Below are positions 1 through 64,000 of a stretch of 64,000 nucleotides of DNA, in pieces (the stretch's first letter is position 1; each line of letters begins with the position of its first letter). The DNA comes from an uncultured bacterium. GTDB taxonomy: Bacteria; Patescibacteriota; JACMRA01. The stretch spans positions 128,001 through 192,000 of the forward strand of contig OY969926.1 of the NCBI GenBank assembly GCA_963704645.1, in the 5' to 3' direction. The notes below the pieces were generated by a model, which did not search any database, was not told where the DNA came from, and worked only from the letters and a program-made list of their open reading frames with translations. The translations under genes and the position numbers were made by a program.

Positions 1-154
1 AATTAGTTTGTTTAATGACTCAATTCAAATTGAATATCTTTACGTAAGTTCTTTTGCATCCTTATGCCTTCTTGTTGCAGGAATTATTGTTTACAATAAA
101 AGGCAAAAAATAGTTTATTTAAAAAAGGACATGAGTGAAATTGGTATACGCTAA
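1..154 (+). CDS. 3' end of a membrane protein (partial, runs off window start)
   Basis: Open frame from base 2 (ISLFNDSIQIEYLYVSSFASLCLLVAGIIVYNKRQK...IGIR) ending TAA at 152-154; hydrophobic helix then basic tail. Confidence 0.6.
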   Translation, partial: ISLFNDSIQIEYLYVSSFASLCLLVAGIIVYNKRQKIVYLKKDMSEIGIR

Positions 155-169
155 AGAAATTTAAGACAA

Positions 170-514
170 TTACTTATTTATTTTGCCACTCAACCTCTTA
201 ACAATTCTGCCAATACTAGAAATAGAGATATAGGAAGCATTGTTAATAAAAGAATATTGGTCGCACAGTTGTTTTATTTTTTTTCTGGTCATGCTAGGAA
301 ATTGGTCATATACTTTTTCTATAAATATTATTAATCTAGGATCTATTCTTGCTTTAGAATAATTAAAGCCGTAGTGATTTGTTTTTTGATTTAGTTTGTA
401 CACCCAATAATATATTGTAGATTTAGGTAATTTGTATTTTTCTAAAGTTTTTTGAATTCCATGCTGTAGTAAGAATTGCACTACCTCTTTTTTGAATTCG
501 GGCTGATGGAACAT
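170..514 (-). CDS. HTH protein resembling the N-terminal DNA-binding half of IS481/IS3-type transposases, no DDE domain
   Basis: HGIQKTLEKYKLPKSTIYYW first HTH and ISISSIGRIVKR second HTH-like segment; ends at 114 aa. Confidence 0.6.
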   Translation of the reverse strand: MFHQPEFKKEVVQFLLQHGIQKTLEKYKLPKSTIYYWVYKLNQKTNHYGFNYSKARIDPRLIIFIEKVYDQFPSMTRKKIKQLCDQYSFINNASYISISSIGRIVKRLSGKINK

Positions 515-745
515 TTGTAGCTAAAGTATTAGGGTTGATATAAGAAATTATACTAAAAGATATTTTCAAAACGAAAAAGTTTAAAGCGAAGAGGGTTTTG
601 TAAGAGTTTGTGCTTTTCCAAAGGAAGAGTATTTTTTAATCAAAATTAATATTTTATAAAATTAAGTTTAGTTATCTATAAAGTATGTCATATTGGTTAA
701 ATGTCTTTAAAGGTTGATTTGTTAAGTATCAACATGTCTGTAATT

Positions 746-925
746 TTAAGTTTGTTTGACAAGTTTTAGAATGGCTGATTGCAATTGTTTAGCATGACGT
801 GGAGAAAGAGTGGAAGATAATGCAATAGCAAGCTCTAACTCTTTAACAAGGGTAAGCAAATTTGTTATAGCTCTGTCATTACTTTTTTTTCGCCTAGAAC
901 TAACTGTTTTATTGTTATTCACCAT
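746..925 (-). CDS. small helical hypothetical protein, paralog of 53270..53440
   Basis: Shares LTLxKELELxxxLxxxLxPxH with the 53 kb ORF; ATG at 925 preferred over GTG at 934. Confidence 0.6.
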   Translation of the reverse strand: MVNNNKTVSSRRKKSNDRAITNLLTLVKELELAIALSSTLSPRHAKQLQSAILKLVKQT

Positions 926-1059
926 AATATTCACAAAAATACCCTAAAAAAATAAACTTTTTAAAAAGTGTTGTGATTTCTTAGGCGAGCAAAGATAAAC
1001 AAATTTGTTAGAGGTTGTCAAATATATTCCAGTTAACTCTGTATTCTTTTATTTATAAT

Positions 1060-2256
1060 ATGAACTCTTTTTCTCAAGCTGATGTGTCTAAACGTTGCAA
1101 TGTTACAAGAGCTACAGTGAATAGGTGGGTTGAATTAGCAAAAGAAAAAAAGAATAACTTACAACTAGATTTCTCTAACAAAATTGTTAGAATTTTAGAT
1201 TCTCCACACAACGACGTTGAGCTAAACAGATTAGCCAAAGAAGCCAAAAAGTATAGAAACAGCATTCCTGTAAAAGAAGTAGCAGTTTCAGAAGAATTTT
1301 ACGAGTATTTTAATGAGGAGGAAATTGTAGAAATTATTACAGATTTAGAGTTCAACAGAGAAGTTAATTTAAAGTTTGCCTACAGAAATGGAGGTGCTAA
1401 CAATTGGGACGGTTTTTATAAAAGTAACGTCTCGCCTATTAAGTCTGCAGTTAACCATTTTATAAATCAAATTGAAACAAGTATAAGTTATTTAGCTGGC
1501 GAAAATAAGCAACTAAATTTGATTGATATTGGCCCAGGAAACGGAGAGCCTGTAATAGAGTTAATTAGTAATATGATAAAAAAGGGTGTATTAAAAAGGT
1601 ACATTCCAATTGATATTAGCAATGAAATCATTCATATTGTTGAGAAATCTATAAAAAATAAATTTCCATTGTTAGATTTAAAATCATACCAAGCAGATTT
1701 AGAAAATGCCAGGTTTAAAAAAATCTTTTTAGAAAACAAGTTAAGCGAAGATAACGCCTCTAACTTTATAATTTTTTTGGGTAACACCATCGCCAATATA
1801 ATAGACAAAGTGCAGACTTTAAAAAATATACGTAAAGGTATGATTGAAGATGACATGCTGGCAGTAACTTTTTCCCTGGACAACGAGATAAATAAATCTA
1901 ATCTGAACTATGTTAAAACAAACGATGCAGATCAAATGCACTCTTTTATCCTCGAAAAAATGGGAGTGGATATAAGTAGATGTGATTTGTTAGTTGAATA
2001 TAACGAACAAGATAAATGTAAAACTAAATCTATCATTTTAGACAAAGATTACGCCATTCATTTTAATTTATTTGGCCAAAACAAGACTGTATTTTTAGAA
2101 AAGGATGAACCAATTATAGTTTGGAGGCACTATCTATCTAGCATGGAAGATTTTGTGTCTAATTTAGACGAGGTTGGTTTTGAAGTATTGGTCACTAGAA
2201 AAAGTAATGATTTAGCTAACGGCCTAGTTATATGTCAGATCAAGACAAATGAATAG
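1060..2256 (+). CDS. N-terminal HTH fused to EgtD-like (L-histidine N-alpha-methyltransferase family) SAM-dependent methyltransferase
   Basis: SQADVSKRCNVTRATVNRWV HTH; IDIGPGNG SAM motif, YIPIDIS, FLGNTIAN; ATG at 1060 preferred. Confidence 0.75.
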   Translation: MNSFSQADVSKRCNVTRATVNRWVELAKEKKNNLQLDFSNKIVRILDSPHNDVELNRLAKEAKKYRNSIPVKEVAVSEEFYEYFNEEEIVEIITDLEFNREVNLKFAYRNGGANNWDGFYKSNVSPIKSAVNHFINQIETSISYLAGENKQLNLIDIGPGNGEPVIELISNMIKKGVLKRYIPIDISNEIIHIVEKSIKNKFPLLDLKSYQADLENARFKKIFLENKLSEDNASNFIIFLGNTIANIIDKVQTLKNIRKGMIEDDMLAVTFSLDNEINKSNLNYVKTNDADQMHSFILEKMGVDISRCDLLVEYNEQDKCKTKSIILDKDYAIHFNLFGQNKTVFLEKDEPIIVWRHYLSSMEDFVSNLDEVGFEVLVTRKSNDLANGLVICQIKTNE

Positions 2257-2343
2257 ATTTCAAAGTTAAAAGACTACCAAGATTAAACCAATATACATTA
2301 ATCCCTTTGTTGAAACTGAATTATGCGACTTGATATTCTATCA

Positions 2344-2844
2344 TTATAATTTAATTTTTATAATGACCAATTTTACTAGCTTATAAACAAAGATGAATAA
2401 AATTACAGCCATCAAACTTATTGGAAATTGTTTAAAGACTATTTCAACAAAGATGTCATTTGCTGCATAGTTATAATGACATTCTAAATTATTTGGTATA
2501 AAATATTTATAGGAATAAATTAAATTTACTATCAGTGCTGTAAATGAAATGACAATCACATCAAAGTTTTGTAACAGTATTTTATTTTTTATAATTTGTT
2601 TTAGTTTATACAAAATTATTACAAAAACAACCGATATTATAAAGAAAAATATAAAGTTTGGTATTATGTTCAAATAGTTTTCAAGCCTATTTCTGCTTAC
2701 AGTATGAATAAATGGAAAGCCATAGCCTCTTATACAAAACTCTAATTCATTATCAGAAGAACCAAGGCTTCTTTCAAAAAAATGGAATACTGCGGTTAAA
2801 ATAATGGATAAGGGAATAGAGTATTTCAGAATTAGATTTAGCAT
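2344..2844 (-). CDS. four-TM membrane hypothetical protein
   Basis: Four hydrophobic segments, GYGFPF loop; last gene of the PA14-protein operon. Confidence 0.7.
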   Translation of the reverse strand: MLNLILKYSIPLSIILTAVFHFFERSLGSSDNELEFCIRGYGFPFIHTVSRNRLENYLNIIPNFIFFFIISVVFVIILYKLKQIIKNKILLQNFDVIVISFTALIVNLIYSYKYFIPNNLECHYNYAANDIFVEIVFKQFPISLMAVILFIFVYKLVKLVIIKIKL

Positions 2845-2851
2845 AAGTTTT

Positions 2852-3523
2852 TTACCATTCCCCAATAGAAATATTTTCCTTACCCTTTATATTTTGAATA
2901 TAGCCTAGCCATTTTTTATCGCCATAGCTTGTACTGGTTGGAATACAGGCTACAAAAGATGTGGTGTAACCTGGTGAATTATAATATTCGTTATACATAC
3001 CTTGTTGGTTAACAGAAGATGGGGTGTAATTTGGTATATTGAAATATTCTTTAATAGTATTGTTGGTTTGCTGAATAATACTTTTCTTTTCTTTTAAGCT
3101 TAAATTGTCCCAAATACTTTTGTCTTTAACATAAATTAAAGCATCTCCAGAATATGGAACTTCTTCAGGCTTGTACTCATTGGCATCTACCAATAGGAAA
3201 TTATATTTAGAGAGAGAAGAATTAATAATTTTATTTAGTTCGGGCGGAATTGGCGTTCGCATCGAATCATATTCAGACAATTTATATTTGCATATTGGAC
3301 TTAACTTAAAGGGCATGCCTCCACCTTCACTAGTTAAATAACTTATGTTAGTACTTATTCCAGCAAACTGTGGATCAAATAATATCTGGTAAGTTTCGTA
3401 GATTTTTATTCCCCCTCTATATAACAATATACTTGCAGGAATAATTAGTATAGCAATAAGTATTTTTAATTTTAAGCTAAGTTTTTTAAGGTTAGAAAGT
3501 TTGAATTTATTGAAAAAGGTCAT
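2852..3523 (-). CDS. membrane-anchored hypothetical protein, tandem paralog 2 (immunity-like)
   Basis: N-terminal TM; closely similar to 3589..4206 (YLTSEGGGMPFKLS, KSIWDNLSLKEKK, YGDKKWLGYI, SIGEW). Confidence 0.8.
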   Translation of the reverse strand: MTFFNKFKLSNLKKLSLKLKILIAILIIPASILLYRGGIKIYETYQILFDPQFAGISTNISYLTSEGGGMPFKLSPICKYKLSEYDSMRTPIPPELNKIINSSLSKYNFLLVDANEYKPEEVPYSGDALIYVKDKSIWDNLSLKEKKSIIQQTNNTIKEYFNIPNYTPSSVNQQGMYNEYYNSPGYTTSFVACIPTSTSYGDKKWLGYIQNIKGKENISIGEW

Positions 3524-3588
3524 ATTTTTAATTTTGTTTATAGGAGTTGCAACACCTTTTTAATTAGCTCAACATTTTCACAAAACAC

Positions 3589-4206
3589 CTACCACTCCCC
3601 AATAGACATTCTTTCTTTTCCTTTGAAGTTTTCAATGTAGCCTAACCATTTTTTATCTCCGTAACCCCTACTGTTTGGAGTGCAAGTAACAAATGATGTA
3701 GTATAACTTGGTTTATTAAAATATTCTTTTATATTATTATTAGTTTGTTGAATCATATCCTTTTTTTCCTTTAAACTTAAATTGTCCCAAATACTTTTAT
3801 CTTGAACATAAATTAAAGCGTCACCTGAATTTATATTTGTAGGTATAATATAAGTATTTGCATTTACCAACAAAAAATTGTATTTAGTAAGAGAGAGATT
3901 AATTTTTGTAGTTAACTCTTTAGGTATGGCTAAGCTTGTAGAAGTATATTCATTAAGGTCTACAATACACAAATCACTTAGCTTAAAAGGCATGCCCCCT
4001 CCTTCACTAGTTAAATAATCTATGTTGGTACTTATTCCAACAAACTCAGGATCAAATAATATCTGGTAAGTTTCGTAGACTTTTATTCCCCCTCTATATA
4101 CTAATATGCTTACAGGAATTATTAGTATTGCAATAAGTATTTTTAATCTTAGGCTAAGTTTAGTGAAGTTGATTAGTCTAACTTTTTTAAAGAAGGGTGT
4201 AGTCAT
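3589..4206 (-). CDS. membrane-anchored hypothetical protein, tandem paralog 1 (immunity-like)
   Basis: Starts 2 nt after the stop of the large PA14 protein; paralog of 2852..3523. Confidence 0.8.
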   Translation of the reverse strand: MTTPFFKKVRLINFTKLSLRLKILIAILIIPVSILVYRGGIKVYETYQILFDPEFVGISTNIDYLTSEGGGMPFKLSDLCIVDLNEYTSTSLAIPKELTTKINLSLTKYNFLLVNANTYIIPTNINSGDALIYVQDKSIWDNLSLKEKKDMIQQTNNNIKEYFNKPSYTTSFVTCTPNSRGYGDKKWLGYIENFKGKERMSIGEW

Positions 4207-4208
4207 AT

Positions 4209-7200
4209 TTAATTTTTTAATCTGGTTGGAACTGTGTTACAAGTCACATCATCCCAATAAAGTCTATCGATGGGAACTCGAGGTACATACTCATTACAGA
4301 CGTTATGTGTCTTACTAAATCTATTTTTGTATTCATTGGCAAAAGTTGAAACGCTTACTCTGTTTTCTCTTAGATCTTTGCCTAATTTTATGGCTTCATA
4401 ACTAGAAAATAAATCCATCCAGCTTGAACCATTCTCTGCAGGGTCTGGTAAAGTCCTATAAAACTGTGGAGGTACAAAAGTATTCTTTTTATAAGCTTCG
4501 TGGAACATTAACCACCATTCATTGGATCCAAATAAAGGTAATGGTAAGTTTACTCCAATAAAAGGATAACCAACCGAGTTTTGGCTATCACCTGCATACG
4601 CAAAGTTTATTCCTCCACCAGTATTATGCCATGCAAGGTTAGATTTAGTCCCCTCATCATCAAAAATATAATTGTAACCAGAAGAGCCATGAAATTCCAC
4701 TATATGGTAGGCTTCTTCATATACTGTACCTGCATTACACCCATCTATACTTATTATGCAATTTTTACCGGGTCTATTGGCAAAAACTGTTCCTAGATCG
4801 TAAATAAATCTGTCCTTGTTATTGGTACTTTGCCAAGATAGAGCAATAAAATTAGCACTTGCTACGTAAGCTTCCATTGTATTTTTACAGTAGGAATTCA
4901 TTAAAGTTCTTTCATTTAAAACAAATACAGCATTTAAAAACAATCTTTTTGGCTCATCTGAAGTATACCAATTAGAGTTTTTCTTATTATTTAGAAAAGA
5001 TTGTAGGTAGTTTAAATCTTGGCAGGACAGAAAAGTTGTTGATGGGTTTCGACCTGTCGTTGCTGTCCATATTGCTAAAACCATTTTAGCATGAAACTGA
5101 ATTTCCGTATCACACGATGCTGTACACTCTCTCTTTGCTAAATAATTATACAACCCATCATTAATTAAACTTTCTGCCTGCGAAAGATTCTTATTAAATC
5201 TCCCCCAAACACTACCCCACCCACCAATCTTAACATTGCCCGCTCTGTCTGTAATATTTATACTAAACTCAATATTCTGAGAGCTAGATACTTTGGTAAG
5301 ATCAATGTTGGCTGAATAAAGATAATCCACATTGTCGTTGTATTCTCTACCAAGGAATAATAATTTACTGTCGTAGTAGGCGTAGAAATCTACATAGCTT
5401 ACAAGACTTTGTGGTGTAGATAAATCCCAAGCCTCAGCTTTTACTGTAAAGTTGTTTCCTGTAATTGTTTGATAGTTTGCACTTGGGTTTATTATTCTTC
5501 CATCAGGTTTTATACTGTCTGTATACTCCCACCTCAAAGCAAAAGCGGCCTGTCCAGCATCTTCCCTAAACTTAACTTGAAGAAGATACCAACCTTCAGT
5601 AAGATATCTGTCTGTTCTGGTTTCAGAGCAACACCCAGGCTGATTAATTATCCTAGTTCCGTCTAATATAATTTCAGTTCCGTCATCAGCCTTTGAAATG
5701 AAAGTGAATGTGGAGGCCGGGAAATAATGCATTTTGGTAAAGTAACCAGAAAAGTTATCTGTTGGAAGGGAGCTTATTCCTGAAGGTGAGTTTAGGTAAG
5801 TTCCTGAAAAAGAATTTATTCCTCCCTTAGTTAAGTTTACAGTAGGATTATTATTCCCCCAGTTATCATCCCAAAAGTCCCCTAGTCTGGTTACTGGTTT
5901 TACAGGTATTCCTGTTTGATATTTGTTAGGGTAGAATTCTACACACCAGTCTGAGAAGTTATTATTGGTTTTACATGCTAGTTCCCAAGAAAGGGTTAGT
6001 TTAGCACTTCCTGTTTTTTCTTGATAGTATACTTCCATTACGTGCCAGCCTGTTGGTAGATCTATTCTGGTGTCAGTATCTGCGGCTGGGTTTTCCCATT
6101 TATCTATTACAATGTTTCCATTAATAACTAATTTCATTCCATCGTCGTAACCTGTATAGAATTTGTAATGACCTGATTCAAACCATTGTTTTTTACTAAA
6201 TTTAGCTGAGAAGTAATCAGAGGGGGTTACTCCTCCAGGGTTACCATAACCCCAATCTTTGTTAATGTAATCTGTTCTTCCAAGAGAATCTCTAGCAGGA
6301 TAATAGTTTTCAGAATAAGACATTATTCCAGAATAAGGATTGTTGTTGTAATATTGAGCACACCAGTTATCATAGGGAAGTTCTGGGTAGTTACATTCGT
6401 TGTATAAGGGAGTTCCTGTTATGGCTAGGGGTTGGACTGTGGGGGTGGTGGTAGCAAGGGAAGTGGTTGGAGCAAGTGTAGTTTTAGTCACTAAGGATTG
6501 AGTGGCTTCAGAAGGCGGAATTATTGGAGTTTGAGTTACTGGTTGAGGAGTATCAATAATTACTGGAGAAGTTACTGGAACCTGTGGAAGTGCTGGTTTA
6601 GGTGTAGGTATTGTAGGCCTAATAGGAGTTTGAGGCTCTGGTCTTTTCCATTCTTCCAGTCTCTTTTGTTTTTCTTGATGGGTTAGCGGAGTTTCTGGCT
6701 GAGTTGGAGGAATTGTTGGCTGAGGAGTTGGCGTAGTAGGTGGCTCTGGATTACTTGGAGGCTCAGGTTCGCCCTCACCTTCACAAAGTCCCTTCTCTAC
6801 TTTCAGAACAATGTCGTTAAAGTCATAGTCTAACCAATCTTCAAAAGAAAGTGAGTATGCATTGTTTCCTAGGTTTACTTGTTTAACTCTGCTGGAATCT
6901 GTAGAAAGAATGGTTTTAGGTGACTGTGAGTAGAAGGGAGTTATTTTAAGAATTAGATCTTGGCCTTGGGTGAAGTTACCAAGTGTAGGAGAGGAATTTA
7001 TTCCTCCTGTGGCATTTTGAACATCTGAAACCTTCTTGGTTGTTAAATCATTGTAGTTATCTGAAATTAGTTTGTCTGAACCGTCTTCGTTTACTCCTAC
7101 AAGGTAAAGTTTACCTCCTGCTCCATCATTACTTATTCTTGAAATGTAATAACAGCCTGTGCTTTGGATGCTTAGTTTGTTTGATGGAGTCTCAGGTGGT

Positions 7201-7457
7201 TCTTCCTGTGTAGCCAAGTCCTCTTGATCTTCTTCATTGGAAGAGTTAAGTTTAGATTGTCCTAACTCTTCAGTTTTAGGCCTATCTTTAGCATATTTAA
7301 TTTTAGCTGGGTCGTAATTATTAAAACTGGTTTTAGCACTTGTTGAAATTGAGAGTATTGGAGTTAATAGATTTAATATTATTAAAAAGGAGATAACAGT
7401 AAAAGAGAGAGTTTTCTGCCAATTTTGTTTTAAAAAGTTTAATTTATCTTTGTTCAT
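4209..7457 (-). CDS. large secreted/anchored protein: signal/TM, DUF4114-like, Pro/Thr linker, two PA14-like domains, Ig-like domain, unknown C-terminal domain
   Basis: FEDWLDYDFNDIVLKV; YDDGMKLVING..IDKW and ADDGTEIILDG (PA14 DD motifs) with DWGYG/NWGNN; ITDRAGN Ig-like end; ATG at 7457. Confidence 0.75.
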   Translation of the reverse strand: MNKDKLNFLKQNWQKTLSFTVISFLIILNLLTPILSISTSAKTSFNNYDPAKIKYAKDRPKTEELGQSKLNSSNEEDQEDLATQEEPPETPSNKLSIQSTGCYYISRISNDGAGGKLYLVGVNEDGSDKLISDNYNDLTTKKVSDVQNATGGINSSPTLGNFTQGQDLILKITPFYSQSPKTILSTDSSRVKQVNLGNNAYSLSFEDWLDYDFNDIVLKVEKGLCEGEGEPEPPSNPEPPTTPTPQPTIPPTQPETPLTHQEKQKRLEEWKRPEPQTPIRPTIPTPKPALPQVPVTSPVIIDTPQPVTQTPIIPPSEATQSLVTKTTLAPTTSLATTTPTVQPLAITGTPLYNECNYPELPYDNWCAQYYNNNPYSGIMSYSENYYPARDSLGRTDYINKDWGYGNPGGVTPSDYFSAKFSKKQWFESGHYKFYTGYDDGMKLVINGNIVIDKWENPAADTDTRIDLPTGWHVMEVYYQEKTGSAKLTLSWELACKTNNNFSDWCVEFYPNKYQTGIPVKPVTRLGDFWDDNWGNNNPTVNLTKGGINSFSGTYLNSPSGISSLPTDNFSGYFTKMHYFPASTFTFISKADDGTEIILDGTRIINQPGCCSETRTDRYLTEGWYLLQVKFREDAGQAAFALRWEYTDSIKPDGRIINPSANYQTITGNNFTVKAEAWDLSTPQSLVSYVDFYAYYDSKLLFLGREYNDNVDYLYSANIDLTKVSSSQNIEFSINITDRAGNVKIGGWGSVWGRFNKNLSQAESLINDGLYNYLAKRECTASCDTEIQFHAKMVLAIWTATTGRNPSTTFLSCQDLNYLQSFLNNKKNSNWYTSDEPKRLFLNAVFVLNERTLMNSYCKNTMEAYVASANFIALSWQSTNNKDRFIYDLGTVFANRPGKNCIISIDGCNAGTVYEEAYHIVEFHGSSGYNYIFDDEGTKSNLAWHNTGGGINFAYAGDSQNSVGYPFIGVNLPLPLFGSNEWWLMFHEAYKKNTFVPPQFYRTLPDPAENGSSWMDLFSSYEAIKLGKDLRENRVSVSTFANEYKNRFSKTHNVCNEYVPRVPIDRLYWDDVTCNTVPTRLKN

Positions 7458-7622
7458 ATAGTAATCTGTACCTGAATTGGAAATGATCAATTCTTCAGAT
7501 AAAGCTTATATATGTCTAAGATATTTTGTGTTCATTTTTGGACTGAGTTGTTAGGATGGGGAGAGGTGGGGAATTCGCTTAATACAATAATTAGAAAAGG
7601 ATGGTGTAAAAATTTATAACAT

Positions 7623-8423
7623 CTACTTAAAATTCTGATAAATTATACCTGCAAAAAAGAAAAATAAATTTATTATCACTACCACCCCACCCGTGGCTAA
7701 ATTTAAATAGAATGAAAGTATAATTCCAAACCAAATTGATGAAACTGAAAACAATACAGCTAACAAAATAGTTTTAACCAAATCTAATTTAAATAATTGG
7801 GCGGAAATTACTGGAACAACCATTAAAGTTGATATTAACAAAACTCCAATGGAAGTAATGCCCAAACTTATAATAACAGCGCAAAGTGTAATAAATATGT
7901 AATTTATTTTTTCAACCTCAACTCCTTCCGAGGTGGCCAAATCTTCGTCTAAGCTAATTAAAAGCATCTGATTTCTAATAAAGAAAAGTGTAATTAGTAT
8001 AGCTGGCACGGCCACTGATAAAACAATTACATCCTGAAGACTAACAAAATTTAAACCTCCAAATAAATAACTAAATAATTTACCACTACCCTGATTTGCA
8101 AAATTCAACAAAATGGCTGTTAAACCAAGACTAGCAGATAAAGTTACAGCCAAAGCGGTTTCTCCAAAAAGCTTTTTGGATTGTCTAATTTTTTCTATAC
8201 CAAGACTTACCAAAATTGTACTTAAAATAGTAACTGGAAGAGTGGCTAAACCAGTAATTATACTTGTTAAAATACCTACCAAAGAAACATGCGAAAGAGT
8301 ATCAGCTAAATTGGAATATCTTTTTACAACTAGAAAAATTCCCAGGACTGGTAAAACTAAACCAAGAATACTTCCAGCAATAAGTGACCTAATTATAAAT
8401 TCGTATTGGAAAATTTCAAGCAT
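7623..8423 (-). CDS. znuB: Zn/Mn ABC transporter permease
   Basis: ADTLSHVSLVG, YLFG, GVLLISTLMVVP; multiple TM helices. Confidence 0.9.
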   Translation of the reverse strand: MLEIFQYEFIIRSLIAGSILGLVLPVLGIFLVVKRYSNLADTLSHVSLVGILTSIITGLATLPVTILSTILVSLGIEKIRQSKKLFGETALAVTLSASLGLTAILLNFANQGSGKLFSYLFGGLNFVSLQDVIVLSVAVPAILITLFFIRNQMLLISLDEDLATSEGVEVEKINYIFITLCAVIISLGITSIGVLLISTLMVVPVISAQLFKLDLVKTILLAVLFSVSSIWFGIILSFYLNLATGGVVVIINLFFFFAGIIYQNFK

Positions 8424-8441
8424 ATTTATTCAGTGTTTTTA

Positions 8442-9173
8442 TTAGTGGTGATGGTGCATGTGCTGTCTAGAGCTTCCATAAATATCCTCAAAATCTGAGC
8501 TGTTAGTAAAACTTTTAACTGACTGGTGAATAATAAGTTTTTGATTTAAACACCAAACTAAATTGGAAGACTTAGCCACTGTTTCCAGTTCATGAGTGAC
8601 TAAAATTATAGCAACTCCCTGTTCAAAAATATCTTCTAGAATTGAATAAAATTCTGCCTGATTTTGAACATCCACGCCAGATATTGGCTCGTCTAAAATT
8701 AAAAGTTTTGGTTTAGATATCAAGCTTCTTGCCAACCACACTCGCTGTCTTTGTCCAACCGAAAGCTGGCTAATTAACTTATTTTTAAAATCTAAAATAC
8801 CAAGTTTAACTAAAATATTATTCACCCATTTTTCGTCTTTATTTTTAAATAAATTAGTGCCTAAAATATCATTTACACTTGCTGGGAAGGACAGACTAGT
8901 TTGGTTTAATCGCTGAGGCAAATAAGCAATTTCACCCCTGTTTTTAAATTTAGATATTGGCAGACCAAACACTTCTAAATTTCCAGAAAAGTTAGTTTCT
9001 ATACCTGTTAAAATTTTAACCAGGGTGGTTTTACCCGCTCCATTAGGACCAGTGAGAATACAAAAATTATCTTGCTCTAAATTAAAGTTTAAATTATCTA
9101 GAACAATGTCATCTCCATATTTAATGGAAAGGTTTTGAGCAGATAAGATAGGTTTTTTTTCACTATTATTCAC
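8442..9173 (-). CDS. znuC: Zn/Mn ABC transporter ATP-binding protein
   Basis: GPNGAGKTT, LSVGQRQR, LLILDEP, His-rich C-terminus HMHHHH. Confidence 0.9.
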   Translation of the reverse strand: MNNSEKKPILSAQNLSIKYGDDIVLDNLNFNLEQDNFCILTGPNGAGKTTLVKILTGIETNFSGNLEVFGLPISKFKNRGEIAYLPQRLNQTSLSFPASVNDILGTNLFKNKDEKWVNNILVKLGILDFKNKLISQLSVGQRQRVWLARSLISKPKLLILDEPISGVDVQNQAEFYSILEDIFEQGVAIILVTHELETVAKSSNLVWCLNQKLIIHQSVKSFTNSSDFEDIYGSSRQHMHHHH

Positions 9174-10098
9174 ACTTTAAAGCTATTTTAAGATTATTTA
9201 AGTTGCTTTTGTATATTGAAATATAGTCTTCGTTGTTTTTAATTTGCTCATCAGTAATTGTTTCAATTGGGTTTAATTCTAAAGTTTTTGTATTAGTTTC
9301 AAGGCTAATTGTATCTGTAATTTTATTGTTGGCCGAGCTTTCCAAAAAAATGTATTCTAAATTGTTCTGTTTAATTGTATTTATAATTTCACTAATTTGC
9401 TGGCTACTTGGCTCATCTTCTGGGCTTAAACCAGTAATTGGAATAATTTGTATATTGTATTTCTGGGCAAAATAACTATAGGCATCATGCGAGACTATAA
9501 TTTTATTAAATTTACATTTAGCTAAACTAGTTTTGGTTTCAATATCTAATAGATTTAGTTTTGTAGAGAATGACAATTGATTGGCTGGAAATAAATCTTT
9601 TTTGTCTGGAAACTTTGCTGCTAATTGGTCTGACAATTTTGAACTAAATTCTGAAACTAAGGTTGGATCTAGCCAGAAATGGGGATCTTTTGCCTCCTCT
9701 GCATCTATCAAATTAATGCTTTTTGATACAGAAATAGTGGCAACACCATTTTTAGAAATATCAGTTGCTACTTGTTCAGCCCAGGTGTCAATTTCTTCAC
9801 CTAAATACACAAAAGCAGCACCAGAATTTAAGTTAGCTATTTCCCTAGCTGAAGGTTCAAAATCGTGCGGTTCAACCCCCGCTGGAACAATATTAATAAC
9901 TTCAAAACTATCTCCAGCTACTTGCTTTGTAATATATTGAAGAGGATAAAAGGTAGTGTATATTTTTCTCTTGTTCTTATCGTCCCTACCAGCCAAATTA
10001 TTGTTTGCAGTAAACAACATACTAGTAAAGAAACCTGCAGCAAGAATAGCTACAATGGTTAATATAATTATAATGTTTTTTTTGGAGAATATTTTCAT
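9166..10098 (-). CDS. znuA: Zn ABC transporter substrate-binding protein
   Basis: GVEPHDFEPS, DPHFWLDP, HDAYSYF motifs; N-terminal TM anchor. Confidence 0.9.
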   Translation of the reverse strand: MKIFSKKNIIIILTIVAILAAGFFTSMLFTANNNLAGRDDKNKRKIYTTFYPLQYITKQVAGDSFEVINIVPAGVEPHDFEPSAREIANLNSGAAFVYLGEEIDTWAEQVATDISKNGVATISVSKSINLIDAEEAKDPHFWLDPTLVSEFSSKLSDQLAAKFPDKKDLFPANQLSFSTKLNLLDIETKTSLAKCKFNKIIVSHDAYSYFAQKYNIQIIPITGLSPEDEPSSQQISEIINTIKQNNLEYIFLESSANNKITDTISLETNTKTLELNPIETITDEQIKNNEDYISIYKSNLNNLKIALKCE

Positions 10099-10234
10099 AG
10101 GTAATATATTTTATAATTGGTGGTATAATTGAACAATTATTTTTTTAGTTTGAATTTTAGATCCAAATTAGTAAACAAATGTTATTGTAAAATTTTTAGG
10201 TAAGGCTAAATTATGAGAGTTTAAATCTTTATAT

Positions 10235-10675
10235 TTATGAGCATTTTTGGCATAACCCTCTTAAAATTATTAAACTTTCTTCAACTACAAAATCGGGTAT
10301 GTTTTTATAGGTTTCAGAAATATCTTGCCAGCTCCAAGTTGGTGTAACTGCTTTGACTTGAAAACATTTTTTACAAACCAAATGCTGCTGCTTTCCGTCT
10401 CCGTAAATTTTGTAAAATTTATGCTCACCGTCTAAATCTATACTGGTAATAAGTTTGTTTTTTTCTAAAGTTTCTAATTCACGGTAAATAGTAGTTTTGT
10501 TTGGCCAAAATTCGTAACCTTGCAATTGATGCAATATCTCTTTTACTGTTATTGGTTTTCCCTTCATCAAAATTTTTAAAACGGCCTGTCTTAGTTTTGA
10601 ATCTCGGCACCCAACTTTGCGTAATTGAATTTCAATTTGTTCTACTTTCTCTAAAATTTGTTCTGTTTTAGACAT
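10235..10675 (-). CDS. zur: Fur-family regulator, probably Zur
   Basis: TTIYRELETL, HLVCKKC and CQKC zinc sites; directly upstream of znuACB; ATG at 10675. Confidence 0.8.
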   Translation of the reverse strand: MSKTEQILEKVEQIEIQLRKVGCRDSKLRQAVLKILMKGKPITVKEILHQLQGYEFWPNKTTIYRELETLEKNKLITSIDLDGEHKFYKIYGDGKQQHLVCKKCFQVKAVTPTWSWQDISETYKNIPDFVVEESLIILRGLCQKCS

Positions 10676-10686
10676 CAAAATTATAT

Positions 10687-10701
10687 TGCAACCTGGTTGC
10701 A
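10687..10701. promoter_or_regulatory. 7-1-7 palindrome, candidate Zur/Fur box in the zur promoter
   Basis: TGCAACC-T-GGTTGCA between minus-strand TTGACA (10705-10710) and TATAAT (10680-10685). Confidence 0.55.
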
Positions 10702-10885
10702 GTTTGTCAAGTAAAATCACACTGTGTCAGCACTTACTTAACATATTAAATGTCTGGTAAAACCTCTAATATTTCGTATTTTTACGTGAAAATTGAGACG
10801 TAAACTTTAAACATGATGAATTACTATATGAAAGGATAGTTAATATATTTTGACATTTCAAACCAAGTAACATTGCCTAGGAAAT

Positions 10886-11524
10886 GTGAACACAAAATTA
10901 TATACAGAAAGTTTTAACAGACTAATTAAATTTAGCTGGATAATAATTGGGTTAACTGTAATTACCGCAATAGCATCTTTTACTATTTTATCTGATCAAA
11001 GTTTTCAGGCTAATATTACCTTAGGTTTAAATTTTAACAACCCAAAATTTTTAGAAAGTAAACAGGATTCTGTTTTTGTAGAGCAACCAAACTTTTTAGA
11101 TAGCCAAGGTAAACTTTCAAGATTTTTAGAAAATAGATTAGCTTCAATAGATAGCCAAAAAATTATTGTTCAAGAGCTAAATTTAGGTAATTTAAACTTA
11201 AGCAGTGATAAACCAATTTATAAATTAACCGACCAAGAATTGGGCTTTATTACTGTAAGTTATTCTACAAAAGATAAAAACAAAGCCGAACAATTTAACA
11301 AAGTTATGAAGGAACAGGTGTACACTAACATTGTTAAACAATGGAACGATTCGAGATTAGAAAACTTTCAAATTTCACCTATTCAAAACCCATCCGAAAA
11401 TATTCAAGAAATAAATACTGGTTTAGAAACTAAGTTGTTAGCTCCAATTGCCACTTTCATTCTTTCTACTTTAATAGTGTTACTATGGCCTTTAGCTTAC
11501 TTAACTTCACACCAGTCTGAATAA
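10886..11524 (+). CDS. two-TM membrane protein with Wzz/CapA-like topology
   Basis: N- and C-terminal TM helices flanking a soluble loop. Confidence 0.55.
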   Translation: MNTKLYTESFNRLIKFSWIIIGLTVITAIASFTILSDQSFQANITLGLNFNNPKFLESKQDSVFVEQPNFLDSQGKLSRFLENRLASIDSQKIIVQELNLGNLNLSSDKPIYKLTDQELGFITVSYSTKDKNKAEQFNKVMKEQVYTNIVKQWNDSRLENFQISPIQNPSENIQEINTGLETKLLAPIATFILSTLIVLLWPLAYLTSHQSE

Positions 11525-11553
11525 ATTAATATAACAATAAAATTTTAAATAAT

Positions 11554-12105
11554 ATGGACATCGCTTTAATTTTAATTAGCTTAAACGTAATTGCTTACGT
11601 GATACCTTACCTTTTTGACTTTGCTAAATTCCCGTACTCTAGCCATGACATGTTTTTACAATTAGGCTGGAAAGACAATGCAGCAATTAAAGACGGTGAA
11701 TGGTATAGACTAGTTAGTTCTAACTTTTTGCACGCCGATTTTTGGCATTTGCTATTTAACATGTACGCTATTTTTAATATAGCCCCAATTGTAAGTACAA
11801 TCTTTAGACCGTGGGGAATGCTAGTAATTTACTTAGCCAGCGGACTTTTTGGCTCTTTGTTTTCTTTCTGGTTTAATTCTAACCCAAGTGTAGGAGCAAG
11901 CGGAGCAATTTTCGGTTTAGTTGGAGCTTTGGTAGCTTACGCAATAATAAATAACGATTACAGTTTGCTTTCCCAATTGCTGCTTATTATATTTATTAAC
12001 GTGGCTTACGGCTTCTTAAATACACAAATTGATAACTTCGGTCATTTGGGTGGTTTTGTAGCAGGAATAACTATAGGTTTTGGCTTGCTAATGTACGTTT
12101 TATAG
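11554..12105 (+). CDS. rhomboid family intramembrane serine protease
   Basis: WYRL, FLHADFWHLLFNM, GASGA, HLGG. Confidence 0.92.
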   Translation: MDIALILISLNVIAYVIPYLFDFAKFPYSSHDMFLQLGWKDNAAIKDGEWYRLVSSNFLHADFWHLLFNMYAIFNIAPIVSTIFRPWGMLVIYLASGLFGSLFSFWFNSNPSVGASGAIFGLVGALVAYAIINNDYSLLSQLLLIIFINVAYGFLNTQIDNFGHLGGFVAGITIGFGLLMYVL

Positions 12106-12121
12106 TGTATGAACTAGTAGT

Positions 12122-13375
12122 ATGCACACTTCAGATACAAAAAAAATAAGCATAAATAGCTTAAAGAGTAATGGCGTAAATCTTATTCTTAACAGTAAAC
12201 AAAAACTAGAACAAGAAAGTAAATTTTATGGTGAATTATCTTATTTAGAGAACTTCCAAGAAATTTCCAGATTTGAAAAATATAAAGCATTTCCAAGTTC
12301 TTGGTACGCAATTTTAACTGATGTAAAAGGCTCTACAAAAGCAGTAGAAGAAGGTAGATACAAAGAAGTAAACTTCGTAGGTGCAGCTGTAATTATTGCC
12401 CTGCAAAACCTTGCCACAGAATACCAATTACCTTTTGTTTTTGGTGGAGATGGAGCGACATTGTTTATTCCAGCTGAACTTTACGAAACCACAAGAAAAG
12501 CTTTGGCCAGCACACAACAAATGGCCTATCAAAACTATAATTTGGAGCTGCGTTGTATGTTGTACCCTGTAGCAGAATTATACAAACAAAACATTGAAAT
12601 TAAAGTTGCTAAGCTAAGAATTTCCAATTTGTACGATCAAGCTATGTTGGTGGGCAGCGGTGTAGATTACTTGGAAAATATTTTAAAGCAAGAAAAGACA
12701 ATTTACCATATTCAACCTAATTTATTTAGTAGTCCAAATTTTGAAGGTCTTACTTGTAGGTGGGAAGATATACAAAATAAAAACGGGGAAGTTGTAACAC
12801 TAATTGTTAAGGCCAAATCAAATTTGGTGGCAGACATAAACAGTAACAAAGAAATGATTACTTATGAGAATGTATTAAAAGAAATTGGTAACATTTACGG
12901 AGAGTCTGAAGATTTCAACCCTATTTCAAGAAACAATATTAAATTAAGTTTAAATCTTAAACAACTTAGTTTAGAGGCCAAGCTGAAATCTTTTGGGCAA
13001 AGTAGCTTAAAGAAATTATCTACTCTATGTAATTTTTGGATAGTTAATTTATATGGTATAATTACAGGTAAAAAGAACGCTTTAGTAGAATCAAGGAAAG
13101 ACCATATTATGTTAGCAACCGACTTTAAAAAGTTTGATGGAACGCTAAAAATGGTTATTTCAGGAAGTTCCCAACAAAGAGAAAAGTTATTAGCCGCTTT
13201 AGATAAAATGAGTGCTGACGGAGAAATTCTATACGGATATTTTATTTCAGAAGCAGCAACCATGACTTGCCTAGTATACGCAGAAGGGAACAGCGAAGTA
13301 CATTTCGTAGACGGAGCCGGAGGAGGCTACACCCTAGCCGCTAAAATGCTGAAGGAGAAGATAAAAGCTAAGTAG
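12122..13375 (+). CDS. DUF3095-like protein (nucleotidyl-cyclase-like folds)
   Basis: TDVKGSTKAV..GRYKEVN, PFVFGGDGA, GLTCRW, DFKKFDG, HFVDGAGGGYT. Confidence 0.8.
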   Translation: MHTSDTKKISINSLKSNGVNLILNSKQKLEQESKFYGELSYLENFQEISRFEKYKAFPSSWYAILTDVKGSTKAVEEGRYKEVNFVGAAVIIALQNLATEYQLPFVFGGDGATLFIPAELYETTRKALASTQQMAYQNYNLELRCMLYPVAELYKQNIEIKVAKLRISNLYDQAMLVGSGVDYLENILKQEKTIYHIQPNLFSSPNFEGLTCRWEDIQNKNGEVVTLIVKAKSNLVADINSNKEMITYENVLKEIGNIYGESEDFNPISRNNIKLSLNLKQLSLEAKLKSFGQSSLKKLSTLCNFWIVNLYGIITGKKNALVESRKDHIMLATDFKKFDGTLKMVISGSSQQREKLLAALDKMSADGEILYGYFISEAATMTCLVYAEGNSEVHFVDGAGGGYTLAAKMLKEKIKAK

Positions 13376-13489
13376 ATTCACTTTTCATAAGTTAATAAAT
13401 TATCGACTCAAAAATTCCTCAATCAATAGCTTTTTGCTTTGTTAATAAATAATTTTATAATCACTAAATCTGCTTACTATATTATTAAA

Positions 13490-13516
13490 TTAGCAACCTA
13501 AGACTTAGATTGACAA
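13490..13516 (+). promoter_or_regulatory. degenerate CIRCE-like inverted repeat overlapping the hsp20 -35 box
   Basis: TTAGCAACC-N9-GATTGACAA versus consensus TTAGCACTC-N9-GAGTGCTAA; exact 9-nt spacer; upstream of a heat-shock gene. Confidence 0.5.
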
Positions 13517-13608
13517 AATAAAAAAAATGTTGAAAGTAAAAACTATCAAGGTTTCTTAAATTATTATAGGTAACTTTGATTTACAAATTAATTTTATAAC
13601 TACTTATT

Positions 13609-14022
13609 ATGTCCAATATTATTTCTTTAATGGATCAACTAATTGATGATAATTTTCAGCCTTTAAACTTTCGAGTAAGTCCTAAATTTATTTCTAACCC
13701 AGCTGTAAACGTTACCGAACATAAAGACAAATATGAAGTTTCTGTAGCAATTCCTGGTATAGATTCCGACAAAGTTAAAATTGAAATTAGAGAAAATATA
13801 CTTAATTTTAGCTACCAACATGAAGAGGCTAAAGAAGATAAGGAATCTGAAGTTTTAAGACAAGAATATTCACACTTTACTTTTTCCCGAAGTATTGCCA
13901 TGCCAAAAGACATAGATACAAATTCTGTTAAAGCTTCATCTAAAAAAGGTATACTTTATATTACTATAAATAAGATACCACAGTCTCAACCAAAAGTAAT
14001 TAAAATAGAAAAGCACGATTAG
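13609..14022 (+). CDS. Hsp20/alpha-crystallin small heat-shock protein
   Basis: PAVNVTE, AIPG, FSRSIAMP, GILYITI..PKVIKI. Confidence 0.92.
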   Translation: MSNIISLMDQLIDDNFQPLNFRVSPKFISNPAVNVTEHKDKYEVSVAIPGIDSDKVKIEIRENILNFSYQHEEAKEDKESEVLRQEYSHFTFSRSIAMPKDIDTNSVKASSKKGILYITINKIPQSQPKVIKIEKHD

Positions 14023-14042
14023 AATATAAACACTAAGTTTTT

Positions 14043-14062
14043 AGCCCTTCGGGGCTTTTTTT
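14043..14062 (+). terminator. intrinsic terminator after hsp20
   Basis: AGCCCTTCGGGGCT hairpin followed by T-run. Confidence 0.75.
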
Positions 14063-14582
14063 ATAATGCCAAAGTTCTAATTTTACCTTCTCCAAGTGGA
14101 GCATAAAAACTTACAGGCTTACCTTCGTCATCTGTGGAATGCCATTCAAACCACAATTTACTTTTATCATGGTTTTTAGATATTTCCTTTATAAAATCTT
14201 CAAGACTAATTTCGTTTGTATTTAAAGTTTTCTGCATTAGTTTAACAATTTTATAAACCAAATTGTATTTTGGACTATTGTGTTCGTTGCTATAATGCCT
14301 TTCAGGGCTATCCCACCTTCCAAAAAACTTTCTATCAGTATAGCCACCCCGAATTAAAAAACTTGCATCTAATATTGTTATTTTTTTTAAATCTGAAATG
14401 CAATCTTTAACTACCTCTTCCATTTTTTCCATTAATAAATCATTAAAATTTTCAATATACCATTTTCTTTCCTTTATTAATCGATCAATATCATTTTGAT
14501 CTAAAAATAATATGCCTGTTAAATAATCTTCCACTCCTGTGTTAAAATAAGCAGAACTAGGCATTATAAAAAGTGAGTACAT
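14061..14582 (-). CDS. hypothetical protein, FYAP-family member B1 (cassette copy 1)
   Basis: C-terminal NHDKSKLWFEWHSTDDEGKPVSFYAPLG shared with three other ORFs. Confidence 0.8.
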   Translation of the reverse strand: MYSLFIMPSSAYFNTGVEDYLTGILFLDQNDIDRLIKERKWYIENFNDLLMEKMEEVVKDCISDLKKITILDASFLIRGGYTDRKFFGRWDSPERHYSNEHNSPKYNLVYKIVKLMQKTLNTNEISLEDFIKEISKNHDKSKLWFEWHSTDDEGKPVSFYAPLGEGKIRTLAL

Positions 14583-14598
14583 AAATTTATAAGTTTAA

Positions 14599-15141
14599 TT
14601 AATTATATCTTTCCAATTGTTCTAAACCCTGCAAGCCACTTTCACCATACGGAGCATAAAATCCAACAAGCTCGCCGTTCTCATCATTAGTTTCAAAATT
14701 AATCCACAACTCTTTTTTCTCGTGATTTAATAAAATTCTATCTATATAGTCTTTCATTGAAATATTGTTGGTCAATAAGTTTGTTTGTATAGCTTTTAAA
14801 ATGTTTTTAGTAACAGCATTTACAGCCTGCAAAACCATATTCTGAACTTTATCAAATTCACCACTAGTAACAACGTCTTTTAGAAAATCTTCATCGAACT
14901 GTATTTTTCTTAAAATAAAACTAGAATCCATAGCTACAATAACTTTAACCTGATCAGAAAAACCAGTTTCTATAGGGCTAATTTTTTTTAACAACAAATC
15001 CTTCAATTCTAAATTATTTTCCCACCTACCTTGTTGTTTTAGCTCTTCAATTTCTTTGTCCCAAAATAGCAGTCCAACCATAAAGCTTTGGCTGTTACCA
15101 CTTATTATATGGAAACTGGTTGATTTAAAAAATGCGTGCAT
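14599..15141 (-). CDS. hypothetical protein, FYAP-family member A1 (cassette copy 1)
   Basis: About half identical (hand count, ungapped 180 aa) to 37126..37668; ATG at 15141. Confidence 0.8.
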   Translation of the reverse strand: MHAFFKSTSFHIISGNSQSFMVGLLFWDKEIEELKQQGRWENNLELKDLLLKKISPIETGFSDQVKVIVAMDSSFILRKIQFDEDFLKDVVTSGEFDKVQNMVLQAVNAVTKNILKAIQTNLLTNNISMKDYIDRILLNHEKKELWINFETNDENGELVGFYAPYGESGLQGLEQLERYN

Positions 15142-15162
15142 GCTAAGCAAATACTTAAGTCA

Positions 15163-15277
15163 TTCTTGACATTTGTCAAAATAAAATGCAAATATATATA
15201 TATCATACTATTTTATATATGTTTAGCAAGTTCTAAATTATTATAATTAGTTACAAAAACCGATTTTTTGGAGGAAA
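15163..15277. repeat. conserved divergent spacer of cassette copy 1 (repeat of 38279..38391)
   Basis: TTCTTGACATTTGTCAAAATAAAATGC...TATCATACTATTTTATAT...AAAACCGATTTTT..GGAGGAAA; contains palindrome TTGACA-TT-TGTCAA. Confidence 0.85.
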
Positions 15278-15283
15278 ACCAAA

Positions 15284-15622
15284 ATGCCTTGGGGTAAATG
15301 GACTGAAGGAGAGAATATTGATTCTAAAGTTAAGATTGACCTTAACAATGGAGACATGACTACTTTAACAAGAAGTGTTGAGCATCGTGGAAACAAAGAT
15401 GACTACCCTCACATGAGTGTCACTGTTGGTCTAAACGGTGATTTAAAAAATGCTCATTGGTCAGAGTCTGAGCATGGCCCTAGAATTGGAACAGAGGGTG
15501 AAAACCCTGAATGGAGTAAAAACCCGACTGTGGAAAAAAGTGGATTTAGCAGGGATACTCCTAGTATCTATGATTCACATAATTTTGAAAAAGGTGGAAG
15601 TGAGTATTCTGGTTGGGATTAG
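15284..15622 (+). CDS. small His-motif hypothetical protein C1 (cassette copy 1)
   Basis: GGAGGA SD 8 nt upstream; NGDMTTLTRxVEHRGNKDDYPHMS shared with 38397..38720. Confidence 0.85.
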   Translation: MPWGKWTEGENIDSKVKIDLNNGDMTTLTRSVEHRGNKDDYPHMSVTVGLNGDLKNAHWSESEHGPRIGTEGENPEWSKNPTVEKSGFSRDTPSIYDSHNFEKGGSEYSGWD

Positions 15623-15681
15623 TTAATTTCCACACATTTTTTGATTTAAAATTAAATAGTTATTCAAAATAACAAATATTT

Positions 15682-15704
15682 GCTCATTAATTTGAGCTTT
15701 TTTT
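15682..15704 (+). terminator. intrinsic terminator after C1
   Basis: GCTCA-N6-TGAGC followed by T7. Confidence 0.6.
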
Positions 15705-15781
15705 ATTTTTGAAAATATTTTATGGATGGTTGACATTACTTCAACTAAGACCAACCTTTAAATAGTATAACACATAAAAAT

Positions 15782-16237
15782 ATGTCTGATATCGACAACC
15801 AAAATATTCATCTAGTTTCTTTAAAGAACGACAGAGACTTAGACAGCAAATTAACCCAATGGCCAGCTAGTATAAATTCTGAAGAAGAGTTTTTTGGATT
15901 ATGTTTAAGCCTAGCTTTTAAATTGGAAGACGAAGGTTTGGAAGGTTTAAACAAAACATTAGGAAGTTTAGGCCAATTAAACATGTCAGACTTCTTAAAC
16001 ATAATTTTACTTTTAAGAGAAAATAATGGCTCTAGCTTTAAAAAATCTGCTCAAAGTTTATACCAAACCAATTTAGAAGATTTAGACAAAAGTATTAATA
16101 ACTTTCTAAAATGTTTTGATGTTGTTTTGCATAGTTCTGTAAATGCTCCTAAAACTTATGCTTTAAGCCAAACTGCAATATCTAACTTGTTGCTAGATTT
16201 GTTTGATATTAAACTAGAAAATTCACCAAAAAATTAA
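15782..16237 (+). CDS. hypothetical protein
   Basis: 151-aa ORF with TTGACA upstream (15730), 8 nt before ychF. Confidence 0.65.
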   Translation: MSDIDNQNIHLVSLKNDRDLDSKLTQWPASINSEEEFFGLCLSLAFKLEDEGLEGLNKTLGSLGQLNMSDFLNIILLLRENNGSSFKKSAQSLYQTNLEDLDKSINNFLKCFDVVLHSSVNAPKTYALSQTAISNLLLDLFDIKLENSPKN

Positions 16238-16245
16238 TTTATTAT

Positions 16246-17298
16246 ATGCTATCCGTCGGACTTGTTGGTTTACCTAATGCTGGAAAATCTACCCTATTTA
16301 ATTTACTTACTAAACGTAATGTTTCTGCTGAAAACTACCCTTTCTGCACCATAGAACCAAATACAGGTGTGGTAGAAGTACCAGATTCCAGAGTTTCGGA
16401 GTTGGGTAAATTAGTAAACGCTAAAAAAGAAGTTTACTCTTTAATTGAATTTAAAGACATTGCTGGACTTGTTAAAAATGCAAGTCAAGGGGCTGGTTTG
16501 GGTAATCAATTTCTAAGCCATATTGCTGAAACCGATTTAATTTTACTGGTTGTAAGAACTTTTCAAAATGATGATGTTATTCATGTAGAAAATCGCATTA
16601 ACCCTGCAGAAGATGAAGAAATATTATTGCTAGAATTAATTCTAAGAGATCAAGCTTCTTTAGAAAAACAAATTACCAGACTAGAAAAAGATTCTAAAAC
16701 TAATCAACTTTTAGCTTCAGAAAAACTTGCTTTAGCTAATCAAATTTTATTGGCTTTAAAAAATAATCAATTAGCCAGCACCGTTCCAACACCCAAAATT
16801 GGAGAAGAAGAGCTTGAAAAATTTAGAAAAACCCTAAACCTTGTAACCCAAAAACAAATTTTACGCTTAGCTAACATTAATTTGGATGGCAAAAACGAAG
16901 CTTACAATAGCGATTTTGATTTAGATATTTTATTAGAATCAAGTATGCAGGATATGTCTTCAGAAGACAGAGAGGAACTTGGTTTGAACAAAAGTACTGG
17001 CTTAGATCAATTAATTAGAGCCTGCTACAAAAAGCTAAACCTAAGTACTTTTCTAACAGTGGGCGAGGTGGAATCGAGAGCCTGGACTTTTAAATCCGAT
17101 TCTACAGCTCCTGTTTGTGCTGGTGTAATTCACACAGATTTTGAAAAGAAGTTTATTAAGGCCGAAGTAGTTACTTATCCAGATTTTGTTAAGGTTGGAG
17201 GATGGAAACAAGCCTACGAAAATGGATTGGTAAAAACTTTAGGTAAAGACTACATTATGCAAGACGGCGACGTAGTTGAATTTAAAATTGGAGGTTAA
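16246..17298 (+). CDS. ychF: redox-regulated ATPase YchF
   Basis: GLVGLPNAGKSTLFN, NYPFCTIEPN, DIAGLVK, TGS-like C-terminus IHTDFEK..GKDYIMQDGDV. Confidence 0.95.
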   Translation: MLSVGLVGLPNAGKSTLFNLLTKRNVSAENYPFCTIEPNTGVVEVPDSRVSELGKLVNAKKEVYSLIEFKDIAGLVKNASQGAGLGNQFLSHIAETDLILLVVRTFQNDDVIHVENRINPAEDEEILLLELILRDQASLEKQITRLEKDSKTNQLLASEKLALANQILLALKNNQLASTVPTPKIGEEELEKFRKTLNLVTQKQILRLANINLDGKNEAYNSDFDLDILLESSMQDMSSEDREELGLNKSTGLDQLIRACYKKLNLSTFLTVGEVESRAWTFKSDSTAPVCAGVIHTDFEKKFIKAEVVTYPDFVKVGGWKQAYENGLVKTLGKDYIMQDGDVVEFKIGG

Positions 17299-17332
17299 TT
17301 TACAGGTATCAAATAATTGAGACTGTCACCCT

Positions 17333-18412
17333 TGTATATGTCATAAATTTCAGTGACAGAATTTAAATCTTCTTTTAGATTATTTCTGTTAAATTTTTAA
17401 CAACATATATTCTAACATAATATGCGTTTAAATGATAATACTTTAACCAAGAATTACCTTAGACATATGAAACAATTAGTTCAAGAATATGAATTAATTA
17501 AAACAAGGAAACATCCTAGATATGTATTTGTAAATGAATTCTACAAAGCAAATAATATAACTAGACAAAACTTCATCAAATATTACAATAGGTATAAATT
17601 AGTTTCTATGGATAGTAGTTTAATTCCAAAGAAAAGAGGGAGAAAGTTTGGTAGTTTAAAAAGTATTCCTTTCATACAGAATAAGATTATTGAACTTAGA
17701 AACCAAGGATTTGGTAGATATGAGATACACGATTTCCTTTTACCTAAGTATGGTAAATATACTCCTTCACCTACGACTATTTACAATATACTATTAAAGA
17801 AAGGATTGAATAGATTAGATCCAAGAGTAATTCAAACTAACAAAAGAAGAATCATTAAAGATAAAGCAGGAGAATTAGGCCATATGGATTGCCACAGACT
17901 AGCTAAAGGAATACTGGAGGGTGAAAAGAATGAATACTTTCTACTAAGCTTAACAGATGACTTTACTAGAATAGTTATGACCATACTAATACCTAATCTG
18001 CAAGCTCTAACAGTTATGCTTTATACTCAAAGATTATTAGCAGTATTCAATAGATGTTACAACATAGATTTTCAAAGTATATTAACAGACAATGGACCCG
18101 AATTTGGAAGGAAAGAAACAAAAGAAGAAAACAAACAAAACCATCCATTTGAAAGATTACTGTTAGAATACAACATTAAGCATAAGTACACTAGAGCCTA
18201 CAGGCCACAAACCAATGGTAAAGTAGAAAGATTCTGGAGAAGTTTAGAGGAAGAATTACTTAGAGAGCAAGTATACCCAGATAAAGAAAGTTTAGAAGAA
18301 GAATTATTTGAATATTGTTGCTACTTCAACCATATTAGAAGACATCAAGGTATTGGTAATATTACTCCCTATGAGAAACTTAATTCTGTCACTGAATAAG
18401 TTGACATATACA
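17333..18412 (+). mobile_element. complete IS481-family insertion sequence (1080 bp)
   Basis: TGT...ACA ends; 31-bp TIRs TGTATATGTCA-N5-TTCAGTGACAGAATT (17333-17363, 18382-18412); 5-bp target duplication ACCCT (17328-17332, 18413-18417). Confidence 0.9.
17422..18399 (+). CDS. IS481-family DDE transposase
   Basis: GHMD, LTDNGPEF, PQTNGKVERF, FNHIRRHQG; stop codon inside right TIR. Confidence 0.92.
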   Translation: MRLNDNTLTKNYLRHMKQLVQEYELIKTRKHPRYVFVNEFYKANNITRQNFIKYYNRYKLVSMDSSLIPKKRGRKFGSLKSIPFIQNKIIELRNQGFGRYEIHDFLLPKYGKYTPSPTTIYNILLKKGLNRLDPRVIQTNKRRIIKDKAGELGHMDCHRLAKGILEGEKNEYFLLSLTDDFTRIVMTILIPNLQALTVMLYTQRLLAVFNRCYNIDFQSILTDNGPEFGRKETKEENKQNHPFERLLLEYNIKHKYTRAYRPQTNGKVERFWRSLEEELLREQVYPDKESLEEELFEYCCYFNHIRRHQGIGNITPYEKLNSVTE

Positions 18413-18491
18413 ACCCTGAATTTATTTCAGAGTCTAAACTGGATAATATTAACACATCTTTATTGAAAAAGATACTCCTTTATTTCAAAGT

Positions 18492-19070
18492 CTAAAAAAT
18501 GCTATCTACCATCATTTCCTCAACTGCAGTTTGCATTTGTCCTGCTTCTGGTTTATCTAAAATAATTTCTTTTGTAGTTAATAAATCTTCGTATTTTAAA
18601 GGCTTACCAGTTTTAGACAATTCAAAAAGTTTTTCGGTTAACAAAACATCGTGCATGCAATAATCTATAAGCGGAAACCAGTTTTTATCTGCGTAATAAT
18701 GTTTAAAAGTCTCATACTTGTCAGTTTTTTGTTTTCCTAAAGTTGCCTTACATAAATCATCTAGCTTAACTTTAAAACCAATTTTCTTCTCTACTTCCAA
18801 CATTAAATCATAGGTTGGCAAACTTTTTAAATTGAAATTAGCGTATTTTTGTAACACTGGTAAATCAAACCAACAATGATTATAACCAACTACCAAATCA
18901 CATTCTTTTAATAAATCTATAAATACATTCAAATCTTTTTCTAAAAAGGCCAAATACTTATTTTCCCAACTAATATAAGCCCCCAAAACAGACACTCTAA
19001 ATTCTGAAGTATCAATTCTATTTAAATTGCTTGGAGAATAAGTTTCTAAATCAAAGGTAATGTAATTCAT
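18492..19070 (-). CDS. RNase H-like / DEDDy 3'-5' exonuclease domain protein
   Basis: FDLET, VVGYN..FDLPVL, KLDDL, YCMHDV. Confidence 0.85.
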   Translation of the reverse strand: MNYITFDLETYSPSNLNRIDTSEFRVSVLGAYISWENKYLAFLEKDLNVFIDLLKECDLVVGYNHCWFDLPVLQKYANFNLKSLPTYDLMLEVEKKIGFKVKLDDLCKATLGKQKTDKYETFKHYYADKNWFPLIDYCMHDVLLTEKLFELSKTGKPLKYEDLLTTKEIILDKPEAGQMQTAVEEMMVDSIF

Positions 19071-19191
19071 ATTGTTTTCTATTTTTATGCTGGAATGTTT
19101 TGAAGTTTATAGAGCTTGGTTTGAAGCATTGGAAGCAAAGAGTATATAGAAGAGCCAACAAATCTAAGCTCTCGATGTCATGTGAATTTGA

Positions 19192-19226
19192 GAGACTGTC
19201 ACCCTGAACTTGTTTCAGTATCTAAA
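19192..19226 (+). repeat. TGTC-tagged REP-like palindrome; intact copy of the IS target
   Basis: GAGACTGTCACCCTGAACTTGTTTCAGTATCTAAA matches the reconstructed empty IS site GAGACTGTCACCCTGAATTTATTTCAGAGTCTAAA. Confidence 0.75.
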
Positions 19227-19450
19227 TTGTAAAGTTAAGATAAATATGTTTAAGCAAATCTCAACCTTAGTTTCACACAATATACATTTAAAAGTGTAAT
19301 GTTAAAACTACTCAAGCTTTAACCTAATTACCACACCTCTATTGTAAAATTAAAAAAGAGTCTAACTCATTAGTCAACCTAATTTAATTTGGATAAATTA
19401 GTAGCTTAATTAATTGCAATTAGTTGGCATTTATAAGGCCGTGATAATTT

Positions 19451-20788
19451 TTATACAGCCTGAATCACTGCCCCGCCCAGCATTCTTGTACCATTATAAA
19501 AAACTATACTTTGGCCTGGAGCAATAGCTCTAACAGCCTCATTAAAAACTACTTTATATCTTCGTATGGACTCTCCACTCTCTGAACCTGTCCCCAATTC
19601 CAAAAAACATTGCACAGCTTGTTGATGGTAACGTACTTGAGCTGAAAGTATAAAATTATCTTGCAATTTATTCTCTAATATTTGTTGAATCAAAGAATCT
19701 TCTACCAGCCAATTAAAATCATCTACATAGCAAAACGTAGCATCTAATATTTCATCTTGTTCGGCATGAGCTACAACAACTTGATTGTTATTTACATCAA
19801 CTTTCTGCACAAACCACGGACCTCCACCTAAGCCTAGTTTATTTCTTTGCCCAATTGTGTATAAATAAGCACCTAAATGTTGACCCAAAACTTTTCCATC
19901 TAAAGTTACAATATCACCCTTCTTTTCACCCAAAGATTGCAGAAGAAGTTCACGAAGTGGTGTTGTACCAATAAAACACAAACCTTGAGAATCTTTTTTA
20001 GCCGCAGTAATTAAGTCATTTTCAGAAGCCAATTTTCTAACCTCATCTTTAGTAGTAAAATCTCCAATTGGAAACAACATCATATTCAATTCCTCCCTAG
20101 GAATTCTCCATAAAAAATAACTTTGATCTTTATTAAAATCATCTCCACGATGAAGTTCCACAGCAAAATTATTTTCTGAAATAATATGCTTGGAAATCGA
20201 ACTATACGGGTCATTGTTGTTAGATTGAGAGTTCTGTTGGTCAACATGAGTGCTTGACTCTATATTTTCAACTCTTTTAGCATAATGTCCTGTTGCTACA
20301 AAATCTGCCCCTAGCTTTTTAGCTTTCTTTAAAAATAAACCAAATTTTATTACCGAATTGCACATTACATCAGGATTTGGAGTTAAACCATTTTGGTAAC
20401 TTTGAAGCATGTATTCCACAACTTTTTTCTTGTATTCTTCTTCAAAATCCCAGACAAAAAAAGGAATTTCTAGTTTGGCCGCAACCAAAGAAGCATCTAA
20501 GGAATCTTGCTCCCAAAAACAACCGTATAAATTTCTGTCTACTCCCAACTCATCTAAAGCTTGAATGGACCAGCATTTCATGAAAACTCCAACAACTTTA
20601 TAACCTTCCTGCTTCAATTTCAAGGCAGCCACAGAGGAATCTACACCACCACTCATCATTACAAAAACAGTTTTGGTGGAATTTTTGGAGACTAAGTTTC
20701 CAGTTGCAGACCCATCATTATTTAAAAGCGATGTTTCACTTCCTCCCAATTTTTGATTATTTAAGATTGTTGAATCTGTTTTAGTCAT
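19451..20788 (-). CDS. mnmA: tRNA 2-thiouridine(34) synthase
   Basis: MSGGVDSSVAA, TPNPDVMCN, ATGHYA, KDQSYFL, KKDSQGLCF, YTIGQR, APGQ. Confidence 0.95.
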   Translation of the reverse strand: MTKTDSTILNNQKLGGSETSLLNNDGSATGNLVSKNSTKTVFVMMSGGVDSSVAALKLKQEGYKVVGVFMKCWSIQALDELGVDRNLYGCFWEQDSLDASLVAAKLEIPFFVWDFEEEYKKKVVEYMLQSYQNGLTPNPDVMCNSVIKFGLFLKKAKKLGADFVATGHYAKRVENIESSTHVDQQNSQSNNNDPYSSISKHIISENNFAVELHRGDDFNKDQSYFLWRIPREELNMMLFPIGDFTTKDEVRKLASENDLITAAKKDSQGLCFIGTTPLRELLLQSLGEKKGDIVTLDGKVLGQHLGAYLYTIGQRNKLGLGGGPWFVQKVDVNNNQVVVAHAEQDEILDATFCYVDDFNWLVEDSLIQQILENKLQDNFILSAQVRYHQQAVQCFLELGTGSESGESIRRYKVVFNEAVRAIAPGQSIVFYNGTRMLGGAVIQAV

Positions 20789-20811
20789 TATAATCCGATT
20801 TCAACACAGCC

Positions 20812-21237
20812 CTATATTACTGTCCAATCTTCCAATTTCAAATTGGCTATATGTTTAAAGTCTTGGTCATTGCTTACAATTGTATAGCCAAATTCTAAAG
20901 CTGTCGCGGCTGCCATTAAGTCAAAATCTCCAACTGAAAAACCTTTTTCTAATGTTTCAACTTTAATTTTTATATATTTTTCTGCAATTTCTTTTGTATA
21001 ATTAATTATCTTTAAAGTGTCTAAATGTTTTTTTGTTTCATTGAATATTCTTTTTTTGTACTCAGGACCATATTTACTTATACCTTTTTGAATTCCAAAC
21101 AAAATCTCTTGATAAGTAATTATAGATAAATACAGGTCTTCTCCTGTACTAAATTTTCTCATATTTATTTTAATATTTTCACCTTCAGAATCTTCTTTTA
21201 TAATATGATTAATAATATTTACATCCAAAAGATACAT
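20812..21237 (-). CDS. vapC: PIN-domain VapC-like toxin
   Basis: MYLLDVNII, SIITYQEILFG, FDLMAAATALE, IVSNDQDF, LEDW; true start ATG 21237. Confidence 0.88.
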   Translation of the reverse strand: MYLLDVNIINHIIKEDSEGENIKINMRKFSTGEDLYLSIITYQEILFGIQKGISKYGPEYKKRIFNETKKHLDTLKIINYTKEIAEKYIKIKVETLEKGFSVGDFDLMAAATALEFGYTIVSNDQDFKHIANLKLEDWTVI

Positions 21238-21250
21238 AATAAATAAATAT

Positions 21251-21267
21251 AGTAATATCGTATTACT
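21251..21267. promoter_or_regulatory. palindromic operator-like box 1 (vapC side)
   Basis: AGTAATA-TCG-TATTACT perfect inverted repeat just inside minus-strand TTGACA (21270-21275). Confidence 0.6.
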
Positions 21268-21361
21268 TATGTCAAATAAAATATGCTTATATATCAAATA
21301 TTTACCTACTTTATTATCTGTATTGGACAAAAATAGTTTTTTGTTTTAGTATTATTTTAAC

Positions 21362-21378
21362 AATAATATTGTATTACT
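21362..21378. promoter_or_regulatory. operator-like box 2 (RHH side)
   Basis: AATAATATTGTATTACT, 15/17 identical to box 1, abutting the ATG at 21380. Confidence 0.55.
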
Positions 21379-21379
21379 T

Positions 21380-21646
21380 ATGCAACCAACTATTTCTCTA
21401 AAACTTGATTCAGATATGCTAGACGGACTAAAAAAAATGTCTAGGGCTCGCAGTATTTCTATGTCCAGTTTAGCCCGCGAGGCTTTTAGTGAAAAGCTAA
21501 ATTATAAGACTAAAAAACAGATCGAGCCAGAAATTTTCAAACTATTTGGTATTGCAAAGACAACAGAAGAAAAAAAATATATTAGCGATGTATTTCAAGA
21601 AATAGAAAACAGAAAGAAAAATCCTAATGTCGGTAAAAAATTCTAA
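21380..21646 (+). CDS. ribbon-helix-helix (CopG-like) protein, probable antitoxin
   Basis: TISLKLD..LKKMSRARSISMSSLAREA RHH, then KLFGIAK-type antitoxin tail. Confidence 0.75.
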   Translation: MQPTISLKLDSDMLDGLKKMSRARSISMSSLAREAFSEKLNYKTKKQIEPEIFKLFGIAKTTEEKKYISDVFQEIENRKKNPNVGKKF

Positions 21647-21653
21647 ACCAAAA

Positions 21654-21800
21654 ATGACAACTATATCATTTAAAATAGATAAAGTCATAGCAGAAAAAAT
21701 AAAAGCCACTGCAAAATCTAGGGGAATTAGCATGTCTGCATATATTAGAGAATGTATTGAAAATTATTTAAGAATGGAGGAGGGTTTATTGAAAAAATAA
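21654..21800 (+). CDS. second small RHH protein (48 aa, not in ORF track)
   Basis: MTTISFKIDKVIAEKIKATAKSRGISMSAYIRECIENYLRMEEGLLKK; paralog of the upstream RHH. Confidence 0.7.
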   Translation: MTTISFKIDKVIAEKIKATAKSRGISMSAYIRECIENYLRMEEGLLKK

Positions 21801-21860
21801 ACAAACATTTCAAAACGGAAGAAAAAATTATAAACTAAGAAATGTCAATTTATAAGTGCC

Positions 21861-23024
21861 TTAGTTTAGCTCAAGTTTACACCCTCTACTCAAAAACTCT
21901 AAAGTTGCGCCGCCGCCTGAAGACACGAAAGTAAATTTATTTAAAATATTTTCTGGAATTGCAGCTACACTATCTCCTCCGCCAAGTACTGCATGTACGC
22001 CTAAGTTAGATATAAATTCAGCAATTTCTAATGTTCCTTTTGCGTATTCGGGCTGTTCGTATTGACCCAATGGCCCATTCCAAAAAACAGACTTAGCGGT
22101 TAACAAGTGTTCCTTAAAAAATTGAATCGAGTTTGGCCCAATATCTTTCGCATTATTTAAACTAGGAACAAAATCAGTAGCTAGAACTAACTTATCTTTA
22201 TATTTTTCTATAATATTGGAAGCCAAATTTAATTCTTCTTGGCTACAATTAGTTTTAATTTTTTTCATCACGTTAAGAAACGGGAAGCAAATTGTTCCAC
22301 CTAGCATAACTTTATCTACTTTAGGAAGTAAACTTTCTAATAATGGCAGTTTGGTGGCTAATTTAGCACCTCCTAAAACTAAAATAAACGGACGAATTGG
22401 GGATTTTAGAAAATAACTTAGATTGTTAACTTCTTTTTCGTAATGAAAACCTAAAGTATGTGGTAAAAATTCCTTTATTTCAGTATTGGTTGCATCATTT
22501 CTATGAGAAGAAATAAAACATTCATCTACAAAAACATCAGCCAATTTAGCATACTGACTAGCTAGTTGTAGCCTATCTTCAGAATTAATCGTAAACTCGT
22601 TGCTATCAAAATAAATATTTTCAAGCAAAACAATACTTTTAAAGGGTAGATTATCAATAGTATTCTTTGCCTTAGAAAAACCTTCTTCAAACTGACTCAC
22701 AAAATGAATTTTTATATCGTGATTTAAACCTTGCTCAGCTAAATCGTAGGTTTCGTTCGTATTTATATCTTGTGGCTTTAAGTAACTATATAAAAACTTA
22801 TTGAATTCGAGGTTTAAAATTTCAACAATCTTAATAAAACTTAAATCTAGATCAACCCCATCTGGCCTTCCCCACTTACTAATTAAAACAATCTTATTTT
22901 TATTTCTTAAAAGTGTATTAATTGTTTCAAAGGAACTTTTTATTCTATCTAAAGTATTTAAGTTTGGAATATCAAAACCTACTCTTACTAAAACCGTTTT
23001 ATTAAAAATAGAATTAATTTCCAT
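21861..23024 (-). CDS. pgk: phosphoglycerate kinase (divergent N-domain)
   Basis: LGGAK, DIGP, FWNGPLG, GGGDS, SSGGGATLEFL; ATG at 23024 preferred. Confidence 0.85.
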   Translation of the reverse strand: MEINSIFNKTVLVRVGFDIPNLNTLDRIKSSFETINTLLRNKNKIVLISKWGRPDGVDLDLSFIKIVEILNLEFNKFLYSYLKPQDINTNETYDLAEQGLNHDIKIHFVSQFEEGFSKAKNTIDNLPFKSIVLLENIYFDSNEFTINSEDRLQLASQYAKLADVFVDECFISSHRNDATNTEIKEFLPHTLGFHYEKEVNNLSYFLKSPIRPFILVLGGAKLATKLPLLESLLPKVDKVMLGGTICFPFLNVMKKIKTNCSQEELNLASNIIEKYKDKLVLATDFVPSLNNAKDIGPNSIQFFKEHLLTAKSVFWNGPLGQYEQPEYAKGTLEIAEFISNLGVHAVLGGGDSVAAIPENILNKFTFVSSGGGATLEFLSRGCKLELN

Positions 23025-23028
23025 TAAA

Positions 23029-23460
23029 TTATTTTTTTGAAATTCCTGGGAATACTTTGTTTTTAAAATATGTGTATTCAATATTCCAATTTTGAATAAA
23101 GTATTTAATAATGAAGTACATTAAAACTGCAAACCAAATAAATCCAACAAAAATCCAAACTCTAGCACCTAAAAATCCAACTTGAATGTTTCTTAAAACA
23201 AACCATGTTAAACCTAAAATTCCCATCCATATAAAATTGTCGCTCCAAGTTGGGAACTTCTTTTGAAGTGGGTGCTGATCATTTAAGAAAGCTTGGGATA
23301 CTTTCATGCAAACACCTAAAACGAAAAATGATGTAAACAAATATAAAAATAAGTTATAGAAGAAACCATTTGTTACTAAAGCTGGGGTAGCAGAAACACC
23401 GCCGGCAATGCCTTCTAACCAATACTTTAAATCGGTAACTTTAGACCAGTCAATGTTCAT
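23029..23460 (-). CDS. three-TM membrane hypothetical protein
   Basis: Hydrophobic helices, FLGARVW motif. Confidence 0.7.
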   Translation of the reverse strand: MNIDWSKVTDLKYWLEGIAGGVSATPALVTNGFFYNLFLYLFTSFFVLGVCMKVSQAFLNDQHPLQKKFPTWSDNFIWMGILGLTWFVLRNIQVGFLGARVWIFVGFIWFAVLMYFIIKYFIQNWNIEYTYFKNKVFPGISKK

Positions 23461-23478
23461 ATTTGTAAAATATTATGC

Positions 23479-24399
23479 TTATAGTGTGTTTATATAATCC
23501 TGAACTTCTTTTACGGCTTTTTCAGAAATTCCTGCAAGATCAGCAACTTCATCTTTCCTAGCTAGCAATTCTTCCTTAGTTGTAATTCCATTCTTTTCTA
23601 AAATTCCTTTTACCTTTTTAGATAAATCTAACTCATCAGCTACAACTATGTTTTCTGATTGTGTTAAAGCTGGTACTGCTGCAGTTGCCTGTCCAGCTAG
23701 GAAGCTAGATTGAATATTGTTGAACAAATCAACTGAGAGTTTCAAGCCATACTCTACAATTTCATTTATATCTACTGTGGAATCAGTTTCAATATCCATC
23801 TCAATTTTTTCAAAGTTTGTTTTATCATTAACACGAACTTGAGTTACATTTAAAGCAACGTTTACAACAGGACTAAACAAAGCATCTACTAAAATATCTT
23901 GTGGACTTGATGCATCTGATTGGTTTACTTGTTCAATAGAAAAATATCCAAAACCTTGAGTAACCTCAATTTCAATTTCAATTTTTCCATCTTTATCCAA
24001 CGAACAAATATATGTATCTGGATTAACAATTTTTGCCTTAGCATTTTTTTGGAAATCGGAAGCTAAAACTTGTCCTTGCCCTGTTTTGGTAAGTAACATT
24101 GTTGCTTTTTCATCACCCGCATCTAAAGAAAAACCAATGCCTTTTAAGTTTAAAACTATATCCATTACATCTTCTACAACTCCAGGAATTGTTTGATATT
24201 CATGAGTTACATTATTAATTCTAATTTTAGTAATCGCATATCCAGGAATAGATGATAGAAAAATTCTTCTCAATGAATTACCTAAAGTATAGCCAAAACC
24301 TGGCAATAAAGGTTCTATTGTTAAAGTATGTTTAGTATCTGAGTGAGATAGTACGCTAGTTTTAATTGATGGGTAGCTTAGGTGTAAATTAGAAAGCAT
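23479..24399 (-). CDS. rpoA: RNA polymerase subunit alpha
   Basis: IEPLLPGFGYTLGNSLRR, HEYQTIPGVVED, VDALFSPV. Confidence 0.95.
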   Translation of the reverse strand: MLSNLHLSYPSIKTSVLSHSDTKHTLTIEPLLPGFGYTLGNSLRRIFLSSIPGYAITKIRINNVTHEYQTIPGVVEDVMDIVLNLKGIGFSLDAGDEKATMLLTKTGQGQVLASDFQKNAKAKIVNPDTYICSLDKDGKIEIEIEVTQGFGYFSIEQVNQSDASSPQDILVDALFSPVVNVALNVTQVRVNDKTNFEKIEMDIETDSTVDINEIVEYGLKLSVDLFNNIQSSFLAGQATAAVPALTQSENIVVADELDLSKKVKGILEKNGITTKEELLARKDEVADLAGISEKAVKEVQDYINTL

Positions 24400-24468
24400 A
24401 ATTGTTCTTTAGTTCTGGCATTTCATTTGATTAATGTCAATTTAATGTGTATTTTTGTTTTAATTGTT

Positions 24469-24545
24469 TGGTGGGTGTGAGAGGATTCGAACCTCTGACC
24501 TCTTCATTATCAGTGAAGTGCTCTAACCAGCTGAGCTACACACCC
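24469..24545 (-). tRNA. tRNA-Ile (GAT)
   Basis: GGGTGTGTAGCTCAGCTGGTTAGAGCACTTCACTGATAATGAAGAGGTCAGAGGTTCGAATCCTCTCACACCCACCA; full cloverleaf, encoded CCA. Confidence 0.95.
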
Positions 24546-24562
24546 ATTCCTTAGCTGTTACG

Positions 24563-24979
24563 CTAAGAGTTTAACATTTCTTTAACTCCTTTAGTTAAGT
24601 AAATAGAACTGTCAAAAGTTAATTTACTAGTAAATTCAGAATTCTTAATTATTCTTACTTCTCTAATAACTTCACTAATAATTCCTTTTTCAAGCAAAGA
24701 TGTTAAGCTAACTACTTCGTTTTCGGCGAAAACGCTTAAAACAGAAGTTGGAATAGCTACTCTAAATCTGTTTGGCCTTGCTTTAAATCCTTTAAACTTA
24801 GGTGATCTTCTTGATAAAGACTTTTGCCCTCCTTCAAACCAGATTGGCACTTTACCGCCATGCTTAGTTTGACCTTTATGTCCTTTACCAGCATTTTTAC
24901 CACGGTTTGAACCTTCACCTTTACCAATTCTTTTTCTTTTCTTTGGAACAATTTTTTCAATATTCGATAAATTAAACAT
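24563..24979 (-). CDS. rplO: 50S ribosomal protein L15
   Basis: KRIGKG..GKNAGKGHKGQ, FEGGQ. Confidence 0.92.
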   Translation of the reverse strand: MFNLSNIEKIVPKKRKRIGKGEGSNRGKNAGKGHKGQTKHGGKVPIWFEGGQKSLSRRSPKFKGFKARPNRFRVAIPTSVLSVFAENEVVSLTSLLEKGIISEVIREVRIIKNSEFTSKLTFDSSIYLTKGVKEMLNS

Positions 24980-24982
24980 ATA

Positions 24983-25624
24983 CTAATTACTATTATTTGT
25001 TATTGTAGCAGCTGGTTCTTCTGCAACAGCAGTTTCAACTACGACTTCCTCTTCGTCGCCATCTGAATCTGAATTATTTACTAGAGTGGCTAGAATCGTG
25101 TCAGGCTCAGCTACAATTTCATATTCGGAAGAAAGATCTAAATCTTGAACTCTAATCATATCTGAAAGAGAAACTAATTTAGATAAATCAACGTCAATTG
25201 CTTCAGGTAACTTGTCTGGTAAAGCTTCTACTTCAATTTCTTGAAGAGGTGTCATTAAAACAGCTCCGTATTCTTTTACAGCTGGTGATTCTCCAATAAA
25301 ATTAATAGCAACAGTAGCAGTAACTTTTCTCTTTAAATTAACCAATAGTAAATCTACGTGACGCAATTTACCTGTAACTGGGTGAATATCCAAACTATTT
25401 ACAATACAAGGATAAACTTTGTTATCTACAGTTACATCAATAACATGAGATTTACCAGCCTCTTTATATGTACGTAGAAATTGCAAGTAGTTTAATTGTA
25501 AAGAAACAGATTCGATATCCTTACTAAATAAAACTGCAGGTAAAATTCCTTGCTTTCTTAATTTTCTTAAGCTGTTACCATGAACAGTTCTTACTTCTGC
25601 TGTAATTTGAGTGTGTTTAGTCAT
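24983..25624 (-). CDS. rplY: 50S ribosomal protein L25 (Ctc type)
   Basis: LRKQGILPAV, HPVTG..HVD, GESPAVK, EALPDKLP. Confidence 0.92.
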   Translation of the reverse strand: MTKHTQITAEVRTVHGNSLRKLRKQGILPAVLFSKDIESVSLQLNYLQFLRTYKEAGKSHVIDVTVDNKVYPCIVNSLDIHPVTGKLRHVDLLLVNLKRKVTATVAINFIGESPAVKEYGAVLMTPLQEIEVEALPDKLPEAIDVDLSKLVSLSDMIRVQDLDLSSEYEIVAEPDTILATLVNNSDSDGDEEEVVVETAVAEEPAATITNNSN

Positions 25625-25629
25625 ATTTT

Positions 25630-26217
25630 CTAGGCGTTCAAATTATAAATTACAAATTTCTCTACTTCAATTTTTTCACCAGTAGATTGACTTATTCTAG
25701 TTATGTAATCTTCAACCGAAACGGAAGAATCTTTTAGGAAGTTTTGAGAAAGCAAACTAAATTCTTCAGCAATTTTCTTTGTCTTACCTTGCAATATCAT
25801 GTCAATTTTGTCTTCAGATTTACCATCATTTATTAATTGTGTTCTAGCAATTTCAATTTCTTTAGCAATAAATTCTGGGTCTACTTGATCTTTGTTTACA
25901 AACTTAGGTTGATAAGCAGCAATATGTAAAGCTAAATCTTTTCCAAATTCTTTGAAAGTGTCAGAGCGTCCAACGAAATCGGTTTCACATTTTACTTCAA
26001 CCATAACTCCAACTCTTCCATCATGGACATAGCCAAAAATACCTCCAAAACTGGTATCCCTATCTTGTCTGGATTGTTGTTTTAAAACGCCTTGTTCTCT
26101 AAGATATTTAATAACTTCTTCTTCGTTGTTACCAGCTTTTTCAATAGCTTTGTTGATATCTTTGATTGGTAAACCAGTCTTATGGCGAATTGATTTTAAT
26201 AGTTCTATATTAGACAT
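25630..26217 (-). CDS. tsf: elongation factor Ts (short form)
   Basis: EVKCETDFVGR, LALHIAAYQP. Confidence 0.93.
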   Translation of the reverse strand: MSNIELLKSIRHKTGLPIKDINKAIEKAGNNEEEVIKYLREQGVLKQQSRQDRDTSFGGIFGYVHDGRVGVMVEVKCETDFVGRSDTFKEFGKDLALHIAAYQPKFVNKDQVDPEFIAKEIEIARTQLINDGKSEDKIDMILQGKTKKIAEEFSLLSQNFLKDSSVSVEDYITRISQSTGEKIEVEKFVIYNLNA

Positions 26218-26944
26218 ATTTATATTTTTCTAATGCTTGGATTGCAGCTTGTACACCTACAATTTTATTTCTACTACCAATTAATTTACTGTAAATATTT
26301 TTTATTCCAGCTAAATCTAAAACTGGTCTTAAGTAACCTCCTGCAATTAAACCTGTACCCGTAGAAGCTGGTTTAAGCATTAAGCAAGCAGATTTATACT
26401 TAAATTGTACTGGAAATGGTAAGGAAGATTGATCAGTAATGTTAATTTTAATTAAACTATCTTTAGCTTTTTTAGTAGCTTTTGCTACAGCTTCTTGATA
26501 ATCCATACCTTTTTTAAGGCCGTAGCCTACTCTTCCAGCCTTATCTCCAACAACAACCAATGCAGAAAATCTCATTCTTTTTCCACCTCTTACAACACGA
26601 GTAACTCTTCTTACTTCAATCACTGCACTGTCTAAGTTAGACATTTCATCATCTTGCTTTCTAGCATCTCTAGCAGGCCTTCTATTTCCCCTGTTGAAAC
26701 CACCACCTGATGAAGGAGTTGAATTACCACCAGCATTGTTAGGTCTTGGTTGTCCAGGTGTAAAAGTTCTTTTTCTATTAGGATCAAATGGTCTTCTTTG
26801 AGCTGCCCCTGAAGAACCTGTTTTATTAAAACCAGTTTGTTGAGGATAGCTTCTTCTATTTTCAGAACCAGTTGAATTACCCCCATTAGTATTTGGTTTT
26901 ACCTCTGGTGCTGGGTTTAATTTGGGTTGATTGTTAACTTCCAT
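26210..26944 (-). CDS. rpsE: 30S ribosomal protein S5 with long low-complexity N-terminal extension
   Basis: RRVTRVVRGGKRMRFSALVVVGD, PASTGTGLIAGG. Confidence 0.95.
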   Translation of the reverse strand: MEVNNQPKLNPAPEVKPNTNGGNSTGSENRRSYPQQTGFNKTGSSGAAQRRPFDPNRKRTFTPGQPRPNNAGGNSTPSSGGGFNRGNRRPARDARKQDDEMSNLDSAVIEVRRVTRVVRGGKRMRFSALVVVGDKAGRVGYGLKKGMDYQEAVAKATKKAKDSLIKINITDQSSLPFPVQFKYKSACLMLKPASTGTGLIAGGYLRPVLDLAGIKNIYSKLIGSRNKIVGVQAAIQALEKYKYV

Positions 26945-26946
26945 AT

Positions 26947-27267
26947 TTAAATTTGAATATTATTTTTTCTAATTGCTTCAGCTACAGCAGCAACTCTACC
27001 TTCGTAGATAAATCCATTTCTATAAAAAACGACTTGTTCAAAATTTTGTGACTTTAAAAATTGTGCAATGCTATCGCCAACTTTTTGCGACTTTTCTGTT
27101 TTAGTACCTGTCATCTTAAAAGAATTAACTTGGCATAAAGTTTTTTTAGTAATTGGTTCTAGAACCTGTGCAGAAATGTGCTGATTACTTCTATTTACTA
27201 AAACTACAGGAAGATCAAAATTAATTTTTACTAAACTACGTCTCTTTTTAATATTTTTGCTTGGCAT
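26947..27267 (-). CDS. rplR: 50S ribosomal protein L18
   Basis: RSNQHISAQ, VVFYRNGFIYEGRVAAVAEAIR. Confidence 0.9.
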   Translation of the reverse strand: MPSKNIKKRRSLVKINFDLPVVLVNRSNQHISAQVLEPITKKTLCQVNSFKMTGTKTEKSQKVGDSIAQFLKSQNFEQVVFYRNGFIYEGRVAAVAEAIRKNNIQI

Positions 27268-27280
27268 ATCTTATATTTTA

Positions 27281-27823
27281 TTATTTACCTTTTTTACCGA
27301 CTTTCTTTCTATAAACTCTTCCTGGGAATTTAAATCCTTTGTGCTTGTACACTTCACATGGTTTCATGTTGTGGACATTAGTGAAAAAATCACCAATCAA
27401 ATGTTTATCATTACATTCTCCAGATAGTACATTTTTATTTAATGTAAGTTTTACTCCAGTAGGAATATCTACAACCACAGGGTGAGAGAAACCAATATGT
27501 AATGTTAACTTTTCAGCTAATTCCATTTTGTATCCAACACCGTTAAGTTCAAGTTCTTTTTTGAAGCCGTTAGTTACACCTTCAATTAAATTTGAAACGA
27601 TTGCACGCGTGGTTCCCCAAACAGCTTTTTGAGATGAGTTGTTTTCATCTTTAATTTTTACTGAAAGAATTTTATCTTCTTCTGAAAAAGATATAACAGT
27701 GTTAATTTTTTCAAGCTTAAGCTCTCCACGAGGGCCTCGGACTAAAACTACTCTGTTAATTTCATCAAAATTAAAGGTTACGTTATTTGGTATTGTGATT
27801 ATTTTTTTGCCTATTCTGGACAT
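27281..27823 (-). CDS. rplF: 50S ribosomal protein L6
   Basis: MSRIGK, GPRGEL, GVGYK, GFSHPV. Confidence 0.95.
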   Translation of the reverse strand: MSRIGKKIITIPNNVTFNFDEINRVVLVRGPRGELKLEKINTVISFSEEDKILSVKIKDENNSSQKAVWGTTRAIVSNLIEGVTNGFKKELELNGVGYKMELAEKLTLHIGFSHPVVVDIPTGVKLTLNKNVLSGECNDKHLIGDFFTNVHNMKPCEVYKHKGFKFPGRVYRKKVGKKGK

Positions 27824-27871
27824 ATCAATGGCTTTTTAAAAGAAATTTGTATATTTGGTGTTGTCAAGATT

Positions 27872-28243
27872 TTAAAATACTTGGAAAAGCAGCTCACCAC
27901 CTGTCTTTTCTTTTTGTGCTTCATAGCTAGTTTTAATGCCAGTGGAAGTTGAAAGGATATTAAATCCAATTCCACCTACAATTCTAGGCATTTCAGTATA
28001 AGAAGTGTAAACTCGAAGGCCTGGCTTAGAAATTCTTTTGAGTTTGTGAACTTTACTTAAATTTAAGTTAATTACAACTTCTCTATCTGCAGCTTCAAAA
28101 GATTCAAAATATCCTAATCTCGTAAGTTTTTTACACAAATTCAAAATAAGATTATTTTTTAATACTTTTACTTCTTTTTTATCAACCATAATAGAGTTAT
28201 TTACTCTGGCTGCGAAGTCGCTTGTTAAATCATTCATTGACAT
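27872..28243 (-). CDS. rpsH: 30S ribosomal protein S8
   Basis: RISKPGLRVY, ILSTSTG, GGELL. Confidence 0.93.
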   Translation of the reverse strand: MSMNDLTSDFAARVNNSIMVDKKEVKVLKNNLILNLCKKLTRLGYFESFEAADREVVINLNLSKVHKLKRISKPGLRVYTSYTEMPRIVGGIGFNILSTSTGIKTSYEAQKEKTGGELLFQVF

Positions 28244-28255
28244 ATATATAGTTTA

Positions 28256-28441
28256 TTATCTGCTGCTTTTAAAGAATCCGTTTAATTCACCTGCATTCGC
28301 TGCTTCACGAATACAAATTCTGCACATATCAAAAAATTTAATATATCCGTGAACTCTGCCACACTTTTTACATCTTCTAACTAATCTAGTTGAAAATTTT
28401 GGTGTTTTATTTGCTTTAATTATTAATGCTTTTCTTGCCAT
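28256..28441 (-). CDS. rpsN: 30S ribosomal protein S14 (zinc-binding type)
   Basis: RCKKCGR, CRICIRE. Confidence 0.93.
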   Translation of the reverse strand: MARKALIIKANKTPKFSTRLVRRCKKCGRVHGYIKFFDMCRICIREAANAGELNGFFKSSR

Positions 28442-28444
28442 ATC

Positions 28445-29002
28445 TTATCTTTTAAATGGGAAATTTAGTTTTTCTAATAGTAATTGGTTGTTTACTGTTG
28501 ATTGTCTGAAAGTAACATTGATTTGCATACCAAAATTAATCGCAGCATCAAAACCTACAGCAGGGAAAATATTTGCGTTTTCCAAACCTAAACTAAAACT
28601 AGAATTGTTAGCGTCAAAAGAGCTTTTAATTCCTTTGAAGTCTCTACTTCTTGGTAAGGCAACGTAAACTAGACCAAGTAGAAAATCGTACATTTTTGAT
28701 CCACGTAAAGTAACCATTAAACCAACAACTTCACCTTTTCTTAGTTTAAAGGCAGCAATAGACTTGGAACTTAAAATAACTTTAGCCTTTTGGCCTGTTA
28801 ATTTTTCAAGATATTCTCCTACCTCTTGCTTTTGCTTAGGATCGTACTTGTTTCCAACACCTACATTAATTGTAATTTTGGAAATAGACGGTAAAGCGAA
28901 AGGGTTGCTTGTACCTAATACTTTACTTAGCTCAGTTTTAGCTGCAGCAGAATATTCAGCTGAAGTAATTTTTAATTCTGTTGTATTTTGTGATTTCGCC
29001 AT
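28445..29002 (-). CDS. rplE: 50S ribosomal protein L5
   Basis: KITINVGVG, KSIAAFKLRKG, ALPRSRDFKG. Confidence 0.93.
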   Translation of the reverse strand: MAKSQNTTELKITSAEYSAAAKTELSKVLGTSNPFALPSISKITINVGVGNKYDPKQKQEVGEYLEKLTGQKAKVILSSKSIAAFKLRKGEVVGLMVTLRGSKMYDFLLGLVYVALPRSRDFKGIKSSFDANNSSFSLGLENANIFPAVGFDAAINFGMQINVTFRQSTVNNQLLLEKLNFPFKR

Positions 29003-29006
29003 AAAT

Positions 29007-29429
29007 TTACTTTACTTTTTTCTTAGTTTCTTTTTTATCTGAAATTTTTTCTTCTGTGGTTGCAATAAGCTTTTTCTTAGAAACAAAGTTACTAACAACT
29101 TCAGCTCCATTCTTCTTTAAAATTCTAACTTTTTTATCCCCTTTGATTTCAAACTTAACTTTAGAAATAGCTCCATCTTCAGTTACTAAAGAAAGGTTAG
29201 ATAAATCAATAAGTCTATCAGTCTCTAACTGTTCTCCAGGAACGTTAAAAGCAACGTTTTTCTTTTTAAATTTAACTATTTTAGGAATATTGTTAACTGC
29301 AGCTCTTAGTTGAGGCAATTTACCAGGTCTTAATTTAGTAACTACTTTAGTTACTTGACCAAGAATTCCTTTGTATTTTCCTGAGATGACTTTTACTTTA
29401 TCACCTGATTGAATTTTTCTCATAGACAT
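29007..29429 (-). CDS. rplX: 50S ribosomal protein L24
   Basis: GDKVKVISGKYKG KOW motif; position between rplN and rplE. Confidence 0.9.
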   Translation of the reverse strand: MSMRKIQSGDKVKVISGKYKGILGQVTKVVTKLRPGKLPQLRAAVNNIPKIVKFKKKNVAFNVPGEQLETDRLIDLSNLSLVTEDGAISKVKFEIKGDKKVRILKKNGAEVVSNFVSKKKLIATTEEKISDKKETKKKVK

Positions 29430-29433
29430 ATAA

Positions 29434-29805
29434 TTATAAAACTTCTTCGGCTAATGAAACTACTTTCGAAAAACCATCTTCTCTTAGCTCTCTGGCAACT
29501 GGGCCAAAGATACGAGTAGCAATTGGTTCTTTACTTGCTTTATTTACTACTACAGCAGCATTATCTGAAAAGCGAATTGCGCTTCCATCTTTTCTTTGAA
29601 CAGCAGCTTTTGTTCTAACAATTAAAATTGAAACAACTTGGCCTTTTCTAACTTTTCCATTTGGAGATGCTTTTTTTACAGAGCCAACAACAATATCACC
29701 AACTCCACAGCTAGATCTGTTGTTTTTTCCATTAACAGCAAAAAGCATTACTTTGTTTGCTCCAGAGTTGTCTGCTATATTAACTATACTTCGTTCTTGT
29801 AACAT
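29434..29805 (-). CDS. rplN: 50S ribosomal protein L14
   Basis: ADNSGA, TRIFGPVARELR. Confidence 0.96.
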   Translation of the reverse strand: MLQERSIVNIADNSGANKVMLFAVNGKNNRSSCGVGDIVVGSVKKASPNGKVRKGQVVSILIVRTKAAVQRKDGSAIRFSDNAAVVVNKASKEPIATRIFGPVARELREDGFSKVVSLAEEVL

Positions 29806-29806
29806 A

Positions 29807-30232
29807 TTATATTAAATTATCGTGTCTTGAAATTATTTTTGTATTGAAAGGTAGTTTGTGTCCTGCAATTCTGAAGGCTTCTCTAACCTTTTCTTCTGGG
29901 GCTCCACTAACTTCAAAGATTATTCTTCCTGGTTTAACTGGAAACATGAAGTATTCTAAACTTCCTGTACCAACTCCCATAGGAATATTACTAGCTTTTT
30001 TGGTAACTGGTCTTGATGGAAATACTCTGATGTAAATTTTTGCACCTTTGCACCTTCTACTAATAACTCTTCTAGCAGACTCAATTTGTCTACTTGAAAG
30101 CCAGTTACTAGACATTGCTTTTAAGGCAAATTCACCATTAACAAGAGTACTACCTCTTAATAGGGTTCCTTTTCTACTTTGTCCGTAGCGGTTAAATACT
30201 TTTCGGTGTACTATCTTTTTAGGGGTAAGCAT
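29807..30232 (-). CDS. rplP: 50S ribosomal protein L16
   Basis: RQIESARR, IRVFP, VKPGRIIFE, HKLP. Confidence 0.95.
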   Translation of the reverse strand: MLTPKKIVHRKVFNRYGQSRKGTLLRGSTLVNGEFALKAMSSNWLSSRQIESARRVISRRCKGAKIYIRVFPSRPVTKKASNIPMGVGTGSLEYFMFPVKPGRIIFEVSGAPEEKVREAFRIAGHKLPFNTKIISRHDNLI

Positions 30233-30245
30233 ATTGTTAATGTAA

Positions 30246-30461
30246 TTATTCTACTGCTCTAAATCTAATTGTTTTAGAAACAGGGATAGAGTTAATAATT
30301 TCTATTTGTTGCCCAACTTCAAATTTAGATGAGTCGGTGCAAGCTACAGAGTAACTCTTTTTGGTTTTAAAACGCTTCTTATATTTTGAATGCAACTTTG
30401 TAGTATACACCACAACAGTTAAAGCCTTTTGCATTTTGTTTGAAGTTATTGTTCCAATCAT
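30246..30461 (-). CDS. rpsQ: 30S ribosomal protein S17
   Basis: SNKMQKALTV, HSKYKKR, PVSKT. Confidence 0.9.
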   Translation of the reverse strand: MIGTITSNKMQKALTVVVYTTKLHSKYKKRFKTKKSYSVACTDSSKFEVGQQIEIINSIPVSKTIRFRAVE

Positions 30462-30465
30462 ATAT

Positions 30466-31149
30466 CTAGTAAGTGTAGTTTGTCAATTTATTTCCTTTGT
30501 ATAGCATTACTCTAACGCCAATAATACCTGCAGCAGTGTGAGAATCTATGTTAGCGGTATCAATAATAGAGCTAATTGTATGTCTTGGAATACTTCCAAA
30601 GGCTACCTCTTCTTTTCTTGCAATTTCAGCTTTATTTAACCTACCTTTTACAGTAATTTTAGCACCCAAAATACCGGAGTATTTAATTTTTTCTAAATAG
30701 CTCTTAATTAATCTCCTGTAAGGAATATTTTTTTCTAAGGCAGTAGAAATATCTGAAGCAATTACTTGTGCAGATCTAAATGGATCTTTAAATTCTTCAA
30801 TACTTACTTTTAAATCTTTAGGTAAGGCAAATTTTGTAACTAGGTTTTGTCTTAAAGCATTAATTGTTGCTCCAGATTTTCCAATTACTACACCAGGTTT
30901 AGTTACATATAAGTAAATCTCAACTCTTCTGAAGTATCTACGAATAATAATGTCTACTAATCCAGCAGATTTTATTTCTTTTTTAATATAGTCACGTATT
31001 TCTGAATCTTGGAAAAGAATTTTAGAATAGTTTCTTCCAGTTGCAAACCATACAGATTTTTGCAATGTTGTTGGATCGGCACCCGCAGTTTCAACTTGAG
31101 AAAGTGTTTGGAATGATCTAAATAGTTTAGTTGATATTTTTTGTCCCAT
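30466..31149 (-). CDS. rpsC: 30S ribosomal protein S3
   Basis: MGQK, KPGVVIGKSG, GRLNKAEIAR, GIIGVRV. Confidence 0.95.
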   Translation of the reverse strand: MGQKISTKLFRSFQTLSQVETAGADPTTLQKSVWFATGRNYSKILFQDSEIRDYIKKEIKSAGLVDIIIRRYFRRVEIYLYVTKPGVVIGKSGATINALRQNLVTKFALPKDLKVSIEEFKDPFRSAQVIASDISTALEKNIPYRRLIKSYLEKIKYSGILGAKITVKGRLNKAEIARKEEVAFGSIPRHTISSIIDTANIDSHTAAGIIGVRVMLYKGNKLTNYTY

Positions 31150-31154
31150 AATTA

Positions 31155-31529
31155 TTATTTTACTTTTGCTTTAGCTTTTGTCAAAATTTCGGAAGCTGGT
31201 TTAAGCATTACTTTCAATCTTGTTGTTCTTCTTCTAATTTTGAAGGCAGAACCTCTGGCTCTAGGTACAAACCTATATAGTTTTTTATCTTCCTCAGCTA
31301 CAATTTCTGAAACTACAAAAGTTTTGTATTCTGCTTCAGTAATTTTTAAATTGTTTGCAGCATTTTTTAGTAAATCGAAAAATTTCTTGGTTTTACCTTT
31401 TTGCAAATTCTTTAATTGCTCTAAAGCTTGTTCTAAATTTAAACCACGAATAACGTTCAAAACTAATCTAGATTTTCTAGGAGAGTAATTAATAGTTGTA
31501 CTAGCGGTAGTTCTTTTGGCAACTGACAT
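31155..31529 (-). CDS. rplV: 50S ribosomal protein L22
   Basis: SPRKSRLV..IRG, PRARGSA. Confidence 0.93.
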   Translation of the reverse strand: MSVAKRTTASTTINYSPRKSRLVLNVIRGLNLEQALEQLKNLQKGKTKKFFDLLKNAANNLKITEAEYKTFVVSEIVAEEDKKLYRFVPRARGSAFKIRRRTTRLKVMLKPASEILTKAKAKVK

Positions 31530-31530
31530 A

Positions 31531-32364
31531 TTATTTTTTAATTCTTCGTTTTATGATAAATTTACTACTCTCTTTTTTCTTATTTCTAGTTTTAACACCT
31601 AAAGCATGTTTGCCCCAAGGAGTTTTAGGATAAGCCATACCAATAGAGTTTGAAGCCTCTCCACCACCATGAGGGTGATCAACAGGATTCATAACTTTTC
31701 CTCTAACAGTAGGTCTAATGCCCATATGTCTACTTCTTCCAGCCTTACCAATTCTTACTTGGTTATGGGCATCGTTAGACATTCTACTAATTACACAGTT
31801 ACAAGTTTCTTGGAATTTTCTAATTTCGCCTGAAGCTAATTTTAAAGTAACATATCCGTCGTCTTTAGCAGTAACTGTAGCGTAAGCACCAGCAGATCTT
31901 AATAATTTAGCACCTTGATTAGGCTTGAATTCAACTTGAGAAACAGCAGTACCTACAGGAACAAATTTTAATTGCACTTGGTTACCATCCTGAATTTCGT
32001 TTGTTGGAGTGTATTTCTTACCTACTTCAATTCCTTTACTATTTAAGATGTACTTTTTAACACCTGATTTTAAATCTGATACTAAACTAATAAAAGCAGT
32101 TCTTGTTGGATCGTATTCTACAGTTAAAACTTTAAATCCTTCTGGGAAGTTTCTTTTGAAATCTACTTCTCTTACTAATTTACTTGCTCCACCACCTTGG
32201 TGTCTTACAGTAATTTTACCACTAGCATTTCTTCCAGCAGCTCTAGTTTTACGAACTAAAAGTTTTTTGAAGGGTTTATCTGTTGTAAGAAACTCCTTAT
32301 AGTTAATTACAGAAGTTTTTCTTCTGGCATTTGTTGTTGGTTTATATAATTTAATGGAAGCCAT
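31531..32364 (-). CDS. rplB: 50S ribosomal protein L2
   Basis: EYDPTR, RPTVRG, MNPVDHPHGGGE. Confidence 0.97.
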   Translation of the reverse strand: MASIKLYKPTTNARRKTSVINYKEFLTTDKPFKKLLVRKTRAAGRNASGKITVRHQGGGASKLVREVDFKRNFPEGFKVLTVEYDPTRTAFISLVSDLKSGVKKYILNSKGIEVGKKYTPTNEIQDGNQVQLKFVPVGTAVSQVEFKPNQGAKLLRSAGAYATVTAKDDGYVTLKLASGEIRKFQETCNCVISRMSNDAHNQVRIGKAGRSRHMGIRPTVRGKVMNPVDHPHGGGEASNSIGMAYPKTPWGKHALGVKTRNKKKESSKFIIKRRIKK

Positions 32365-32372
32365 ATTAATTC

Positions 32373-32642
32373 TTATTTTGCTTTCTTACCACCATGGCCT
32401 TTAAAAATTGTTGTTGGAGAAAATTCACCTAATTTGTGGCCAACCATATCTTCTGTTACAAAAACATCTATAAATTTCTTACCATTGTGCACACCAAAAG
32501 TTACACCTACAAAATCAGGTAAAATTGTGCTGGAACGATACCAAGTTTTTAAAGTGGTTTTGTTTCCATCAGCTTTAAGTTTGGTAACTTTGCTTATTAG
32601 TTTTAGATCGCAATATGGACCTTTTTTTAATGAACGTGACAT
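32373..32642 (-). CDS. rpsS: 30S ribosomal protein S19
   Basis: [24 protein letters not shown]. Confidence 0.97.
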
Positions 32643-32645
32643 ATT

Positions 32646-32936
32646 CTATATTTCAATTGGTTTATCATTACTTAATGTTTGTCCAAGTTTTAATTTTACT
32701 AAATACTTTTTAGGACGAATTTGTTTAACAGTGTTTCCTCTTCTTCCTCTTACTTTTAACTTAGCGTAAGGGTTAACTACACCAATATTAACAACGTCTA
32801 ATTGATTCTTTTTTAAGATATTAGATAAAGTAATTTTATTTGGCTTGTACTTTGCATCGTCAAAAGATATTGTAAAAATACCTTGCTGTTGCAAAAGATA
32901 GGCTTTTTCAGTTTCGTGAACTATAATTTTTGGCAT
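32646..32936 (-). CDS. rplW: 50S ribosomal protein L23 (very divergent)
   Basis: TEKA, NK, KKYLVKL; position after rplD. Confidence 0.8.
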   Translation of the reverse strand: MPKIIVHETEKAYLLQQQGIFTISFDDAKYKPNKITLSNILKKNQLDVVNIGVVNPYAKLKVRGRRGNTVKQIRPKKYLVKLKLGQTLSNDKPIEI

Positions 32937-32948
32937 ATTTATAATATT

Positions 32949-33575
32949 CTATATTTGGTTAAGCTTAGATTCTAAAACTTCTCTAGCAGCTTTTGTTAGA
33001 ACCAAGTTTTCCTTGTTAGCTAGTTTAAAGATTTTTAAATTGGTTACATTCATTAAAAATACATCTGTATTTCCAAAGCCTTTTAAAGTGTCTTTTTCTG
33101 CAGTTGTATAAGAAAGTATAGATTTCCTTTCAATTATCCCATTAGTTTCTAATAATTGAATTGCAGACTTTGTTTTTACTAAATCTAGTCCATCTTCTAA
33201 TTGATAAACTTTCTGGTCTACTAATCTGTCTTTAAGAATAGATTTAAGGGCAGCAACTCTGGCAGATTTGTTAATTTTTCTGTTCCAGTTTCTATCTGAT
33301 CTAGGACCAAAGGCTACACCACCACCAACCCAAATAGGTGAACGAGTTGAACCATGTCTAGCTCTTCCTGTTCCTTTTTGTTTCCATGGTTTTCTACCTC
33401 CGCCTCTAACTTCAGCTCTAGTTTTTGTGTGAGCGTTTCCAGCCCTTTGGTTTAACAATTCGCTTCTAATAACTTCAGCTAGCAATTTTGTTCTAACTTC
33501 GTATTCGGAAAGAAATTCAAAAGCAACTTCTTGTTTGGCTTTTTTATCTGATAAGATTGTAATTTGTAGAGACAT
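32949..33575 (-). CDS. rplD: 50S ribosomal protein L4
   Basis: TKTRAEVRGGGRKPWKQKGTGRARHGS. Confidence 0.96.
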   Translation of the reverse strand: MSLQITILSDKKAKQEVAFEFLSEYEVRTKLLAEVIRSELLNQRAGNAHTKTRAEVRGGGRKPWKQKGTGRARHGSTRSPIWVGGGVAFGPRSDRNWNRKINKSARVAALKSILKDRLVDQKVYQLEDGLDLVKTKSAIQLLETNGIIERKSILSYTTAEKDTLKGFGNTDVFLMNVTNLKIFKLANKENLVLTKAAREVLESKLNQI

Positions 33576-33583
33576 GTTTCTAT

Positions 33584-34183
33584 TTATTTCTTAATAACTT
33601 TTAAAATTCCTCCGTTTGGACCAGGTAAAGAACCTTTAATGAATAATAGGTTTTGTTCTAAATCTATTGCTAAAATTTTAGCTTCTCTTATTGTTTGATT
33701 TGCATTTCCGCTGTGACCAGCCATTTTTTTACCAATAACAGTTCTTTGTGGCCATCTCATACCAATAGAACCAGGAGCTCTAACGTGATCATGTCCGTGG
33801 GATGCAGGTTGTCCGTGGAAGCCCCATCTTTTAACAACACCTGTAAAACCTTTTCCAATTGTTAATCCTGTAATATCAATTTTATCGTTTACTACAAAAG
33901 CCTCAATGTTTAAATCGGTTGTTTCAGAGTCAATTTTAACTTTGAACTCTGCTACATGTTGAAAATCTGTTTCATCTTGGTGAAACTTTTGTACATGACC
34001 AGATCTTGCTTTAGTTGTTCTCTTTTTTGGGAAAGAAGCAATTTGAACAGCATCGTAACCATCTTTAACAGATTCTTTTCTTTGTAGAATAAACTGCTTA
34101 TTAAACTCTATAGCAGTTACAGGAAGAGCTCTGCCTTCCACAAAAATTCTTGTCATTCCTAATTTTTTCGCAAAACCGTACAT
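33584..34183 (-). CDS. rplC: 50S ribosomal protein L3
   Basis: KLGMT, DGYDAVQ, GKGFTGVVKRWGF, RAPGSIG. Confidence 0.96.
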   Translation of the reverse strand: MYGFAKKLGMTRIFVEGRALPVTAIEFNKQFILQRKESVKDGYDAVQIASFPKKRTTKARSGHVQKFHQDETDFQHVAEFKVKIDSETTDLNIEAFVVNDKIDITGLTIGKGFTGVVKRWGFHGQPASHGHDHVRAPGSIGMRWPQRTVIGKKMAGHSGNANQTIREAKILAIDLEQNLLFIKGSLPGPNGGILKVIKK

Positions 34184-34214
34184 ATATCTTATATTTTCTT
34201 GTATTTCTTAATAA

Positions 34215-34526
34215 TTAAATTGTTTCAATGTTTATCTCTACACCGGCTGGCAAAGAAAGAGTAGATAAATTATTTACTACTTCACTGCTAACGTCGTTAA
34301 TATCAATTAATCTTTTATGAACTCTAGATTCTAGTTTATCTTTAGATTTTTTGAAAACGAAAGTAGCACGGTTAATAGTGATAATTTTCTTTCTTGTTTT
34401 AAGTGGCACAGGGCCAATAACTTTAGCTCCTGACTTAATAATAACTTGGACTAGCTTTTTTATAGCTTCTTCAAGTACTTTATGGTCAAAAGAATAAACT
34501 CTAACTCTCATTTTGGTTCCAGACAT
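34215..34526 (-). CDS. rpsJ: 30S ribosomal protein S10
   Basis: GPVPL, HKRLIDI, LPAGVEI. Confidence 0.95.
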   Translation of the reverse strand: MSGTKMRVRVYSFDHKVLEEAIKKLVQVIIKSGAKVIGPVPLKTRKKIITINRATFVFKKSKDKLESRVHKRLIDINDVSSEVVNNLSTLSLPAGVEINIETI

Positions 34527-34648
34527 ATTGGTTAATAGGTAGCAGTATTAATAAGTAAAAGAGGAAACATAGTTTGTCAAGCACACACAACTTAAAGACA
34601 TTTTAAGGGGAGAATATTTAATTACTTTATATCGTTTTTAATCTATAA

Positions 34649-35482
34649 TTATACTCTAACTATTTTATTTATACTGGCTGGAATATTGGCTTGGATTTTA
34701 GACAAATTAGAAATAAAGTTTCTGCAAATTGTTTCAGGCGTAGCTAAAGAACCTAAGCAAAGCCTATTCATAGCTGTTTGCTCCAAGTTCAACTTTGGAT
34801 AATCTTCCTTAACAATAAATTGGGTTGGGTTATTTATATTCAAGTATTTATAGGCAGAAATAATTGGCCCTATTAAGCTAGAATAATCTAAAACGGTGAA
34901 GCTAATATTTTTTGGTAGTAGACTTTCTAAAATTTTTAAATCTGGGTTCTTAGATTTCAAACTGTAGACTTTTACTTCATCTTTAGTAATGTATATTTCT
35001 AAGGGCCAACCTGTTCTTAACAAACCTTCATGTGACTGATAAATTGATAAGTTCGATGTTTCTGTAAATTCCAAATCATTTATCCTTGTTACTGGAAAAG
35101 AGTTTTTATGAATTAAATAATAATCATCCACCTCTTCAAAATTATTGTCGTCACTAGAAAAAATAGATTTAGGAAAATGCATCCAGCCTAAATTACTATC
35201 TACGTTAAAATGAAACAAATTAGGCCCAGGAGAAAATAATTTAACCAGATTTTTAGCCCATGAAGGCAAGACTGATTCTGTTAAATACTTATCTAAATTA
35301 CTATGAATTTTAATTAATTCTTTAATTTCTGGGAATGTTTTGTTTGAAGATTCATTATCTTCTAAATTTTTAGAAAATGCCAAGCTTTCAGTAATAACAA
35401 CCTGATTGTTTATGCTTTTTTTAGTTTTTGTTTCTTTGAGATCTAGGGTTTTTAAAAATTGCATACTTTTTTGTGATGGCAT
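34649..35482 (-). CDS. hypothetical protein
   Basis: Long ORF without a recognised motif; ATG at 35482 preferred. Confidence 0.6.
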   Translation of the reverse strand: MPSQKSMQFLKTLDLKETKTKKSINNQVVITESLAFSKNLEDNESSNKTFPEIKELIKIHSNLDKYLTESVLPSWAKNLVKLFSPGPNLFHFNVDSNLGWMHFPKSIFSSDDNNFEEVDDYYLIHKNSFPVTRINDLEFTETSNLSIYQSHEGLLRTGWPLEIYITKDEVKVYSLKSKNPDLKILESLLPKNISFTVLDYSSLIGPIISAYKYLNINNPTQFIVKEDYPKLNLEQTAMNRLCLGSLATPETICRNFISNLSKIQANIPASINKIVRV

Positions 35483-35580
35483 ATAGTAAGCATAAAAAAA
35501 TTCTTTTGACAAGAAGAAATAAAAAGCCCTTGTTACAAACTACAAACTGTAATTGCCGCACTTAAATAGTGTCTTTTGAT

Positions 35581-36432
35581 ATGAATCTACTATTTACCAG
35601 TACACTTATAATTATTTTAGCTATCATGGGGATAGTTTTAATTATAAATTATTTAATAATTTCTTGGGAAAGCCAAAAAGTTGATGCTTTAGCAAGCCAA
35701 ATTAAACATTCAAGCTACGAAGAAAATTCCATTCTATATAAAAGCGATGTTAGTAGAGAATTTACCAGTTTAGATTTAATTAAAGTTAGTAAGGCCGGCA
35801 TAAATAAAGCAACTAACATATATGATAAAACATTGGTTAAAATTACCAGCCAAGAATACCCAAACTGGATTAACAGAGTGGTAGAGGAATTAACTAAACT
35901 TCGCCAAAACTTTATTAAAACTGTCAGAGGCTGGATAAAATACATAGTTTCATTAAGCAAACCAGCTGTTGAAGAAACCAAACACGATAAAGTTAATGCT
36001 TTCAGGGAAAAAATAAAAATGGAGGAAATAGAAGATTTTGTAGATAAAGTTGTTGATAATAATTTATCTCAGGCTAACTCTTTAACAGTTTTAGAAGACC
36101 AAAGCTTATCTAAATTAGATGAAAAAATGGATGTAGCCGATAATTCCACTTTAGAAAATAAAACTGCAACACTAAACCTTGCTTCCAACCCAAACAGAGC
36201 TGCCCAGGCTGGAGAAGGTGCTGGAATTTTTGAAAAACTAGAAAATAGAATTTTGCAGAAAATGAAAGATGTAGGCTTAGGAAATTATGATTTATGGTTA
36301 GAACTAGGACAACTATATTTAAAATACGGAGAGAAAGAAAAAGCAGTTGAGGTTTTTGCATTAGTTTTAAAACACACTCAGGATGAAGGTCAAAAAGATT
36401 TAGCCAGAAACCAATTAATAGGACTTAACTAA
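35581..36432 (+). CDS. membrane-anchored protein with C-terminal TPR motif
   Basis: N-terminal TM; WLELGQLYLKYGEKEKAVEVF TPR. Confidence 0.7.
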   Translation: MNLLFTSTLIIILAIMGIVLIINYLIISWESQKVDALASQIKHSSYEENSILYKSDVSREFTSLDLIKVSKAGINKATNIYDKTLVKITSQEYPNWINRVVEELTKLRQNFIKTVRGWIKYIVSLSKPAVEETKHDKVNAFREKIKMEEIEDFVDKVVDNNLSQANSLTVLEDQSLSKLDEKMDVADNSTLENKTATLNLASNPNRAAQAGEGAGIFEKLENRILQKMKDVGLGNYDLWLELGQLYLKYGEKEKAVEVFALVLKHTQDEGQKDLARNQLIGLN

Positions 36433-36433
36433 T

Positions 36434-37012
36434 ATGATAGCTTTTATTTCTGGGAAAGTAATTCACAGGCAAATAGATTCTGTAGTAATTAAAACTACTT
36501 CAGGACTTGGTTATATAGTGCAGGTTTCACCTAATTCAAACATTTTGCTAAACGAAACATTAGAGCTTTATATTTACCATTCAATAAACCGAGAAGGAGA
36601 GCAAAACTTATTTGGATTCGACAGTTTTAGCTTACGTGATTGGATGATAAAGCTATTACAAGTTCCAGGAGTTGGCCCAAAAATGGCAGCCACTATAGTA
36701 TTTAATTTAGGCGAAAGAATTGGCCAAATTTTGCAACTAGGAGATTTAGACCAATTGCAAGAAATTAAAGGTCTAGGAACTAAAACAGCCAAGAAAATTT
36801 TATTAGAATTCCAAGGAAAGAATTTTGATTTGAACAGCGCTTTAAATAACAGCCCATTTGCCCTACAGTTTTCCGACGGTTTAAAAAACTTAGGATACAA
36901 ACAAAACGAAATTGTAACCAGTATTACCCAATTAAAAACCCTAGAAAAATGGGACGAAGAAAATTTAGGCGAAACGTTAAGGTGGGGGTTGAAGTTGTTG
37001 TCTAAGAAGTAG
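36434..37012 (+). CDS. ruvA: Holliday junction branch migration protein RuvA
   Basis: MIAFISG, GLGY, LFGF, VPGVGPKMA, GLGTKTAKKILLE, LKNLGY. Confidence 0.93.
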   Translation: MIAFISGKVIHRQIDSVVIKTTSGLGYIVQVSPNSNILLNETLELYIYHSINREGEQNLFGFDSFSLRDWMIKLLQVPGVGPKMAATIVFNLGERIGQILQLGDLDQLQEIKGLGTKTAKKILLEFQGKNFDLNSALNNSPFALQFSDGLKNLGYKQNEIVTSITQLKTLEKWDEENLGETLRWGLKLLSKK

Positions 37013-37015
37013 AAT

Positions 37016-37039
37016 GTAGGGGCGATCCCCGCGTCGCCA
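37016..37039 (+). repeat. single GTAG-tagged REP-like hairpin
   Basis: GTAG-GGGCGA-TCCCCGCG-TCGCCA; GC-rich stem in AT-rich DNA right after the ruvA stop. Confidence 0.55.
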
Positions 37040-37125
37040 TTTAGACTTTTGAATTGAAACTATATTGTTACCGTCGAAGCTTGGAATTAATATACAAACA
37101 GTATAAAGTAGAAAATAATTTACAA

Positions 37126-37668
37126 CTAGTTATACTCCTCTAGTTTTTCTAAACTAGATACCCTACCCCTACCATACGGTGCGTAAAATTCAACTTTATT
37201 TCCGTGCTCGTCTTTACTTTCCCAATTAATCCACAAATCTTTTTTGTCATGGTTTAAAGAAAGCCTTTCCATATAATCTTTTAAGCTTATATCATGAGTT
37301 TTTAAATTTTCACTAATACTTTGGATAATTGTTTTTGTTGCCATGTTAACAGCTTGTATTATGGCGTTATACAACTCAGCAGGATTTTCTTGATTGCTTT
37401 GTTCTTTTAAGAAGTCTGGGTCTATTTCTATTTGATGAATTAAAAAGTTGAAATCCATTGCAACTAAGACTTTAACTTTATCTGCAAAACCAAGAATTAC
37501 AGGGCTAGTCTCTTCTAGTAATAATTGTTTAAGTTTTAACTGATTGTCCCACCTACCTTCAGCCTTCAGTTTATCTATTTCTGAGTCTAAAAATAGTAAA
37601 CCAACTACATAGTCTTGATAACGGTTGTTTATAATGTATCTTCCAAAAGATCTAAAAAAAGTTTGCAT
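37126..37668 (-). CDS. hypothetical protein, FYAP-family member A2 (cassette copy 2)
   Basis: LNHDKKDLWINWESKDEHGNKVEFYAPYG; counterpart of 14599..15141. Confidence 0.8.
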   Translation of the reverse strand: MQTFFRSFGRYIINNRYQDYVVGLLFLDSEIDKLKAEGRWDNQLKLKQLLLEETSPVILGFADKVKVLVAMDFNFLIHQIEIDPDFLKEQSNQENPAELYNAIIQAVNMATKTIIQSISENLKTHDISLKDYMERLSLNHDKKDLWINWESKDEHGNKVEFYAPYGRGRVSSLEKLEEYN

Positions 37669-37727
37669 ATTCCTGAATTTATTATTTTGATTTAATTTTT
37701 TGTACTGAAATGAGTTTATAATTTTAT

Positions 37728-38255
37728 TTAAGCAGCAAGCGTTGTAACTTCAATATTATAATTTGGAGCGTAAAATTCTATTTTATTTTGGTTTTCATCC
37801 AAAGCTTCCCAATACAACCAAGTTTTACTTTTGTCAGTTTTTTTGGCAATTTTATTAATAAATTCTGCCATACTAATTTCGTTCGTTTGCAGCTCTTTCT
37901 GAATAGACAGTATAGTTTGGTTTATTGCAGTTTTAATTGCTAACTTTTGCTCTTCAGTTTCAACAGTCCAACCTCCTGGTTTATAATCTGGTTGAAAATA
38001 TTTACTATCTAACTGTGTTTGGTAAATCATAAAGTTATAATCCATCATAATGGTTATTCTGATTTCCGATAAAAACCTTTTAATGTTTTGATTTGATGCA
38101 GAAACAAATAAGTTATACAAATAACTTTCTCGCTTGGTATAAGCACCGTCGTCTATTTCATTAATTTCTTTATCAAAAATTGCTAAAATAATTGAATACC
38201 GATCTTCTTTTTCATCAACTAGGTGGGTGTTAACATTTCTAAACAGACAGTACAT
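37728..38255 (-). CDS. hypothetical protein, FYAP-family member B2 (cassette copy 2)
   Basis: MYCLF start, TNEISM..FI..I...DKSK.W..W..DE....FYAP, ends TLAA like B1 (TLAL). Confidence 0.8.
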   Translation of the reverse strand: MYCLFRNVNTHLVDEKEDRYSIILAIFDKEINEIDDGAYTKRESYLYNLFVSASNQNIKRFLSEIRITIMMDYNFMIYQTQLDSKYFQPDYKPGGWTVETEEQKLAIKTAINQTILSIQKELQTNEISMAEFINKIAKKTDKSKTWLYWEALDENQNKIEFYAPNYNIEVTTLAA

Positions 38256-38278
38256 AATCAGTCTTATAAGTTAACTTT

Positions 38279-38391
38279 TTCTTGACATTTGTCAAAATAA
38301 AATGCCAATATATATATCATACTATTTTATATGTGTTTAGTTAATTCTAAATTGCATTAAGTTAGTTACTAAAACCGATTTTTGGAGGAAA
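38279..38391. repeat. conserved divergent spacer of cassette copy 2 (repeat of 15163..15277)
   Basis: Same TTGACATTTGTCAA palindrome, TATCATACTATTTTATAT block and AAAACCGATTTTTGGAGGAAA leader. Confidence 0.85.
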
Positions 38392-38396
38392 TGACG

Positions 38397-38720
38397 ATGC
38401 CCTGGGATAAATTTTGGAGTAAAGGAGATCATGTTGATTCTAAAGTTGGCATTGATCTGAGCAATGGGGACATGACGACATTAACGAGAGGTGTGGAACA
38501 TCGTGGAAACAAAGATGATTACCCTCACATGAGTTTCACCGTTGATATCCATGGTCAAGTCACCAATGCCCACTATTCAAACTCTAAACATGCTTCTGAT
38601 AGAGTGGGAACTGATTCTCAAGAATGGAGAAAACCAGAATATGATTCTAACCACAATACTGATTATTCTGGACATGAAACAGACTATGGTGCAAGTAAAG
38701 GGTTGGGTGATAAATATTAA
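38397..38720 (+). CDS. small His-motif hypothetical protein C2 (cassette copy 2)
   Basis: GGAGGA SD 7 nt before ATG 38397 (MPWDKFW); paralog of 15284..15622. Confidence 0.85.
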   Translation: MPWDKFWSKGDHVDSKVGIDLSNGDMTTLTRGVEHRGNKDDYPHMSFTVDIHGQVTNAHYSNSKHASDRVGTDSQEWRKPEYDSNHNTDYSGHETDYGASKGLGDKY

Positions 38721-38785
38721 AAGTACATATCACTGAGTCTTTTAGGTTTCCAATATCCAACAAAAGTAGCAAGTCTACAATTTCT

Positions 38786-38813
38786 GCCTAAGCTTTAAGT
38801 TTAGGCTTTTTTT
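38786..38813 (+). terminator. intrinsic terminator after C2
   Basis: GCCTAAGCT-TTA-AGTTTAGGC followed by T7. Confidence 0.7.
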
Positions 38814-38921
38814 ATTTCACAATTTTAGTTTACGTGCTTTTTATTAAATCTAAAATTCCCCCCCCACAAAAAATCCCCCATAATCTTGACAAAGCAAACC
38901 CTGCTGGCTAATTACTTTAAC

Positions 38922-40895
38922 ATGAAACCAGATAACAACAAAGACAACCTAAACAGAAAAGTTATTATTAATTTAGTCTACCTTTTTTCAATTATTATTT
39001 TAATTGTGGTTACCGTTCTTTTTTCACAAAACCTTGAACAAACATCTAAACCAAAAGCAACTTTTACCGATTTAGTAAGTTTGATTAGAGACAACAAAGT
39101 TAGTGAGATTAAGCTAACTGAGAATAAACAAAGTTTGAATGCCAAAGTTTATAACACTGATAAAAGGGAAAGAAGTGATGTTACTGAAAATGTTTACCCA
39201 AATATTAGCCAAGATAAAAGCAAAACCGTAATAGAAAATTTGCAGGCATCTTTGGGCGATAAAAAACTGGAAGTTGGTAATGGTGAAAATCAAATAATTT
39301 ATTCTGAAGAGCCAAAATCTTGGTACAACCAGTTAGCTGACAGCGGATTATTTCAAAACCTCTTATTTATAGCCATAATTTTGGGAGGTGGAGCTTTTTT
39401 ACTAAAAAGAATTAGTGAAGCAAACAATAAAACAATATCTTTTGGTAATTCTAAAGCCAAACAATACGATGAAGAAAGTGCCAACAAAGTTACCTTTGTG
39501 GATGTAGCTGGAAATGAAGAGGCCAAACAAGAGCTAAATGAAGTGGTGGATTTCTTAAAAAGACCAGAAGAGTATTTAAAAATGGGTGCTAAAATTCCTA
39601 AGGGTGTTTTATTAGTTGGAACACCTGGAAACGGTAAAACTTTAATGGCTAAAGCTATAGCTGGTGAAGCTGGCGTACCTTTCTTATTTGTATCTGGCTC
39701 TGAATTTGTGGAAATGTTTGTAGGTGTAGGAGCAGGAAGAGTTAGAGATTTATTTAAGAAAGCTAAGAAAAAGGCACCTTGTGTAATATTTATTGATGAA
39801 ATTGATGCAGTTGGAAGACAGCGCGGAGCTGGAATGGGAGGAGGAAATGACGAAAGAGAGCAAACTTTAAACCAAATTTTGGTGGAGCTAGACGGGTTTG
39901 AACCAACTTCCGCAGTAATTGTAATTGGAGCAACCAACAGACCAGATGTGTTAGATCCTGCTTTATTAAGACCAGGAAGATTTGATAGGCAAGTTACAGT
40001 TACTTCCCCAGATAGGAAAGAGAGAGAGCAAATTTTAACTCTTCACGCCAGAAATAAAAAGTTGGCCAAAGATGCAGATTTGTCTATTGTAGCTAAAAGA
40101 ACTGCTGGTTTTTCAGGAGCTGATTTATTTAATGTTTTAAACGAAGCAGCTATTCTTACTGTTAGAGAAAAGAAGTCTGAGATTGATAATTTAATTTTAA
40201 GAGAAGCAGTGGAAAAGGTTTTGTTAGGACCTTCATTAAAAAGTAAAGTAATTACTGATGAGCAGAAAAGATTAACTGCTTACCACGAAGGTGGGCACGC
40301 TTTGGTTGCTACAGTTTTACCAAAGTCACGTAAAGTACAAAAAGTTACTATTATTCCAAGAGGAAGAGCCGCAGGTTATACATTTTCTGATGATGGAGAA
40401 ACTGACCCAATTACAAGAAGCAAGTCTCAGTTTATTGCAGATATAGCACATTTATTTGGAGGATATTGCGCTGAAGAAATTGTGTTTGGCGAAACCAGCA
40501 CTGGTGCTTCCAACGATTTAGCTAGAGCTACAGAAATAGCTAGAAATATGGTAACAAGATACGGTATGAGTGACGGAATTGGGCCAATAGTGTTTCAAGA
40601 AGAAAAAGGAAATGGCTTTTTGGGCAAAGATGTTGAGAATAAACTATACAGCCAAGATGCAGCTAGAATAATAGATCAAGAAGTAAGTAAAATTGTATTG
40701 GAAGGATACAGAGTTTGTAGAAGTATATTAATTCAATATCAAGACAAATTAAAACTAATTGCCGATGCTTTAGTTGAAAAAGAAGTTCTAGAATTTGAAG
40801 ACTTTAACGAACTAACAAAAGATGTAATGGACGCTGGTTATAAACTACTTCCTTTACCAGAAAACAAATCTAATACTATTCTTATTAGAAATTAA
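38922..40895 (+). CDS. ftsH: ATP-dependent zinc metalloprotease FtsH
   Basis: Two TMs, GTPGNGKT, IFIDEID, ATNRPDVLDPALLRPGRFDR, HEGGH; ATG 38922. Confidence 0.97.
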   Translation: MKPDNNKDNLNRKVIINLVYLFSIIILIVVTVLFSQNLEQTSKPKATFTDLVSLIRDNKVSEIKLTENKQSLNAKVYNTDKRERSDVTENVYPNISQDKSKTVIENLQASLGDKKLEVGNGENQIIYSEEPKSWYNQLADSGLFQNLLFIAIILGGGAFLLKRISEANNKTISFGNSKAKQYDEESANKVTFVDVAGNEEAKQELNEVVDFLKRPEEYLKMGAKIPKGVLLVGTPGNGKTLMAKAIAGEAGVPFLFVSGSEFVEMFVGVGAGRVRDLFKKAKKKAPCVIFIDEIDAVGRQRGAGMGGGNDEREQTLNQILVELDGFEPTSAVIVIGATNRPDVLDPALLRPGRFDRQVTVTSPDRKEREQILTLHARNKKLAKDADLSIVAKRTAGFSGADLFNVLNEAAILTVREKKSEIDNLILREAVEKVLLGPSLKSKVITDEQKRLTAYHEGGHALVATVLPKSRKVQKVTIIPRGRAAGYTFSDDGETDPITRSKSQFIADIAHLFGGYCAEEIVFGETSTGASNDLARATEIARNMVTRYGMSDGIGPIVFQEEKGNGFLGKDVENKLYSQDAARIIDQEVSKIVLEGYRVCRSILIQYQDKLKLIADALVEKEVLEFEDFNELTKDVMDAGYKLLPLPENKSNTILIRN

Positions 40896-40902
40896 ATAGT
40901 TT

Positions 40903-41499
40903 ATGAAACTGAAAACAATATGGTATTTTCTATCTGTTTTGGCAGTTTTGGCGCTAATTTTTTACGCTGGGTTTTTGTTTGGTAACCGGGAACAAGTAGA
41001 CAAGTCTGCTGATGAAATTAACATTATTGCCCCAAACCAAGCCAAATCTAATCAGCTTTCCGAAATACAAATTAAAGACATTGTAGGCTCTGAAAACTCT
41101 AAAGATATTCGTACTTTTGGTAAACTATACTATATAGTAAACGAAAACACAACAGATTTATTATTCAGAATTGAAGATGCCCCAATTAAAGTTGGTCAGT
41201 TACAAAACAAAGCTCAAATTACTCTACCTAAACAACTAAGTATTTCACTTGCTAGAAAGAATAGTAATGGCCTAGATTACGAATACAAAGAAATAGGAAC
41301 TATTAATTTTAATGAGCCTTTCAAAGACAGACAAAAAGCCGAGTTTTCTAGCTACACAGAAGAGGTTCTGCTTAATTGGGAAAGAATAGTTTTTAGAAGC
41401 ACAGACCCAAACGTTAAAAATTTGTATTTAGACACTGACGCCGACCTTCCCAAAAACATTAGAAACCAGCCAGCTCCTTTTTTTTGGATAGTGCTTTAG
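40903..41499 (+). CDS. membrane-anchored hypothetical protein
   Basis: N-terminal TM; 7 nt after ftsH. Confidence 0.7.
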   Translation: MKLKTIWYFLSVLAVLALIFYAGFLFGNREQVDKSADEINIIAPNQAKSNQLSEIQIKDIVGSENSKDIRTFGKLYYIVNENTTDLLFRIEDAPIKVGQLQNKAQITLPKQLSISLARKNSNGLDYEYKEIGTINFNEPFKDRQKAEFSSYTEEVLLNWERIVFRSTDPNVKNLYLDTDADLPKNIRNQPAPFFWIVL

Positions 41500-41522
41500 G
41501 TTTAGCTCTCTTTAGGATGCTA

Positions 41523-41606
41523 GTTTTTACATATCCATAGTGGTGTAAACTTTGTGAAATTTTATCTCCCCTCTATAGTTAGATTGTAGACTCTACTGTA
41601 AAATTC
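41523..41606 (-). pseudogene. decayed Rhs-core remnant 2
   Basis: DNA matches 45276..45389 (ELYSRAYD and YRGQIKSPQSLHRYGYVKN segments) with an internal deletion. Confidence 0.7.
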
Positions 41607-41728
41607 GGAAACAAATTATTAAAATTAAGATCTAAATATTCTAAAAATACATAAACCTAATTTACTTTTAGGCCATTTTGGAGTGGACTGTGAATAAATG
41701 ATGTAGAATACTTGATATGTTTAGTATT

Positions 41729-42212
41729 TTACTTTTTTTCTACCTCTTCAAATTTTCCCTTGTTGGATATTTTGTATTTTATATAGTTAAAGTTACTCGT
41801 TTCTTTGTCTTCCTTATATAATTTAATGAAAATGCTACACATGTGGTTTTTACTAATTTCCATTTCTTTTATATTACTAGAAAAGTTAGTATTCATACAT
41901 TGCGGACTAAAAATCATATCAATAACATTTTTATTAACTACTGGATATAGTATATCGTAGTCAAAAACGTAGTCATCAATTGGTTTTTCAATAGTCTTGC
42001 ACTCAACAGAGACAACAACTGTTTGGTATGAAGAGTTTGTACCTTTTAAAAAAAGTAAGTAATTTTCATTACCTATTCTCTGATTCTTTGGTCTTGTTAT
42101 TTCAATATTATAAGAAAAATAGACGAATGAAAGAAAGAAAACAATAACGACTACCAAGAAAATAAATAGGAGATTCTATTAAAAATTTGTTTTTTATTTA
42201 AAATTGTATTCA
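41729..42212 (-). pseudogene. orphan immunity-like membrane-anchored protein, 5' end frameshifted
   Basis: ATG near 42212 follows the orphan tip but is out of frame with the 41729..42157 ORF, which begins with a TM segment. Confidence 0.5.
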
Positions 42213-42213
42213 T

Positions 42214-42675
42214 ATTAATGCATAAATGTTAAGTTTCTAATTTTGTCTCTGTCTTGTTCTAAAAGAGTTTGTGCTTACCCTACATCATTTCTGAAATCTT
42301 TATAATACTTCTGATCTATTTCTTTCCAATTATATGGAGCATTTGGATTATTATGTATAGCAGCAGCCTCAGCCATTTCATCAATAGAATAATCTATCGC
42401 AACACATACACCATTTTTATATGTATTTTTGATATAATCATTTCCATACTTATACCTCATCATTCCATCCAAAGAACGTCTCATTCCTGCAGCAGCAAGA
42501 TAAACACTTGCTTGATCGCTAGTAAGATTTTTAGATGCCCATTTTACCCAATATTCCATATCGGTACCTGAATAATCTTTTGAATAATACTTTACCAGTT
42601 CTTTAGCATGGCTTGGCTTGGTATTTGTCAAACCTTCAGACCATCCAAGACCTCCATCTTTAGTAGGTGTAAGCG
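42214..42675 (-). pseudogene. orphan Rhs C-terminal toxin tip (lysozyme/SLT-like motifs), interrupted
   Basis: Frame TPTKDGGLGWSEGLTNTKPSHA...AAAIHNNP; internal TAA at 42275-42277 with in-frame continuation AQTLLEQDRDKIRNLTFMH. Confidence 0.55.
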
Positions 42676-42834
42676 GTAGTTTTTATCACTTTGGCCATTG
42701 GATTTAGTTGTTCCGACAACAGAGTCTAGGGCGTCGTGGAAGTAGAAAGTAGTTTGGCCAGATAGTTTGTCTAAAGAGAACAATATTGACTGGTTTGTGG
42801 AATCTCTAAATATGTCTGTTTCCTGTTTGTTTTG
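42676..42834 (-). repeat. orphan Rhs-core fragment, near-identical copy of 45498..45656
   Basis: QNKQETDIF..TNQSILFSLDK.SGQT.FYFHDALDSVVGTTKSNGQSDKNY in both places. Confidence 0.9.
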
Positions 42835-42852
42835 AACCACACTAAAATTATA

Positions 42853-43248
42853 CTATTTTAATACAACTTTGGTTTTTGTTAAAATATCATGAAGCATCTG
42901 CTTGTTTTTGGTTGTGAAATAGGCTATAAATCCAAAAGGAAATAGATATTTTAATAGAGATCTGAGAATTATTTGTATAGTACTAACTTTTCTACCATCT
43001 TGATAGTCAACGACTTTAATTTTAAAAATAAATTTACCCAAAGTTCTGCTAAAAATTAATTCTAATATTGTAGAATATAAAACTGCAATGTATAAATTGG
43101 TAATGCTAAAAAATACTATATATTGATTTATGTCGGCAGGTTTCCAAAAACTTAAAACTAGCTGGGAGACGCCAGTTATTGCTATAGTAAGGATAACCAA
43201 ATCTATAATGAGAGCACAAAATCTTTTTAAGAAAATTAAATTTGTCAT
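42853..43248 (-). CDS. RDD family membrane protein
   Basis: KRFCALIID, TLGKFIFKIKVV, LHDILTKTKVV. Confidence 0.88.
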   Translation of the reverse strand: MTNLIFLKRFCALIIDLVILTIAITGVSQLVLSFWKPADINQYIVFFSITNLYIAVLYSTILELIFSRTLGKFIFKIKVVDYQDGRKVSTIQIILRSLLKYLFPFGFIAYFTTKNKQMLHDILTKTKVVLK

Positions 43249-43253
43249 AACTT

Positions 43254-43829
43254 CTAGATAATTTTGTTTATTTTGTTTTTTCTGTAAATTAAATTGTAAT
43301 ATAGGGTTAGACCAACTGTTACGATAAATATAATTGTAATTGTAATTAATAGCTGATTGTAGTTTTGTAAAATATTCTCAAGTTTGTTTTCACTAGTTTT
43401 AAAATGATATGCGGGATCCATTTTTTTAAATAAATCAGTGTTTTTGATTAGTAATTTTTGATTTTCTTTGGTATATCTTATACCTACTGGGTACTTAGTT
43501 AAATTTAAATCTTTTTTAGACAAATCTAATTGAATTATAACCACAAAATTATTATCTTCGGATTTAATAGAATAAATGCTGTATTTGAATTCGGTTACAT
43601 TATCTATTTGACTATTAAATAAGTCCTTATACTCTTGTTGTGCTTCATAAATAAATAAATCCTTAATAGTTGTCTTATCATTTGCTCGGATATAATTTGC
43701 TAGTTGTTCTACTGCAATTTTAATCTCTTTTTCAGAGCTTGGGTCAACATCTACTTCTGCATTTACCACGATTGGATTTAACAAAACTAGTAGAAATAGC
43801 GTTACAATTGTATTGATTATTTTTGGCAT
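43254..43829 (-). CDS. exported protein with signal peptide and C-terminal TM anchor
   Basis: Signal peptide ending VNA, soluble domain, C-terminal TM plus basic tail. Confidence 0.65.
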   Translation of the reverse strand: MPKIINTIVTLFLLVLLNPIVVNAEVDVDPSSEKEIKIAVEQLANYIRANDKTTIKDLFIYEAQQEYKDLFNSQIDNVTEFKYSIYSIKSEDNNFVVIIQLDLSKKDLNLTKYPVGIRYTKENQKLLIKNTDLFKKMDPAYHFKTSENKLENILQNYNQLLITITIIFIVTVGLTLYYNLIYRKNKINKII

Positions 43830-43891
43830 AAATGTTTTAGCTTACATTCCTATGAATAGTCTGGAGTTACGTTAGACACAAAGGGTTAAGG

Positions 43892-44521
43892 CTATCTCTT
43901 ATATTCTTCTGGAAACCAAGGTAGATAGCCATCCTTCACTAACTGAGCATACCATTCATCTAAAGACTTAAATTCAATTTTTTCAATATCTGAATTATCT
44001 AAAAAAGTATTAAATTCTGATTCTGATTCGTAATTCTGAATTTCTTTAGTGTCGGATTTTATCACTTTCCAAAAGGGCATATTTTCACCAGCTTTGACCG
44101 GCAAGCTAGTTTCTGTATCTCTTTCATACCTATCACTTATTTGAAAAAGAATAATATATTCCTTGTTATAGGCCATGCTTTCATATCCAAAACCAATTTG
44201 CTCTTCTTTATTATAAGTAATCCAATCACCATTCAAATTTATCATATAATAAGGGTCGGCAAGCGGTATTCTACTAAAATCATAACCAGACCAAATTGTA
44301 TAAAAATCCTCACCTTCATAAACCTGATTCAATGGAGCAAACAACACTGTTAATTCTCTATTTACCTTTTCTCCAAATTTATCTGAAAAAGGCAAGGCAA
44401 TATTTTTAAAGAAAAAGAAGCCCAGTGTTAGAATTACTAAGCTTATAGTTGTAAATATTGCCAGAATAGAAGCTAAAGCTATGAGGATCTTTTTTTTATT
44501 ATTTTTTATTAAATTAAACAT
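43892..44521 (-). CDS. putative cognate Rhs immunity protein, membrane anchored
   Basis: ATG 7 nt after the Rhs stop; N-terminal TM. Confidence 0.6.
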   Translation of the reverse strand: MFNLIKNNKKKILIALASILAIFTTISLVILTLGFFFFKNIALPFSDKFGEKVNRELTVLFAPLNQVYEGEDFYTIWSGYDFSRIPLADPYYMINLNGDWITYNKEEQIGFGYESMAYNKEYIILFQISDRYERDTETSLPVKAGENMPFWKVIKSDTKEIQNYESESEFNTFLDNSDIEKIEFKSLDEWYAQLVKDGYLPWFPEEYKR

Positions 44522-44528
44522 ATGATTT

Positions 44529-47500
44529 TTAATTAATTTTTGTAGTCCAGCTAGCATTGATCGTCATATTTTCATTTCCACCAATAACGTCGTGATACCA
44601 ATACCCCATCACACCTGTGATTTGATTATAATACTTGGATCTACCTTCAGCAGGTCTAAGGTCTAATAAATCACTAAAACTGTAATTTATTGATATGCAG
44701 CCTTCTTTAGTAACATTTACATTGGCATATACAGTTGTATTTCTTATTAACCAAGTTAACTCATTAAAACCTACATTCCATGTTTCAGCATGCCTTAAAG
44801 GGTTGTTATTGTTCAATGAATACCAGTTTTCGTTAATAGAACTCCATCTGTCTCCACCTAATCCTATCCGCTTACCATATAAAACATTACCATCTACAAT
44901 TTCATAATAATCAAATTCAAAACTATTATTACCATAGTTAGTATTTGCTTTAGCAATAGAAATTAATTCTTGTTCATAAGCTATCATAGCTGGATCATTC
45001 TTAACATTTTCAAGGACACTACCTTTTAGATAAATAGAATCTTTATTCATAATTGACAAAGTTGTAGCCTCAAGAACATTTTCATATGGTAAACCACCAG
45101 GGCTATTATTAACTTCATCGTCAAAGTAGGAGCCCACACCTTCTCTAAATCCATCATATGTGTTCTTTATGGCTGCACCTACTTGAGAAGTATTACTTAC
45201 TGTTCCCTCCACAATCCAATTGACTTGGTCTTCCCCCCAATAGTACCCATAATAATCCCTATAGGTCATCGGACTGTTTTTTACATACCCATATCTATGT
45301 AAACTTTGTGGTGATTTTATTTGCCCTCTATAACTATCTTGTTGCAGCCAGGTTCCTGTAGTTGGATCGTAGGCTCTACTGTATAATTCATATACGTTTA
45401 AATTATCATCGTATTCTTGATTGGTGTAGGTAAAGTTGTTGTGAGGAGAGGTGAAATTACCATTTTGTGGTTCTATTCCTCCAAAGTCTCCGTATCTGTA
45501 ATTTTTATCGCTTTGTCCATTGGATTTAGTTGTTCCGACAACAGAGTCTAGAGCATCGTGGAAGTAGAAACTGGTTTGGCCAGATGGCTTGTCTAAAGAG
45601 AACAATATTGACTGGTTTGTTGGATCACTAAATATGTCTGTTTCCTGTTTGTTTTGCATGTTTTTAAACATGATTGGGTCTAGATTGTCGTAGGCATATT
45701 GCGTGGCTTTTACTCCACCATTCCCTACTTTTGGATCGTAGGTTTTAACTAATCTTCTACCTATTCCATCATAAGCCATGGTAGTCTGAGATCGTTGATT
45801 AAAGCTAGCAGAAGTTGTTGGGTTAGTTTTAGCGTTTCCTTGGTAAGCCTGACTACTTGTTAATCTATTTTCATAGTCATAGGTGTAAGACTCTCCCTGC
45901 ACTGCTGGACCACTTGGACCTGGGAATCTTTTATCGATACGGTTCCCATTTTTATTATAGGTAAAGTTTACTGATTTAAGGTTTTTATCGGCATTTTTGA
46001 TATTGCCTTTACTATCTACAGATAGATAATCTAAAGCTTTATCAAGTTTTACCTGCAGACTATTGGTGATACCGTCAGAATCAATTTGACCGCCAGATCT
46101 CGCAGTAGATATAGCTTGTTTTAGAGCTTGTATCTTAGATGTAGCTTCGTCAGTATTTAAACTACCAGTTTCCAAATCAACAATTAAACTAGAAGTTTGA
46201 GAAATCAGATCTTGTGCAGTAGCAGATGTAATATGCTTACCATTTTGAGCTGAAAGTTCGCTAAGAAGTGCATAGATTGCTTGATTTACTGACTCAGTTA
46301 TTACAGATTTTGTATTTCCTGTTGAGCCACCTGAACCATTTCCCTGATTTGAAGTTTGTGAAGATGAAGAATTTGAAGTTGAGTTAGAATTATTTCCGTT
46401 TCCTTTGTTACCAGAATTGCCATTAGCATTACTGTTTGCCATTAGCATAGAGCTACTTTGCTGAACAGTTTGTAGCCCTGCTACACTTGAATTTGGACTT
46501 TTGTTGTTACCTTTAGCATACTTTGTTTCCTCTAAAACATTTAGCATTCTGTTGGTGTTGCTATAGCTATAGGTTTGGGTTAGTTCATCAAAAGGTTGAT
46601 TGGTGGAGTTGTTGTTGGTAATTGGTTGACTCTGCTGATCATTTGTAACGTATTTCAAACGGTTTCCAACTGCATCGTAACTATATGTACTATAAATATT
46701 TTCAGAATCAGCAGATTTTGTAAGTCTACGAAGTGGATCATACTCATATTTTGTAGTAACCTCACTTGGCTTCCTCCATGCATATGTGGCTGACTGACTA
46801 ACACGCTGACTAACTTTGTCATATTCATATTTAAATGAAGAATTGTCCTTGCCACCTGTTTCCAAATTTTGTATGGAAAGTACTCGATTTACTTTGTCGT
46901 AAGCACTTTGTGTATAAGTCCCATTAGCAAAAGCAACTTTGGTAGTATTTCCAACTTTATCTCTTGAGTATACTGTATTTCCCGTATCTGAAGCACTAAC
47001 ACCCGCTAACCAGTTATTTTTCTGGTAGGTATAGCTTACTTTTTTACCATCTGGATAAGTAAGGCTAGTTTTATTACCAACTTTATCATAACTATAATTT
47101 ATATTTCTACCAAAATCATCTACAACTTTAGTAATTCTATTTAGTTTATCCAAAGTCCAAGATGTCTGACCCAAATTGTCTTTCATGTTTGTCCTGTTGT
47201 TGTTAGGATCATAATTGAAAGTAATTGCAAACCCATTAGTTTTGGCTTTATCCAAGACCCCAGATGGGTTAAATATTGCAGTAGACGAACTTGGTTTTTG
47301 GTATTTGATATCTTTAAGTTGATTATCTGGATAGTAACTATAGTTTGTAATTTGATTTTCAGCATCAACTCTGCTGATACGATTTCCAACCTTATCATAT
47401 TTATATTGCCAAGTATTATCATCGGCGTCTTTTTCAGTAATTATTCTATTTAAAGAGTCAAAAATAAAGTTAGAGTCATTATTGTTAGCATCGGTGATTT

Positions 47501-50500
47501 TAACTAAATTACTATTAGGATCATAACTATAGATAGTTTTAACATTGGTTTGGTTGTCGCTAGTAGCCCCATTTTTAGAATTCTCAACAACTTCAATAAG
47601 TCTATATATTTTATCAAAGTTGTATTTTGTTACCACGCCATCAGCTTCAGTTTTTGTAGTTTGACTGTATTCTTTATCATAACCAAAACTTGTAACTTGG
47701 TTTTCAGCATCGGTGATTTTTACATTCCTATCTAAAGAATCGTACTCATAAACTGTTGGATTGCCATTACCATCTGTTACCTTGCTAATGTTACCATTGC
47801 TATCGTACTCATACTTAGTAGAGTTTCCTTCAGCATCAATTTGTTCTATGGTACGGCTAAGATTGTCTACAGTGTATCTTGAAGTATTACCGTTGGCATC
47901 TGTTTGAGAAATTATATTGCCTATTTGATCATAGGTATAAGTTTCTACACCATTATCAGCATCAACTTTCTGAACTAAACGATCTAATTTATCAAAACTA
48001 TAACTAACTGGATTACCATTTCTATCAATTATTTTAATTAGATTAGAATTTGCGTCATAAGTATTTGTTTGTGAAAAGCCTTCAGCGTCAGTCTGCTTAA
48101 TCTGGCGATAAATTTTATCGAATGCAGTAGTAGTTGCGTTACCGTTGGCATCTATATATTTAATCTGATTACCCACTAAATCATATACATTTGTCTGAAC
48201 TCCGCCTAAAGCATCTTTTTTATAGACAGGTCTATTTAGACCATCAAAAGTATAAATAGTTACCCCTCCCTTAGGGTCAATATTTTGGGTAAGATTGCCT
48301 ACTTTGTCGTAACTAAACTGAGATTTTAGATTTTCAGCATTAATGGAGACTACTAAACGATTTAAACTATCGTATTGGTTAGTTGTTGGGTTACCATTTC
48401 TGTCGGTTACTTTAATTAAATTGTTGACTTTGTCATACACAAATTTAGTAGTGTTACCTTCTGAATCAATAATAGCCGTATTTCTGTTAGCTAGGTCATA
48501 TTCAAAACTAGTTTTAAATCCTCTTGGGTTGGTAACTGAAAGTAGATTTCCAACTAAATCGTAGGTAAACTCAGTTTTTAAATTAACATTTGAACTAGAC
48601 TGCGAATTAGATACATAATTATCAGTTTTTTGTACTAACCTATCCAAATCATCATAAACTAATTTAGTAACTGCACCTTTTTCACTCTTCATTTCAAGCA
48701 TATTGTCATTAGGGTCGTACACAAAATCTTGAGCTTGCCCTAAACTATCAGTTTGTTTAACTAGTCTATGTAAAGGATCGTACTGGTACTTTGTAGTATT
48801 TCCGTTAGGGTTAGTAGTCTCAAGCAGATTACCATATTTATCATAACTAAATTTAGTTATATTTCCTTCAGCATCTGTTTGTTTAGTAACTCTATCTAAA
48901 ATATCTCTTTCTAGTGTAGTAGCATTACCATTTGGATCAATCACTTTCAAAACTTGTCCTAGAGGAGAGTATTCCATCTTTGTTTGGGCTTTTAGACCTT
49001 GGGAATCTTGAATTTGGCTTGTAATTCTGTATAACGGATCATACTCAAAAGCTTCTACCCTGCCTTCACCGTCAATAATTTTTGTTGGTAAATATTTAGC
49101 GTTGTAACTAATTTGTTTTGTGCTAGACTCTGGAGCAGTACTTGCTACTTGTTGGGATTTAATATAAAACGAGGGATTGTTAGTAAAAGTTGTAACCCTG
49201 CTCTCAGCGTCAACTTGTCTCAAGGGTTCATTCATTTTGCCATACTCAAAAGTAGTTTCAAAACCTAATTCATTAATAACTTTTGCGATCATTTCAGAAT
49301 TATCAAAGACTGTTTGGACAGCTCCACCATTACTATTTATCTGCTTTATAGGTCTATCATTTTTATCATATTCAAAACCAATCTGATATCCTAATGGACC
49401 ATTTACTGATACCAAATTGTCATTTAAATCATAAGTGAATTTTAGACTATTACCTTTTTTATTTACAAAAGTAGTTTTTCTACCAAGTCCGTCATATTCA
49501 TAAATAGTAGATTGCCCTAGTGCATCTATTTCTTTAACTAAATCACCATAAGAATTATATTCATATTTGGTTGAGTTGCCGTTTACATCAATAACTTCAA
49601 TCAATTGGCTAAAGTCATTATACTTTCTAATCTCAGCCCCACCATTTGGATCTGTTATTTTTGTAAGATTACCCTTGGAGTCATGCTCCCACGTTGTTTT
49701 TCTTTCAGGTAAAATTTTGATTTCAGAAACTGGTTTGTTAATTTCCAAATTGAATGTGCGAGTAGTTTTTTGGCCAAGAGGATTAATAACTTCGGTCTGA
49801 TTGTTATTTTCGTCGTACTCAAATTGATATGTGTTTCCAGCTTCATCAATTTCTTTAGTTACTTGTTTTTTTGCATTATACTCAAATTTGGTAACAATTC
49901 CAGATTGGTCTGTATTAGATACCATCAACCCGTTTTGATCATAATTGTAAGTTTGAATATTTCCATAGTGATCAGATACTTTTGTTGATGTAGGAACATC
50001 TTCGTTTGAACCAGCTGGCTGGCTATAACTATAATTTTGAATGAAATTTGCTCCAGCTAACTGCGAGGTTGCTCTACCAGCATTATCGTAAGTATTTTGG
50101 TAGAAACTATGACCTTCTGGACTAATCTTTTTCAAAATTCTATGATTTTCATCATATTCAAATCTGGTTTCCCCACCCTTAGCATTTATTATACTAGTTA
50201 AATCTTTTGCTCCACTATATAAAAAGCTAATAGACTGAGCTTCTGGTGCAAGCATCTTTGTTACCAACCCCTCAGCGCCGTATTCAAATTGAACTTGCCT
50301 ACCACCATCGGCTGTAATTTTGGTTAGTTTAGATAAATTTACAAATTTGTTTTGATCTATATATTCAAAATTTAGTCCATTTCCCTGTAAATCTTCCATT
50401 CTTTTAAGATCGCCAAAACTGTCAAAAAATAATTTAGACTTATCTTTTTTATTAAGAACATAGCCGTCCCCATCTTTCTCAAGCTTATCATAATTACCTA

Positions 50501-52159
50501 CATCTGGAGTCAGATTATCACCAGTATACACTGTCACGTTTCCAGTTGGATCAGTGATAAAAGCACCTTTAAAATCAGCATTATCCATTTCTAGCAAATG
50601 ATAATTGTACTGATGAGTCCAACTTTCTCCAAAAATTGTAGGTTGTCCACCTAAACCATTGTACTGCAAACTAAGGTTGATATTTGGTCTTCCAGTAATA
50701 TTTATAAGTTCAACCTGCTCCATTAGATTGCCATTTTGAGTATTTATTGGATCTCCAATACATCCACTACATGGATCTTGAACAGCTGAGGCTGAAGGTA
50801 AAAATCCATTGGAAATACGTTTGTAATCAATAAACCAAGCTTCTTTAGGTACCCCAATATTTTTACCAGGACCTCGAGTAACGTAGCCAAATGTAGGATT
50901 CCAAATAGATTCATTTCCAGCTTTATCATAAGCTATAATATAATAATCTAGCTTCGCACCATAATTATATGGAGTAATTGCCGAGTATTTACCATTTCCA
51001 TTGTCATTCAATTCTACTAGTTCACCATTTAAGGAGAAGTAAACCTTGCCTACACCACTTCCTTCGTCAGTTACTTTCACCTCAATAAAGACTTTGCCAT
51101 TTACAGCAGTAACTTTAGCATCTTCAATTTTAGGTGGTAATAAATCAAGATTTGGCATGTCACATTCACCAAAACAAACAGCATCAGCTATAGTGTACTC
51201 AACACCTGTTCCTGGACCTGTACTAATATAGGATGCAACCCAAGATGTATCATTGCCATCAAAATTGAATTTTCCTAAAGAAACTTTTTGCCCAGCCTTT
51301 TCGTATTGATTGATAGGTACTAATTCTGCGCCATCAGCATTGCGAACAAAATAAGTAATAATGGTTGGTTCTGTAGCAGTAGCCAAACTTGGATCAGCTG
51401 ATTGCACTGGTGGAATGGTGGCAAATAGCTCTACCTCTCCATCTAACTTTGTATAGTCAGGATTCCAAAATGCTAGAGCACCGCGATCAAGTGAAAATAT
51501 TGAGGTTTGGTTGTAACCAACTAATTGTGGAGTCCAAACTCCAAGCGTAGTAAAACAATTAGTTTTGTCTATTTCTGGATTACTAAGTGCAGGATCAGAA
51601 TCATCAACCACCACTCCACAATCTTCATACGGGTTGGAAACTACAGTACAGGCTGGGTCATTAGGGTCACAGCTGGTGGAGCTACTATTTGGTTCGCTAG
51701 ATGTTGTAACATAGTTAGTAAAGTGATTTGTCAAGGCTTTCACAGTACCATTTTGAACACTGCTAACCACTGATTCCCACTTAGCATTTACTTCGTTAAA
51801 AAAGTAAGTTTTCAAGTTTTGAGGGTTTTTATCTGCTGTAAATCTAGTTTCAATTGTAATATCTTTATTAAATTTAGTAACTTCTTTGTAGTTCAAGTCT
51901 TGAGCAGTTAACTCGTACGTTGTGTCTATTGAAGGAGACTTGGCAGGGTCTAGGTTTTGAGCATCCTTTAGACGGCCAGTATTTTTATAGGTTACAATTA
52001 CGGGAGATTGTACAGCACCAGCAGGAAAAATTACACTTGTGTCGCCTACTACAAGACTCCCTCCGTTTTCTGGAGTAATATAGGCTTGAGCAAAACTTGA
52101 GTTGTACCTACCCTTATCTTGATTATCTTTAATTAAATTAGCAGTTTTATCTTCTAAGG
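44529..52159 (-). CDS. giant Rhs/YD-repeat protein, main frame (ZU5-like, golvesin/CBM-like, Ig-like, DUF6531, YD repeats, Rhs core, ~240-aa variable tip)
   Basis: GDPINTQNGNL, dozens of YD repeats, YTNQEYD..LYSRAYDPTTGTWLQQD..YGYVKNSPMTYRDYYG core; frame stays open upstream of the track start (51896) to the A6 run at 52160-52165. Confidence 0.92.
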
Positions 52160-52474
52160 TTTTTTATCGTATTTAGATTCTGCGCTTTCACTAGCTACTA
52201 ATTTAACATAATTTTTTGCTTCTTGATCACTAATTTTATCTCCTTCAGTTATACTTGCTATATAGTCTGGATTTTCAGTTTTTCTTAGTGAATCTCGCAT
52301 CTCATTTGCAGACACAGATCTGGCAAGATTGTTTGAAGAAATGGTTGAGTTTTTGGACTGGAAAAAGAGTGATATAGCTATTATTCCAGCCAAAACTGCA
52401 AAAGAAATAACTCCGAATACTAACAACTTTCTAAATTTATTTGAACCAGTAAAATTACTATAAGAATTAAACAT
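52154..52474 (-). CDS. N-terminal TM-anchor segment of the Rhs gene, separated by a 1-nt frameshift
   Basis: TM helix; GAT AAA AAA CCT TAG; one extra A joins it to the Rhs frame (DKKTLEDKTANL). Confidence 0.75.
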   Translation of the reverse strand: MFNSYSNFTGSNKFRKLLVFGVISFAVLAGIIAISLFFQSKNSTISSNNLARSVSANEMRDSLRKTENPDYIASITEGDKISDQEAKNYVKLVASESAESKYDKKP

Positions 52475-52553
52475 ATATATATATAAGCATCAAAGTACGT
52501 GCAGACTATATACATTGTCAATTAGATAATAATAATTATAATAATAATTTACC

Positions 52554-53162
52554 TTAAATCAAATCCAACAAATTTTGTTTGGTGTTTATATTTCCAATAG
52601 TTTTATTAAACTTAGCCCTCCAGTTTTGTATGTCTTTACTTGACAGTGATCTCCAGTTGGCAATTAACCAAGTTTTAACTTTACTGCCAGAATATTCTTT
52701 TACTACTCTGTTCCACCAATTTAAATGACTGTTGCCCCAAATTGTATTAACTTTCCAGTTAGGTAAATCGGTGAAGCCTATGGACCAAATAATCTTTTCA
52801 TTGAATACACCTTTAATTTGCCCTTGCACAACTTTATATGAAAAACCTCTGGTTAAAACTGACTCTAGGAAATATTTAATTTTAGATGGAACTTGGCCTA
52901 AACTTATTGGATATATAAAAATAATCAGATCAGCTCTTTGAAACCTAATTTGGTACTCAATAATTGTGCTGTCTTTGGGCGTAGTAGCTTGAAAAAAGCT
53001 ATCGGAAACATCTTCATCTAAATTTAATAAATCTACATTAAATTCGTTTAACTGAAAGTCTTCTAAAATATCTTTTACAAGGTCGGTCATCTCTTCCTCA
53101 CGGGAATTAGAAGCAGTGTTTAAATTCACTGTAACTATAAAAACCTTACCCACTTTGTTCAT
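52554..53162 (-). CDS. flavodoxin-like NAD(P)H-dependent oxidoreductase (degenerate)
   Basis: ADLIIFIYPI..VPSKIK.FLESV..GFSY. Confidence 0.7.
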   Translation of the reverse strand: MNKVGKVFIVTVNLNTASNSREEEMTDLVKDILEDFQLNEFNVDLLNLDEDVSDSFFQATTPKDSTIIEYQIRFQRADLIIFIYPISLGQVPSKIKYFLESVLTRGFSYKVVQGQIKGVFNEKIIWSIGFTDLPNWKVNTIWGNSHLNWWNRVVKEYSGSKVKTWLIANWRSLSSKDIQNWRAKFNKTIGNINTKQNLLDLI

Positions 53163-53269
53163 GCTTAAAAATTAACATAAAAATTGAATTTAGCAAGTAT
53201 TTTGACATTCAACATGTTATGCAATACAATTATATAATCTTAACAGAGCACAAAACACAAATAAATATT

Positions 53270-53440
53270 ATGGCTATTATTAAACAAAAATACGACAACT
53301 CTAAAGTAAGATTTAATCATGTTCTCACTTTAATAAAAGAATTAGAATTGTGTTACTGTCTGCACGATGACTTAATTCCAGCTCACAACAGAGCTATCAA
53401 AGAAGAATTAGCAAGGATGTCCGATTTCATTTACGTTTAG
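53270..53440 (+). CDS. small helical hypothetical protein, paralog of 746..925
   Basis: VLTLIKELELCYCLHDDLIPAH; TTGACA at 53202. Confidence 0.6.
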   Translation: MAIIKQKYDNSKVRFNHVLTLIKELELCYCLHDDLIPAHNRAIKEELARMSDFIYV

Positions 53441-53621
53441 AAATTGGAGTTTCAGATTAAATTTGAAAATTACTTGCCTGCTCGGCACTGTAATTAATTT
53501 ATGACATCTCTAATAATTAACATAATTGAGACAGCCTGATTTTTAATAGTTGAGCAGTACTTTAAATCAGTTTAGATCTAATTTATATATAGAAAACGGA
53601 TATAAGATTTTAAATATTATT

Positions 53622-54191
53622 CTAATAAAACTCTGTAATATTTAAAACTGCTAACCAGCTGGCTGCAATTTCTCTTATAACTTGGCTACAAATTATTGGA
53701 GAGCAAGAATCTTCAGCTTCAACAGGAATTACTTCCAAACCAAAGTTTTTACATAAAACAGAAGCCCTTGCCAAATGATAAGCCTGACTTACAAGATACA
53801 AAGACTTAAAATTATATTCTTCAGACGCTCTTTTACAAGAATTAAAAGTTCTTATCCCCCCAGCATCTTCCAAAATAATATTAGCTGGCACACCATTTTT
53901 TACAAGATAGTTTTTCATTGCTAAAGGTTCATTGTAATAAACATCTCTATTATCACCAGACACCAAAATACGATTAATATTTTTTTCTCTATAAATTTGA
54001 ATGGTTTTATCTAAACGCAATTGCAAGATTTTACTTGGCTGGCCATTTAATATTCCAGCACCCAAAACCATGACCGAATTTGGAGAGTTTAAATCTGTAC
54101 CTTTTAAAACAAAAGTTTCCACAGTGAAAGCCCAAAATGGAAGAAAAATTACTACTAAAATTACTATCAATGCTTTAACCAAATATTTCAT
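53622..54191 (-). CDS. SanA/YdcF (DUF218) family protein
   Basis: MVLGAG, RLD, LVSGDN..YNEP.AM, GIRT, SQAYHLARA, REIAA. Confidence 0.88.
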   Translation of the reverse strand: MKYLVKALIVILVVIFLPFWAFTVETFVLKGTDLNSPNSVMVLGAGILNGQPSKILQLRLDKTIQIYREKNINRILVSGDNRDVYYNEPLAMKNYLVKNGVPANIILEDAGGIRTFNSCKRASEEYNFKSLYLVSQAYHLARASVLCKNFGLEVIPVEAEDSCSPIICSQVIREIAASWLAVLNITEFY

Positions 54192-54280
54192 TAATTTTAG
54201 AATAGTGATCAATGTACAGCATGTCAAAAAACACCTAAAATTAAATTGACAAAGGAAATTGGTTTAGGCAAAGTTAGGGT

Positions 54281-57130
54281 ATGTTTCTGGCTAGATCATT
54301 TTCCCACCACTCACTTCTTTCCAGCATTCCACAAGTTCCAGCTTTAATTAAAAATGCCAAGGAAAAGGGCTATACCAGCATTGCCCTAACCGATGAAGAT
54401 ACTGGCTCTGGGTTGATTGAATTTTATGATATCTGCAAAAAGGAAGGTATAAAACCAGTTTTGGGTGCAACCCTTAGAATTCCAAATTTCGGCCAAGAAA
54501 AAAACGTATTTGGTAGAAACGCCAGTTTCAGTAAAATTGCTATTCTGGCTAAAAACGAAAACGGCTACAGAGCTTTGCTGGAATTAATTTCTACTGCCAG
54601 AACAATTCAAGAACAACCAACTTACCACATAACTTTTGATAATTTAGAAAAATTTGTTCAACCAAACGAGGCGGAGATAAGTTTAGAAAATAAAATAAAT
54701 TTAGACTTTTTTATTTTTCTTGGTGGAAATGATCACGAAATTATTCAACTGGTCAGAGCAAACAAAATTCAGCAAGCAAAAGTAGTTTTAGAAAAATATT
54801 GGCAGAAGTTTGGATCTGCAAATATATTACTAGGGCTAGCTTTTCCGCTAATTGATGAAAGTGAAGATGAGGTTAAGAAAATAAATTTGGAATTAAATCA
54901 ACTATGTAAAGCTTTACAAATTAAAGTACTAGCTAGTCCTGATCCCAGGTATTTGGAAGAGGATGACGAAGAAGCTTTTAAAGTAGTTCTTGCCATTAGG
55001 GAACAAAAAAAATTGTCAGAAATTAATTTAACCCGACACTTTAGCTTACCCAGTGTAGAAAAACTGAAGGCTAATTTCGGCTATCTTCCTGAAGCTGTAG
55101 AAACAAATTTGATTGAAGAGCAAATTAACATTGAAATTCCAACCAGCTTCGATAAAAATGCTGATGGAGCCTACTTCCCAATTTACATTCTACCCGAAAA
55201 CGAAAACCCAGCAGACAAACTTGCTTGGGAAAGTTACATAGGCTTGCTGGACCGATTCGCACCCGAAAAACTTGGCAGGCAAGAATGGGCAGAAAAATTT
55301 CCTTACGAAAAGCTAGTCGAACTAAAAAGTTTTGTTACCAATTTAACCCCAAATTCTAAAGATTTGCCTGGTTACCCTGAAGAATATTGGGGGAATAGAG
55401 AACAAATGCATATTTACATTGAACGCACAGAAACCGAGTTGGAAGTTATTGTTACAAAAGGTTACGCTGATTACTTTTTGGTGTTCGCTGATATCATGCA
55501 ATTTTGCAGAAATAATGGAATTGTTATTAATACTCGTGGTTCTGCAGCTGGTTGCTTGGTTGGTTTTTTAACAGGAATAAATATTTTAGATCCTCTTCTT
55601 TATAATTTACCTTTTGAAAGATTTTTAAATCCATTTAGACCTTCACCTCCAGATATTGACGGAGATTTTGCAGACGATAGGCGTGGAGAAGTAATTGATT
55701 ATATTACAAAGAAATATGGTAACCATAAAGTATGCCAAATTGTAACTTTTGGAACCATGTTGCCCAAAGCTGCGGTACGAGATGTAGGTAGAGTTTTAGG
55801 AATTTCTTATGGAAAATGTGATAGATTATCTAAGCTTATTCCAACAGCACCTCAGGGTAGAAAAACTAACTTTAAATGGGCCTTTGAAACCAGCGAAGAA
55901 TTAACACAAGCTTATGAAAAAGATGAAGAAGTTAGAAGAATGATTGATATTGCTAAAAAGGTTGAAGGGAACTATAGGCACGCTTCTGTTCACGCCGCAG
56001 GTGTTATTATTGCACCCGACAAATTAACCAAATTTGCACCTTTACAGTGGGACTCTGAACACCAAATGATTATTTGCCAATACGATATGCGTGTTGCTGA
56101 AAAAGCAGGTTTGGTAAAAATGGATATTCTAGGAATTACGAACCTTTCTATTTTAGGAAATGCAGTGCAACTAGCCCAAGAAAGACACAACATTCATATT
56201 GATCTACAAAAAATTGATACCACCAATAAACAGTCTTTTGAACTGTTAGCCAAAGGTAGAACCATGGGAACTTTTCAGCTTTCAGGACCAACCATGACTA
56301 GATATTTGGTAGATTTAGAGCCAACCAAGGTTCAAGATTTAATGGCTATGGTAGCATTATATCGTCCTGGGCCTATGGGCAGTATTCCTGAATATATTCG
56401 CCGTAAAAAAAATCCTAAGCTAGTAAAATATATTGTTCCGCAAATGGAAAAATGGATGGCTCCAAGCTTTGGTATTTTTGTTTATCAAGAAGATTTACTT
56501 TTTACAGCTATTGAACTAGCAGGATACGACTGGGGTAAAGTAGATGTTTTAAGAAAGGGAATGGGTAAAAAAATTCAATCAGTTATAGATGAACAAAAAC
56601 CTATATTTATTGAAGGTGCTATCCAAAAATCTGGTTTAAGCCGGGAGAAAGCAACAGAAATTTGGGAACTTATGGTGCCCTTTGGTGCATATGGTTTTAA
56701 CAAAGCTCACTCTTCTAATTATGGCATGGTGGCATATTGGACGGCATACATGAAGGCAAATTATTCTGTAGAATTTATGACAGCTTTAATGACCAGCGAA
56801 GCCAGTGATTTAGACAAAATTGCCACTGCAATTAAAGAGTGTAAAGAGCTTGGACTAACTGTACTTCCCCCAGATGTAAATTTATCTTATAATTCTTTCA
56901 CTATAGAAAATAACAAAACTATAAGATACGGCCTTGCCAGTGTTAAAAATTTAGGGAAAGACGTAATTGCCTTTCTAACTAATGAGCGAAAAACTAATGG
57001 AAACTTTATTAGTTTAGAAGATTTTGTTCAGAGGTTAAGTGCCAACAAAGGTTTCAGTAAAAGATCTTTGGAAGCTCTAATTTGGTCTGGTGCGTTAGAC
57101 TCACTAGGCGCTAAAAAATTGAGGACTTAG
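54281..57130 (+). CDS. dnaE: DNA polymerase III alpha subunit, C-terminally shortened
   Basis: RGSAAG, FERFLNP.R..PPDIDGDF, HAAGV, KMDILG, LYRPGP, YGFNKAHS. Confidence 0.95.
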   Translation: MFLARSFSHHSLLSSIPQVPALIKNAKEKGYTSIALTDEDTGSGLIEFYDICKKEGIKPVLGATLRIPNFGQEKNVFGRNASFSKIAILAKNENGYRALLELISTARTIQEQPTYHITFDNLEKFVQPNEAEISLENKINLDFFIFLGGNDHEIIQLVRANKIQQAKVVLEKYWQKFGSANILLGLAFPLIDESEDEVKKINLELNQLCKALQIKVLASPDPRYLEEDDEEAFKVVLAIREQKKLSEINLTRHFSLPSVEKLKANFGYLPEAVETNLIEEQINIEIPTSFDKNADGAYFPIYILPENENPADKLAWESYIGLLDRFAPEKLGRQEWAEKFPYEKLVELKSFVTNLTPNSKDLPGYPEEYWGNREQMHIYIERTETELEVIVTKGYADYFLVFADIMQFCRNNGIVINTRGSAAGCLVGFLTGINILDPLLYNLPFERFLNPFRPSPPDIDGDFADDRRGEVIDYITKKYGNHKVCQIVTFGTMLPKAAVRDVGRVLGISYGKCDRLSKLIPTAPQGRKTNFKWAFETSEELTQAYEKDEEVRRMIDIAKKVEGNYRHASVHAAGVIIAPDKLTKFAPLQWDSEHQMIICQYDMRVAEKAGLVKMDILGITNLSILGNAVQLAQERHNIHIDLQKIDTTNKQSFELLAKGRTMGTFQLSGPTMTRYLVDLEPTKVQDLMAMVALYRPGPMGSIPEYIRRKKNPKLVKYIVPQMEKWMAPSFGIFVYQEDLLFTAIELAGYDWGKVDVLRKGMGKKIQSVIDEQKPIFIEGAIQKSGLSREKATEIWELMVPFGAYGFNKAHSSNYGMVAYWTAYMKANYSVEFMTALMTSEASDLDKIATAIKECKELGLTVLPPDVNLSYNSFTIENNKTIRYGLASVKNLGKDVIAFLTNERKTNGNFISLEDFVQRLSANKGFSKRSLEALIWSGALDSLGAKKLRT

Positions 57131-57158
57131 AAATTGGTTACTTGAAACTTATAGCCCA

Positions 57159-57881
57159 TTACTTAGATTCTAAAGCCGGAAAAGGAGATACAATTTCAGC
57201 CAGTGTGTTTGCACTGGTATATTTCTTAGTCTCCACAACTGGCTCAGCTTGCACTTTCTGTACAGGTTTGACCTCTTCCTCTTTTGCCTTGCTGTCTGAC
57301 ACCTGAATCTCGTCTGATTTTGGATTGCTCTCTTCAACTGGTTTTTCCTTCGCAGCTATTTCTCTTCTACCAAAAGTCTGAGCTACGAAAATAGTTGGAA
57401 AATCGTTTAAAGTTCCATATTCCACAGCAAGACCAGTCTCTACAAAACCACTATTTAAAATGTTGTCTCTGTGGGTTGGAGAATTCATCCAAGCCTCTAC
57501 CATACTTTCTACACTGTCATAACCATTAGCTAAGTTTTCCCCAGCCTCAACATATACATATCCTGCCTCTTTAATAAAGTTAGACCACTTTCTTCCATCT
57601 ACAGGTGACACATGTGAAAAGTATTTTTTATCTGACATGTCTTTAGCCTTGTTTCCTGCCGCCACCATTAACTGATCATTAACAATTAAAGGCTTCAGAT
57701 TGTTTTTAATTCTTTCCTGATTTACAGCTACAATAATTTGATTAGCACTATAGCCTTCTGCCTTGGCAATTTTGGTAGTTTTACTGCTTTCAAATAACAA
57801 GAAACTAAACACAGTTAAAGCTAACAGGCAGGATATTGCTGTTAGCCATATAAGCCATTTTGTGTTTGTTTTGTTGGTCAT
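57159..57881 (-). CDS. CAP/SCP domain protein, membrane anchored
   Basis: NQER, KAKDM..YFSH, AGENLA, WMNSPTHRDNIL. Confidence 0.9.
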   Translation of the reverse strand: MTNKTNTKWLIWLTAISCLLALTVFSFLLFESSKTTKIAKAEGYSANQIIVAVNQERIKNNLKPLIVNDQLMVAAGNKAKDMSDKKYFSHVSPVDGRKWSNFIKEAGYVYVEAGENLANGYDSVESMVEAWMNSPTHRDNILNSGFVETGLAVEYGTLNDFPTIFVAQTFGRREIAAKEKPVEESNPKSDEIQVSDSKAKEEEVKPVQKVQAEPVVETKKYTSANTLAEIVSPFPALESK

Positions 57882-58528
57882 TACTTTTTAAATAAAATGT
57901 TTTCAATTTCTTCTGCCGAATCTACCAAATAGAATAAACTCATAATATCTGCAGCAACTGTTTTTCTACTTTTCAATAAAATGTTTTGTATCCATTCAAT
58001 GTAACCTACCCAGAAACTACTTTCAAACAAGAAAATTGGTTTACTTGGGTATTTGTTAGTTTTAATCAGGGTTAATAATTCCATTAATTCATCCAAGGTG
58101 CCAATTCCACCAGGACAAAATATAAATGCGTCGCTTTGCCTAAGCATATATTTTCTTACCGAAAATTGAGTAAATATAATAGAAGTATCGGCATCTTCCA
58201 TAGCCAATGGTTCATCTGGAATATCTATACAAAAAGCCACAGCCTTTCCACCAGCCAACCTAGAACCAAGCAATGCCGCTTTCATAATTCCAGGCCCGCC
58301 GCCAGAAACAACACTCCAACCTTTGGAAGCAACCATTTTTGCTATTTGTTGAACGTTTTCAAAAGTGCTTTCCTCCGACTTAATTAAGGAGCCACCATAA
58401 AAGGTTACAGTCTTGCTGGCCAGAGTGTTTAAAGCCAACATTCCCAACTTATATTCATCATTAATTTTGTGTAAAAGATAAAACTGATCCTCGCTTAAAG
58501 TCTCGTTTTGTAGGTTTATCTGATTCAT
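57881..58528 (-). CDS. LOG family (Rossmann-fold nucleotide-binding) protein
   Basis: SGGGPGIM, RK, PGGIGTLDE. Confidence 0.9.
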   Translation of the reverse strand: MNQINLQNETLSEDQFYLLHKINDEYKLGMLALNTLASKTVTFYGGSLIKSEESTFENVQQIAKMVASKGWSVVSGGGPGIMKAALLGSRLAGGKAVAFCIDIPDEPLAMEDADTSIIFTQFSVRKYMLRQSDAFIFCPGGIGTLDELMELLTLIKTNKYPSKPIFLFESSFWVGYIEWIQNILLKSRKTVAADIMSLFYLVDSAEEIENILFKK

Positions 58529-58629
58529 AATTTAATTATACCATAGATGTAGTAGCTGGGCAATAAAAACCTGTAGATTAGGGAAACATATCTTGACAAA
58601 CCAACTTTAAAATACAAAATTACATTTAT

Positions 58630-59157
58630 ATGCACCCACACAATTTATATTTTCTACCTTCTGGGGAAGTAAACAAATTTAATGTGATAATTGAAATTCC
58701 TTACGGAAGTCAGAACAAATACGAATTAGACCCAGAAACAGGAGCTCTATTTTTAGACAGAGTTTTATACTCTTCTGAATTTTACCCTTTTAACTATGGC
58801 TTTATTCCTTCAACCAAAGCTCCAGACGGCGATGCTTTAGATGTTGCTGTTTTACTTACAAATCCGGTCCCTCCAAACACTGTTGTTGTATCTAGAGCTA
58901 TTGGAATTTTAAAGAAAATTGATTCCGGCGACCAAGACGATATGATTTTAGCTGTACCAGTTAACGACCCAAGATTTAAAGATATTACAGATTACACTCA
59001 GTTGCCAGCACATAAACTTTTGGAAATTGAAGATTTCTTTGCGAACTACAAAAGACTACAGAATAAGAAGTGTGAAATTGTGGGATTTGCAGGAAAAATA
59101 GAGGCTGAACAAGAAATTGCTAGACATTTAAATAATTACCCTTCATTTAAAAAATAA
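58630..59157 (+). CDS. ppa: inorganic pyrophosphatase (family I)
   Basis: IEIP, KYELD, LDR, YPFNYGFIP, DGDALDV. Confidence 0.95.
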   Translation: MHPHNLYFLPSGEVNKFNVIIEIPYGSQNKYELDPETGALFLDRVLYSSEFYPFNYGFIPSTKAPDGDALDVAVLLTNPVPPNTVVVSRAIGILKKIDSGDQDDMILAVPVNDPRFKDITDYTQLPAHKLLEIEDFFANYKRLQNKKCEIVGFAGKIEAEQEIARHLNNYPSFKK

Positions 59158-59161
59158 CATT

Positions 59162-59386
59162 ATGAACACACAAGATATACTACTTTGGGGCCAAGGAATT
59201 ACATTAGTACTTTCTATTGTCCTAATTTTAATGCAAAACCGCGGAGCCAGTTTAGACAGTGCTTTCGGCGGAAGAAACGAAATCTATTTAACCCGAAGAG
59301 GTATTGAAAAAAGCGTTGTAAATCTTACAACTATAGCTGTTGTATCCTTCGTAGTTTTAAGAATTTTAAGTCTTTATATAGTTTAA
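59162..59386 (+). CDS. secG: preprotein translocase subunit SecG
   Basis: ILMQNRGASL..AFGG, TRRGIEK, two TMs. Confidence 0.88.
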   Translation: MNTQDILLWGQGITLVLSIVLILMQNRGASLDSAFGGRNEIYLTRRGIEKSVVNLTTIAVVSFVVLRILSLYIV

Positions 59387-59719
59387 GTTAGCTAGAAATA
59401 GTATATTGTGATGAAGTCTGTGACTCGATCGCATAATTTGGTGTTTGTGTAAACAATGGTATTTAGTTGCGAGCAAAGCTCAAGAACAACTCACCACTAT
59501 TTCAGTTTGCATAGTGTAATAAATATAAACTTTTTCATACGATGTATAGAGTCTAGCGTAAATTGAGTTTATAGAATTAGAGATGTTTCCATTTCTAAAG
59601 CTTTTAAAAAGAGTATATATTTTTTTGAAACTTAATACAACAATTTTGCATAGTCATAATTGCAAAAGTAATCTTCTTGACAAGATAATTACTGAATACC
59701 ATGTTTAGAGAACAAGTAT

Positions 59720-60898
59720 ATGTCCGAAACAAGCCAAAAACAACCTACAATGGCAGATTTGCTGCTTCATGTAGAAAAAGCCCTATCTGTATCTATTGGT
59801 GAAACCGTAAAAGGTAAAGTATTTTTTATTTCTAAAAGCCAAGTTCTAATTGATTTAGAAAACTTTGGAATTGGAGTAGTAAGAGGAAGAGAATTATATA
59901 ACGAAGAATATCTTTCCAGATTAAAATTGGAAGAAGAAATTGAAGCTGTTGTTGTAGATTTAGACAACGAAATGGGAATGGTAGAATTAAGTTTCCGCGC
60001 TATTGGACACGACAAAGTTTGGTCTGAAATTAAAGAAAATTACGAAGGAGAAAAAATTATTGATGCAAAAATTAAAGACGCCAACAGAGGAGGTTTCCTT
60101 GTAAAAGTTAACGGTGTAGACGGTTTCTTACCTGCTTCATTGCTTTCCCCTACCCACGCTGTTAAGCAAAACAGCGTTGAAGATAAAAGTATTTTGAACC
60201 AAATGAAAAAATATGTTGGTCAAATTTTTAAAGTTAAAATTATTAGTATTAACCCTGATGCCGACACTTTCATTGTTTCAGAAAAAGCTGTAAGCGACGA
60301 AATGGCTCAAGCCAAATTATCTAAGTACAATGTTGGAGATGTTATTGAAGGTACAGTTGTTGGCTCTGTAGACTTTGGTGTTTTTGTAAGATTCGATAAA
60401 GATTTAGAAGGTTTAGTTCATATTTCAGAAATTGCTTGGAAGAAAATTGAAGATCCTAAAACTGAATTTAAAATTGGCGACCCAGTTAAGGCTAAAATTG
60501 TTGAAATTGATAAAGAAAATAGAATTAACTTATCTGTTAAACAGCTTCTTCCTAACCCTTGGGTAGAATTTGCTAAAACTGTTAAACCAGGAGACAAATT
60601 TGCTGGAACTGTAAGCAAAATTGTTACTTACGGAGCAATAATTGTTAACGACGAAGATATTCAAGCTTTGTGCCATATTTCTCAACTAAGCAAAACACCT
60701 CTAGAAAGCCCAGCTAAAATTCACGAAGTTCTTAGAATTGGAGAAAAGAAAGACTTTACAGTTTTATCTATTGATTCAGACGAAAAGCTATATCTTACAT
60801 TATTAGACTTAGCAGAAGCCAAAGCCATTCAAGATGATATAACTGCTAAACAAAAAGAAAGACAAGATAATTCTGAAAACTTCAACGAAGAAAGCTAA
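59720..60898 (+). CDS. rpsA: 30S ribosomal protein S1 (four S1 domains)
   Basis: NRGGFLV..GFLPAS, DFGVFV..EGLVHISEIAW. Confidence 0.9.
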   Translation: MSETSQKQPTMADLLLHVEKALSVSIGETVKGKVFFISKSQVLIDLENFGIGVVRGRELYNEEYLSRLKLEEEIEAVVVDLDNEMGMVELSFRAIGHDKVWSEIKENYEGEKIIDAKIKDANRGGFLVKVNGVDGFLPASLLSPTHAVKQNSVEDKSILNQMKKYVGQIFKVKIISINPDADTFIVSEKAVSDEMAQAKLSKYNVGDVIEGTVVGSVDFGVFVRFDKDLEGLVHISEIAWKKIEDPKTEFKIGDPVKAKIVEIDKENRINLSVKQLLPNPWVEFAKTVKPGDKFAGTVSKIVTYGAIIVNDEDIQALCHISQLSKTPLESPAKIHEVLRIGEKKDFTVLSIDSDEKLYLTLLDLAEAKAIQDDITAKQKERQDNSENFNEES

Positions 60899-60900
60899 TT

Positions 60901-62418
60901 ATGAGTAAACACTCTCCTATTTCTAAACTAACCCACCTTAAATTAGGGCAGGGTAATTCTGAACCAAGAAACTTTGGCAATAAAACACCATTACAGGCCA
61001 GGCCAGAAGTGGCAATCTCTCAAGAAGAGATAACTGGCTTAAATCAGTCTAAACACGAAATGAAAAACATGGAGAGTGTTGAAAAAGTTGATGTTGAAAT
61101 GAACAAAGCAGACGAATGGTCTTTCCCAACTAGTAATCATTCTCAGTTTACAAAAAAGTTTGCCGAAGAAGAAACTATACCTACAACTAATAAAGTTCGT
61201 TTGCCTAAGTTTTTAGAGCAAAACAAAATAATTCAAAGTGTTACAAACAACATTGATAGTGATGTAAAAATGCTTCCTTTTAGCGGAAATAATGAAAACC
61301 CAAACTCTTTCAGCTCTATTTTTAGTAAAGATCACGAGGAAATAACTGGAATTAGAAGAGTTTTTAGGAAGTCGTTAATATTTTTAGTTTTGCATATTCT
61401 TTCATTGCTATTGCTTGCTTGGACAGGTTTAACTTTGTTTACAGTCAACCCAATTATTAGCTTAGTAAGTTTTGTTGTTTTTGCAGCAGTTACTAATCTT
61501 TTTTATATAATTGTTGCTGACAGAAGTTATGTTAGTTTAAGCCTTGTAGGCTCTGCTGTAGGGCTACTTTTAATATATAGTTTCTTAGGTCAAGCTTTTA
61601 ACCCTGTAAGTTTAGCTGGCGTAGCAATTGTGAGTTTGCTTTTTTATATTGCATACAGCGAAATAGAGAAAGTGCAGCTTAGTAGCAGACTATTTACTAT
61701 ATCAAATATAGTTGGCTCTGGGACAAGAATTCTAATGAGTGCTGGTATATTGGTTCTAGCCCTAACCATGTTTAACCAAATGCTGTCAGAAAAAAGTGCT
61801 AACTTTATTAACAGAACAATATTAAACAATGAATTAATAATATCTAAATTAATTGTTGGAGAAGGCTCACCTGTTTCTTTAAATAGGCTTACAATGAACG
61901 GCGCCGCTTTTTATTCTACTTTAGAAACAAATGCAACTAAAACTACATTTAAAGATTTTCTTGCAACAAATTATAGAAGAGGTGAAGATGTAGTAAGCAA
62001 AAATGAAGAGCCTGAAATAATTATTTCTTGTGAAAACCAAAAAGGGTCTGGGAAATGTGGAAATGCAGTTGTAGAAGCTAGAAATGAAAGACTGGAAAAG
62101 TTCAGATCGGAAAACTATGCTGGTTTACCTTATAACCTTGACACATCTTTGAACACAGACAATTTCAGAGAAATAAGTAAGCAATATTATTTAAACATAA
62201 TTAATGAATTTGATAGTGGAAGCAATATTATTATTCCAAGAGTTTATCTACTTCCAGGAATCTTTGCCCTATTAATTTACATTTTGCTAAGTCTTATTTC
62301 TCCAATACTTTCTATTATAATTCAATTTCTTACATGGTCAGGTTGGCAAATTATGAAAGTTACTGGATTTGCTAAAATTGAAGTAGAGACAGTAGAATCT
62401 GAAGTTGTTAGTATTTAA
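60901..62418 (+). CDS. polytopic membrane hypothetical protein
   Basis: Disordered N-terminus, about five TMs, soluble loop, C-terminal TM. Confidence 0.7.
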   Translation: MSKHSPISKLTHLKLGQGNSEPRNFGNKTPLQARPEVAISQEEITGLNQSKHEMKNMESVEKVDVEMNKADEWSFPTSNHSQFTKKFAEEETIPTTNKVRLPKFLEQNKIIQSVTNNIDSDVKMLPFSGNNENPNSFSSIFSKDHEEITGIRRVFRKSLIFLVLHILSLLLLAWTGLTLFTVNPIISLVSFVVFAAVTNLFYIIVADRSYVSLSLVGSAVGLLLIYSFLGQAFNPVSLAGVAIVSLLFYIAYSEIEKVQLSSRLFTISNIVGSGTRILMSAGILVLALTMFNQMLSEKSANFINRTILNNELIISKLIVGEGSPVSLNRLTMNGAAFYSTLETNATKTTFKDFLATNYRRGEDVVSKNEEPEIIISCENQKGSGKCGNAVVEARNERLEKFRSENYAGLPYNLDTSLNTDNFREISKQYYLNIINEFDSGSNIIIPRVYLLPGIFALLIYILLSLISPILSIIIQFLTWSGWQIMKVTGFAKIEVETVESEVVSI

Positions 62419-62437
62419 TAATTGTTTAAACTACAGG

Positions 62438-64000
62438 TTATTTAATCATTTTCTCACCACTAATTTGATGATAGTATTCCACCATTTGGTTATTCTGATT
62501 TACAAAGCTTACTTTGACAGAATATTTCTTTAGCGGGTTTAAAGTTGGCTCTTTTATTGTAATAGAATTGTCTGTGGAGGCTTGGAATTTGTACTGTCTA
62601 TCCCCGTCAAAAACTATGGCTTCAGGCTGACCGAGTGTAGAAGCCAAAACCTGTATTGTGCAGCCTAAATCGCTGTTACACCACAAAACATCATCTTTAT
62701 TGCTTGTTACAAGGTATGTGAACTCTTTTAAAATAAAGTTTCCATCTAATAATTGAATTGTGTAGTTACCAACCGCACCACCAACTTCTACATAACAAAC
62801 ATCACCTTGCCAATGAGTAAGAAGAATTTTTGTATCTGCCCTATCTGATAACTGTCTTACATTGCAGCTATTAGATTTAAAACTAAATGTTTCAAAACTA
62901 CCTTCTGACAAAATGTTACTTCCATCTAATAAAGTAATGTTTTCTGGAATATTAGAAATATCATACTTGCCCAAGAATGTTGAGATTACATTGGTTCTGC
63001 TAACTGATATTGGGCTAGATTTAGCTTCTATTGCCAGTTCTAAAATTTGACCTCCTAAAACAGATCTAAGATCGTTAGTATCTAGCTTGTTGGCTGACAG
63101 AGATAGGTTAGACAAACCTTCAGTAATTTCAACATCAGAAATTTTACCGTTATAAGATAATCTTAATTTACCACTTTTAATTGGTAAACCAAACTTATCT
63201 AAGATAGGACTAGTTAATATTTGATAATCTAATTCTTGATTATTCCCAATTCTTGTGCTTGCACCCATAGCAAAAATATTTCCAGCTTCACCACTCGTTA
63301 AATTAACTATTGAATTAAATGTTTTAGTTCCTGCAGTAATTTTAACAAGAGCTTGCTTTGTGTTTCTATATTGAGTTAAATCCCAATCTAAATTGCACTT
63401 TTTGTTAGCATTATCGTAAGGCATGGAAGTACTGGCAACTTCAGTTTCAGATTTCACCCATTCAAAATTACAATTGGCAATTTCTTCCTCAAAACCACCC
63501 ATACTAATTTTTAGCTTGCTATCACCATTTAATTCTTTAGGTATATTTGGTAATATTAACTTATCGTCTTCTACAACTGTAAAAGATTGACTCATTAACA
63601 AATTTCCGTCTGCTGCAAAAGCTTGAATTTGTAAATTATCTTGACTGAACAAACTAGATGGTAAAACTATTTTAGCAAAACCATTAATAATATCTACAGG
63701 CTGAGTTGTTTGCACAAGTTCAGAGGATCTGGTTACTTCAATTTTAACTCCAAACTGGTTGGTTAAGTTTCCAAAACTATCTGTAACAGGACCAATAATT
63801 AAAGTATTGGCAAAATTTCTATGCGCTGGTTCATACTCTAATTTCAAACCGCCAAAACTAGTAGCTCCATTTGCGAATACATTAAATTGCTTGCTTTGAC
63901 TGTATTCTGGGAAGCTAATTAAAGCAGGGCCACTTTGCACCAATTGATTATTCTGTGTTACCACTTTACACACACCATCCTGCAAATTTCCCTTAAGTTC
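62438..64000 (-). CDS. 3' part of a large beta-rich surface protein (runs off window end)
   Basis: Open frame over 515 aa reaching the window edge; beta-strand-rich with paired Cys. Confidence 0.65.
   Translation of the reverse strand, partial: ELKGNLQDGVCKVVTQNNQLVQSGPALISFPEYSQSKQFNVFANGATSFGGLKLEYEPAHRNFANTLIIGPVTDSFGNLTNQFGVKIEVTRSSELVQTTQPVDIINGFAKIVLPSSLFSQDNLQIQAFAADGNLLMSQSFTVVEDDKLILPNIPKELNGDSKLKISMGGFEEEIANCNFEWVKSETEVASTSMPYDNANKKCNLDWDLTQYRNTKQALVKITAGTKTFNSIVNLTSGEAGNIFAMGASTRIGNNQELDYQILTSPILDKFGLPIKSGKLRLSYNGKISDVEITEGLSNLSLSANKLDTNDLRSVLGGQILELAIEAKSSPISVSRTNVISTFLGKYDISNIPENITLLDGSNILSEGSFETFSFKSNSCNVRQLSDRADTKILLTHWQGDVCYVEVGGAVGNYTIQLLDGNFILKEFTYLVTSNKDDVLWCNSDLGCTIQVLASTLGQPEAIVFDGDRQYKFQASTDNSITIKEPTLNPLKKYSVKVSFVNQNNQMVEYYHQISGEKMIK

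Follow-up and report, generated by a model that had tools for sequence, protein, structure and literature searches.

TGA is rare as a gene end in this Patescibacteria (CPR) genome (1.27 Mb, 33% GC), at about 2%, but still a stop codon, and the genome looks like a near-endpoint of stop-codon loss, not the bearer of a new code. The reading we consider probable, from the sequences compared here, is that the organism uses the standard code, with UGA a stop presumably read by an intact release factor 2 (RF2, encoded by prfB) and strongly and continuously selected against, while termination would be centred on RF1 and RF2 would be relaxed.

Stop codons in the window and the genome

The window (the whole 64,000-nucleotide stretch analysed) was surveyed by a mechanical pick of the longest ORFs of at least 80 aa, taken greedily without overlap, which gave 68 ORFs covering 89.9% of it. 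The preliminary description had claimed that TGA is never a stop here, from a hand tally of 51 TAA, 25 TAG and 0 TGA in 76 genes, shorter ones included; our count agrees with it, with a 70-aa orphan ORF as the sole possible exception. Its arithmetic (0.9^76, about 3e-4) is right, and the three long ORFs it had described as free of in-frame TGA are all open under table 11. The features concerned are as follows.

170..62418, strand (.): window gene set, 68 ORFs (at least 80 aa, no overlaps), ending in 45 TAA, 23 TAG and 0 TGA
4209..7490, minus strand: PA14-domain protein, 1093 aa, TAA end, no in-frame TGA
24469..24545, minus strand: tRNA-Ile(GAT), the only tRNA of the window (ARAGORN)
42628..42840, minus strand: 70-aa orphan ORF, GTG start, TGA end, the only candidate TGA-terminated gene in the window
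44529..51896, minus strand: RHS-repeat protein, 2455 aa, TAA end, no in-frame TGA (PF05593, E 2.4e-146)
54281..57130, plus strand: DnaE, DNA polymerase III alpha subunit, 949 aa, TAG end, no in-frame TGA

The TGA of the 70-aa ORF shares bases with the TTG start of the ORF that follows (42275-42631). Neither a Pfam family nor a homologue in five relatives (G001, G002, G037, G008 and G017) was found for it; it could be a genuine small gene, or else one half of a gene split by a frameshift. When ORFs of at least 40 aa outside the accepted window genes were listed, it was the one of at least 60 aa with a TGA end; a 40-aa ORF (59185-59307, plus strand) is also TGA-terminated and has a codon score of -0.36. 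With TGA at 19% of stops, as measured for other classes of the phylum, the chance of finding none among 68 ends is 6e-7; at the genome's own rate (19/800) it is 0.20. The window thus resembles the rest of its genome, and the anomaly lies with the genome.

Across the whole genome, in gene sets from mechanical ORF picking rather than from a trained gene finder, the number of TGA ends is 8 among the 411 ORFs of 300 aa or more, 19 among the 800 of 150 aa or more, and 25 among the 953 that reach 100 aa and have a positive codon-usage score (at least 0.1). The claim that TGA is never a stop thus does not extend beyond the window, whereas the avoidance itself holds genome-wide, far beyond chance and beyond what composition explains. 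Normal TGA use elsewhere together with an intact prfB had been named as the outcome that would speak against the preliminary description: prfB is intact, but the genome-wide TGA frequency is not normal.

The host belongs to a small, deep class of 27 species-level genomes. TGA shares are about 2% in this genome, about 1% in the sister species, about 6% in the class and about 19% in other classes of the phylum; the difference between the class (35/571) and the other classes (40/211) has a Fisher p of 4e-7, with genomes that are not independent and relatives sampled at 18-160 kb each rather than as whole genomes.

Genes that end in TGA

Ordinary, Pfam-matched genes end in TGA, namely TatD, a DegT-type aminotransferase, a class I/II aminotransferase, a GT2 glycosyltransferase and an HD_4 hydrolase. 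The TatD match covers profile positions 2 to 253 of 253 and ends at the TGA, and in both TatD and the DegT-type gene the TGA lies where the orthologues of the sister species end. A transposase-like gene closes with TGA TGA, 40 codons upstream of the leuS start in the same frame, and in a second long same-frame case a 161-aa ORF is followed by a patatin gene. Other TGA-ending ORFs are doubtful: three IS200-like ORFs have foreign codon scores (0.02-0.07), one is a truncated Type ISP fragment and one is rpoD interrupted by a frameshift. The distance to the next in-frame backup stop is not shorter for TGA (median 13 codons) than for TAA or TAG (median 11 codons; Mann-Whitney p 0.46, n = 25).

The preliminary description had proposed that UGA is vacant. 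If UGA were vacant, real genes should have it neither inside nor at their ends, and the conserved C-termini of TatD and DegT, together with the doubled TGA before leuS, contradict this; nor should any factor or tRNA be able to read it, and the genome has a predicted RF2 with putative codon-recognition and catalytic motifs.

Release factors

The prfB gene is an uninterrupted 363-aa ORF with the SPF and GGQ motifs. The SPF tripeptide marks RF2 and PxT marks RF1, with GGQ as a shared motif; RF1 of this genome (prfA, 357 aa) carries PAT and GGQ. Against TIGR00020 the prfB ORF scored 361.9 bits (cut-off 370, which 15 of 20 class genomes passed in one search) and only 202 bits against the prfA model; Pfam places PCRF and RF-1 domains in it, and among solved structures it is closest to RF2 chains (E 4e-69). 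Model positions 3-349 match in one frame with no in-frame stop near codon 25, so that the programmed +1 frameshift is absent. prfB was found in all 31 genomes searched, this one included, and in each of the 27 class genomes the prfB model matched two release factors or fragments of them. SPF and GGQ are kept in every class RF2 read. Since prfB is present here, full length and with both motifs, and occurs in all 31 genomes, UGA is neither vacant nor reassigned.

Nine positions beyond SPF (motif SPF...TRETSF) a Glu is found in 17/17 class RF2s with a readable motif and in 116/120 nearest database homologues, whereas the solved RF2s aligned have His.

RF2 identity between this genome and its sister species is 61.6%, at the 28th percentile of 117 orthologues, and RF1 identity is 84.6%, at the 86th. 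In 168 of the 171 pairs compared within the class, RF1 is the better conserved of the two factors; among 11 genomes of other classes this applies to 24 of 55 pairs. These control pairs are separated by greater distances than the class pairs, and the pairs are not historically independent. Divergence of the class from the curated models is about equal for the two factors (RF2 335-415 bits, RF1 352-389 bits), and RF2-specific decay is visible within the class only. In our reading RF2 is under-used and probably evolving under relaxed constraint. The earlier suggestion that RF2 might be lost or weak accordingly divides: an intact, full-length prfB with SPF and GGQ, whose nearest solved relatives are RF2, contradicts loss, while weakness is compatible with the faster evolution of RF2 than of RF1.

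UGA as a sense codon

The organism uses the standard bacterial code. Under table 11, 86.6% of the sequence is coding, and reading TGA through raises this to 87.4% (a gain of 0.8%); the in-frame TGAs of the read-through ORFs adjoin ORF ends, and the two long same-frame cases are adjacent genes. No in-frame TGA was found in rpoB, prfA or prfB of this genome, nor in rpoB across all 27 class genomes. ARAGORN found 41 tRNAs in the genome, with a single tRNA-Trp (CCA) and tRNA-Gly of anticodons GCC, TCC and CCC; no UCA-anticodon or suppressor tRNA was called genome-wide at the standard threshold, and lowered thresholds gave implausible calls only. A tmRNA is present. The earlier statement that TGA is used as neither Gly nor Trp is borne out by the missing tRNA-UCA, the want of a read-through gain and the TGA-free rpoB, prfA and prfB. 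Code 25 would entail in-frame UGA in conserved genes, a tRNA-Gly with UCA and loss of prfB, none of which was found; code 4 would entail a tRNA-Trp with UCA and loss of prfB, and here prfB is retained and the single tRNA-Trp is CCA.

Base composition and selection

Among ORFs of at least 150 aa, TAG/(TAA+TAG) is 0.403 and TGA/(TAA+TGA) 0.039. Among purines, G accounts for 0.155 at 4-fold sites and for 0.17-0.28 in two-fold pairs; from this synonymous-site share, 85-181 TGA would be expected per 466 TAA and 19 were observed (4-9x below expectation). Out of frame in long genes, TGA is not depleted (8803 TGA versus 11143 TAG). Genomes of other classes at 34-36% GC end 3/29, 7/27 and 3/17 ORFs in TGA. 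In 69 co-terminal orthologue pairs with the sister species, 33 had switched between TAA and TAG, 34 were identical and two had TGA (one per species), and the two genomes have no TGA stop in common; TAA/TAG turnover is thus saturated between the sister species while TGA stays out. The TGA bias is due to selection and not to AT pressure, because TAG is commoner than synonymous-site composition predicts, out-of-frame TGA is undepleted, TGA is kept out between the sister species, and the evolution of RF2 outpaces that of RF1 in this class. These are the features expected of a standard code with an extreme stop bias and a retained RF2: TGA is low beyond composition, and the bias is kept over evolutionary time.

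Proposed explanation and alternatives

With TAA and TAG ending about 98% of genes, termination would be centred on RF1, and RF2, although retained, would have little work. UGA termination may be less efficient or accurate than that at UAA or UAG, through a low amount or activity of RF2 or through near-cognate reading by tRNA-Trp(CCA), and new TGA stops would then be purged. Low demand and a weakening RF2 could reinforce each other as on a codon-capture route whose end point, RF2 loss and a vacant UGA, would be unreached.

That AT pressure in a reduced genome of 33% GC lowered TGA, with no selection on termination, would fit the low GC and TAA as the commonest stop, and the available discussion in the Codetta paper relates low GC to reduced UGA use ahead of reassignment (PMC8629427); we nevertheless hold it very improbable, as TAG, which also contains G, makes up 40% of TAA+TAG against a 16-28% G share while TGA falls 4-9 times short, out-of-frame TGA is common, relatives of similar GC in other classes use TGA at 10-26%, and TGA is kept out between the sister species in spite of a saturated TAA/TAG turnover. 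More improbable still, to the point of being nearly negligible, is a reassigned but very rarely used UGA (with the Gly of code 25 or the Trp of code 4 as its meaning): code-25 lineages do belong to the same phylum in the accounts available (PMC13695967, PMC13293708), and one near RF2 homologue bears the NCBI label 'Candidatus Gracilibacteria bacterium', but RF2 is present, tRNA-UCA is not found, real genes have no mid-gene TGA (rpoB in 27/27 class genomes among them) and read-through adds no coding density.

There are two further readings. In one, UGA is functionally vacant: the Glu-variant RF2 (SPF...TRETSF) would no longer usefully read it and would persist because of UAA or some other role; the handful of TGA 'stops' would be artefacts, foreign genes or mutations of recent date, where translation ends through stalling and rescue or at a stop further downstream. 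The constancy of the Glu in the class (17/17) and its nearest homologues (116/120) against His in solved RF2s, the fast evolution of RF2, the abnormal IS200-like, Type ISP and rpoD ORFs, the lack of TGA stops common to the sister species and the tmRNA would all suit it. We judge it quite unlikely, given that five ordinary genes end in TGA, TatD and DegT at a conserved C-terminus, that nearby backup stops are not in excess, and that SPF and GGQ persist in every class RF2 read, with prfB in all class genomes; moreover, G022 has the same Glu yet ends 7/27 ORFs in TGA, so the residue fails to separate the class from TGA users. In the other, a variant cause within our preferred explanation and likewise unlikely, though less so, RF2 is normal and UGA is leaky through tRNA-Trp(CCA) or the ribosome, and selection removes TGA. 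Low UGA stop use is described where the tRNA-Trp(CCA) stem has 4 bp (PMC13092985, as far as its available text goes), and a U-G wobble tops the anticodon stem here; that stem, however, has 5 bp and is not of the described type, backup stops are not enriched, and the faster evolution of RF2 than of RF1 is left unexplained. RF3 was not found in any of the 31 genomes, which could favour leakiness, but TGA-using relatives are among them. PrmC likewise provides no cause separating the class: PrmC-like genes are present there and were not found in G022 (7/27 TGA) or G024 (3/29).

Implications and comparison with known systems

UGA reassignments are thought to pass through a near-unused stage, and natural examples that keep RF2 are few and usually ascribed to AT pressure. 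The depletion described here is extreme, non-compositional and kept between sister species, with RF2 faster than RF1, in the phylum of the UGA=Gly code, so that the order of events becomes testable, depletion and RF2 relaxation preceding RF2 loss. It is possible, albeit doubtful, that the genus is a living late intermediate of stop-codon loss by selection rather than AT pressure, with UGA at 1-2% of gene ends and RF2 present but drifting, along an order of RF1-centred termination, UGA depletion, RF2 decay and possible RF2 loss with UGA capture. Should the class turn out to be closely related to the lineages that read UGA as Gly, it would represent the condition that gave rise to code 25. Genomes of this kind are difficult for predictors of translation tables, and they show that a free-running cell tolerates a set of stops of which RF1 can read about 98%.

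In the theory of codon capture (Osawa and Jukes 1989, as presented in PMC8629427), a codon is likewise near-unused before its meaning changes; the theory invokes directional mutation pressure, whereas here composition is no explanation and the release factor is still present. The code-25 lineages, GTDB class JAEDAM01 with Absconditabacterales and BD1-5 in the available accounts (PMC13695967, PMC13293708, PMC8629427), share the phylum, small low-GC genomes and a UGA that is no longer a common stop, but have no RF2, a tRNA-Gly(UCA) and in-frame UGA, and this genome is the opposite on all three. Bacteria whose sole tRNA-Trp(CCA) has a 4-bp anticodon stem are described as having lower, non-zero UGA stop use with RF2 kept (PMC13092985); the stem here has five pairs, the top one U-G.

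Two closer parallels are found in the available text of PMC12421855. Acholeplasmataceae and phytoplasmas (Mycoplasmatota) have low GC, low TGA and a prfB kept without the frameshift motif; their relatives lost RF2 and reassigned UGA, and the authors suggest RF2 decay there. They belong to another phylum; here the relaxation of RF2 relative to RF1 is measured, and kinship to recoded lineages is only a possibility. Flavobacterium johnsoniae also combines the standard code and a retained RF2 with a low share of RF2-specific stops (7%), whereas in this reduced CPR bacterium TGA stands at about 2% (about 1% in the sister species), prfB is without the programmed frameshift, and the slack is taken up by TAG rather than TAA.

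Stop codon usage in the window and across the genome

The gene content of the window is ordinary: profile searches identified a 2455-aa RHS-repeat protein, a protein with a PA14 domain, DnaE, FtsH, MnmA, PGK and S1, and a tRNA-Ile is the sole tRNA. The mechanical set of non-overlapping ORFs of at least 80 aa, spanning 89.9% of the window, contained 45 ORFs ending in TAA, 23 in TAG and none in TGA (n = 68), which confirmed the statement in the preliminary description that the window has no TGA stops. Only one TGA-ending ORF of at least 60 aa was detected outside the accepted genes:

window 42628-42840, reverse strand, 70-aa orphan ORF ending in TGA

This ORF matched no Pfam family, and searches of five relatives gave no homologue. 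Its TGA overlaps (TTGA) the TTG start of a 118-aa ORF, likewise an orphan, and the two together (window 42275-42840, reverse strand) could represent one gene broken by a frameshift.

The genome under study (G000) is a single contig (C1) of 1,272,640 bp with 33.4% GC and an estimated completeness of 87%. Its TGA share dropped with rising ORF length and gene-likeness (table), which suggests that many of the short TGA-ending ORFs are spurious.

Stop codons of ORFs in the genome under study (TAA/TAG/TGA)
ORFs of at least 100 aa: 663/410/101
ORFs of at least 150 aa: 477/320/35
ORFs of at least 300 aa: 232/171/8
ORFs of at least 500 aa: 94/72/4
Overlaps removed, at least 80 aa (n = 1100): 653/401/46
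Overlaps removed, at least 150 aa (n = 800): 466/315/19
Codon-usage filter applied (n = 953): 560/368/25

The probability of finding no TGA among 68 stops was 0.20 at the genome's own TGA rate and 6e-7 at 19% TGA, the share measured in the phylum's other classes. By this measure the anomaly lies in the genome as a whole, of which the window is a representative piece.

Selection against TGA and its persistence in the class

The bias against TGA is due to selection, not composition. Of the purines, G made up 15.5% at four-fold degenerate positions and 17-28% in two-fold codon pairs ending in A or G, while in ORFs of at least 150 aa TAG accounted for 40.3% of TAA plus TAG and TGA for 3.9% of TAA plus TGA; from composition, 85-181 TGA stops would be expected per 466 TAA, against 19 observed. 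As a trinucleotide TGA is not rare: it occurs 36,580 times on both strands of the genome, versus 44,763 for TAG, and out of frame in long genes 8803 times versus 11,143. Relatives from other classes at 34-36% GC used TGA in 3/29, 7/27 and 3/17 ORFs.

In a comparison with the sister species (G001), of which 160 kb of a roughly 1-Mb genome was sampled, 123 of 142 ORFs were matched in G000, giving 69 co-terminal pairs with a median identity of 73%. These pairs ended TAA/TAA in 25 cases, TAG/TAG in nine and TAA versus TAG in 33, with TGA in the remaining two, in one species only each time. Exchange between TAA and TAG has thus reached saturation, with TGA kept out of both genomes. Judged from these aligned stops, the pattern indicates that TAA-to-TGA changes have been purged.

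Across 14 genomes of the class (18-160 kb each, de-duplicated ORFs of at least 150 aa), TGA ended 35 of 571 ORFs, ranging from 1/113 in the sister species to 6/44 in G005, compared with 40 of 211 in eight genomes from other classes (Fisher p = 4e-7, the genomes not being independent). One genome of another class (G028, family f11; loci L036 and L037), at 47% GC, had 19/30 TAG and 2/30 TGA, a second case of RF1-centred stop usage, and therefore the low-TGA, high-TAG state may recur in the phylum.

TGA is not a sense codon

With TGA read through, the genome yielded 1122 ORFs in place of 1100, and the coding fraction was 87.4%, compared with 86.6% before. In 154 of the read-through ORFs a TGA was present, mostly within a few codons of one or other ORF end, where it either precedes the real start or is itself the real stop. 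Just two cases had long open sequence on both sides of the TGA, and each consisted of adjacent genes: a transposase-like ORF with a TGA TGA end followed by leuS, and a 161-aa ORF followed by a patatin gene. A search for TGA with 60 open codons on each side returned 513 sites, mostly alternative frames of real genes, which a codon score failed to separate, and the comparison of non-overlapping ORFs was used instead.

ARAGORN predicted 41 tRNAs and a tmRNA in the genome, including one tRNA-Trp (CCA) and tRNA-Gly with anticodons GCC, TCC and CCC; none of the 41 carried a UCA anticodon. Lowering the ARAGORN threshold to look for an overlooked tRNA-UCA produced 274 and 2400 calls, whose 'introns' were kilobases long, and these were dismissed as noise.

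Some further features were seen in these data. Three 137-aa ORFs of the read-through set with identical in-frame TGA positions (G000:C1:374986-375396, 393479-393889 and 1243098-1243508) are probably copies of one repeated element in the wrong frame. False low-threshold tRNA calls at about 1218-bp spacing (G000:C1:1265333-1270851) hint at a tandem array of about 1.2-kb units near the contig end. The tRNA set also includes a tRNA-Ile with anticodon TAT (G000:C1:1155868-1155945) and just two CAT tRNAs, which suggests that a UAU anticodon, not a lysidine-modified CAU tRNA, decodes AUA.

Genes that end in TGA

The 20 longest TGA-ending ORFs of the genome were scanned for domains, and ordinary genes among them encoded TatD, two aminotransferases, one with a TGA TAA end, a GT2 transferase and an HD_4 hydrolase. 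The TatD profile was matched through its last position, at the TGA end, and the C-termini of TatD and the DegT aminotransferase coincide with the ends of their sister-species orthologues; TGA is therefore a rare yet working stop. Also among the 20 were a truncated Type ISP fragment and four mobile or foreign ORFs:

G000:C1:73645-75242, serine recombinase ORF, 528 aa, TGA-ending, running into an opposite-strand tRNA-Ala(GGC)
G000:C1:88358-89071, IS200-like/REP-type transposase-like ORF, TGA-ending
G000:C1:1003298-1003945, IS200-like/REP-type transposase-like ORF, TGA-ending
G000:C1:1164194-1164904, IS200-like/REP-type transposase-like ORF, TGA-ending

The recombinase ORF has the appearance of an element that integrated beside a tRNA gene. 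The three IS200-like ORFs, one of them ending in TGA TGA, look like imported genes that have kept their donor's stop codon; their codon scores are 0.02-0.07, and the genome median is 0.21. An rpoD-like sigma-70 gene (G000:C1:1111590-1113700) was rejected as a TGA-ended gene: a +1 frameshift near 1112701-1112708 divides it and alone makes the false stop, and the sister species and two further genomes (G002, G019) have a single ORF of 739-745 aa. The source of the frameshift may be an assembly indel, a pseudogene or a programmed shift.

Release factors RF1 and RF2

Genes for both release factors were identified in the genome:

G000:C1:223703-224740, forward strand, prfB (RF2), 361.9 bits against a curated cut-off of 370, one frame without stops
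G000:617874-618923, reverse strand, RF1, 357 aa, with PAT and GGQ motifs

The prfB ORF encodes 363 aa with the SPF and GGQ motifs of RF2, the best solved relatives of its product are RF2 chains, and it contains no programmed frameshift. A prfB-type match was present in 31 of the 31 genomes searched, above the cut-off in 25. Matches with a TAG within prfB, considered as an RF1-specific frameshift site, were put down to an artefact: in G026 the stop is the second codon of the matched range and precedes the start of the gene. The loss of RF2 proposed in the preliminary description is therefore refuted by an intact prfB with RF2 motifs, and its view of UGA as vacant does not hold, UGA still stopping translation in genes co-terminal with their orthologues; the description was right about TGA avoidance and overshot in its interpretation, RF2 being present.

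The solved RF2s in the alignment have His at the ninth residue after SPF, and this His presumably contacts the stop codon. The position was Glu in all 17 class RF2s with a readable motif (SPFNxxxTRETSF; loci L057-L074), as it was in 116 of the 120 closest RF2 homologues in the database; in the phylum's other classes it was His in three cases, Gln in six and Glu in one. G022, from another class, bears Glu and uses TGA in 7/27 ORFs; the substitution alone therefore leaves the bias unexplained.

In the comparison of G000 with the sister species, RF1 had 84.6% identity, which places it at the 86th percentile of 117 orthologues; RF2, at 61.6%, was at the 28th. RF2 was less conserved than RF1 in 168 of 171 within-class pairs (means 50.2% and 58.4% over the aligned matched ranges, the pairs sharing history) and in 24 of 55 pairs among 11 other-class genomes (48.4% and 47.7%), which are deeper than the class pairs; against the curated models, class RF1 and RF2 were about equally divergent. 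These identities are consistent with relaxed constraint on the RF2 of the class, with cause and effect inseparable: low demand would relax RF2, and a weaker RF2 would disfavour TGA.

Candidate causes of TGA avoidance

No proximate cause was found among PrmC, RF3, the tRNA-Trp stem and backup stops. PrmC-like genes were present in 20 of the 20 class genomes searched, where they scored 92-184 bits and so did not reach the curated threshold of 199, and gave no match at E 1e-10 in G022 and G024, other-class genomes with TGA in 7/27 and 3/29 ORFs; missing PrmC was rejected, the gene being present in the class and unfound in these TGA users. None of the 31 genomes searched had a prfC (RF3) match that passed the curated threshold, and this factor therefore has no discriminating value; the best matches to the model (144-216 bits, frames of about 700 aa) were taken to be EF-G-like GTPases. 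The anticodon stem of tRNA-Trp is of normal length here, with a U-G on top, not the 4-bp form, and in-frame backup stops after TGA were not enriched.

Placement of the lineage

The class comprises 27 species-level genomes in the reference set, in one order and two families (26 + 1). RpoB of G000 matched at least 118 database clusters at 57-91% identity, all class members with uninformative names, the next matches being at only 48%; the class is therefore a deep, well-populated CPR lineage. Close RF2 and RpoB homologues are named 'Patescibacteria group bacterium' or 'bacterium' at NCBI, with one each under 'Candidatus Gracilibacteria bacterium' and 'Thermales bacterium'. The nearest non-class genomes belonged to many ordinary families at 45-48% RpoB identity, in what is a similarity ranking, not a phylogeny. 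No recoded rpoB with in-frame TGA occurred among the best 150 matches in each of the phylum samples of 200 and 400 genomes, nor in the families f18, f69 and f41, which share an rpoB match pattern; RF2 was found in f18 and f69.

Comparison with known systems

A non-exhaustive literature search found no description of near-absent TGA stops with retained RF2 in Patescibacteria; supplements of PMC12421855 and PMC13695967 may tabulate the lineage. According to passages of PMC12421855, F. johnsoniae has 7% RF2-specific stops and retains prfB, and the Acholeplasmataceae keep a frameshift-less prfB at low TGA use alongside recoded relatives. Text from PMC13092985 describes fewer UGA stops in genomes whose only tRNA-Trp has a 4-bp stem. 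The Codetta study, in sections of PMC8629427, lists NCBI 'Gracilibacteria' with RF2 in which the meaning of UGA was uninferred, and discusses low codon use as a facilitator of reassignment. In GTDB, the code-25 lineages form the class JAEDAM01, sister to the table-11 class Gracilibacteria (passages of PMC13695967 and PMC13293708). The present case would gain weight should the class turn out to be closely related to the UGA=Gly lineages or should its RF2 prove deficient at UGA. The genome-wide TGA bias is more extreme than most described cases. It is best classed as an extreme stop-codon bias that selection maintains, accompanied by an under-used RF2; such a state approaches codon capture without being its vacant stage.

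Follow-up and report, generated by a model that had tools for sequence, protein, structure and literature searches.

Two diverged versions of a three-gene cassette occur in one 1.27-Mb genome, and the cassette is a real, self-contained accessory module; profile comparison further points to a remote YbaB/EbfC-like core in its two paralogous products, the A-type and B-type FYAP proteins. Both copies lie in the window (the whole 64,000-nt stretch of DNA that was analyzed), 23,116 nt apart. Copy 1 (positions 14061-15705) comprises two FYAP open reading frames on the minus strand, a spacer, and the C gene on the plus strand, followed by a terminator. The promoter-distal gene, B1 (B-type, 173 aa; 14061..14582, minus strand; its product ends in ...FYAPLGEGKIRTLAL in the family alignment), is followed by the promoter-proximal A1 (A-type, 180 aa; 14599..15141, minus strand). 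The spacer (15142..15283), a common control region, contains a palindrome (15166-15179), a run of (TA)n, and, 9 nt upstream of C1, the ribosome-binding site GGAGG. C1 encodes a small hydrophilic His-motif protein of 112 aa (15284..15622, plus strand). A terminator-like hairpin (15682-15697) with a T-run lies 3′ of C1 (15682..15705, plus strand). Copy 2 (37126-38815) has the same components: A2 (A-type, 180 aa; 37126..37668, minus strand), B2 (B-type, 175 aa; 37728..38255, minus strand), spacer 2 (38256..38396, with the palindrome at 38282-38295), C2 (107 aa; 38397..38720, plus strand, with its ATG at 38397), and a hairpin (38786-38806) with a T-run (38786..38815, plus strand). The initial annotation had described a divergent three-gene unit with a terminator after C that recurs about 23 kb away, and the open reading frames, the distance, and the hairpins 3′ of both C1 and C2 agree with it. 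The second copy is the same unit in gene content and divergence, but not in paralog order: the A-type gene adjoins the spacer in copy 1, whereas the B-type gene does so in copy 2, where A2 is promoter distal. The whole genome contains exactly four FYAP genes and two C genes. The start of A1 was set at the ATG at 15141 by alignment with A2 and with P0007 to P0013; the alternative listed start is a TTG at 15150, which would add three codons. A1 has no Shine-Dalgarno sequence, and its mRNA is possibly near-leaderless.

The two FYAP types differ markedly in conservation. An alignment of the four A/B proteins contains 19 invariant columns, F-Y-A-P among them, as expected from the motif that had been read in all four, and A1 and A2 are identical at 90 of 180 positions (50%), in line with the value first estimated by hand. 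A-type and B-type proteins share 23 to 31% identity. Among themselves, A-type proteins are conserved (50 to 73% identity) and B-type proteins very divergent (26 to 33%); B2 is 30% identical to B1 and 75% identical to the B-type protein P0009. In each version of the cassette, a conserved A-type protein is encoded together with a B-type protein that evolves fast. In members of the family, which are 173 to 183 aa long, the N terminus carries an additional beta region, and the C-terminal part is specific to the family (...IS..DFI..I..NHDK..LW..WE..DE.G..V.FYAP). They are also acidic: the pI is below 6.2 in 15 of 17 FYAP proteins and above 7.9 in 13 of 17 canonical YbaB pieces, and among the conserved charged columns of the family, acidic ones predominate (9, against 4 basic ones, in 13 sequences). 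A weak match of A1 to HTH_61 was seen in Pfam (E value, 0.012).

Almost all that is known of the YbaB/EbfC fold concerns a small nucleoid protein of universal occurrence, and the canonical function of the fold is DNA binding. The initial annotation had recognized no family in A or B. At threshold level this stands, since no FYAP protein among those listed with bit scores reached the gathering cutoff of Pfam YbaB_DNA_bd (PF02575; 25.5 bits), but profile comparison suggests a remote YbaB/EbfC-like core of alpha-beta-beta-beta-alpha order at residues ~44 to 124. YbaB_DNA_bd was the Pfam family matched by the most FYAP members (7 of 17 at an E value of ≤1; best E value, 3.3e-4); among the window proteins, A2 matched it best (E value, 0.0013; 19.3 bits). 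Aligning the FYAP alignment with 17 YbaB domain pieces from the same phylum by hhalign gave a probability of 81% and an E value of 1.2e-5 over 77 columns. The A-type proteins alone scored higher (probability, 88%; E value, 3.2e-6), the B-type proteins alone matched weakly in the same register (probability, 25%; E value, 7.9e-4), and C, as a control, gave a probability of 1.2%. A profile built from the four FYAP sequences found a canonical 104-aa YbaB beside recR in genome G090 (E value, 1.2e-5), and the nearest ESM Atlas clusters for A2 were YbaB, at a low score of 0.77. No YbaB similarity was seen in a PDB sequence search with the FYAP profile. The structural comparison was equivocal. The AlphaFold2 (AF2) model of A1 had a modest mean pLDDT of 61.8 (best, 78 to 86 over residues 60 to 110) and placed strands at 65 to 72 and 77 to 82 ahead of a long helix at 84 to 122. 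Compared with this model, the YbaB family structure 1ybx_B ranked 41st (Z score, 2.6; root mean square deviation, 3.2 over 63 residues). The VIA fold search with the model returned no match at a Z score of 5, and Foldseek returned nothing at an E value of ≤0.001 (best, 0.3).

Other candidate relatives of the FYAP proteins were rejected. PhzF, DapF, and racemase folds reached at best a VIA Z score of 4.5 for A1, which is under the tool's own noise level, and are unrelated folds; a histidine racemase among the matches was treated as chance. Phycobilisome ApcE repeats, found in the PDB search with a summed E value of 2.9e-4 but an i-E-value of at least 5.8 for each stretch, share only a short helix-loop-helix motif (L..G.IS.kEFi..lAk), a coincidence of motif. 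PADLOC gave no matches for any of the six cassette proteins, and Pfam, NCBIfam, and PHROGs gave only subthreshold noise, so that no confident match to an unrelated family was found.

C1 and C2 are 57% identical. The alignment bears out the stretches reported earlier as invariant (VEHRGNKDDYPHMS, NGDMTTLTR, and NAH), and conserved residues across the C proteins are W3, W6, R30, H34, R35, H43, H58, and W77, with three invariant histidines; the conserved polar set is R30, H34, R35, K38, H43, and H58. The tails had been called unrelated, and those of C1 and C2 indeed cannot be aligned with each other; they are not idiosyncratic, however, as the C1 type recurs at a further locus, L011, and the C2 type recurs in the homolog P0003. 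The C proteins are 100 to 112 aa long, very hydrophilic (GRAVY, −1.2 to −1.4), and without a signal peptide. The AF2 model of C1 (pLDDT, 42, too low for use as a query in fold searches) has four strands in residues 13 to 60 and a disordered tail. C has a conserved N-terminal domain, predicted as a beta hairpin with His, Arg, and Lys residues, and a disordered tail of either of two types. C matched no family in Pfam, NCBIfam, PHROGs, or PADLOC, the ESM Atlas gave no usable match, and NusA, the candidate from a PDB sequence search with the C profile, was dismissed at an E value of 1.7. No C domain fused into larger proteins (197 to 2000 aa) was found at an E value of ≤0.01, in a search that is weak evidence, and C showed no similarity to the RHS protein of the window.

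The spacer had been described as ~115 bp long and better conserved than the genes. Its length was underestimated, measuring 142 bp (copy 1) and 141 bp (copy 2) between start codons, but its conservation was confirmed: the two spacers are 88.6% identical, compared with nucleotide identities of 77% for the 5′ part of the C gene and 61 to 65% for the A/B genes, which equals the 62% baseline obtained for shuffled sequence with the same aligner. Within the conserved portion of C, only 10 of 19 fourfold-degenerate sites are identical. The spacer is only 68% identical to the orthologous locus, and this pattern suggests either homogenization of the copies inside this genome or a constraint specific to the host. 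The palindrome (TTGACATTTGTCAA at 15166-15179 and 38282-38295) occurs in no other exact copy in the 1.27-Mb genome; at L011 it reads TTGACAAGTGTCAA and is kept while its surroundings diverge. Allowing one mismatch gives 3 sites in this genome, no enrichment over the 11 of a reversed control, and a candidate third site, with one mismatch, at position 776776 of the genome (G000) was discarded, as it lies within an ORF. An RNA element was not apparent in the spacer, which matched nothing in Rfam and yielded no conserved consensus structure, and single-sequence folds gave z-scores of −0.15 to 0.28, except for −2.47 for the leftward leader of copy 2. Reading the two spacers revealed no small ORF conserved between them.

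The palindrome, TTGACA-NN-TGTCAA, had been interpreted as two back-to-back −35 boxes, and the comparison of sequences favors this interpretation. Among the 547 TTGACA sites in the genome, fractions of 0.49, 0.54, and 0.51 have A at +19, T at +23, and A at +30, respectively, i.e., a TTGACA-N17-tAnnnT pattern. Three further exact palindromes occur in related genomes that lack the cassette, all between divergent ORFs. Two overlapping back-to-back −35 boxes would fit these data better than would a cassette-specific operator, which is weakened by the identical palindrome in relatives without the cassette. On inspection of the sequence, the two-promoter scheme fits only five of six cases; the leftward −10 hexamer of copy 2, AACTTA, lacks the T at position 6, and a scan for strict consensus promoters did not list the cassette promoters.

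The module is very rare: searches covering billions of sequences yielded about 20 for FYAP and 4 for C. In all three loci with readable DNA (copy 1, copy 2, and L011), a FYAP pair is the divergent neighbor of C. C was thus not usually found without FYAP genes, and the initial view of A, B, and C as a co-located module stands. A fourth locus is hinted at by identical contig statistics (3 contigs; longest, 40,291) for P0003, a C homolog, and P0009, a B-type protein. Weak matches to the FYAP profile were seen in genomes G166 and G192 (E value, ~9e-4). DNA reads from a single run gave only a 153-nt contig on B1 and short unrelated pieces. Within the order, 1 of 27 genomes carries the cassette. It is absent from G246, a genome of the same genus, in which the Hsp20 and ORF151-ychF genes are 119 bp apart with no cassette between them and in which the ruvA-ftsH gap holds a restriction-enzyme-like gene and a methylase fragment instead. 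In the genome studied here, copy 1 adjoins Hsp20, with znuABC and a gene of the Fur family 3.3 kb away, and copy 2 adjoins ftsH; the neighbors at L011 are ychF, a gene for a secreted 242-aa protein, and enolase. A decayed C-like remnant is present in genome G275. A mobile-element origin was considered and set aside: no cassette relatives were found on viral contigs or in phage or plasmid records, nor did a pattern scan find any in GTDB genome contigs. A limited, keyword-based literature search found no published description of the cassette, and when YbaB was combined with Patescibacteria, Candidate Phyla Radiation, or Saccharibacteria, the word YbaB appeared in no paper among the matches listed.

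For the function of the cassette, we tentatively favor, as a possible reading, a role for the acidic, YbaB-fold A/B pair as a dedicated binding partner of C, either chaperone or neutralizer, much as EspD and EspH may serve their substrates. Both transcription units would start from a single site of the size of RNA polymerase with overlapping, opposite −35 hexamers, giving a leaderless or near-leaderless mRNA for A/B and, for C, an mRNA whose ~80-nt leader carries a strong ribosome-binding site. A and B would pair through a YbaB-type beta-sheet dimer interface, and the pair would stabilize, hold, or neutralize C, with conserved A contacting the conserved domain of C and variable B contacting its variable tail. 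In favor of a partnership, we count the divergent placement of C beside a FYAP pair in 3/3 loci; the charge complementarity between the acidic FYAP proteins and the conserved Arg, His, and Lys residues of C, based on few sequences; and the combination of a conserved A, a divergent B, and two types of C tail. Against it, we count a similarity to YbaB that is below threshold in Pfam and weak in structure, with modest model confidence, as well as the canonical DNA-binding function of the fold. Partners in stoichiometric complexes are usually cotranscribed rather than divergent. In addition, a secretion system that could export C is not apparent, the protein lacks a signal peptide, and this genome, 87% complete by marker genes, yielded no match to WXG100 (PF06013). 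A more specific version, in which a YbaB-fold heterodimer restrains the His-motif protein as chaperone or immunity partner under the switch of two overlapping, mutually exclusive promoters, forming an undescribed accessory conflict or effector module of small-genome bacteria, strikes us as rather unlikely. The further suggestion of a precursor with modifying partners is unsupported, since neither A nor B matched an enzyme family.

Homology to YbaB/EbfC could instead mean, in the main competing explanation, that the A/B dimer acts on DNA, binding its own palindrome or DNA generally and repressing or balancing the divergent promoters, with C as the regulated cargo. Family members bind DNA as dimers, with EbfC preferring the short palindrome GTnAC (PMC2665219, PMC9610160). 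The restriction of the exact 6-2-6 palindrome to the two cassettes within the genome, its retention at diverged L011, the 88.6% identity of the spacer set beside 10/19 fourfold sites in the adjoining C gene, and the weak HTH_61 match of A1 would all suit such a regulator. Nevertheless, the half-site is a plain −35 consensus with the genome-wide −10 signal at N17, and the palindrome does not need A/B, given that it stands between divergent genes in three related genomes with no detected FYAP gene. The lack of enrichment of one-mismatch sites, the acidity and few conserved basic residues of the FYAP proteins compared with YbaB pieces of the same phylum, and the odd economy of two 180-aa regulators for one 110-aa cargo also count against a DNA-binding role, which we regard as doubtful.

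A conflict module, toxin-antitoxin-like or antiphage, would overlap with both the partner reading and the DNA-binding one: C would be harmful, and A/B would neutralize it and, in the manner of type II antitoxins, repress the shared promoter. The size of C is toxin-like, the components diverge fast, and two copies sit in one small genome, yet C is extremely hydrophilic, with a disordered tail and no recognizable enzyme fold, and no fused or polymorphic-toxin forms of it were found, nor any similarity to the RHS protein. The patchy distribution (1/27 genomes of the order and absence from the same-genus genome), the restriction-modification genes in the slot of one copy in that sister genome, and the C-like remnant in G275 fit accessory conflict genes; the lack of matches to toxin, antitoxin, or defense families in PADLOC, Pfam, NCBIfam, or PHROGs, the failure to find relatives on phage, plasmid, or viral contigs, and the atypical divergent layout with two large “antitoxins” do not, and we consider this explanation improbable. 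We think it equally improbable that the genes have independent functions, with C a metal-binding protein or stress hydrophilin and A/B in a separate role, linked only by a compact bidirectional promoter. The three invariant histidines, high charge, disordered tail, and His-, Asp-, Gly-, and Tyr-rich content of C would suit such a protein, as would the Hsp20, znuABC/Fur-family, and ftsH genes near the two copies. However, the neighbors are not conserved at L011, the same-genus genome has the Hsp20 site without the cassette, which implies that the stress-gene context is incidental, and the presence of a FYAP pair next to C in 3/3 loci, without exception, speaks for a functional link.

FYAP is a tiny family, with about 20 sequences found in billions, and is restricted to one lineage known only from metagenomes. 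Within these limits, the cassette would offer a compact three-gene system for testing the YbaB fold when it is not a nucleoid protein, and its overlapping back-to-back −35 arrangement offers a simple model for mutually exclusive divergent transcription. Among known systems, type II toxin-antitoxin loci resemble it as small, self-contained accessory units of patchy distribution, with their own promoter containing a palindrome and a candidate “toxin” of ~100 aa, but the cassette genes are divergent rather than in one operon, C faces two large partners rather than one small antitoxin, and neither FYAP nor C matched a known toxin or antitoxin family. In profile-profile comparison, the FYAP proteins align with canonical YbaB/EbfC (PF02575, TIGR00103) over their central ~80 residues, and the motifs V.V.....G...I..I.ID..F and ..A.N.A.K are common to both. 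The FYAP proteins differ in being longer (173 to 183 versus ~95 to 120 aa, with strands added at the N terminus and a conserved module at the C terminus), acidic, and below the Pfam cutoff, and in forming a paralog pair beside a small protein among unrelated neighbors rather than occupying the dnaX-ybaB-recR setting; a separate canonical YbaB is kept in the same genome (G000, 967511-967795).

The closest functional parallel may be mycobacterial ESX-1, in which the paralogs EspD, EspH, and EspL are proposed to be dedicated cytosolic chaperones, with some partners of ~100 aa (PMC6107294, PMC6109436). EspH binds EspE and is a proposed chaperone (PMC6107294, PMC6109436), and EspD and EspH, at ~180 aa, have a YbaB-like region at residues ~65 to 137 (EspD, 65 to 134; EspH, 66 to 137; PMC6109436). 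The lineages are unrelated, type VII context is lacking in the FYAP genome, where a search for WXG100 proteins found none, and C is predicted to be beta rich rather than a helical hairpin. The likeness, drawn from published descriptions, lies in paralogs of similar size and in a core at 44 to 124 of 180 residues set against the central region of EspD and EspH, a resemblance of layout only. EspD, EspH, and EspL had hinted that the YbaB fold can be reused for handling other proteins. If the partner reading is true, an independent, enlarged, and paired form of the fold, tied to a small orphan protein of a reduced genome, would extend that use; the more specific heterodimer version, if true, would make the FYAP proteins the first “protein-handling” pair with this fold outside mycobacterial ESX-1.

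Copy 1 of the cassette (14061-15705) lies where the initial annotation had placed it, and copy 2 (37126-38815) follows 23,116 nt away. In copy 1, B1 (14061..14582, 173 aa) and A1 (14599..15141, 180 aa, counted from the ATG at which all relatives align) are encoded on the minus strand and are followed by a 142-bp spacer, C1 on the plus strand (15284..15622, 112 aa), and a terminator-like hairpin (15682-15697). Copy 2 comprises A2 (37126..37668, 180 aa) and B2 (37728..38255, 175 aa) on the minus strand, a 141-bp spacer, C2 on the plus strand (38397..38720, 107 aa), and a similar hairpin (38786-38806). Nineteen columns, FYAP among them, are invariant in the four large proteins, which are of two types, with C-terminal ends ...LE.YN (A-type) and ...TLA (B-type). 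A1 and A2 are identical at 90 of 180 positions, B1 and B2 are 30% identical, and A and B proteins are 23 to 31% identical. Paralog order is reversed between the copies: the spacer adjoins the A-type gene in copy 1, with B1 promoter distal, and the B-type gene in copy 2, with A2 promoter distal. The three-gene layout in the initial annotation was correctly located but missed the swap.

The small protein C had no family match in any library searched, and a search for longer, fused forms found none. C1 and C2 are 57% identical, share the invariant 14-mer VEHRGNKDDYPHMS, and are very hydrophilic (GRAVY, -1.2 to -1.4). Residues invariant across four sequences include W3, W6, R30, H34, R35, K38, H43, H58, and W77; the C variant of L011, a metagenomic locus orthologous to copy 1, has N instead of K38. 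A low-confidence prediction places two beta-hairpins, both with an (N)NGD turn, in residues 13-60, ahead of a disordered tail. Tails are of two types, W.KNP..KSG.S.DTPS in C1 and L011 and RVGTDS.EW.KPEYDS in C2 and the database homolog P0003.

For A and B, no library match reached threshold, but weak signals converged on YbaB/EbfC. Pfam YbaB_DNA_bd was the family matched by most FYAP members (7/17; best E, 3.3e-4), a four-sequence FYAP profile retrieved a canonical 104-aa YbaB adjoining recR in genome G090 (E, 1.2e-5), and the nearest ESM Atlas clusters were YbaB (score 0.77, a lead only). Compared at the profile level with 17 aligned YbaB domain pieces of this genome and its relatives, a test not fully independent because YbaB was picked on account of the earlier weak matches, all FYAP sequences together gave a probability of 81% (E, 1.2e-5; FYAP 44-123 to YbaB 12-88), the A-type alone 88% (E, 3.2e-6; 44-124 to 12-85), the B-type alone 25% (E, 7.9e-4; register as for all FYAP), and C, the control, 1.2% (E, 0.044). 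The AF2 model of A1 (pLDDT 61.8, best over residues 60-110) had no significant match in fold searches, with the YbaB-family chain 1ybx at only Z 2.6, so the predicted structure lends the YbaB reading no added support. FYAP proteins probably have a divergent YbaB-like core, to which a beta region is added at the N terminus and a conserved module at the C terminus; we do not conclude that they belong to PF02575.

The spacer palindrome, TTGACA-NN-TGTCAA, had been read as two back-to-back -35 boxes, and this reading fits both the genome-wide pattern and sites in other genomes. Downstream of the 547 TTGACA sites of the genome, A is favored at +19 (0.49) and +30 (0.51) and T at +23 (0.54), a -35/N17/-10/start pattern. 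A -10-like hexamer (A2, T6) was seen by eye 17-18 nt from the half-site in five of six cases (copy 1, copy 2, and L011), the exception being copy 2 leftward; a stricter consensus scan did not list the cassette promoters. In L011 and copy 1, the predicted leftward start lies 0-3 nt ahead of the ATG and the leftward genes have no Shine-Dalgarno sequence, which together suggest that the A/B mRNA is leaderless. C has a GGAGG and a predicted leader of ~80 nt. Within the genome, the exact palindrome occurs in the two cassettes only, and the sole 1-mismatch site elsewhere is within an ORF. The 17-mer TTCTTGACANNTGTCAA, at ≤1 mismatch, had 18 matches (16 in 25 other family genomes and 2 in the cassette genome), versus 3 for its reversed control across all 26 genomes. 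All three exact palindromes in the other family genomes (~1501-1514 in loci L047, L048, and L052 of G184, G129, and G167) lie between divergent ORFs unrelated to the cassette. These data suggest that promoters in the family repeatedly use back-to-back -35 boxes, and the palindrome is best read as such a general design of the lineage and not as an operator requiring A/B. With 2 bp between them and opposite strands, the two boxes should not be able to serve two polymerases simultaneously. Genes with one of the three exact sites upstream include an FtsZ-like ORF and an HxlR-like regulator.

As initially noted, the spacer is more conserved between the copies (88.6% identity) than are the A/B genes (61-65%; shuffled sequence with the same aligner, 62%) or the 5' part of C (77%). 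Only 10/19 fourfold-degenerate sites in conserved C codons are identical, indicating that the spacer evolves more slowly than adjacent silent sites. This conservation is specific to this genome: the copy 1 and L011 spacers are only 68% identical, even though A1 is nearer to the A protein of L011 (62%) than to A2 (50%). The discordance points either to within-genome homogenization (gene conversion) or to constraint by host-specific factors. The spacer conservation is not explained by an Rfam family, a consensus RNA fold, or a small ORF conserved between the copies.

The cassette is narrow in distribution. Its genome, a single contig of 1,272,640 bp (33% G+C), has exactly four FYAP and two C genes. 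Among 5.77 billion clustered proteins, the C profile found 4 (2 from the window) and the FYAP profile 12 (3 from the window); an exhaustive HMM search of 1.84 billion representatives found 9 FYAP proteins at E<=0.001. Of 401 sampled phylum genomes, the C profile matched two (this one and a decayed remnant in G275) and the FYAP profile four, the other three weakly. The family is present in 1 of 27 genomes of the order, this genome itself, and is missing from G246, a genome of the same genus (86% complete); searches of viral contigs, of phage and plasmid records, and of GTDB contigs found no cassette relatives. L011 (4,439 bp), the one outside locus with DNA, carries ychF (rightward), B'-like (176 aa) and A-type (180 aa) genes (both leftward), a spacer with TTGACAAGTGTCAA, and C (100 aa, rightward). 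C thus stands beside a FYAP pair in 3/3 readable loci. The G275 remnant, from another genus of the family (L007, contig C67, ~1440-1660, minus strand), has MWGRWIN and a stop in one reading frame and YPHLNVTTNIEGEVTNAHYS... in a different one, lacks the HRGNKDD part, and is 94 bp away from the end of the contig; this 76%-complete genome yielded no FYAP gene.

In G246, 119 bp separate Hsp20 from the ORF151-ychF homolog, and both the terminator of Hsp20 and ORF151's TTGACA promoter are present; in the cassette genome, the cassette, ~1.65 kb, occupies exactly the space between these two elements. By this comparison, the cassette is an insertion or deletion. The ruvA-ftsH gap, which holds copy 2, is a variable slot: in G246 (L019, contig C31, 5357-6772) it contains an ORF of 255 aa that resembles restriction endonucleases and a DNA-methylase fragment of 113 aa (DPFSGSSTTG motif) instead of the cassette. 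The site comparison makes the stress-gene neighbors, Hsp20 and FtsH, incidental, and the module behaves as accessory DNA in variable slots. The 11-nt string GCTTTTTTTAT is identical at both edges of copy 1, ending the Hsp20 terminator (14046-14056) and the C1 terminator (15695-15705); it may reflect terminator T-runs only or be a trace of cassette insertion.

Several neighboring features were also recorded. An insertion sequence (17332-18413; rve-family transposase, 17422..18399; 32-nt inverted repeats, 84% complementary) lies directly downstream of ychF, the side occupied by the FYAP cassette in L011. A 2,455-aa RHS-repeat protein (44529-51896; nine RHS repeat stretches and DUF6531) is not similar to C; within the 3' part of its gene, a stretch of 159 nt (45498-45656) recurs downstream at 42676-42834 (92% identical), resembling orphan toxin-tip cassettes. 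PIN-domain (minus strand) and ribbon-helix-helix (plus strand) genes at 20812-21646 form the window's second small two-part module whose genes diverge instead of sharing an operon. At 7623-10720, 3.3 kb from copy 1, a znuA/znuC/znuB-type operon for zinc uptake is accompanied by a Fur-family regulator; no link to the His-motif protein C was found. Tandem paralogous ORFs without a Pfam family (2852-4206; 223 and 205 aa; 76-83% nucleotide identity) adjoin a 1,093-aa PA14-domain protein.

Beyond the initial annotation, whose interpretation of a co-regulated module with a possible effector and immunity or chaperone pair is supported in part, the analysis adds the remote YbaB-like nature of the paralogs, their swapped order, evidence that the cassette is an insertion or deletion, the distinction of two cassette lineages, and the reading of the palindrome as paired promoters. 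In the published accounts cited here, the YbaB fold has two uses, DNA binding as a dimer and dedicated protein handling (PMC2665219; PMC9610160; PMC6107294; PMC6109436). We tentatively favor the second for A/B, in which the pair would be dedicated to handling C. FYAP proteins are acidic (pI below 6.2 in 15/17), versus the basic YbaB pieces of this phylum; most of the charged columns conserved in them are acidic, and the conserved polar residues of C are Arg, Lys, and His. A/B are always found alongside C, and a conserved A with a variable B mirrors C itself, in which the domain is conserved and the tail varies. Moreover, the palindrome no longer demands a cassette-encoded DNA binder. A serious though less probable rival is that A/B are DNA binders, like EbfC, a DNA-binding YbaB-fold dimer that, as described, prefers GTnAC (PMC2665219; PMC9610160). 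It seems improbable that the cassette is a candidate toxin-antitoxin or defense unit, and we give equally little credence to putative independent functions for A/B and C.

The cassette is a variant of a known fold family coupled to an orphan small protein. For a handling role of A/B, published parallels are the ESX-1 proteins EspD and EspH: according to the cited accounts, EspH binds EspE, and stabilization of EspA/EspC has been proposed for EspD (PMC6107294; PMC6109436). Described there as ~180 aa in size with a YbaB-like region at residues ~65-137, both resemble in layout the FYAP proteins, whose probable YbaB-like core spans residues ~44-124.
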